A DNA stretch of 25,619 nucleotides, taken from positions 1 through 25,619 of IMG/VR virus record IMGVR_UViG_3300032277_002989; one strand, 5' to 3'. This document shows positions 1-25,619 of this stretch, in pieces (position 1 is the first letter of the stretch; each line of letters opens with the position of its first letter). This DNA comes from a virus (Duplodnaviria > Caudoviricetes). The translations under genes were made by a program, and so were the position numbers. Under the pieces are notes generated by a model. That model ran no database searches and was not told the DNA's origin. It worked only from the letters and a program-made list of their open reading frames with translations.

Positions 1-2916
1 CTATCTTGCCCTCGACTGTCCCTGCACGGGCATTTCCGCGAAGGCTATGTAGATGTAGGTGCCGCCGGAGGCGTTAAGCGCGGCTGAAGTACCTGTACGC
101 CATTTAAATCCACCAGCATTGAAATCAATCATATTTGCTTCGACCCCCTCTGCCCAATTCCCATCAGGCCATAAAGATTGAGTCATTACATTATATGGAT
201 CACGGGCATTATCAATAATACGCCAGCTACCAATTGCATCTGTCCGTTTCACCATCACAAACGCCGGTCGGAACCCGCAGTAAACAAAAGGACCGTCTGC
301 TGAACCGTTACCAACATAAGACCCAAACTTTGAGAAGCCTTCAATTCCGACCCAACTCAAACAAAGGAAATCAGTTGCTGTATTCCAGCCAGTCCATGAA
401 CCCGTTGTGAAATTGGTAGCATCTGGAACACCATTGAACACCGTTCCGCCCACACCTTTTGCAGCAGAAGACTCAAGAGTGAGGTACTCAGTACCGGCTA
501 AATCTTTATGCCACACGTACCACGACTGCGCGGCTAGCTGTTTGACGATCATAAACTCTGGGGCACCCGCAGCGTTGCCATGTGCAACGGATAAAGATGC
601 GGCCATAGACGCATCAGGTATAACCTTAATATGGAAGCCAGAAGTAACGCTGGCTTCCCAGCACCATGCGACGTAGTTGTTTCCGGTTTCCTTGGTGTAA
701 AGCCCGTTAGTTACACCGTCTGATAAGGTAATGCCGTTTGCATCTATTGATGACAAATACCCATTCGCATCCGGGGTCGTTGCTTCCGCTTGTGTCCCGT
801 CCGAGTACATGTATTTGGTCACGCCACGGGTGGTATTATAGAGCATGTGGGAATAGGCGGATGTTCTGTTTTTAATCCAAACGAGATCAGGTGACAAATT
901 GCTATTGCCAGAGAACGTAACAGCTAACGTTGGCGCAACACTTCCGGCCCACGTAACAACCTGAAAATGCGCGGACGGATCAGGGATTGCCGGGTCGGGG
1001 AAGTTGGCAGTGTTGAGTAATTTAAACCCAAATGGCAGAGTCATTGTCCCGTCAAGGATACCACCACCAGTACCAAAGTCCATCGTACCCCCACCCGTAT
1101 TTTTAGTTTGAGCCCCGATGTAATAGGTGTCGGCGGGTAGCGTGTAAGTCGCATTTGTGCCAAGCCCAGGTTCGTCGGTTGCCCGCATCACCCCCACGCT
1201 GTCCATCCAATCTATTGCCGTGGTCCCGGTGTTATAAATTCCATACCAGAGTTTTAAGTTGTCAAGGTCAACAGCCATTAGATACCAGTCGTCATTAGCA
1301 ACCATTGCCGTTGTAGGTGTACCAGTAATGGTGATTGAATTGTTCCGCGCTGTGAATGCGGTCCCCGCCGTTAGGCAATAACATCCCCACCCGTCCGCCG
1401 TAGTCTCAGGGTTTTCAATACGGTTCTGCCGTCCTGAGGCATTCTGTAGTTGCAAGTTGGTGCCGTCATCATTCACAGTATTGGGTTGCCGAGCTACAAT
1501 CCACTTACCGGAAGTAAGTCCATTAAGAGATGCAAAACATTGACTTTTAAAAGCTACTGCCCCCACATCTGTTAAGTTTCCATTACTGTAAACAACGCCA
1601 TTAGGGAACGGTTCAGCCGCAGGGTTCCACGTAGCGTAATTCCCAATATTATTATCTACGTCATCAGACGGCGTGTCGGAGACGATTGCAGTTGTCGGAA
1701 TGGAAACTGCTGTGAAATTATTGCCACTGGTAAAAAAACGAAGCTCGCCCATTCGCACATTCGCTGCGGCAACAGTGGGCACTATCGCGACCCAATGGTA
1801 CCGATATGCAGTTGTCGTTGTGATACCTGACGTGAATGATTGTGGCTGACTGGCAATCGTTGAATTAAACAAACCAGAGGTATGCAGCTCAGTGCCGTCC
1901 GTTGGCGTCGTTGGTGCCGTATTCGACCCATAAAGTTTTATCGTTACTTCACTTGTATCGTCTGCGTACCCGGCGTTGTTCACATCCCACGTGTCATATC
2001 GGGTAATGGTTTTAGTGTTGCCTACGCCCCAATCCTTGCCAACATACGCACTAGACACTGTGCCGCGTTTGGATGAGCTGTTAGCACCATCTGCTGACAC
2101 AGTTGTTCCGTCAAACGAAGCCGCTAGAGAGTTGCCAGCAGTGACGTCTGTCATATCACCGATAACAGAGCCAACGCCGTCACCAACCACTGAATTATTA
2201 GTGGAGCCGCTTACATCCTTACCCGGATCGGCACTGTCGGCAAAATCCAACCAGAAACCATTCGTGCCGAAGGTCAGCCCGGACGGATCGATGGGTTGCC
2301 AATTGCCGTTGGCATCGAATTCGCCGAAGGAAGTTGCGGTTAGGGACGCGCCGTCAACAAAGGTTACCTCAGCATTACAACAGTCAGCGTAAAGGCCAGC
2401 ATATTCCCCTGACCTGCCAACGCTATGGGCATACGTAGTTGTATTCACCAAACATGCTGCATAATTTAGAGTTGGGTTAATCTCAGTTGAGAAACTTGTT
2501 TCTTCGACTCCGTTAATATGAATTCGTACTCTGTTCGCTGCGACTCCTTGTGTGGTGTCTACGGTAACAACAATGTGATACCAAGCAGTGGGGTCTCTAA
2601 ATAAGCTGGTAGTTACTAGCCTCCATACATAAAGACTGGCGGCTCTGTGTCTAACCTCAAGAGCACCAGACGATATAAATAAGATAGAAGTATCCGTGGT
2701 TCCTGCACTATCAGCACTTCCAAATAGTATTTTGGCTGAGGTCCCTATGCTCCCGCGTTTAACCCAACTGCTCCACGTCCACGTTTTTTGATTTCCAGCC
2801 ACGCTTGGCGTCCGATGTAAATAATCTGCAACGCCATCGAAAACGAGGGCGTTGTTAATGGTATATCCGGTATTCGGGTTGGATATACAGACGGGTATCG
2901 TTAAGGGTCCAAACAT
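1..2916 (-). CDS. Large receptor-binding/tail-associated protein (LamG/concanavalin A-like domain, probable discoidin-like insert, SPRY-like domain, C-terminal beta-rich repeats), 971 aa
   Basis: WTWSSWVKRG and FRDPTAWYHIVV (LamG-like), YSNGNL...GKW (SPRY-like), PDLVWIKNR and FSKFGSYVGNGSADGPFVYCGFRPAFVMVK, which are typical of marine phage tail proteins. The start overlaps the stop of the fibre gene (TGATG). Confidence 0.8.
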   Translation of the reverse strand: MFGPLTIPVCISNPNTGYTINNALVFDGVADYLHRTPSVAGNQKTWTWSSWVKRGSIGTSAKILFGSADSAGTTDTSILFISSGALEVRHRAASLYVWRLVTTSLFRDPTAWYHIVVTVDTTQGVAANRVRIHINGVEETSFSTEINPTLNYAACLVNTTTYAHSVGRSGEYAGLYADCCNAEVTFVDGASLTATSFGEFDANGNWQPIDPSGLTFGTNGFWLDFADSADPGKDVSGSTNNSVVGDGVGSVIGDMTDVTAGNSLAASFDGTTVSADGANSSSKRGTVSSAYVGKDWGVGNTKTITRYDTWDVNNAGYADDTSEVTIKLYGSNTAPTTPTDGTELHTSGLFNSTIASQPQSFTSGITTTTAYRYHWVAIVPTVAAANVRMGELRFFTSGNNFTAVSIPTTAIVSDTPSDDVDNNIGNYATWNPAAEPFPNGVVYSNGNLTDVGAVAFKSQCFASLNGLTSGKWIVARQPNTVNDDGTNLQLQNASGRQNRIENPETTADGWGCYCLTAGTAFTARNNSITITGTPTTAMVANDDWYLMAVDLDNLKLWYGIYNTGTTAIDWMDSVGVMRATDEPGLGTNATYTLPADTYYIGAQTKNTGGGTMDFGTGGGILDGTMTLPFGFKLLNTANFPDPAIPDPSAHFQVVTWAGSVAPTLAVTFSGNSNLSPDLVWIKNRTSAYSHMLYNTTRGVTKYMYSDGTQAEATTPDANGYLSSIDANGITLSDGVTNGLYTKETGNNYVAWCWEASVTSGFHIKVIPDASMAASLSVAHGNAAGAPEFMIVKQLAAQSWYVWHKDLAGTEYLTLESSAAKGVGGTVFNGVPDATNFTTGSWTGWNTATDFLCLSWVGIEGFSKFGSYVGNGSADGPFVYCGFRPAFVMVKRTDAIGSWRIIDNARDPYNVMTQSLWPDGNWAEGVEANMIDFNAGGFKWRTGTSAALNASGGTYIYIAFAEMPVQGQSRAR

Positions 2917-4247
2917 CAGACTTGTGCCCCCGAGTAAGTGAGCCGGATGTTTGTGCCGTTACCGCAGTAATAGCCGATCAGGTAGGTACCCGCCGCGCTT
3001 ACGGTTGCCTCGAAATTTGCGTCCGCCGTGACGTTTAGCCCTTTGGTGATCGCGTAGGCCGTAGGATTGGCAAGCTCAATCAATCCGCCTTGCCCGGCTG
3101 TCACGTTGGTAAACTCGATCACGTCGGCGGCAATTGGCGCCCAAGAGAAATTGTTCGCCGCCAGCATGTCAAAAGAACCATCGTTGTCGGTTGTTGCCGC
3201 CGAACGTTGCGAGCCGGTCCATGTTTGGTCGCTGGTGAGGTCGAGAGAGATGGTTGAGCCTGTTTTACTAAGCCCCACCCCGGCGCTGGTTGTTGACGCG
3301 CCGAAGGTGATCCAGTTGTCTGGGGTGGCAGCGTCGGCGACCATCGTCGCGAATTCCGTATCCGCCGTCATGACGTAGGACGTGCCGCCGTTGATCGTGT
3401 CGGTTCCGGCCCGGTTGATCGTCAAGGTGTTCAACGCGGATGATTTCATGAAACCGACACGGAAACCTTCGGCGACGTCGGTGACGATATCCGGCAGGGT
3501 GACGATGATATTCCCGCCCGACGTGTCGACAAGAAAGAGCGTCCCGTCGTCCGTCGAGATCACGGAAAACGCCAATGCCTTATTCAAGATCGTTGAATAA
3601 AGATTTGCCGCCGCCGCTGTCGCCGCTGCGGTCGCCGAGTTGGCAGCATTGGTTTCGCTGGTCGCGGCGTTTGTCGCCGATGTTGCGGCATTGGTTTCAG
3701 AGGTTGCTGCTGCTGCCGCGCTCGAGGCCGCATCCGTCGCTCCACTTTCAAGGAAGGCCAGAGTTGTTGTTGAGGCAACAGGTTGTCCGGTGGCATCGAA
3801 ACCGAGAACCTTGTCCATTCGCGTCGCCTTGTCAGGCAGTTCCATGCTGGTATCTGCATCAAAAGGCTTTAGGTGAAGGCCACGATTAGCCTGTTCTTCA
3901 ACCTGTTGAATTTCCGCCGTCAACTGGTCCAGTTCATCGTTCAAAACCTGGGCGCGCAGTACACCGGACTGTTGGAAGTCACTGATCCGCTGAATGGCAA
4001 TGTTCCGCCGCAACGTTATCAACGTCCCATTGGCCGGTGCGATCAAAAATGAAACGTCACCACCAGCCGATACCCCCGCCCCTGAAACCGTATAGTCCGT
4101 GGTCAGGATGGAAGGGGTGCTGTCGATATAGACCTCCAGATCTCCGTCATCGAATATGGGGAACGGATAGGTGAATGCCGCCTGAGTGCCATCGCCCGTG
4201 TATTGAATTCGAGGAGCCGTATCGCCGACCTGAATGTGTTCAGCCAT
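2916..4247 (-). CDS. Tail fibre/spike adaptor with T7 gp17-like N-terminal attachment domain, 443 aa
   Basis: N-terminus YTGDGTQAAFTYPFPIF...DYTVSG...GGDVSF...APANGTLITLRR...LNDELDQL, followed by an Ala/Thr/Ser heptad region. RBS AAAGGA upstream. Confidence 0.85.
   Translation of the reverse strand: MAEHIQVGDTAPRIQYTGDGTQAAFTYPFPIFDDGDLEVYIDSTPSILTTDYTVSGAGVSAGGDVSFLIAPANGTLITLRRNIAIQRISDFQQSGVLRAQVLNDELDQLTAEIQQVEEQANRGLHLKPFDADTSMELPDKATRMDKVLGFDATGQPVASTTTLAFLESGATDAASSAAAAATSETNAATSATNAATSETNAANSATAAATAAAANLYSTILNKALAFSVISTDDGTLFLVDTSGGNIIVTLPDIVTDVAEGFRVGFMKSSALNTLTINRAGTDTINGGTSYVMTADTEFATMVADAATPDNWITFGASTTSAGVGLSKTGSTISLDLTSDQTWTGSQRSAATTDNDGSFDMLAANNFSWAPIAADVIEFTNVTAGQGGLIELANPTAYAITKGLNVTADANFEATVSAAGTYLIGYYCGNGTNIRLTYSGAQV
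3607..3735 (-). repeat. Heptad (about 21 bp) AATSETN/AATSATN coding repeats in the tail fibre
   Basis: Translation SAAAAATSETNAATSATNAATSETNAANSATAAATAAA; boundaries approximate. Confidence 0.7.
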
Positions 4248-4274
4248 TGTCTTTCCTTTCTGGGGTCATCTGGG

Positions 4275-4300
4275 AAAAAGAAAAACCTCCCGAAAGGAGG
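4275..4300 (-). terminator. Intrinsic terminator between holin and tail fibre gene
   Basis: Minus strand CCTCC-TTTCG-GGAGG-TTTTTCTTTTT. Confidence 0.75.
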
Positions 4301-4332
4301 CCATTGGTAAGATGAAAAAAATGTTGGTGTCG

Positions 4333-4725
4333 TCAGGGTTCAGACTTCCAAACCTTGATGCCTTTTTCGACGGATCTGCCGACGACGTAACCGCCAAGGC
4401 CGATCTTGATGATTTCGAATAACGCTAACTCGACCTCTGCGGTGATGCCGGGGGCCGTGAATCCCAGCCACCGCGCAACAATCAGCGCGACAAAGGTGAG
4501 CATGGTCAGGGGTCGCCACGAGCGTTGAATCCAGCTACCGCCCTGGGCTTCGGAGATGACGATCTTCATCGCCGCCTCGACCTCTTTCATCTGGCCCTGC
4601 AGAACCAAAGTCTGCAAATTGTTCTTCAATAAGTCGGCTTGGTCCTTGTCCTCAACCACCTGATCGACGGCAGAGAAAAGTCCGTTCAGCAGGGGTGCTG
4701 CGATGCTGCTCAGTAATCCGATCAT
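4333..4725 (-). CDS. Holin, 3TM (GTA_holin_3TM-like) family, 130 aa
   Basis: VVEDKD...EAQGGSWIQRSWRP, hydrophobic segments, GLGGYVVGRSVEK; lies directly after the endolysin. Confidence 0.85.
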   Translation of the reverse strand: MIGLLSSIAAPLLNGLFSAVDQVVEDKDQADLLKNNLQTLVLQGQMKEVEAAMKIVISEAQGGSWIQRSWRPLTMLTFVALIVARWLGFTAPGITAEVELALFEIIKIGLGGYVVGRSVEKGIKVWKSEP

Positions 4726-4728
4726 GGT

Positions 4729-5178
4729 TTACTCCACATCGTTATAGAACTGGTGGTTGCCAATTTCGCAGGCGTACATGCGCCCGCGCGCCCAGGGTGG
4801 AAACACACAATTTGCGTGATAGTGCGTCGCGCCGCTGGTCGGGTCTTTCAGGGTTCCGGCAATCGCCCGCCGGGCAATGCGAAGGCAGGACTGATAGGTT
4901 CTGTTTTTTGACGTTACCTGAAGCAATTTTTCCCGGTTAGGATCGTCGGTATTCCAGCAACTGAACTGCCATTTTTTCAGACAGACGTCGCGCACGCTCG
5001 CCCCCCACCAATACCGTCCGCCTCTCGCTCTGGCTTTGGCGACCCGGTTCAGGATAACGTTTGCCACGGCTTCCTTGCCGGAAATATTCTCGCCACGGGC
5101 CTCGCCGTAAAGTGTCCGTGCCAGGATTTCCACGTCCTGCATGTCCGTAGGCTTCAGAGTTTGAGTATCGATTTTCAT
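4729..5178 (-). CDS. Cell wall hydrolase (SleB/Hydrolase_2 family), probable endolysin, 149 aa
   Basis: LARTLYGEARGE, AVANVILNR, QFSCWN, DPTSGATHYH, IGNHQFY. Confidence 0.92.
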   Translation of the reverse strand: MKIDTQTLKPTDMQDVEILARTLYGEARGENISGKEAVANVILNRVAKARARGGRYWWGASVRDVCLKKWQFSCWNTDDPNREKLLQVTSKNRTYQSCLRIARRAIAGTLKDPTSGATHYHANCVFPPWARGRMYACEIGNHQFYNDVE

Positions 5179-5483
5179 TGGTCTCTTCCTTTGGGTTGCG
5201 TACGGTCAAGCTTGTCTTCGATACGCAGGAGATGATGGGTCAGCCGCCGTTCCACCTCTTTCAGATACGAGATCGAGGCATAGGATTTGGCGACCTCGAG
5301 CTTGAACGCCGACAGTCGGTCGCGAATGAGTGAAAGGCCCGTATCGAAGTCATGGCGGGCGTCGTCGAGGGTGGTTTCGGCATCACTGCGGGTGCGCCAC
5401 GTCAACCAGAATAACCCGGCCAGAACTGGCAGTTCGACGGCGGTAATCCACCAGATCAGATCGAGGGTCCAGGGTTGCTGCAT
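5175..5483 (-). CDS. Single-TM plus coiled-coil lysis-module protein (holin/antiholin-like), 102 aa
   Basis: ATG at 5483 with AAGGAG RBS; one TM (LIWWITAVELPVLAGLFWLTW); C-terminal LLRIEDKLD; 4-bp ATGA overlap with the endolysin. Confidence 0.65.
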   Translation of the reverse strand: MQQPWTLDLIWWITAVELPVLAGLFWLTWRTRSDAETTLDDARHDFDTGLSLIRDRLSAFKLEVAKSYASISYLKEVERRLTHHLLRIEDKLDRTQPKGRDQ

Positions 5484-5508
5484 GTTGGTCTCCTTTTGGT
5501 GCGGACAT

Positions 5509-5530
5509 AAAAAAAGCACCCGGAAGGTGC
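5509..5530 (-). terminator. Intrinsic terminator just upstream of the lysis module
   Basis: Minus strand GCACC-TTCCG-GGTGC-TTTTTTTATG. Confidence 0.75.
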
Positions 5531-5560
5531 GTTGGAAAAATTATCGTTGATGAAACGTTG

Positions 5561-5857
5561 TCAGGATTCAGGGTCTTTCTGTTTGACCTTGCGCCAGTTC
5601 TCGCCGGCAAGCACAAGACAACTGATGCCATTGGCGCGGGTGATGACCACCGTGAAACTGCCCTGCTTCGATGTATACAGCTCGAGCAGGTTTTCGCCGA
5701 CAATGCCGACCGATGTGGGCTTTTCATCAAATCGCTGTTTGAGCCGTTTGGTAACGTCGCTTCGTTTGGCGCAGACCATGGCGGCGCTTGCCGGGTGGGC
5801 GGTGATTAGTATCGCCGGAAGTAGTGCTACGATCAGTACAATACCTAACCGTTTCAT
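5561..5857 (-). CDS. Small secreted two-cysteine hypothetical protein, 98 aa
   Basis: Sec signal peptide ending ASA; Cys pair (VCAKR...ISCLV); AAAGGA RBS. Confidence 0.75.
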   Translation of the reverse strand: MKRLGIVLIVALLPAILITAHPASAAMVCAKRSDVTKRLKQRFDEKPTSVGIVGENLLELYTSKQGSFTVVITRANGISCLVLAGENWRKVKQKDPES

Positions 5858-5911
5858 CGGACTATCCTTTCTATCGGGTTATTGATGTCATTGAGAGGTT
5901 CAGAAAATTTG

Positions 5912-5955
5912 CATAAAAAAACCGCCCATAAAAAAAACTGCCCAGAGGGGCGGTT
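5912..5955 (-). terminator. Intrinsic terminator with duplicated 3' arm and U tract
   Basis: Minus strand AACCGCCC-CTCT-GGGCAGTTTTTTTTAT-GGGCGGTTTTTTTATG. Confidence 0.75.
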
Positions 5956-5982
5956 CAAATATCGGACAAAGCGAAGGTGGAT

Positions 5983-6717
5983 TCAGATTTTGTTTAGCTC
6001 CTCAGGCCAGGGCCAATCAACTTGGGCGTATACGTTTTTCCAAAACTCCAAGAGTTTCTCGTAATTCCCTCCACCGCTTCGCCGTTCTTTGAGACGATCT
6101 GAAACCTCATCGGCCGTTATTTCCTGCAATAAGTCCAAACCGCCGTAATAATCGATGAACCGATCAATCAGTTCTGGCTCACCCCCGAGGACACCAAAAT
6201 CGTCGTGATCACCGGACGATATCCATCTGCCATCGCGAGAAAACATGCATGCGCCATCGCACTGGTAGTTAATTGCTGACGCAGTGATTGCTGTATCCAC
6301 AACTTCACGAGTGGGGGCGCACACGATGGTGTCTTGCCATTGAGTTCGGATTCCAGTCGTAAACTGACTTGGGTGGAACTCTTCCGTTATGATTACTTCG
6401 TCTGTTCCATCCTCCTCAAGAATTCTCCACAGAGGTTCCAGGTGGTCACGCCCGGCGAAAATAACATCGGGGTCATATCCATAGGTGCAGTCGCTGGTAT
6501 AGGCGCTTCCTCTGACAAATATTGTTTTCCATGTCGGGTCTTGAAATTTGGGTGGGATATAACGACGCAGGCCACTAAGGTCGTGGCCGTAGATCTGTTG
6601 AACAATAGGTCCAAACTCACGCAGGGTTTCCGCGCCATCGCAGACCTTCCACGTAATCCCTTTTGTTTCAGGTTCCCAACGCAAATCCAGTTCGTCGGCA
6701 TTTATAGTTTTCATCAC
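5983..6717 (-). CDS. Acidic hypothetical protein, possible toxin-immunity protein, 244 aa
   Basis: Strong GGAGGAG RBS overlapping the end of the upstream ORF; acidic and aromatic; segment MFSRDGRW...HDDFGVLGG resembles immunity proteins (inference). Confidence 0.6.
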   Translation of the reverse strand: MMKTINADELDLRWEPETKGITWKVCDGAETLREFGPIVQQIYGHDLSGLRRYIPPKFQDPTWKTIFVRGSAYTSDCTYGYDPDVIFAGRDHLEPLWRILEEDGTDEVIITEEFHPSQFTTGIRTQWQDTIVCAPTREVVDTAITASAINYQCDGACMFSRDGRWISSGDHDDFGVLGGEPELIDRFIDYYGGLDLLQEITADEVSDRLKERRSGGGNYEKLLEFWKNVYAQVDWPWPEELNKI

Positions 6718-6719
6718 CT

Positions 6720-6990
6720 TTACTCCTCCGGAAATCGAACCTTGATCTGCGGCATTTTATTTTTGTTTTTCGCGCCGGGTAATTCCCGACCGACGATATG
6801 CCCAGCCACTGTCGGGCCTTTATCGGATCTTGAATACCGGTATTGCACCAGCGTTGTGCCATCCGGGCATGGATAGTTTCGCGCGCCCGTTCCATCTTTT
6901 ACCACCACTGCGGAGCTCTCTCCACAATCATTTACGGCCTGTTCATCCAGCGCCATAGCGGTTCGGTATTCGATTGTTTGATTCTCCCAA
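6720..6990 (-). pseudogene. Probable truncated C-terminal fragment of a toxin-like gene
   Basis: The predicted 5' end of ORF 6720..7055 overlaps the CapRel stop and runs through its terminator, so that start is doubtful. The 3' part (PDGTTLVQYRYSRSDKGPTV) resembles small RNase toxin tips and abuts the next gene. Confidence 0.35.
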
Positions 6991-6991
6991 G

Positions 6992-7012
6992 AAAAACCCC
7001 GCCGGAGCGGGG
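6992..7012 (-). terminator. Intrinsic terminator of the CapRel-like gene
   Basis: Minus strand CCCCGC-TCCG-GCGGGG-TTTTT, 11 bp after the stop codon. Confidence 0.75.
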
Positions 7013-7023
7013 ATGGTAACACT

Positions 7024-8331
7024 TTATTTTTTACGCTTTCGTTTATTCCATCCACGTTTCACAAGTTCTTCTTCAGTAACTCTACGGTACCCCCCTTTTG
7101 TCCATTGAAGGTCGCCAATCGGCTCCCGCCTTACCTGCGCTCGATGGACTGGAGGAACAGTATACTCCTCAACCGGTGAACCCGACAAAATCCGCCGCAA
7201 TGTTTGGGTGAAATACGCCACATCCGTAAAATAATTTGGATACGCCTGTTTCAGGCTTTCTACATTGTCCGCCTCAACAAGGACTGTTTTTCTATTTTCA
7301 TTGTGGGTTTCCACGTTCTCCAGTTCGCGCCGACGGTAGTCGCTCAATGCGTCCGACGGACCATATTTTGGCACTGCTCTGACCTGTTTGGAAACATGAT
7401 CGTATTCCAACAGATAGTATGTCGGATTATTGGTTTTGGTATAAACGAGATCTAGGCTTTGACTCACATACCTTAGGTCGTCCAACACATCTGCTGCGTT
7501 CAGGGCCCGATTTAGCTCTTTAATCTCCTGATTCCTCTGCGCCCGTTCTGGTACATGTCGAGACACCGGCGCATTCTCTACCAGCGCAAATTCCGCCGAC
7601 ATCAAATCAAAAAGTCTAAGCCATCGCTCATCACCTTCGCCTGCCTTCATGTCTTGGCCATTGATCAGACCGGCGGCCTCTACCGCAGTTGCCCACGCGT
7701 GTTGGAGGCGGCTTCTTACCTGTATCTCAATTCTTCGGCCATCAAACCTTTCTGCTTCGCCCTTCCCCTGGAACTTGTAAATCAGATGGACCGACCTGTA
7801 CCCGCCTTCTTTGGGATCAGCGACATAGTCATCCTCATCGAAAAACTTGTGATTAAGTTTTTCTTTGATTTCAGACACTAACACATTTGCATCGTTCATT
7901 GATGGCAGTATTGCCCGGACCCCGCCCAGGTCTTGTATTTGGTTTAGCTTTCCTGCGTGATTTCTGAGCTTCTTGCGGACAGAAGGCATTCTCTTCAAGC
8001 GTGCGACCGTTATCCCCTCCAGCCCGGCAATCCTGATTCTCGCGCTAACACTTCTCATGATGCTATTTATGGGGTGGGCGTGCGAAGAGCGCCAACTGCT
8101 CGCGATCTGAAACACTCTTAGCGTTTCCTCTCGGCATTCTGGTTCGAATGTCAGCGTGCCTCTGAGAGTATCTCCCGCCCTTCTGACGTCTCTGTTGCTA
8201 TACTCAAAAGAGGGGAAATCGGCCACGGCGTAATCCGAACTACTTGGAACAGGTGTGAGGTGATTACCCACCATAACAGATTTATCACCAACCTCGCCAC
8301 CTTCGCCTTCGCATGTGCGTTGAGGAATCAT
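7024..8331 (-). CDS. capRel: CapRel-like fused toxSAS toxin-antitoxin (RelA/SpoT synthetase domain plus C-terminal sensor), anti-phage defence
   Basis: YS..DVRRAG..L, WRSSHAHP, ARLKRMPSVRKKL, QDLGGVRAI, DYVADPKEGGYRSVHLIY, IEIQVRSRLQHAWATAVE, C-terminal YYLL...VLVEA...AYPNYF. ATG 8331 has an AGGT RBS; ATG 8274 is an alternative start. Confidence 0.8.
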   Translation of the reverse strand: MIPQRTCEGEGGEVGDKSVMVGNHLTPVPSSSDYAVADFPSFEYSNRDVRRAGDTLRGTLTFEPECREETLRVFQIASSWRSSHAHPINSIMRSVSARIRIAGLEGITVARLKRMPSVRKKLRNHAGKLNQIQDLGGVRAILPSMNDANVLVSEIKEKLNHKFFDEDDYVADPKEGGYRSVHLIYKFQGKGEAERFDGRRIEIQVRSRLQHAWATAVEAAGLINGQDMKAGEGDERWLRLFDLMSAEFALVENAPVSRHVPERAQRNQEIKELNRALNAADVLDDLRYVSQSLDLVYTKTNNPTYYLLEYDHVSKQVRAVPKYGPSDALSDYRRRELENVETHNENRKTVLVEADNVESLKQAYPNYFTDVAYFTQTLRRILSGSPVEEYTVPPVHRAQVRREPIGDLQWTKGGYRRVTEEELVKRGWNKRKRKK

Positions 8332-8651
8332 GAACACCTACCTTATGTTTGGGTACCAAAGTACAATCGCGCTAACAAAAACTACACCCAGCTTTCCATT
8401 TCACCTGAAATCCGATGATGGTCGCTATCACCGCCACTGCCCAGGAGAGCATTCCGTCGTGGCAGAATTATGGGCGTTATTGGGCTTTAGTATGTTTCAA
8501 TCTTCAAGAATTCAACTTCGCCAGCAGTTTCCCGATAGTCATCCGTGCTATTGGCAGGGTAACGTCTCGGTGCATACCGGACCTGATTTAAAAGTCGTAG
8601 AGGGTTCTACGGACCACCGCGTCGTGCCTTGATGGCTGTCTAATTAGCCCC

Positions 8652-10151
8652 TCAAACCTGAAACTCTGTCTTGGCGGCGAACGGGCCGGACCCGTATTGC
8701 CAGTTTGATCGGGTCGACCGGGCATTGCCTGATCGGGCCGTGGACATTTGCAGGCGGACGGGTTGGCCGTTGATGCAGGCCGAGACCGCGTCCAGTCCAT
8801 CGTCCGGGGTTTTGCTGTCGGTGTGCCATTCCCGCAACTCCGTGATGAACGGTGTCGCGAACACGCTTCGATGGGCGTAAAGCGCGCGGGCGGCGAGCAC
8901 GGCATCGAAGCCGCTGGTGATGCGCTCGACTTTCGGACGTCGTGAATTTTCTTCAACGACGGCGCAGCTCATGCCAGCCCGCGCCAGTTCCCGGCGCAGC
9001 AGCCCCGGTAAAAATTTACCGATGCCGTTGGTTTCAATGTAGACCTTCGGCAGGTACAGACCTTTCAAAAAATGCGCGACCTGTCGGCACTGCTGGGTGG
9101 CTTCATCGATGTCTTCGACGATTGCCGGATCATGGGTCATGTAGCAGATCCGATGCAACCAATAAGTGCCGTCATCATCGGTAAATACGGCGGCGATGAC
9201 ACTGCCATCCCCCCGGTCGGGTGAACCATAGGCCGGGTCCCACCAACACAAAGCCGACTTGACCCGACGTCCGCCGATTTCCAATCGCGCCTCACCATTA
9301 CCTTCCACATAACGCAGGTCGTCGTCATATATGCGAAGCTGATCGGGATCGAACCGACCGTCGGCAATATTGACGGGTTGCAGCAGCATCTGGCTTTTGA
9401 ATTTGTTCGGCCCGGTGCGTCGCTGAATGGCCTCAATCTCTGTTGGCGGAAACCGTTCGGGCCAGCGGCTTTTTCCTTTTCCGTCCAGCAGCGCCAGTTC
9501 CAGCCGCTTGAAGTCAGCGAGATATGGCGTGTCTTCCTTCAGCTCCGGTCGCGGCGCGTCGGCGTAGATAGTGAAGTAGCTATGCGGTGTGCCGACAAAA
9601 AGCTGCGTCCCGCCCGGCACCAGAATGTAGTCAATTTCCGCCAGCCGTTCGCGCATGTCGGTGCGTTTGGTTGCGGTGTCACAGGTATTGGGAACTTCGA
9701 CATCGTCACAAATGATGATGTCGGCGCGAAGCCCGGTGACGTTGGCACCGATACCTTTGGCCAGCATGGACGGGTCACGCTGTTCGACATCCCGGTTAAC
9801 GGTGAACTGATCCGACGCCCATTGATCGGCACGTTTGGGTTTCAGGGGCCGGGTCAGTTCCAGGCGTTCAATGATACGTTTAACATTACGCACCATCTTT
9901 CGAGCCAGCGCATGATCCGCGGCCAGAACCAGAATGCGCAATGAAGAATCACTATAAAGCAGCCAGGCGGCAAACAGGCCGACCAGTGTCGACTTGCCCG
10001 AATTGCGAAACGCCATCAGCAGCAGCGCCGTGTCGTCTGCTTGCCAGGCGTCAGTCAGCCACTGGCAGATCGTCTGGTGAAGATCAGGGGTGGTCAGGTT
10101 CTGTTGTTCATTCCACAGATCAACAAACTTTCGAAAACTGATATCGGTCAT
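8652..10151 (-). CDS. terL: Terminase large subunit, T7 gp19-like, 499 aa
   Basis: Walker A AFRNSGKST, GANVTGLRADIIICDDVEVP (Walker B region), coupling motif VGTP, nuclease acids WDPA / IETN / DDGLDA. ATG 10151 has a GAGGT RBS. Confidence 0.93.
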   Translation of the reverse strand: MTDISFRKFVDLWNEQQNLTTPDLHQTICQWLTDAWQADDTALLLMAFRNSGKSTLVGLFAAWLLYSDSSLRILVLAADHALARKMVRNVKRIIERLELTRPLKPKRADQWASDQFTVNRDVEQRDPSMLAKGIGANVTGLRADIIICDDVEVPNTCDTATKRTDMRERLAEIDYILVPGGTQLFVGTPHSYFTIYADAPRPELKEDTPYLADFKRLELALLDGKGKSRWPERFPPTEIEAIQRRTGPNKFKSQMLLQPVNIADGRFDPDQLRIYDDDLRYVEGNGEARLEIGGRRVKSALCWWDPAYGSPDRGDGSVIAAVFTDDDGTYWLHRICYMTHDPAIVEDIDEATQQCRQVAHFLKGLYLPKVYIETNGIGKFLPGLLRRELARAGMSCAVVEENSRRPKVERITSGFDAVLAARALYAHRSVFATPFITELREWHTDSKTPDDGLDAVSACINGQPVRLQMSTARSGNARSTRSNWQYGSGPFAAKTEFQV

Positions 10152-10201
10152 AGTACCTCGATACTCCGGGAAGAGATTGTGATCCTCGAGCGTGACCAAA
10201 T

Positions 10202-10645
10202 TTAATCGAGTAGAGATTTGAGATTTGGCACCTGTTTCTTCAGAAGAGAGAACGCGAACCTCCGGGTCGCCGTTGAAGCATCCAACAAATTGGCTTTTTT
10301 TGTCGCGCCAAGTGTTGATTGAAGCCCATTAATTTGCTCATTAGCAATCAGCCGCGAGTCGGCGATGTCGTTATCATGAGATTTGGCAAAACCGCCAATC
10401 ACTGAGTCTGCGGAGCCGCCTCGTCCCCCGACGCCCTGCGCTCCAAAGCGCGCCCGTTGGCTTGCTGTAATCCGTTTCAATGCTTCTCGTTTTCGGCGCT
10501 CTTCAATGTCGGTTGCACGTTTTATGTTTGCCGCATTGGCGCTGGCTTTAGCTTGCGCAACTCGGTTGCTGGCTTTGGCATTCTGACTATTTGATAAGTA
10601 CTCCATACCCAATTGAAGCGCGATTGACGCTGCGGTTGAACCCAT
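10202..10645 (-). CDS. Internal virion (ejection) protein, T7 gp14-like, copy A, 147 aa
   Basis: Position right after the nozzle; MG start, Ala-rich helix, motif QRARFGAQG..GGSA. Confidence 0.65.
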   Translation of the reverse strand: MGSTAASIALQLGMEYLSNSQNAKASNRVAQAKASANAANIKRATDIEERRKREALKRITASQRARFGAQGVGGRGGSADSVIGGFAKSHDNDIADSRLIANEQINGLQSTLGATKKANLLDASTATRRFAFSLLKKQVPNLKSLLD

Positions 10646-10672
10646 TTTTTGTCTCCAGTCTTGTTAAGTCTT

Positions 10673-12574
10673 TTAGCCGTTAACGCTGATTTCGGTGGCG
10701 ACGGAAAGCAGTGAGAAGGGCAGCGGCGTCGATTGTTCGACCCGCCACAGGCTCTCGGTTCCATCACGTCGCCACCCCAATGCTCGGACGGTTTTATCAC
10801 CACTGAACAGGGTCGGCGGTGCATCAAGAACATTGCTGCCAAAACCTTTAAAGGGCACATCAATGATGCCGCGCCCCGTATCAAGACGCAGGGCCGAGGT
10901 ATCTTTCAGCCGGAACGTGATGGCGACGGGCCTGAGACGGCCTCCCTGATTTCCACCGTTCTGAGTTTGAATGGCGGGCGGCAGAGGTTCGACAATGTGG
11001 GTAAAGGCGAGGCCGATGTCAGTAGATACGGCGGCCTCGTTCAGGGTGATCTGACCACCGGCAACAAGTTGGCTTGCTGTCGGGGATCCATCAGCAACGA
11101 CGGTAACGCTGCGACCCTCCAGATGGGTGAGCCCTCCCCATACCGTCTTCGCGGTTACAGATGTCTGGCTGATTCCTGAGTCTACGTTCAACCCTTTTTC
11201 AAAACGTTCGATCATATAGGTACCATTACGATCAATCAGGACGAACGTTTGATCCCCGACAACGGTCAGCGACTTGAACGTCCCGTTGGTCGCCTGACGG
11301 GTCCAGGCCGTTACCTGTTCGGCCCGGTAGATGGTGACGGTGCCCATTGTTCCGTCACCCATAACAATATGAAACAACCGGTTCGGTGTGTCGTAGTCCT
11401 GATCCACCGGGGTATTGATCAGGTGTCCGGCAAGGGTGCCAAGATCAGTTGCCTGGTAGGCCTGTTCAACATCGGCATAAAGAAATTCACGTAGGCCCGA
11501 ACCGTTGCGGGGGATGAACAAGGTCGCCCCATCAACATCACGGGGTGGCACCCAGCGTTTGACCGGAGAGCCGATTCTGGTTTGACGATGAAGCTGGATG
11601 TTGGAGGGTGTCAACGGGGAGCCGGTTGCCATCCACTCCGCCCCGGAGGTGAAAATTTGCAGATGGCGTCCGGAGAACACGGACCGGATCGAATTAACCT
11701 GATCCGACAGGAGAGCAAATTCGATCGATTCATCATCCAGGCCGGTGCCAAGATCGAAATTGAATAGATCGGATGATTTGGACAACCACAACTGATTGGG
11801 TAGATCGCGCGATCCGCCAATTACCAGCCGGTCCTGATGAAAGCAGCATGATACCGGCCAACCGCGAACGGTCGAGAACGCCTGCTCTTCCCAATCCTTG
11901 GTCGCGGTTATCGCTGTAAGTGTCTCCTTTACAGTCGCCGTTGCCAGAGTGGTGGATGTAAACGCGGTAATTTCCACTTCCTTGTTGCCAAAACGAAAAC
12001 GCGCACCGACATGGTTGGCAACAAAAACATCCGCCGACGCCGTCAACGTGATTGTGCCTGTCGCCGCACTGGCTTGCAAAGTGATCGCGTCATCCGCGAA
12101 CTTGTGATGTGGCTGCTGGGTTCGCCCGCTTTCATCAATGAATGTCCAGTCCGTGACCTGCCAACTGGTTTCAGTGGTGCGGACGATTTTTTTTGGTGGG
12201 TGACTGGCATGCACCACCAGCAATGTGTCGGCACTTTGCACCCATGAAATTTCAGAAACTTCGGCCTCCGTCCAGGGGCAGATAATGGAGGCGACTTTGG
12301 TGTCGCCATTATAGACGTCGGCATACAGGTCAGAGAACGCGATCAGGTAGACTTGCTCCGTATTAAATTCAAACGGCACCAGCCGTCCGGCTCCGCGTGC
12401 AGTGTCGACAAAACGAAGACCGGCCCGGCGACTGAGGCCGCCGGTTGGGTGAATGAAAACATTTTGCAAGCTGGCCGCACCATTTTCATAAGCTCGCAAA
12501 TCGCCGCGGCCCAGAAGTTCCGGAGCGATCTCACCGGCGGTGAAACTTGTTTTCTGTGTGCTTAACCGTGCCAT
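10673..12574 (-). CDS. Tail nozzle (tail tubular protein B; T7 gp12/P22 gp10-like), 633 aa
   Basis: SFTAGEIAP.L.GRGD...Y..GA..LQN....TGG..RRAG, LVPFEF, QSAD, GWP..CCFHQDRL, GLTHLEGRSV.VVADG. Confidence 0.9.
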   Translation of the reverse strand: MARLSTQKTSFTAGEIAPELLGRGDLRAYENGAASLQNVFIHPTGGLSRRAGLRFVDTARGAGRLVPFEFNTEQVYLIAFSDLYADVYNGDTKVASIICPWTEAEVSEISWVQSADTLLVVHASHPPKKIVRTTETSWQVTDWTFIDESGRTQQPHHKFADDAITLQASAATGTITLTASADVFVANHVGARFRFGNKEVEITAFTSTTLATATVKETLTAITATKDWEEQAFSTVRGWPVSCCFHQDRLVIGGSRDLPNQLWLSKSSDLFNFDLGTGLDDESIEFALLSDQVNSIRSVFSGRHLQIFTSGAEWMATGSPLTPSNIQLHRQTRIGSPVKRWVPPRDVDGATLFIPRNGSGLREFLYADVEQAYQATDLGTLAGHLINTPVDQDYDTPNRLFHIVMGDGTMGTVTIYRAEQVTAWTRQATNGTFKSLTVVGDQTFVLIDRNGTYMIERFEKGLNVDSGISQTSVTAKTVWGGLTHLEGRSVTVVADGSPTASQLVAGGQITLNEAAVSTDIGLAFTHIVEPLPPAIQTQNGGNQGGRLRPVAITFRLKDTSALRLDTGRGIIDVPFKGFGSNVLDAPPTLFSGDKTVRALGWRRDGTESLWRVEQSTPLPFSLLSVATEISVNG

Positions 12575-13143
12575 TAGTGCCGTGCCTCCGTCAGGGTGAA
12601 ATCTTCGATCTGGCCCGGCTGATCCTGCTGGGAATCGATCAGCTTGGCGCGGCGGTATTCATTTTCCGCCAGCCGGTAAAGCGATTCGGAACGCGATGTG
12701 CTCTCCGTCAGGGGGATACAGAATTCCGCTGCTAGTCGGGCGATCAGCATCTGGTCGAAAAACGGCGGGAACGACTCTTCATCGGGACGGAAAATATAGG
12801 TCAGCACAAGCTGCTCAGCGTTGGCATTCAGCCGACGTTCGGCGATCCGGTATTCGACCCCCTGTCCCTGGCCGCTGTGTCCCGCCGACAGAGCGCGCAG
12901 GAAATCGGCGGGCAGTTGAAAGGCCGCATCAAAATCGGCAATCGGTGTCGCCGCCAGTTTGCCCAGCGTCACCTGCCCAGTGGCGAAACTCCACGGATGG
13001 GCAGACAGCAGCGCGTCACGAACCGATGGATACAGATTCGCCGCGACCTCGGCTTCCGCCGTGCCTTCGTCGAACGACGCCAGGGTATCGGCCCCCAATT
13101 TGAGGAGGGCACGCGAACATAATGCAATGGCGCTTAAAGCCAT
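12574..13143 (-). CDS. Tail adaptor (tail tubular protein A; T7 gp11-like), 189 aa
   Basis: ALCSRALLKLGA..LASFDE, YPSVRDALLSAHPWSFA, FQLPADFLR, ARLAAEF; stop overlaps the nozzle start (TAATG). Confidence 0.9.
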   Translation of the reverse strand: MALSAIALCSRALLKLGADTLASFDEGTAEAEVAANLYPSVRDALLSAHPWSFATGQVTLGKLAATPIADFDAAFQLPADFLRALSAGHSGQGQGVEYRIAERRLNANAEQLVLTYIFRPDEESFPPFFDQMLIARLAAEFCIPLTESTSRSESLYRLAENEYRRAKLIDSQQDQPGQIEDFTLTEARH

Positions 13144-13159
13144 GTCGATTTCCTTTCAT

Positions 13160-13191
13160 AAAAAAATCGCTCCCGGTTTGACGGGAGGCGA
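13160..13191 (-). terminator. Intrinsic terminator immediately upstream of the tail genes
   Basis: Minus strand TCGCCTCCCG-TCAAAC-CGGGAGCGA-TTTTTTTATG, ending just before the AAAGGA RBS of the adaptor gene. Confidence 0.75.
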
Positions 13192-13631
13192 CTGGTGAAC
13201 GGTGGGTTTCGGAATTGATAATGCCTGTATTGGCAGGTTGCTGTTACGTGAAGTGCAGCGCTGTTAACGTAGAGTCATTCGGATTGTTGGCGGCTTTCCA
13301 GCCCCACAAACGTTGTTTCAGGTTTCTAAGGACTGTAACTATCTTGGGTTGCTTCGCTCCCACTGCAAGATTTAGTGGACCTTGCAATGCGTAGGCCATG
13401 TAGGCGCATAGAAACCTCTTGGTTCATTGGAGCAGCTCACTTCCAACCTTGTTCCGAAAGGGGTTGGTGCTCATATTTCTTATATGCGGTCTATCTTAAA
13501 CCTGAGTCATTAAGTCTTAGATTTCGTTTCAAGAAAATAAATAGTAGGCTACGAAGGGTTGTGCTTTGAAAGTCAGAAAATGCTCGGCTCGGAAGGTATA
13601 TTCCAAGCTGGGCATCGCCGACCTGCTGGTC

Positions 13632-13653
13632 AATATTCAATATATTGAATATT
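13632..13653. repeat. Perfect 22-bp palindrome
   Basis: AATATTCAATA|TATTGAATATT. Confidence 0.85.
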
Positions 13654-13695
13654 CGCCGATGGAGGGAGTCGGCGTCCTCCCAGAGTGCAACCTTT

Positions 13696-15105
13696 TTATC
13701 TCTTTTGTTCAGGGGGATTTTTTCTGATTTTGTTCGGGATATTGTTTGTCGTCGTCTTGTAACCGCTCTTGATTACGGTTTCTCCGTTCTTCGGATTTTT
13801 TCCAATGAACCCTATTGACGAAGTTTTGCCGCGCGTATTTGTTAGTGATTGAATGTGATCAAACCTTGACCCAAGAACCTTGCTTTTTTTACCATGAAAA
13901 ACACTGTTTAGCATATCCACCAGTTCATCAGCACTCATTCCTTCCTGTACTATTCTTTTATCGAAAAGTTTCCGGGCAACATTTGCGGGGATGATGAGTT
14001 CTCTATCTGTGAGGGGCTCAACCCCATTTTTCTGCCGTAGTTTATTGACTTCCTTGAAGTGGGGTTTTGATAGGTTTCCGAAGCTTATATTTTCAAATTC
14101 CTTATTCTTTAACGCGTCGGATAGTTTCTGTTGTGCTGTCGACACAACCTTTCGATAACTACGTGTGGAGCCAGGAATTACAATTCCCATCATTGCGGCC
14201 CCGAGCAACATAGTGCCTTCAGTAACTTTTTCTAAATCGGCATTTTTTACGCCTTCGGAAATCTCACGGCTGCCAGCCAAGGCATCATCAATATCAGCGA
14301 GTGGAGAAAGTTCTTCAGCAAATTTTAGCAGCGCTGCGGCCTGGTCATAGGCCGGGCCGAGTACGCCCTTGGCAATCTTGTTCGCCTCTTCGCCCAGTTC
14401 CGCCAGCGTTGAAGAAGGAGTGGCGGGGGGAGCTCGCGTTGGTTCCGGTTTTTCTGTTTCACTCAGACCGGCGATAGGGGCTTCGATGGGTTTTTGCTCT
14501 CTTGGAGATTTCTGGGCAACGTTTGTCCTCTCCAGCCCCTCTAGTTTGCCACGGGTATCAAGCGAGATTTTGTCACTGACCTCATTTGCCAACCCTGCCG
14601 CTCGTTCCGGGGCTCGGTCGTTGAGCTGTTTGAACAGGTTGGAAACTTCAGCCAGTGCCTTGTTCGCTCCGGTGTCCAGAGCATCAGCGATGAAGAAGGG
14701 CTAGTCGCCCGTGTCGCTGCTCTTCAGGATTGCGTCGACCTGCCGACTGTTTTCCGAGTGGGCCGCGCCGCCAATGTCTTCAAATCGACCCGATTGCCAC
14801 CAGGGAGTTACGGGTTTTTGTGGTGGTGTGGCGGGCGTAGCTGTTCCGATCAGTTGAGGGGTCGGTTTGCGGCTTGGCACAAACCCCAGCGCCTCTTCCT
14901 CGCGGCGTCGTCGGTCCAGTACGGTCTTCGCCGCTCTACGAAATCGTGCCTCCGTTGATATACGGCTCCCCGCCATTTGTTTCCTGCCAGGGTTGGTTGC
15001 GCCACGATCAGGATTCCACGGATCATCCAGCAGATTTTTGATGCGGTTGACGGGTGGTTGATCGGTATCTTCGATGTTGTCAAAGCGCAAGTTTCTGAGA
15101 AACAT
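13696..15105 (-). pseudogene. Polymorphic-toxin-like gene interrupted by one in-frame TAG at 14701-14703 (about 469 codons if read through)
   Basis: ORFs 14701..15105 and 13696..14592 are in the same frame and 14593-14700 is open (PFFIADALDTGANKALAEVSNLFKQLNDRAPERAAG). RBS GAAAGG at 15105. A pre-toxin-TG-like segment is followed by a basic, AT-rich C-terminal domain. Confidence 0.65.
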
Positions 15106-15118
15106 GATGACCCTTTCA

Positions 15119-15210
15119 TGATTAATATGATTACAGTTAATTTACGGTGAGAGTTGGAGGTTTGGTTGGGTGCCGAAAATTTTTTTGATTAATCAAAAAT
15201 AAGTTAATTT
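15119..15210. promoter_or_regulatory. Pair of repeated AT-rich sites TGATTAAT-N8-AGTTAATTT (15119-15143, 15186-15210) with an overlapping 18-bp palindrome (15182-15199)
   Basis: Read directly from the sequence; palindrome TTTTTGATT|AATCAAAAA. Lies upstream of the toxin-like gene. Confidence 0.5.
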
Positions 15211-15234
15211 TATGAATTGAAGATATTCAGACAC

Positions 15235-15266
15235 CGGATCACCGCAGCCGGGGCTGCGGTGATCCG
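15235..15266. terminator. Strong GC-rich hairpin after the capsid/decoration genes (terminator or mRNA-stabilising stem)
   Basis: CGGATCACCGCAGC-CGGG-GCTGCGGTGATCCG, 14-bp perfect stem, no clear U tract. Confidence 0.65.
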
Positions 15267-15302
15267 TGATCTTTGACCGCCTCCTCAGCGGTTCAACGGG
15301 AA

Positions 15303-15572
15303 TTAGTCAAAATTAACACTGCCAACGCTGGTAATGTCGGAGACATCGACCACGCCGGCGCTATTGGCGTTAACCAGGAAGATACCGGAACCGGGAATGC
15401 CGTCGGTGTCCACGTTAGCCATCATCATGTCACCAACACGCACCATGTCGGCGGCGGTGTTGAAGTAACCCACAGTATCGACAATAACCGCGGTATCTAT
15501 CGTGGTGTAGTGCCAGAGGGTGAAGCCGTTGGCATAGGCCAGCACGCTCAGGTCTTTTGATTGAAATGCCAT
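15303..15572 (-). CDS. Small virion protein after the major capsid gene, probable decoration/cement protein, 89 aa
   Basis: AAAGGAG RBS; beta-rich MAFQSKDLSVLAYANGFTLWHYTT...GYFN.A...RVGD; position directly after the capsid gene. Confidence 0.65.
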   Translation of the reverse strand: MAFQSKDLSVLAYANGFTLWHYTTIDTAVIVDTVGYFNTAADMVRVGDMMMANVDTDGIPGSGIFLVNANSAGVVDVSDITSVGSVNFD

Positions 15573-15592
15573 TATTTACTCCTTTCCGATGA

Positions 15593-16414
15593 TCAGACTT
15601 CGAGGCAGCGCATTGAGACGACACCGGAGGCGTCGATCAGGCACGAACCCTGTGACATCATGTTGTTGATAAAGTTGGCGGCCCGGTCTCCATGCCAGGT
15701 GACATCGGTTTTTACTTCCGAGCCGATGGCGTGGCCGATGGCGGTTTTGTGGTACCAATAGCAGTAGCGGATGTTGCCGCCGTCTTTGGTCAGGCCCGAA
15801 TGCGGCATCCACAACGCCCCAAGCCAGCGTTTGGCCTGGGTACCTTTCCACGGAAGTTCGTCTTCGCCGATATAGTCGGCATTGGCGAATTCCGGAATCC
15901 CCAGAAGATCGGACCACTGTTTCCAACCGATCACCGCATAACGCTCACCGTCATCCGGAACATCGGCGTTCCCCAGTAGTTCGAAGGCTTCGAGAACCTT
16001 GGCCTTGGTCAGGCCATCGAGCCCTGACCCGGCGTAGTTAGTTGACGTATCGAGCTGGGTGATGACCATCTCGTCGGTCTTGCGCCCCAGTGCATAAGCA
16101 CCGGCACGGGCAATCACGGTGCGCTCATCGGACGGGCCTTTGATTTCATCCAGCTTGTCGACCCAGTCCCCGGCGTAATAGTCGTAAAGCTGACATTCCA
16201 CCGGGGTGTGATCGATATTCATCACCGGGACTTTGCCGTGGCGGGCTTTGGTGCTGGCTGTTCCTTTACCGACCTTCTGGAAGGTCGTGGAGGAGCCGAT
16301 GATACCGTTTTTAGTCCGCACCGTATTTCTAAGCTTGGAACCCATCCGCTGATATTGCAGGTGGACGTCCGCCTGGAAATGTTTGACGAACGACTGAGTT
16401 ATTGACGTCGACAT
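15593..16414 (-). CDS. Major capsid protein, podovirus HK97-fold, 273 aa
   Basis: FVKHFQADVHLQYQRMGSKLRNTV, YYAGDWVDKLD, AYALGRKTDEMVI, DVPDDGER, WYHKTAIG, GSCLID..GVV. ATG 16414 has an AAGGAG RBS. Confidence 0.88.
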   Translation of the reverse strand: MSTSITQSFVKHFQADVHLQYQRMGSKLRNTVRTKNGIIGSSTTFQKVGKGTASTKARHGKVPVMNIDHTPVECQLYDYYAGDWVDKLDEIKGPSDERTVIARAGAYALGRKTDEMVITQLDTSTNYAGSGLDGLTKAKVLEAFELLGNADVPDDGERYAVIGWKQWSDLLGIPEFANADYIGEDELPWKGTQAKRWLGALWMPHSGLTKDGGNIRYCYWYHKTAIGHAIGSEVKTDVTWHGDRAANFINNMMSQGSCLIDASGVVSMRCLEV

Positions 16415-16750
16415 GCGACATTCTCCTTTTAGTCTCATTTCATGAAGTGCCGTTAGGCAGGGTGGAGACGCATCAACGCCGGTTATGATCTGACCTGTTG
16501 GCCGGATCGCCGGGGGATTGCATCGGTATACGGCGTCGGGCGATCTCGGGACCTTGAAGCGGTTTGCCGAGGCGGTTATCCAACGCCTTTGAATTCGCTG
16601 TAAAAAACAACGAAATCTGGTAAAACTTTAAGATTAAGAATGACGTTCCGTATTGACTGACAGCCGATTGCAGCCAAACATGGCGACATATACTAAATTC
16701 TATCCACTTGGGGGTTCCGGCCCGCCATCAGGGGGGCTAAGATAGGTCCG

Positions 16751-18673
16751 ATGAAGACCCATACACTTGTAGAAAACGGTGCCCATAAATGGCTGATTCT
16801 CGGGCGGGATTCCGAGCGCCCGGCCAATGTCGCGGATACCAACCAGATTGTGATTCGTTCAGACCAGACGACTGTTCTTGTCGATCCGGGTGGCATCGAG
16901 ATATTTCCGGCGTTTTTGGAAACCCTAAGTGAATCGGCGCCAATCGATACGATCTCAAAAATTCTGCTGACCTCGGCGGACCCCCACTCTACGTCGTCAT
17001 TGCCGCTCTGGCGCCAAATCTGCTCCTCCGATCTACAAATATCGGCACCCGCCTTACTGTCGGACCTGCTCACCCATCTAGATGCCGATTGTGTGCTGAA
17101 CTCGATCGGTGAAGATGGTGATACCATCGACATCACAGACACCTTCAGCCTGCAGATCATCCCGGCCCACCATCTTCATGGGCCCGCCGCATATTCCGTC
17201 TATGACCCGATCTCGAAAGCTCTGTATAGCGGCAGCATCGGTTCGGCTGTCAACACGGCGAACGCGTCCGGTGAATTTGTTGTAGAGAGTTTTACCAAAC
17301 ACCTGGCGTTTCTGGAGCCCTATCATGGTCGCTGGTTCGCCTCAACTCGGGCACGCGATGCCTGGATTAAACGTATTGATGGTCTTGATATCGATTACCT
17401 TGTGCCGCACCGTGGTCCGGCATTTACTGATGAGCGGGTCGGGCGGTTTCTCGACTGGTTTTCATCCGCACCCATCGGCACCCTGTTCCCGATTGCCGTT
17501 ATCCCCCCCATTGAACAACCGACCCCAGAGGAAAATTTGGCCCCCGAAACAGAACTGCCCGCAAGCCCTGAAATCGATGATCTGATGGCAGAATTTGCTC
17601 CCGAACCCAAAGGTGAGCCGGAACCCGCACCTCCGCTCGAAACAGAACCGGCAGAAGCCCTTTCTGATAACGATCAGGAACTCGATGATGCGTTTGCTGA
17701 GTTAATGGACGAACCGGCCCCGCAACAAACCGGCAAGCCGGAACCGGGCGCAGAATATCGCCTTGTCACCCGAAGCGATTTCGACGGTCTGGTCTGTGCT
17801 GTTCTTCTAGAAAATCTGGACATGATCGACGATATCCTGTTTGTCCATCCCAATGATATGCAGGAAGGCCGGGTCGAGATCAACGGCAAAGACATCACCA
17901 CAAACCTGCCCTACGTTCCCGGCTGCCACCTGTCATTCGATCACCACCTGAGCGAAATTGCCCGACTGGGCCGCAAGTACGATAACCATATCATCTTCCC
18001 GGATGCGCCTTCCGCCGCGCGAGTTGTCTATGACTATTACGGCGGTAAAGATGGCTTCCCCACCATATCGGTAGAAATGATGGAGGCCGTTGATCAGGGT
18101 GATTCGGCAGCCTACGAAATGGATGACGTGCTCAACCCCCAGCGATGGGCGCTGTTGAATTTCATCATGGATTCAAGAAGTGGCCTCGGCCGTTTCAAGG
18201 GTTTTCGGGTTCCCAATTATGAATTGATGATGAGCCTTATTGAATGGTGCGCTGAATATACCATTGATGAAATTCTAGAGCTTCCTGATGTCAAAGAGCG
18301 GGCCGAATTTTTCCTTGAACAGCAGGTCAAATTCAAGGAGCAACTTCAACGCTGCACCACCGTTGTTGGTAACCTGGCGGTTATTGATCTTCTGAGTGAA
18401 GACACCGTTTATGTTGGCAACCGGTTCATGATCTATGCCCTGTTCCCTCAGTGTAATATCTCCATGCACTGCATGTGGGGGCGCGACAAACAAGCCAACG
18501 TTTTTGCGGTCGGTAAATCGATCTTCGATAAATCATCAAAGACAAATGTTGGCGAATTGATGCTGCAATATGGCGGCGGTGGTCACCACGCCGCGGGCAC
18601 CTGTCAGGCCGACCCCTTGTTGGCGTCGACCGTCAGGCAGGCCCTCATTCAAAAGATCAACGAAGACGGATGA
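16751..18673 (+). CDS. Fusion of a degenerate ODP-like metallo-beta-lactamase-fold domain, an acidic Pro-rich linker and a DHH/DHHA1 phosphoesterase, 640 aa
   Basis: N-terminal DTNQ..I, LVDPGG, PAHHLH, YDPISKALYSG. C-terminal YRLVTRSDFDGLVCAVLL, SFDHH, APSAARVVY, GGGGHHAAGTCQ. Confidence 0.85.
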   Translation: MKTHTLVENGAHKWLILGRDSERPANVADTNQIVIRSDQTTVLVDPGGIEIFPAFLETLSESAPIDTISKILLTSADPHSTSSLPLWRQICSSDLQISAPALLSDLLTHLDADCVLNSIGEDGDTIDITDTFSLQIIPAHHLHGPAAYSVYDPISKALYSGSIGSAVNTANASGEFVVESFTKHLAFLEPYHGRWFASTRARDAWIKRIDGLDIDYLVPHRGPAFTDERVGRFLDWFSSAPIGTLFPIAVIPPIEQPTPEENLAPETELPASPEIDDLMAEFAPEPKGEPEPAPPLETEPAEALSDNDQELDDAFAELMDEPAPQQTGKPEPGAEYRLVTRSDFDGLVCAVLLENLDMIDDILFVHPNDMQEGRVEINGKDITTNLPYVPGCHLSFDHHLSEIARLGRKYDNHIIFPDAPSAARVVYDYYGGKDGFPTISVEMMEAVDQGDSAAYEMDDVLNPQRWALLNFIMDSRSGLGRFKGFRVPNYELMMSLIEWCAEYTIDEILELPDVKERAEFFLEQQVKFKEQLQRCTTVVGNLAVIDLLSEDTVYVGNRFMIYALFPQCNISMHCMWGRDKQANVFAVGKSIFDKSSKTNVGELMLQYGGGGHHAAGTCQADPLLASTVRQALIQKINEDG

Positions 18674-18678
18674 TATTG

Positions 18679-18864
18679 TCAGGCCAGACCCGCCGGCATC
18701 ACGTCGCGTAACCACAACAGGTCTTCGCCGGCCTCAATCAGCTGTTCTTCCAAACAGAACAGGACGTCTCCCGTCAGCCGGTCAATGATCGCCTCGGCCC
18801 GGTCATCGGGCAGCGCCAGCAGCCCTGACAGGCTGGCGTGAATAAGGTGTCTTGGGTCCATCAT
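18679..18864 (-). CDS. Small acidic helical hypothetical protein, 61 aa
   Basis: TAATG overlap with the upstream gene and a GAGGA RBS; stop lies 5 bp from the convergent DHH gene stop. Confidence 0.5.
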   Translation of the reverse strand: MMDPRHLIHASLSGLLALPDDRAEAIIDRLTGDVLFCLEEQLIEAGEDLLWLRDVMPAGLA

Positions 18865-19484
18865 TACCGTCCTCGTTCTTCCAGCAGATCGACAAACGGG
18901 CTGATGGATTTCTGAAACGCCTGAAACTGCCCCCGTTTGCGTGCCGAAGATTCTTCCAGCAGGTTGATCCGGTTTGCCGATGCCGTCTGCTGACGAACAC
19001 TGCCCAAATGATCGTTTGATGCCTCATCGGTCTGTTTCTGCAAGCCCCTCAGAACGGCACTCGCTGAACCGCCGGCGGATGATGTGCCACTGGCCCCAAA
19101 GCGCGCCCGTTGCTGGGCAAGGGTTCGCTTGAGATCACTCCGCCGTTTTCGCTCGGCTACTTCAAAATCCCGTTGAAGCCGCGCACGTTCGGCGTCGTTT
19201 CGGGCCCGGGCGATGGCGGCTTGCGATCTCTGTTGTTGCAGCGCCCCCAATTGCGTTAATCCGGTTAGCCCGGCATTTGCTGCGACTGCCCAAGGAGATA
19301 CTGTCGGGGCAATGACTGCACCGAATTCACCAATTCCTCCTAGCCCAGTAAGTCCAGCGGAGCTGGCGAGCGACGCAGCACTAGCGGACCCCGCAGTTGC
19401 AGCGGCTCCAGCAATCGCTGCCCCAAGATAAGGAGCCGCAATCGCTGCCGCAATTGGAAGAGCTACCTTTCCAAAGTCTCCCAT
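18864..19484 (-). CDS. Internal virion (ejection) protein, gp14-like, copy B with long hydrophobic Gly/Ala N-terminus, 206 aa
   Basis: Motif QQRARFGASG..GGSA shared with 10202..10645; AAAGGAG RBS. Confidence 0.65.
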   Translation of the reverse strand: MGDFGKVALPIAAAIAAPYLGAAIAGAAATAGSASAASLASSAGLTGLGGIGEFGAVIAPTVSPWAVAANAGLTGLTQLGALQQQRSQAAIARARNDAERARLQRDFEVAERKRRSDLKRTLAQQRARFGASGTSSAGGSASAVLRGLQKQTDEASNDHLGSVRQQTASANRINLLEESSARKRGQFQAFQKSISPFVDLLEERGR

Positions 19485-19511
19485 TAAATTCTCCTTTCCT
19501 GAAGGTCCGAC

Positions 19512-20996
19512 CTAAGCCAAAAACCCGAGCATCTGTCCGAGCCGTTTGCTCAGGTCGTCGGGGTCTTTAATTTTGCTGGCGAGCTCGAAGACCGTTCGGG
19601 TTTTGGGACCGATGTCACCATCGATTTTTAGTTTTTCGACGCGCCCATCCGTTGCTTCATTCAGCGCCTCCTGCAGGATTGTTGCCTCGACTCTGTTGCC
19701 TGTGGAGTTGTCATCGCCTCTGAACAGTCTCCCGAAAGCTTTTGCAGTTTGTGCCTCAAGTGCTGAGGTGTCGGCGGACTTCCGGGTCTCTTCGATCAAC
19801 GTTCTGAACTTGCCGAGCGCCACGGCTTCTTCAATCTTGCCCGGGCCGTTGGTCGCCAGAGCACGCCGGAACTGGGCCCGTGTCTTGGGCCCGAACGTGC
19901 CATCGGTTTTCAACAGGGACCGACGCGGCCCTGTTTCCGCATTGATCAGGTTGAGGCCGGATTGCAGCTCCTTGACCGGAGGGGGGGAGTCGTCATCATC
20001 AGCACCTTTGATAATTTTCTCGCCAATCCGCCGCGCCGCCGCATCCAGATCTTCGCCGTCCGGGGTTTGCAGGGGTGATGGTTTATCAGGGATAGAGACA
20101 CGTGCTTCCGGTTCGATCAAACGACCGACCGCATCCCGGTCAACTTCGTCGGTGCCATAACGACGATCATAAAATGTCCGAACCGCCTGATCCATGCCCC
20201 CCCGTTCCGGGTGGCCCGAAGGCAGCGCCGCAACCCGCCCTTGAACCCGGCGCGCTTCCTCTTCAGTCCAAAGCGAAGGGTCTTTAAGCATGACTTCTTC
20301 CACTTCATCGCCGGGCCGGGATGCGTCTTCTATGAATTTCCGTTTCTCAGGAGAGATGGGGCCGTCCTTTTTGGCGCCCACACCTGGTTTTTGATCTTCT
20401 GCATCCTGTTCTTTGCCGTCAAACACGTCGATATAAGGAGCAGGTAAGACCACCATATCTTCAACTAGGTCCAGATAGGGGGCTGGAATAACGCCATCAA
20501 AATCATCCTTTGTTTCCAAGTCATCATGCAAGGGTTCTGCATCTTTTTCTGTTCGATAAGACCGTTGCGACGGAATCTTCCGGCCAAACCCGTCCATTGC
20601 CTGCCTTGCGGCGTCGGATGCTTTCGCACCCTTGCGGCCCAATTGGAAAGCCGCATCGCCAATAGATTGAAGCTCCTCCAGTTCTGATTTTGATAGTGGT
20701 GAAAATTCTTGTGCCTTCAGTGCACGGTTTATGAGGTAGGCGCCCTTGGAAAACTCAAACCGTTTCTTGAATTCGAACGCGCCCATCGATGCAGCCTTTT
20801 CGAGCTCTTCATAAGTGGTAGACCCAGATGCAAGAAAGTTGTCTGCCAAAGTCTTTATATCATCTAGTGTCCGGATGCCGGTCGATTGCTCTTGATATGC
20901 TGTAATCCCTCGACCGGTGATCGCCTCCATAAGAGCCATCGTCGCGGCTTTGCGGTTAACTATATATTCTCGTTTTTTTGCTCTATCTTCTGGCAT
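19512..20996 (-). CDS. Hypothetical internal/cargo protein with two peptidoglycan-binding-like motifs, 494 aa
   Basis: LQSGLN...LKTDGTFGPKT and LQEALN...LKIDGDIGPKT; tandem PAPYxD repeats; GAGGA RBS. Confidence 0.65.
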   Translation of the reverse strand: MPEDRAKKREYIVNRKAATMALMEAITGRGITAYQEQSTGIRTLDDIKTLADNFLASGSTTYEELEKAASMGAFEFKKRFEFSKGAYLINRALKAQEFSPLSKSELEELQSIGDAAFQLGRKGAKASDAARQAMDGFGRKIPSQRSYRTEKDAEPLHDDLETKDDFDGVIPAPYLDLVEDMVVLPAPYIDVFDGKEQDAEDQKPGVGAKKDGPISPEKRKFIEDASRPGDEVEEVMLKDPSLWTEEEARRVQGRVAALPSGHPERGGMDQAVRTFYDRRYGTDEVDRDAVGRLIEPEARVSIPDKPSPLQTPDGEDLDAAARRIGEKIIKGADDDDSPPPVKELQSGLNLINAETGPRRSLLKTDGTFGPKTRAQFRRALATNGPGKIEEAVALGKFRTLIEETRKSADTSALEAQTAKAFGRLFRGDDNSTGNRVEATILQEALNEATDGRVEKLKIDGDIGPKTRTVFELASKIKDPDDLSKRLGQMLGFLA

Positions 20997-21024
20997 GGTA
21001 TTTGTCCTCAGTTAACGAGTTGCA

Positions 21025-21768
21025 TCAATCTCTCTCAGGATAAAGTTTCTGAAATCCTTCACGCACTTCGGCGACGATGGAGGGGTCTTGATCGCGCCAG
21101 TAGCGGGGGTCGCGCATCAGCGATTTCAGGCTTTTTTCGTTGACGCCGCTGGTTGCCTGACTGCCCGGTTCCAGCAATCCCGGCTCGCCCTTGCTCATCA
21201 ATTGGTGCATGGATTTGACGCCCTCGACCGATGAGGCCAGGGCCTGATAGACGTCGGTGGGATAGTTGGCTTTGCCCCATTTGGAAATCTGTGCCGACAG
21301 ATCTCGCCAGCTGTCTTCACCGCCAAATTCTTCGGCCAGTCGGGCGACCTGATGCTGGGCTTCCATCTCCACCGACATTTGGGTGACTAGCGGATACAAG
21401 TGTTCACCCGCCAGGTCGTAGACCATCTGCGCCTGGTTTTGGGTAAAACCCGCCTCATGAAGGCGGGCGTTTAAGGCCGGATCGGAATTTACCAATTCAC
21501 TTGATGGCGTGATGGCGTAATCGTCAACGGTCTCTGGCACAATATCCTGGCCCTGACCACCCAACCGTTTCTCCAGCGTAAGATAGGACTTCAGCAGTGA
21601 GTCGGTTCGGATATCGGATTTTTCCTCATCCCAGAATTTGTCCGGTAATCCGTCGGGGCGGGGGGCGCTTTCAGCGGATAGTCCCGGTGGGGTTGAGGCA
21701 TCCGGAGCAAATTCCGTGAGCATTTCGCCAAAGGACTCGGTTGCCTCAGGTGATGTCAGATCGGTCAT
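21025..21768 (-). CDS. Capsid scaffolding (assembly) protein, T7 gp9-like, 247 aa
   Basis: RPDGLPDKFWD, LLKSYLTLEKRLG, VPETVDDY, C-terminal MRDPRYW..DP; acidic. ATG 21768 has a GAAGGA RBS. Confidence 0.85.
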   Translation of the reverse strand: MTDLTSPEATESFGEMLTEFAPDASTPPGLSAESAPRPDGLPDKFWDEEKSDIRTDSLLKSYLTLEKRLGGQGQDIVPETVDDYAITPSSELVNSDPALNARLHEAGFTQNQAQMVYDLAGEHLYPLVTQMSVEMEAQHQVARLAEEFGGEDSWRDLSAQISKWGKANYPTDVYQALASSVEGVKSMHQLMSKGEPGLLEPGSQATSGVNEKSLKSLMRDPRYWRDQDPSIVAEVREGFQKLYPERD

Positions 21769-21796
21769 GTTGTTTTCCTTCTGTCGTGACGGGGTG

Positions 21797-22087
21797 TCAA
21801 TTGGGTGGGTTGGCGCCGTGCTCAACCATTTTGCTCAACATGGCGACCAACTGGCGTTGGCCTTCCAAATGACGGAGCAGGGTGTCGCTGGAGTCAGGCC
21901 CGAGGGTACGTTCAATGGTGATGGCCCGAAGGTAGTCAAGCAGGTAGCTGCCCTCGTGGGTCTGGAACAACCGTGCGGCGATTTTCACCAGCTGCGCTTT
22001 GTCAAAGGGTGACGGCGAAGTTTGTTTGGCCGGTGTCGGCTCAAACCAGTCCCAGTCGCCACGTTGGTCATGTGTCCGGTCACTCAT
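21797..22087 (-). CDS. Bbp19-like small protein between portal and scaffold, 96 aa
   Basis: ARLFQTHEG..LLDYLR...LRHLEGQRQLV pattern; 8-bp overlap with the portal gene end. Confidence 0.7.
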   Translation of the reverse strand: MSDRTHDQRGDWDWFEPTPAKQTSPSPFDKAQLVKIAARLFQTHEGSYLLDYLRAITIERTLGPDSSDTLLRHLEGQRQLVAMLSKMVEHGANPPN

Positions 22088-23669
22088 TTACGGTCTCCGT
22101 CGGCAAAAATGATTGAGCGAGTTCGGTGATGTCGGGACCTGACGGAGAAATATCTCCCAGGAGACCGGCGACTCCCGCGAGATCAGGCGGTATGTCGCTG
22201 AGGCCGTCTGATCCCGGTTGACGGATAATGTCGCTGGGTACGCCAAAGGCCTTACCCAGCCAACGTGCCGCAGCACCATGATCGACGACACCGGCACCTT
22301 CTGGCCCCAATACCTGAATAGCCTCGAGCCAGCGAATGGTGTTTTGTGAATCCTGGCGCGCCTGTTGTCGGGCCAGTGGTGACTTGTATTCAAGATCAAC
22401 GGTGCGCCCGTCTATATGAATGTCGGCCACTTCACCGCGTCGCCTGAGGATCGCTAGCGCCCGGCTGACCAGCGGCGTCAGTAGTTCCGATTGCAATCGC
22501 CCATAAGTGGCACCCAATAAACGGGCCATATCGGCAGAGCGTTCCAAGACTTCCGTCGCTGTCATTCGCGGGTCTTCGGGCTGACCCAGTTTGTCGACCA
22601 GTAGGGCGCGACGGATGTTCTTGCGGAGGTCTTGCAAAATCAATTGCGACAGGTCAAATCTTCCGGGTGCTTCCAGGGGTGTCAGGCCAGCCGAGCCGAC
22701 GGCTTTCGGAATAATGGTTCCCGGTTTCAGTTTGATATTGGCCGGGTTCAAAACTCCATCGTCATCGGCCTGCCAGATTCCGGTGACCGCAATGGAGGCA
22801 TTTTTGAGAATTAATTCGACCACCTTGTTGGCCGTTTTAATGTCCGGCAGGGCCTTCATCACGGGTGAGCGTCCGTAAACTTCTCCCGGTGCCTTCAGCC
22901 AGCGAAAGTTTATAAAAGGCGAGTGGCGGAATTTTCCCTTCGACAGCAAAGTCGCTTCGCTATGTCGATCGCCACTGCCCTGTGTGGCGGCATAATAGCT
23001 GTACCCCCGTTCAACCGGAATGACCGCCTCGATCACTCCGATCCGGAAATCAGCATCCTTTTGACCGTGTTCAATGACCTCTGCAGGCAACGCTGCATCC
23101 GGGAACCGTGAGCGAATTTGTTCGGGCGTCAGTTCGGATCGCCGGTAGGTGGTATCCAGTTGACCGAAGGCGTTTTCCTCAAAGACGACCTGCGATAAAG
23201 GCACGGCGGTAAATCGAAACGCCGTTGGGGCGCCAGGCTCGGCTTCTTCGAACAACAGACAGGCGCTACCGACGGCCACCAGGTCGAGGTAACACTGATG
23301 CATTTCGATGGCAAAATTGGAGCGGTCAAAATGAGACTGTAAGGTCGATGCAGTACTTTCCAATGTCGACGCAACCAAGGAGCGTTCTTCGTCGGTGATA
23401 TCAGGACCTTCGGTAAACCCGAACCACCTTGCCCATGGCGGGGTTAATTGTGACAGTAGGCTGGCGGCCAGGTGTTCAACGCCATCCGGTGCTGTGCCAT
23501 CAAACAGCTTATCGGATTGTTTCGATCCGGGAGTCGCAGAACCCGACGCATTACCTTTGTGGGGCAGGGCGAAGTCGTAACATTCCTGCCAGTGCGATTC
23601 CCATGCAAATCGTTTCTGTTTGGCTTTTTCATAACGCTCGCTCAGTTGAGTTGCGGATGTCTCTGTCAT
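22080..23669 (-). CDS. Portal (head-to-tail connector), T7 gp8/Bbp21-like, 529 aa
   Basis: WESHWQECYDFALP, LFDGTA, LTPPWARWF, SNF..EMH..YLDL, RW.K.PGEVYGRSP...ALPDIK, MTATEV.ER, EYKSPLA. Confidence 0.95.
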   Translation of the reverse strand: MTETSATQLSERYEKAKQKRFAWESHWQECYDFALPHKGNASGSATPGSKQSDKLFDGTAPDGVEHLAASLLSQLTPPWARWFGFTEGPDITDEERSLVASTLESTASTLQSHFDRSNFAIEMHQCYLDLVAVGSACLLFEEAEPGAPTAFRFTAVPLSQVVFEENAFGQLDTTYRRSELTPEQIRSRFPDAALPAEVIEHGQKDADFRIGVIEAVIPVERGYSYYAATQGSGDRHSEATLLSKGKFRHSPFINFRWLKAPGEVYGRSPVMKALPDIKTANKVVELILKNASIAVTGIWQADDDGVLNPANIKLKPGTIIPKAVGSAGLTPLEAPGRFDLSQLILQDLRKNIRRALLVDKLGQPEDPRMTATEVLERSADMARLLGATYGRLQSELLTPLVSRALAILRRRGEVADIHIDGRTVDLEYKSPLARQQARQDSQNTIRWLEAIQVLGPEGAGVVDHGAAARWLGKAFGVPSDIIRQPGSDGLSDIPPDLAGVAGLLGDISPSGPDITELAQSFLPTETVNE

Positions 23670-23671
23670 GT

Positions 23672-23878
23672 TTATTCTCCTAACAGGGTTTTTCCCGAGC
23701 TCCCGGATTGCTTGGTGGTGAGCAGGCCTCTTCGTGATGTTGCGATCAATCCCGTCCGTCCACGCCGTCGTCGGTCCAAAGCCTCCAGCCGACGCTCACG
23801 GTCTTGGGCATCCGGATCGGGCAAGGGAGGTGGTTCGGGTATGGGCGGTGGTTTTGGGGAAGAAAAAATTGCTCCCAT
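23672..23878 (-). CDS. Small Pro-rich pre-portal virion protein (T7 gp6.7/7.3 position), 68 aa
   Basis: MGAIFSSPKPPPIPEPPP...RRRRGRTGLIATS...KTLLG; ATG 23878 has an AAAGGA RBS. Confidence 0.75.
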   Translation of the reverse strand: MGAIFSSPKPPPIPEPPPLPDPDAQDRERRLEALDRRRRGRTGLIATSRRGLLTTKQSGSSGKTLLGE

Positions 23879-23902
23879 GGAGTGGTCCTTTCGTATCAGG
23901 CA

Positions 23903-23933
23903 TAAAAAAACCCATCGGTGAGGCCGATGGGTT
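23903..23933 (-). terminator. Intrinsic terminator between the late promoter and the first virion gene
   Basis: Minus strand AACCCATCGG-CCTCA-CCGATGGGTT-TTTTTATG. Confidence 0.85.
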
Positions 23934-23964
23934 GAGGACACAGTTGTCCCGTTCGCTGGACACA

Positions 23965-23993
23965 GGTGTAGCTCATTCATTTTGCTAAGTCAA
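23965..23993 (-). promoter_or_regulatory. Putative sigma70 late promoter
   Basis: Minus strand TTGACT (23993-23988), 17-bp spacer, TACACC (23970-23965), with an AT-rich upstream tract. Confidence 0.6.
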
Positions 23994-24072
23994 GCTAAAA
24001 AACCTATAAAAGGAATAATAACATATTTATGCCATAATTTGGAAATCACGTATGTGCCTGATCTGGCGAATT

Positions 24073-24471
24073 TTATCGCCAGTCGGTTTTAAGGCGCTTG
24101 AAAAGTTGCCAGGGGGTGAGGACAAAAAGGTCCTGAATCCCTAGCAGTCGTTTGACGGCTTCGACGCAGGTGAACAATGCCGGGGGGCATTTTTTTTGAC
24201 GTACGGGCTGGAGCGTGGTGCGCACGACCCGATATCCCTGTTGGCGAAACCAGAATTCTAAATCAACAGAATCCATTCCGGTGCAAACAGAGAGGCTGGT
24301 CATATGGGCAAGTGGGTCATAAAAAACCCACTGCCCGTGCGTGTATACACAGGCAAAACAATGTCGAAACCCACGCTTCAAGAGTCGCAGCCAACGGATA
24401 TCGGTTTCACCCGAAAATACGATCAGGGCAACGCCGTCGATATCCGGGATTTGATCCTGAACGACTGTCAC
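24073..24471 (-). CDS. Hypothetical protein, possible permuted papain-like (NlpC/P60-LRAT) enzyme, 132 aa
   Basis: His-before-Cys order: GFRHCF ... FTCVEAVKRLLG ... TPWQLF. 4-bp overlap with the upstream gene (GTG start). Confidence 0.55.
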   Translation of the reverse strand: MTVVQDQIPDIDGVALIVFSGETDIRWLRLLKRGFRHCFACVYTHGQWVFYDPLAHMTSLSVCTGMDSVDLEFWFRQQGYRVVRTTLQPVRQKKCPPALFTCVEAVKRLLGIQDLFVLTPWQLFKRLKTDWR

Positions 24472-24833
24472 TCAATAATATCCTTTTTTTTCAAAAGGGT
24501 AGTTAGCTTATCGAGGGCCTCTTCCCATAGGCGATGAGGGCGGACTTCTTCCTGGCAGCGCGGATCGGGTGGGCGTTCATGGTGTCCGTATTTGGCCAAG
24601 ACGTGTACGTGGTGAGGCGTGATTTTTTTGTTGTCGGAAAGGGTTTTGACGGCCCGGTACATGTCGTCCGGTTCGCAAGGACGGGCTTCACGGGCCATGT
24701 CGACCTCCATCCGTGCGCCATCGTTACGCGCTTTCTGGCAACGAATATACCAGAACCATGCTTCTTCCGCAGATTGAAATGGGGTTGTCCGACGAAGTGG
24801 GGTCGTTCGAGGAGCACGGGATTTTCGTCTCAT
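24468..24833 (-). CDS. Small basic helical protein divergent from the repressor, candidate activator/antiterminator, 121 aa
   Basis: ATG 24833 with AAAGGA RBS; PF.SAEEAWFW, RPCEPDD, LWEEAL..L. The function is inferred from position only. Confidence 0.55.
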   Translation of the reverse strand: MRRKSRAPRTTPLRRTTPFQSAEEAWFWYIRCQKARNDGARMEVDMAREARPCEPDDMYRAVKTLSDNKKITPHHVHVLAKYGHHERPPDPRCQEEVRPHRLWEEALDKLTTLLKKKDIIE

Positions 24834-24879
24834 AGCGGTCCTTTCGCGATTTATTCCTAAAGTTGTAAATACGAAATGT

Positions 24880-24894
24880 GTTCTTATTATGTTC
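24880..24894. promoter_or_regulatory. Alphaproteobacterial LexA (SOS) box GTTC-N7-GTTC
   Basis: GTTC-TTATTAT-GTTC, a perfect consensus match 46 bp upstream of ATG 24833. Confidence 0.75.
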
Positions 24895-24986
24895 GTAATA
24901 TGTAATTCCAAGGGTAGATAAAGTCAATCCCATAAAAGCAATATGTTCCTAATGACGGGAAAAGAAATTTATATGACAATGTTCCC

Positions 24987-25619
24987 ATGCTAAAACACGC
25001 TGATGTCTGGCGGGCGCTTGACCGCCTTGCCAAGGAATATAATTTGTCGGCTTCCGGCTTGGCCCGGCGGGCAGGGCTCGACCCGACTACATTCAACAAG
25101 AGCAAGCGGGTTACCCGTGACGGTAAACTCCGCTGGCCAAGCACCGAGAGCGTCGCCAAGGTTTTGGCCGCCACCGGGGCAAGTCTGAACGAATACGTCT
25201 CTTATGTCGGAGAAAGTGGCGGCGCCGGGGTTTATCGAAATATCCCTCTGATTGGTTTTGCCCAAGCTGGGGCGCATGGCTATTTCGATGATGCCGGATA
25301 TCCGGTCGGTGCCAGCTGGGATGAGATTCCATTCCCCGGATTTGCCGATCCCCATGCCTATGCCGTAGAAATCAGTGGTGACAGTATGGAACCCGTATTC
25401 CGTGATGGTGATATCGTCATTGTGTCACCAGAAGCCGGTATTCGGCGCGGCGACCGGGTTGTCGTGAAGACCACAGGCGGTGAAGTGATGGCCAAAACGC
25501 TGCTGCGTCAGTCGGCAAAAAAAATTGAGCTACAGTCCATCAACGTCAGTCACGAAGATCGCAGTCTTGCTGTCGAGGAGGTCGATTGGATGGCCCGCAT
25601 TATCTGGGCCAGTCAGTAG
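24987..25619 (+). CDS. HTH plus peptidase S24 (CI/LexA-like) repressor, 210 aa
   Basis: HTH LSASGLARRAGLDPTTFNKSKR; cleavage site IPLIGFAQAG; catalytic Ser in GDSMEP and Lys in VMAK. Confidence 0.92.
   Translation: MLKHADVWRALDRLAKEYNLSASGLARRAGLDPTTFNKSKRVTRDGKLRWPSTESVAKVLAATGASLNEYVSYVGESGGAGVYRNIPLIGFAQAGAHGYFDDAGYPVGASWDEIPFPGFADPHAYAVEISGDSMEPVFRDGDIVIVSPEAGIRRGDRVVVKTTGGEVMAKTLLRQSAKKIELQSINVSHEDRSLAVEEVDWMARIIWASQ

Follow-up and report, generated by a model that had tools for sequence, protein, structure and literature searches.

A vertically inherited podoviral particle cluster of Alphaproteobacteria with polymorphic cargo genes and a putative SOS switch

The window, which is the whole 25,619-nucleotide stretch of viral-record DNA that was analysed, contains a podoviral head, tail, terminase and lysis cluster transcribed away from a divergent repressor gene. 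Listed from the repressor end, its features are as follows.

24987–25619, + strand: S24-peptidase (CI/LexA-like) repressor (PF00717, phrog_4), divergent from the particle operon
24880–24894, − strand: LexA-type box GAAC-N7-GAAC, 5′ of the particle operon and 3′ of a TTGAC hexamer spotted by eye
24468–24833, − strand: 121-aa conserved protein, putative "activator" (alignment of homologues)
24073–24471, − strand: 132-aa conserved protein with invariant His and Cys, also present in true phages
23672–23881, − strand: small pre-portal phage protein, 69 aa (phrog_831)
22080–23669, − strand: portal, the head-tail connector (PF12236, E 1.6e-142)
21797–22087, − strand: Bbp19-like protein (PF25181)
21025–21825, − strand: T7-type scaffold (PF05396)
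19512–20996, − strand: class A cargo, a variable N terminus and a conserved C-terminal peptidoglycan-binding region of ~270 aa (PF09374)
18864–19484, − strand: second paralogue of the gp14-like internal virion protein, which clusters and aligns with 10202–10645
18679–18864, − strand: 61-aa ORF common to the closest relatives (L002, L017, L096)
16751–18673, + strand: host-type protein bearing an ODP domain (PF19583) and extended at its C terminus, an opposite-strand insertion
15593–16414, − strand: major capsid protein (PF19821, phrog_3437)
15303–15572, − strand: post-capsid conserved protein, 89 aa (phrog_18004), present in 169 loci
13696–15105, − strand: cargo gene, 469 codons with one in-frame TAG; C terminus PBECR-nuclease-like as a lead only
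12574–13143, − strand: adaptor, tail tube A-like (phrog_394)
10673–12574, − strand: nozzle, tail tube B-like (phrog_376; PDB 8ck1, E 3e-58)
10202–10645, − strand: gp14-like internal virion protein (phrog_418)
8652–10151, − strand: T7-type large terminase, TerL (NF033889; PDB 8dgc, 4bij), ATPase and nuclease motifs intact
7024–8337, − strand: RelA/SpoT-domain gene, a moron that varies by strain (PF04607, phrog_4773)
5983–7055, − strand: two cargo ORFs, one small and one of 243 aa, without family matches and with 4 homologues
5175–5857, − strand: two small lysis-region genes (phrog_29007, phrog_25396)
4729–5178, − strand: SleB-type cell wall hydrolase, endolysin (PF07486)
4333–4725, − strand: 3TM holin (PF11351)
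2916–4247, − strand: tail fibre with a T7 gp17-like N-terminal domain (PF03906)
1–2916, − strand: DUF7483 distal fibre or receptor-binding protein, strain-variable (PF24299, phrog_19943)

The initial annotation described a near-complete T7-like morphogenesis set with intact frames, starting two small genes from a CI-like repressor. The S24 repressor does lie beside the particle genes in divergent orientation, separated from the portal gene by three small ORFs rather than two. Intact portal, scaffold, capsid, adaptor, nozzle, fibre, TerL and lysis genes are present, but ejection genes of gp15/gp16 size and a recognisable small terminase are missing, and the frames are intact for the structural genes but not for the second cargo gene (15105–13696), which is broken by a TAG at 14701–14703. 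Among the 28 window ORFs scanned, none encodes an integrase, a replication protein or an RNA polymerase. As also described, a host-type gene (the ODP-domain gene) sits amid the cluster, here on the opposite strand, and several slots carry variable, unrelated cargo. The window contains no tRNA, no long exact repeat of the att type, and no sheath or tape-measure family; a promoter scan of the window did not return the TTGAC promoter.

Several accessory genes can be characterized further. The ODP-domain cluster is found in 45 loci, and its C-terminal extension is presumably DHH-like; the 132-aa protein we take to be permuted papain-like. The putative activator has no Pfam match in any of its 36 members. 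The position of the 89-aa protein suggests a decoration role, and the ORFs at 5983–7055 could possibly be an orphan toxin tip and an immunity gene. In two related strains, the RelA-gene segment is uncovered with a loose end at 8651, and one low-depth contig shows an empty site joining 5921 to 8651, without the cargo ORFs and RelA-gene stretch. Coverage of the DUF7483 distal fibre is likewise patchy across related strains.

The tail region is abbreviated relative to autonomous podophages. In 107 of 120 loci, less than 1 kb separates the nozzle from the fibre; in phage Hodr this interval measures 6.6 kb and holds genes of 159, 783 and 1247 aa. The gp14-like gene is the sole ejection-type gene 3′ of the nozzle in the window, where the gp15 plus gp16 arrangement of T7-like and Hodr-like phages is absent; a search of five genomes for the gp16 body found none. 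The gp14-like protein belongs to the same family and occupies the same position as the 159-aa protein of Hodr, and its gene follows the nozzle in 70 of 144 loci. A PDB profile search returned no match for it, and the assignment rests on phrog_418 and position. A candidate TerS gene (phrog_31793) precedes terL in 81 of 136 loci; the relatives' pre-terL gene has no HMM match in the window at E ≤ 10. The predicted model of this candidate is all-helical, with no PDB sequence match and no fold match at E ≤ 0.001.

The proposal that the cluster is a domesticated element was to be judged by its flanks, by congruence with the host tree and by dN/dS, and the repressor-side flank, the trees and dN/dS bear it out. 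On that side, an identical contig runs straight into ilvE-lysS-ubiD without an integrase, and in 32 of 61 loci the repressor has lysS and/or ilvE no more than 2.5 kb away. The cluster is present in 64 of 401 sampled alphaproteobacterial genomes (about a sixth) and is single-copy in 5 of 5 genomes. The element tree tracks the RpoB tree: across 43 genomes, 20 of 40 splits are common to both (random mean 0.3, maximum 3), the distances correlate with a Mantel rho of 0.81, and 15 of 18 element splits with support ≥0.99 match the RpoB tree with 0 conflicts, while 4 of 25 conflict at support ≥0.95. Median dN/dS values of 0.03–0.09 indicate purifying selection (capsid 0.049, portal 0.053, TerL 0.085, nozzle 0.08, S24 repressor 0.03) and compare with 0.061 for ilvE and 0.081 for lysS; the fibre value is 0.2. 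Six TerL motifs are kept in 90–101 of 101 sequences. Among 361 non-core proteins, there are two phage-integrase-family matches, and none is a primase, helicase or RNA polymerase of phage type.

That the cluster is domesticated is thus well supported, and the alternative of an ordinary or decaying prophage is very remote. In its favour, the sequence is catalogued as a virus record, one cargo gene of the window copy is broken and a RelA-type moron is present, and some relatives' clusters are split or truncated. In the incomplete assembly of G002, the closest relative, a search for terL found none. Against it stand the fixed site, the agreement with the host tree, dN/dS values at the level of host genes, the single copy number and the near-absence of integration and replication genes. 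The element is not closed off from phages, because the capsid genes of two true phages (L438, L455) nest within the element clade; their portals group with Hodr.

Control by DNA damage is suggested by the promoter region. The box at the particle-operon promoter corresponds to GTTC-N7-GTTC, the alphaproteobacterial SOS motif as given in PMC8565304, and a perfect LexA box is found in 34 of 89 homologous regions compared with a shuffle mean of 0.42. Induction would proceed via RecA/LexA and the S24 repressor. A search at orphan cargo genes found a LexA box no more than 300 nt away for only 2 of 44 tagged ORFs.

The products of the variable slots fall into two peptidoglycan-binding families, in which candidate enzyme domains (lysozyme-like, M23, PBECR nuclease) can be exchanged. 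Alignments show two cargo tag domains, each conserved and fused to variable partner domains, the architecture of polymorphic toxins, and a strain-level swap agrees: the class A N terminus is exchanged between close strains, including one 98.5% identical. Among 59 variable segments, most of them without a match, Pfam hits above cut-off are M23 (two), PBECR3 and DUF6973, with lysozyme (two) and a hydrolase below it; one cargo protein carries a MuF domain. For the 13696–14592 segment, the Atlas lead is PBECR (0.87–0.89), with no Pfam match and no similarity to the PBECR3 domain of L027. By structure, the Atlas pairs the class A domain with an Ntox44-bearing cluster (TM 0.48), a lead only.

Cargo genes adjoin genes for secreted or membrane partners; strains that bear cargo include Paramagnetospirillum kuznetsovii (L180) and Terasakiella (L049). 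A signal-like N terminus is found in 0 of 113 tagged proteins, and 56 of 84 cargo neighbours have a signal or transmembrane stretch, against 395 of 2042 in the background. The lysozyme-like domain of L180 is predicted to bind its neighbour (score 0.67, best control 0.01; the binding-score mark was reached by 116 of 157 solved pairs and 2 of 215 mismatched pairs), with runs sharing at least 68% of contacts and a partner pLDDT of at least 67. No immunity-like neighbour lies beside the class A gene of the window. Cargo recurs in several distinct slots between structural genes; in G092, six cargo/partner units follow one another in the interval from scaffold to capsid. The two tags co-occur with the capsid in 9 of 11 and 18 of 25 genomes, counts confounded by shared ancestry. 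Many tagged genes are far from the particle cluster, and since tags lie inside the fetched region of just 30 of 91 capsid loci, cargo is not the core function. As judged from sequence, these effector/immunity-like cassettes lend real support to a possible role in protein delivery.

Comparison with known systems places the cluster apart from each of them. It resembles the RcGTA-type gene transfer agents (GTAs) of Rhodobacter and Caulobacter in being a set of head, tail and terminase genes that lacks replication functions, descends vertically and is maintained by purifying selection, in its 3TM holin and in a likely dependence on host uptake proteins; the window and its repressor-side flank lack replication, integration and excision genes. 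It differs in being podoviral (T7-type portal, scaffold, nozzle and TerL) and in having its own S24 repressor, LexA box and polymorphic cargo. The window ORFs include no siphoviral cluster with the GTA_TIM (PF13547) megatron gene, and none of 33 GTA_TIM genomes is among the 64 element genomes or the 105 capsid-match genomes. The separate origin that the initial annotation had proposed is well supported by this lack of overlap across 401 genomes. Pelagibacter phage EXVC031P Hodr and the temperate podophages L438 and L455 share the order portal-Bbp19-scaffold-capsid-small gene-adaptor-nozzle-gp14-like, with capsid identities to the element from 48% (Hodr) up to 73% (the related temperate podophages); the HTVC010P group is more distant. 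Hodr-type phages differ from the element in encoding TerS, a TerL of another family, proteins for replication or recombination, and ejection proteins of 700–1270 aa; cargo tags were not found in them.

Tailocins and extracellular contractile injection systems are headless long-tail devices without a terminase. Phage-derived domesticated parts, variable fibres and effector-type cargo are common to them and the cluster, as would be induction by DNA damage and lytic release, but the cluster retains a head, a portal and TerL, and its tail is short. The MuF polymorphic toxins of temperate phages combine a conserved domain, a variable toxin domain and an immunity gene in the head module, and loading into the head has been hypothesised (PMC5576092). 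The conserved/variable cassette design is the same here, whereas MuF toxins lie on mobile, mostly siphoviral phages; the cargo described here has peptidoglycan-binding tags and a fixed host locus, and many of its effectors look periplasmic.

We favour, with a probability of about 0.45, an SOS-induced, DNA-packaging particle that would breach only the outer membrane and co-deliver polymorphic effectors. A chromosomally inherited, replication-less podovirus cluster would be switched on by DNA damage, its T7-type TerL would package host DNA non-specifically into short-tailed particles, and the holin and SleB hydrolase would release them by lysis. In neighbouring cells, the gp14-like protein would form an outer-membrane pore, and host competence proteins may take up the DNA from the periplasm, as in RcGTA. 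Cargo would be loaded in the head in place of gp15/gp16, so that in many lineages swappable antibacterial effectors would be co-delivered, the producer being guarded by adjacent immunity-like genes.

The main rival, which we consider somewhat less likely, is a podovirus-derived GTA only, whose toxin/immunity cassettes share SOS induction and lysis, like colicins and S-pyocins, but stay outside the head. This account fits the conservation of TerL, portal and capsid whether or not cargo is present, the lack of a tag in 61 of 91 capsid loci, the distance of many tagged genes, and the scarcity of RcGTA in element-bearing lineages, in the sampled genomes as in PMC5721377. Against it stand the placement of cargo in several slots between structural genes and the route over the target outer membrane that lysozyme-like, M23 and peptidoglycan-binding cargo without signal peptides would need. 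More improbable is a mainly antibacterial weapon, a head-bearing counterpart of tailocins in which DNA is filler or propellant and gene transfer incidental. The LexA box, the variable fibres with their elevated dN/dS, the polymorphic cassettes and the loss of gp15/gp16, both needed by T7 for genome translocation according to PMC8954989, would suit a weapon, but two thirds of loci have no in-locus cargo, and RcGTA shows that host ComEC, ComF and ComM can import particle-delivered DNA (PMC10883770). Slightly less probable again is an element that depends on a helper or acts against phages: its capsid and adaptor would combine with their counterparts from related temperate podophages, spoiling assembly or borrowing TerS, gp15 and gp16. 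The nested capsids of L438 and L455 (72–73% identical), with their Hodr-like portals, and the element's lack of parts that such phages encode are consistent with it. Against it, strong selection acts on a full complement of head, tail, terminase and lysis genes that the element itself encodes, an integrase and an origin are lacking, and mobilisation is hard to square with vertical descent.

A bolder form of the favoured reading is held tentatively. An ancient class-wide, podovirus-built nanomachine may have kept the head, DNA pump and outer-membrane pore, lost the periplasmic tunnel and had its head refilled with peptidoglycan-binding polymorphic toxins, so that one SOS-triggered particle would give DNA to immune kin and kill non-kin. 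If true, no effector-delivery system based on a head with a short tail would have preceded it, and it would be a GTA counterpart where RcGTA is absent.

Rhodospirillales and Micavibrio are reported to be without large RcGTA clusters (PMC5721377), and the cluster described here fills much of that gap through independent domestication of another phage type. Culturable hosts include Magnetospirillum, Azospirillum, Terasakiella and Caenispirillum. For Azospirillum lipoferum, mitomycin-induced 10-kb particles are reported, and the study that described them attributed them to RcGTA-like genes. Should the cargo stay unloaded, the cluster would be a variant of GTA for which no description was found in the literature searched. 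If it is loaded, the cluster would join gene transfer agents with polymorphic toxin delivery and offer a possible answer to why lysis-based DNA donation persists: the particle would also harm non-kin.

The window is one entire virus record of 25,619 bases. The 28 open reading frames searched in it against Pfam, PHROGs and NCBIfam, and a GAAC/GTTC-N7 box, are arranged as follows, with minus-strand genes running from right to left.

Minus strand, rightmost minus-strand gene: 121-aa protein without a known family
Minus strand, left of the 121-aa gene: 132-aa protein without a known family
Minus strand, between the 132-aa gene and portal: 69-aa phage gene (phrog_831)
Minus strand: portal, then Bbp19, then T7 scaffold
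Minus strand, left of scaffold: 494-aa PG_binding_3 protein
Minus strand, between the 494-aa gene and capsid: gp14-like paralogue
Minus strand: capsid, then 89-aa gene, then cargo slot
Minus strand, left of the cargo slot: adaptor, then nozzle
Minus strand, between nozzle and TerL: gp14-like gene (phrog_418)
Minus strand, left of the phrog_418 gene: T7-type TerL (NF033889)
7024-8337, minus strand: RelA/SpoT-domain gene (phrog_4773), strain-specific, in the terL-lysis slot
Minus strand, left of the RelA/SpoT gene: two genes without a known family, then two small lysis-region genes
Minus strand, left of these: SleB hydrolase, then 3TM holin
Minus strand, leftmost genes: fibre, then DUF7483 protein
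Plus strand: S24 repressor
16751-18673, plus strand: ODP-domain gene
24880-24894: GAAC/GTTC-N7 box

The initial annotation described a near-complete T7-like set with intact frames, two small genes between repressor and portal, and no integrase, replication or RNA polymerase genes. The last point stands, with zero matches to such families among the 28 frames. The core frames are unbroken, but the set contains no genes of gp15/gp16 size (T7 ejection proteins) and no recognisable small terminase (TerS), and the cargo frame 15105-13696 is interrupted by an in-frame TAG. Repressor and portal are separated by three genes (121, 132 and 69 aa). The ODP-domain gene lies on the opposite strand between scaffold and capsid in 45 loci from several genera, in a short form in Magnetospirillum and a long fused form in the window. 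The RelA/SpoT-domain gene may serve in defence or as a toxin. Positions 13640-13695, immediately past the PBECR-like gene, contain a short sequence resembling a hairpin and lack an immunity ORF.

Searches with capsid, portal and terL each gave 80 loci among the matches listed, most of them from Rhodospirillales sensu lato, and the expected synteny was observed as one gene order across all three sets. In 401 genomes drawn evenly from the hosts' class, a capsid match is present in 105, with at least 52% identity in 64 (counted from matches); the portal is single-copy in 5/5 genomes. One metagenome contig matches 10,037 bases of the window without a difference and extends beyond the repressor, where no integrase but ilvE, lysS, ubiD, an HD-domain gene, ubiA and the glutamate-cysteine ligase gene follow directly. 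In 32 of 61 non-redundant loci, lysS, ilvE or both are found no more than 2.5 kb from the repressor, and the opposite flank in relatives often carries mutB and gcrA. Among 409 non-core cluster representatives (singletons below 250 aa left out), 48 short or shadow-like ones were dropped; the 361 scanned include two phage integrase family matches (317 aa, XerC/D-size; 409 aa, within one locus), a few IS transposases and one host DNA polymerase I, and no phage primase, helicase or RNA polymerase. The 409-aa tyrosine integrase (L149:18654-19883, within the Azospirillum himalayense locus) is probably a secondary insertion.

A FastTree phylogeny of five element proteins from 43 genomes shares 20 of 40 splits with that of RpoB (random mean 0.3, maximum 3), giving the predicted agreement with the host tree. 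At support 0.99, 15/18 element splits are common to both trees with 0 conflicts, and at support 0.95, 4/25 contradict RpoB; the Mantel rho is 0.81. Median dN/dS values for close pairs (capsid 0.049, portal 0.053, TerL 0.085, nozzle 0.08, repressor 0.03) are at the level of the host genes ilvE (0.061) and lysS (0.081). The housekeeping flank, RpoB congruence, host-level dN/dS and single-copy portal bear out the proposed domestication. The element is domesticated, and is very probably a genuine podoviral particle cluster of ancient origin that belongs to the host; an ordinary prophage is a highly improbable reading. In loci L002, L034 and L041, the capsid match stops at residue 259-274, methylmalonyl-CoA mutase follows directly, and the tail, terminase and lysis half are absent from the site. 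In three assemblies of ~0.9 Mb (G073, G217, G322; loci L291-L293), element genes occur in rearranged order.

An origin separate from the siphoviral RcGTA, as first suggested, agrees with the podoviral parts and with the presence of the element capsid in 0/33 genomes carrying the RcGTA marker PF13547 in the 401-genome sample, a count that amounts to few independent events because marker and element are both inherited by clade. In the accessible text of PMC5721377, large RcGTA clusters are reported absent from Rhodospirillales and Micavibrio; RcGTA-type homologues are present in some of these, including Azospirillum brasilense (excerpts of PMC9254644 and PMC3899980). The element is GTA-like in descent and gene content, yet lies outside the RcGTA family.

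The nearest named phage is Pelagibacter phage EXVC031P Hodr (capsid 48%, portal 36% identity), which has the same head-to-nozzle order. Between nozzle and fibre, Hodr encodes proteins of 159 (phrog_418), 783 and 1247 aa (phrog_342), whereas the corresponding gap in the element has a median length of 522 bases, with 107/120 loci below 1 kb. Searched against 466 loci, the two large Hodr proteins had matches in one true phage besides Hodr and in no other locus, and the phrog_342 profile matched only with its lysozyme end in 5/5 genomes. The outer-membrane pore of T7 consists of gp14, and the tunnel that leads to the cytoplasm consists of gp15/gp16 (excerpt of PMC8954989); because that tunnel is missing, the element particle would reach the periplasm only. 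As RcGTA DNA is taken up through host ComEC, ComF and ComM (excerpt of PMC10883770), loss of gp15/gp16 is compatible with gene transfer. The gp14-like assignment is based on PHROG family and position; the protein has zero PDB matches, and its gene follows the nozzle in only 70/144 loci. Each of the six TerL motifs tested is retained by 90-101 of the 101 sequences. Hodr also carries a separate TerS. In the element, a 113-aa helical protein encoded upstream of terL in 81/136 loci may be TerS; a fold search gave no match, and the gene is absent from the window and from 3/5 genomes searched.

Of 89 repressor-operon spacers, some of them incomplete, 34 contain a perfect GTTC-N7-GTTC or GAAC-N7-GAAC box (50 shuffles: mean 0.42, maximum 3), at a near-constant position downstream of a TTGAC hexamer. 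This type of box is the alphaproteobacterial LexA motif (excerpt of PMC8565304), which suggests that the element would be switched on by DNA damage. A conserved TAGGA/CAGGA...TCCTA-like motif before the hexamer (24925-24960 in the window, and in homologues) is a candidate operator of the element's own repressor.

The variable slots hold two modular protein families. Class A proteins share a C-terminal region of ~270 aa with peptidoglycan-binding repeats, and their mutually unrelated N-termini include lysozyme-like (below the Pfam cut-off), DUF6973 and, by eye, His/Cys papain-like forms. Class B proteins carry an N-terminal PG_binding_1-like tag; what follows it ranges from 0 to >500 aa, with M23 peptidase, PBECR3 nuclease and MuF among the domains seen. 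Most variable parts of the cargo have no family match. In cargo of L009, L018, L019 and L151, the class B tag is followed by a second motif, GDT.LAH.TP.EA...GG..NP.TGL.EF, with zero PHROG matches. Neighbouring genes, often in tandem, encode Sel1-repeat, CAAX/Rce1, DUF2927, MORN or family-less proteins. By a crude hydrophobicity test, 0/113 tagged proteins have a signal-like start, and a stretch of signal or membrane type is present in 56/84 neighbours, versus 19% of background ORFs. In genome G092, six class B genes alternate with five opposite-strand, signal-bearing partner genes in the scaffold-capsid interval. In the relative L180, the lysozyme-like domain is predicted to bind its upstream partner (complex score 0.67, against at most 0.01 in three controls; the score mark is reached by 116/157 solved and 2/215 mismatched pairs). 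Contacts agree between runs to 68% or more, the partner has a pLDDT of 67 or higher, and the interface takes in residues adjoining conserved Glu17. In two divergent relatives (L299 of G203, 2500-13500; L300 of G056, 5400-15000; capsid 44-47%), genes for a small protein with a DUF6973-like motif, recognised by eye, alternate with genes for a membrane protein of ~380 aa in long arrays beside the capsid gene; class A and B tags are absent from both. In a strain 98.5-98.9% identical to the window, the window's class A protein has a different N-terminal part; contigs from two other studies break alike at 20339 and 21025, and slots 13080-15364 and 5921-8651 are missing from low-depth contigs. Among the 401 genomes, one tag was found in 11 and the other in 25; 9 and 18 of these, respectively, are capsid-bearing, a co-occurrence inflated by kinship.

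We favour, at a probability of about 0.45, a single SOS-induced particle that both packages DNA and delivers effectors, each link being inferred, from induction, loading and packaging to lysis, entry, uptake and damage. DNA damage would lift LexA and the element's own repressor, heads would assemble around tagged effectors, TerL would fill them with host DNA, and holin and SleB would lyse the producer. Fibres would then attach to neighbouring cells, the gp14-like protein would open the outer membrane, and DNA and effectors would enter the periplasm, where immune kin would import the DNA and other cells would be damaged.

The main alternative, of lower probability, is a GTA whose toxins simply escape at lysis. 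Three points count against a core role of the cargo: only 30/91 capsid loci carry a tag in the 15-20 kb fetched, many tagged genes are located away from the cluster, and the window's class A gene has no immunity-like neighbour. A weapon only is improbable. A role in phage interference, or dependence on a helper, is slightly less probable still and draws on exchange of single genes with phages. The viral contigs L438 and L455, whose capsids are 72-73% identical, represent true phages: both have ejection-size genes of 700-1270 aa, and L438 has an ORF that we take to be primase-polymerase-like. Their capsid and adaptor are near those of the element and their portal and nozzle are phage-type; the portals group with Hodr, and the capsids are nested among elements, one as sister to Paramagnetospirillum (support 0.99), so single genes pass between element and phages. 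This exchange leaves the overall RpoB congruence standing.

For the dual particle, the closest precedent of head-associated polymorphic toxins is MuF toxins, which are carried by mobile, mostly siphoviral phages (excerpt of PMC5576092), whereas the element is host-owned. No account of the cluster was found in the literature searched, including the accessible text of PMC10386132 and PMC13626063, a body weighted to open access and exclusive of supplements, where a mention as "prophage" is possible. Modular effector/immunity-like cargo, combined with selective loss of the periplasmic tunnel, would make the element a new kind of system.
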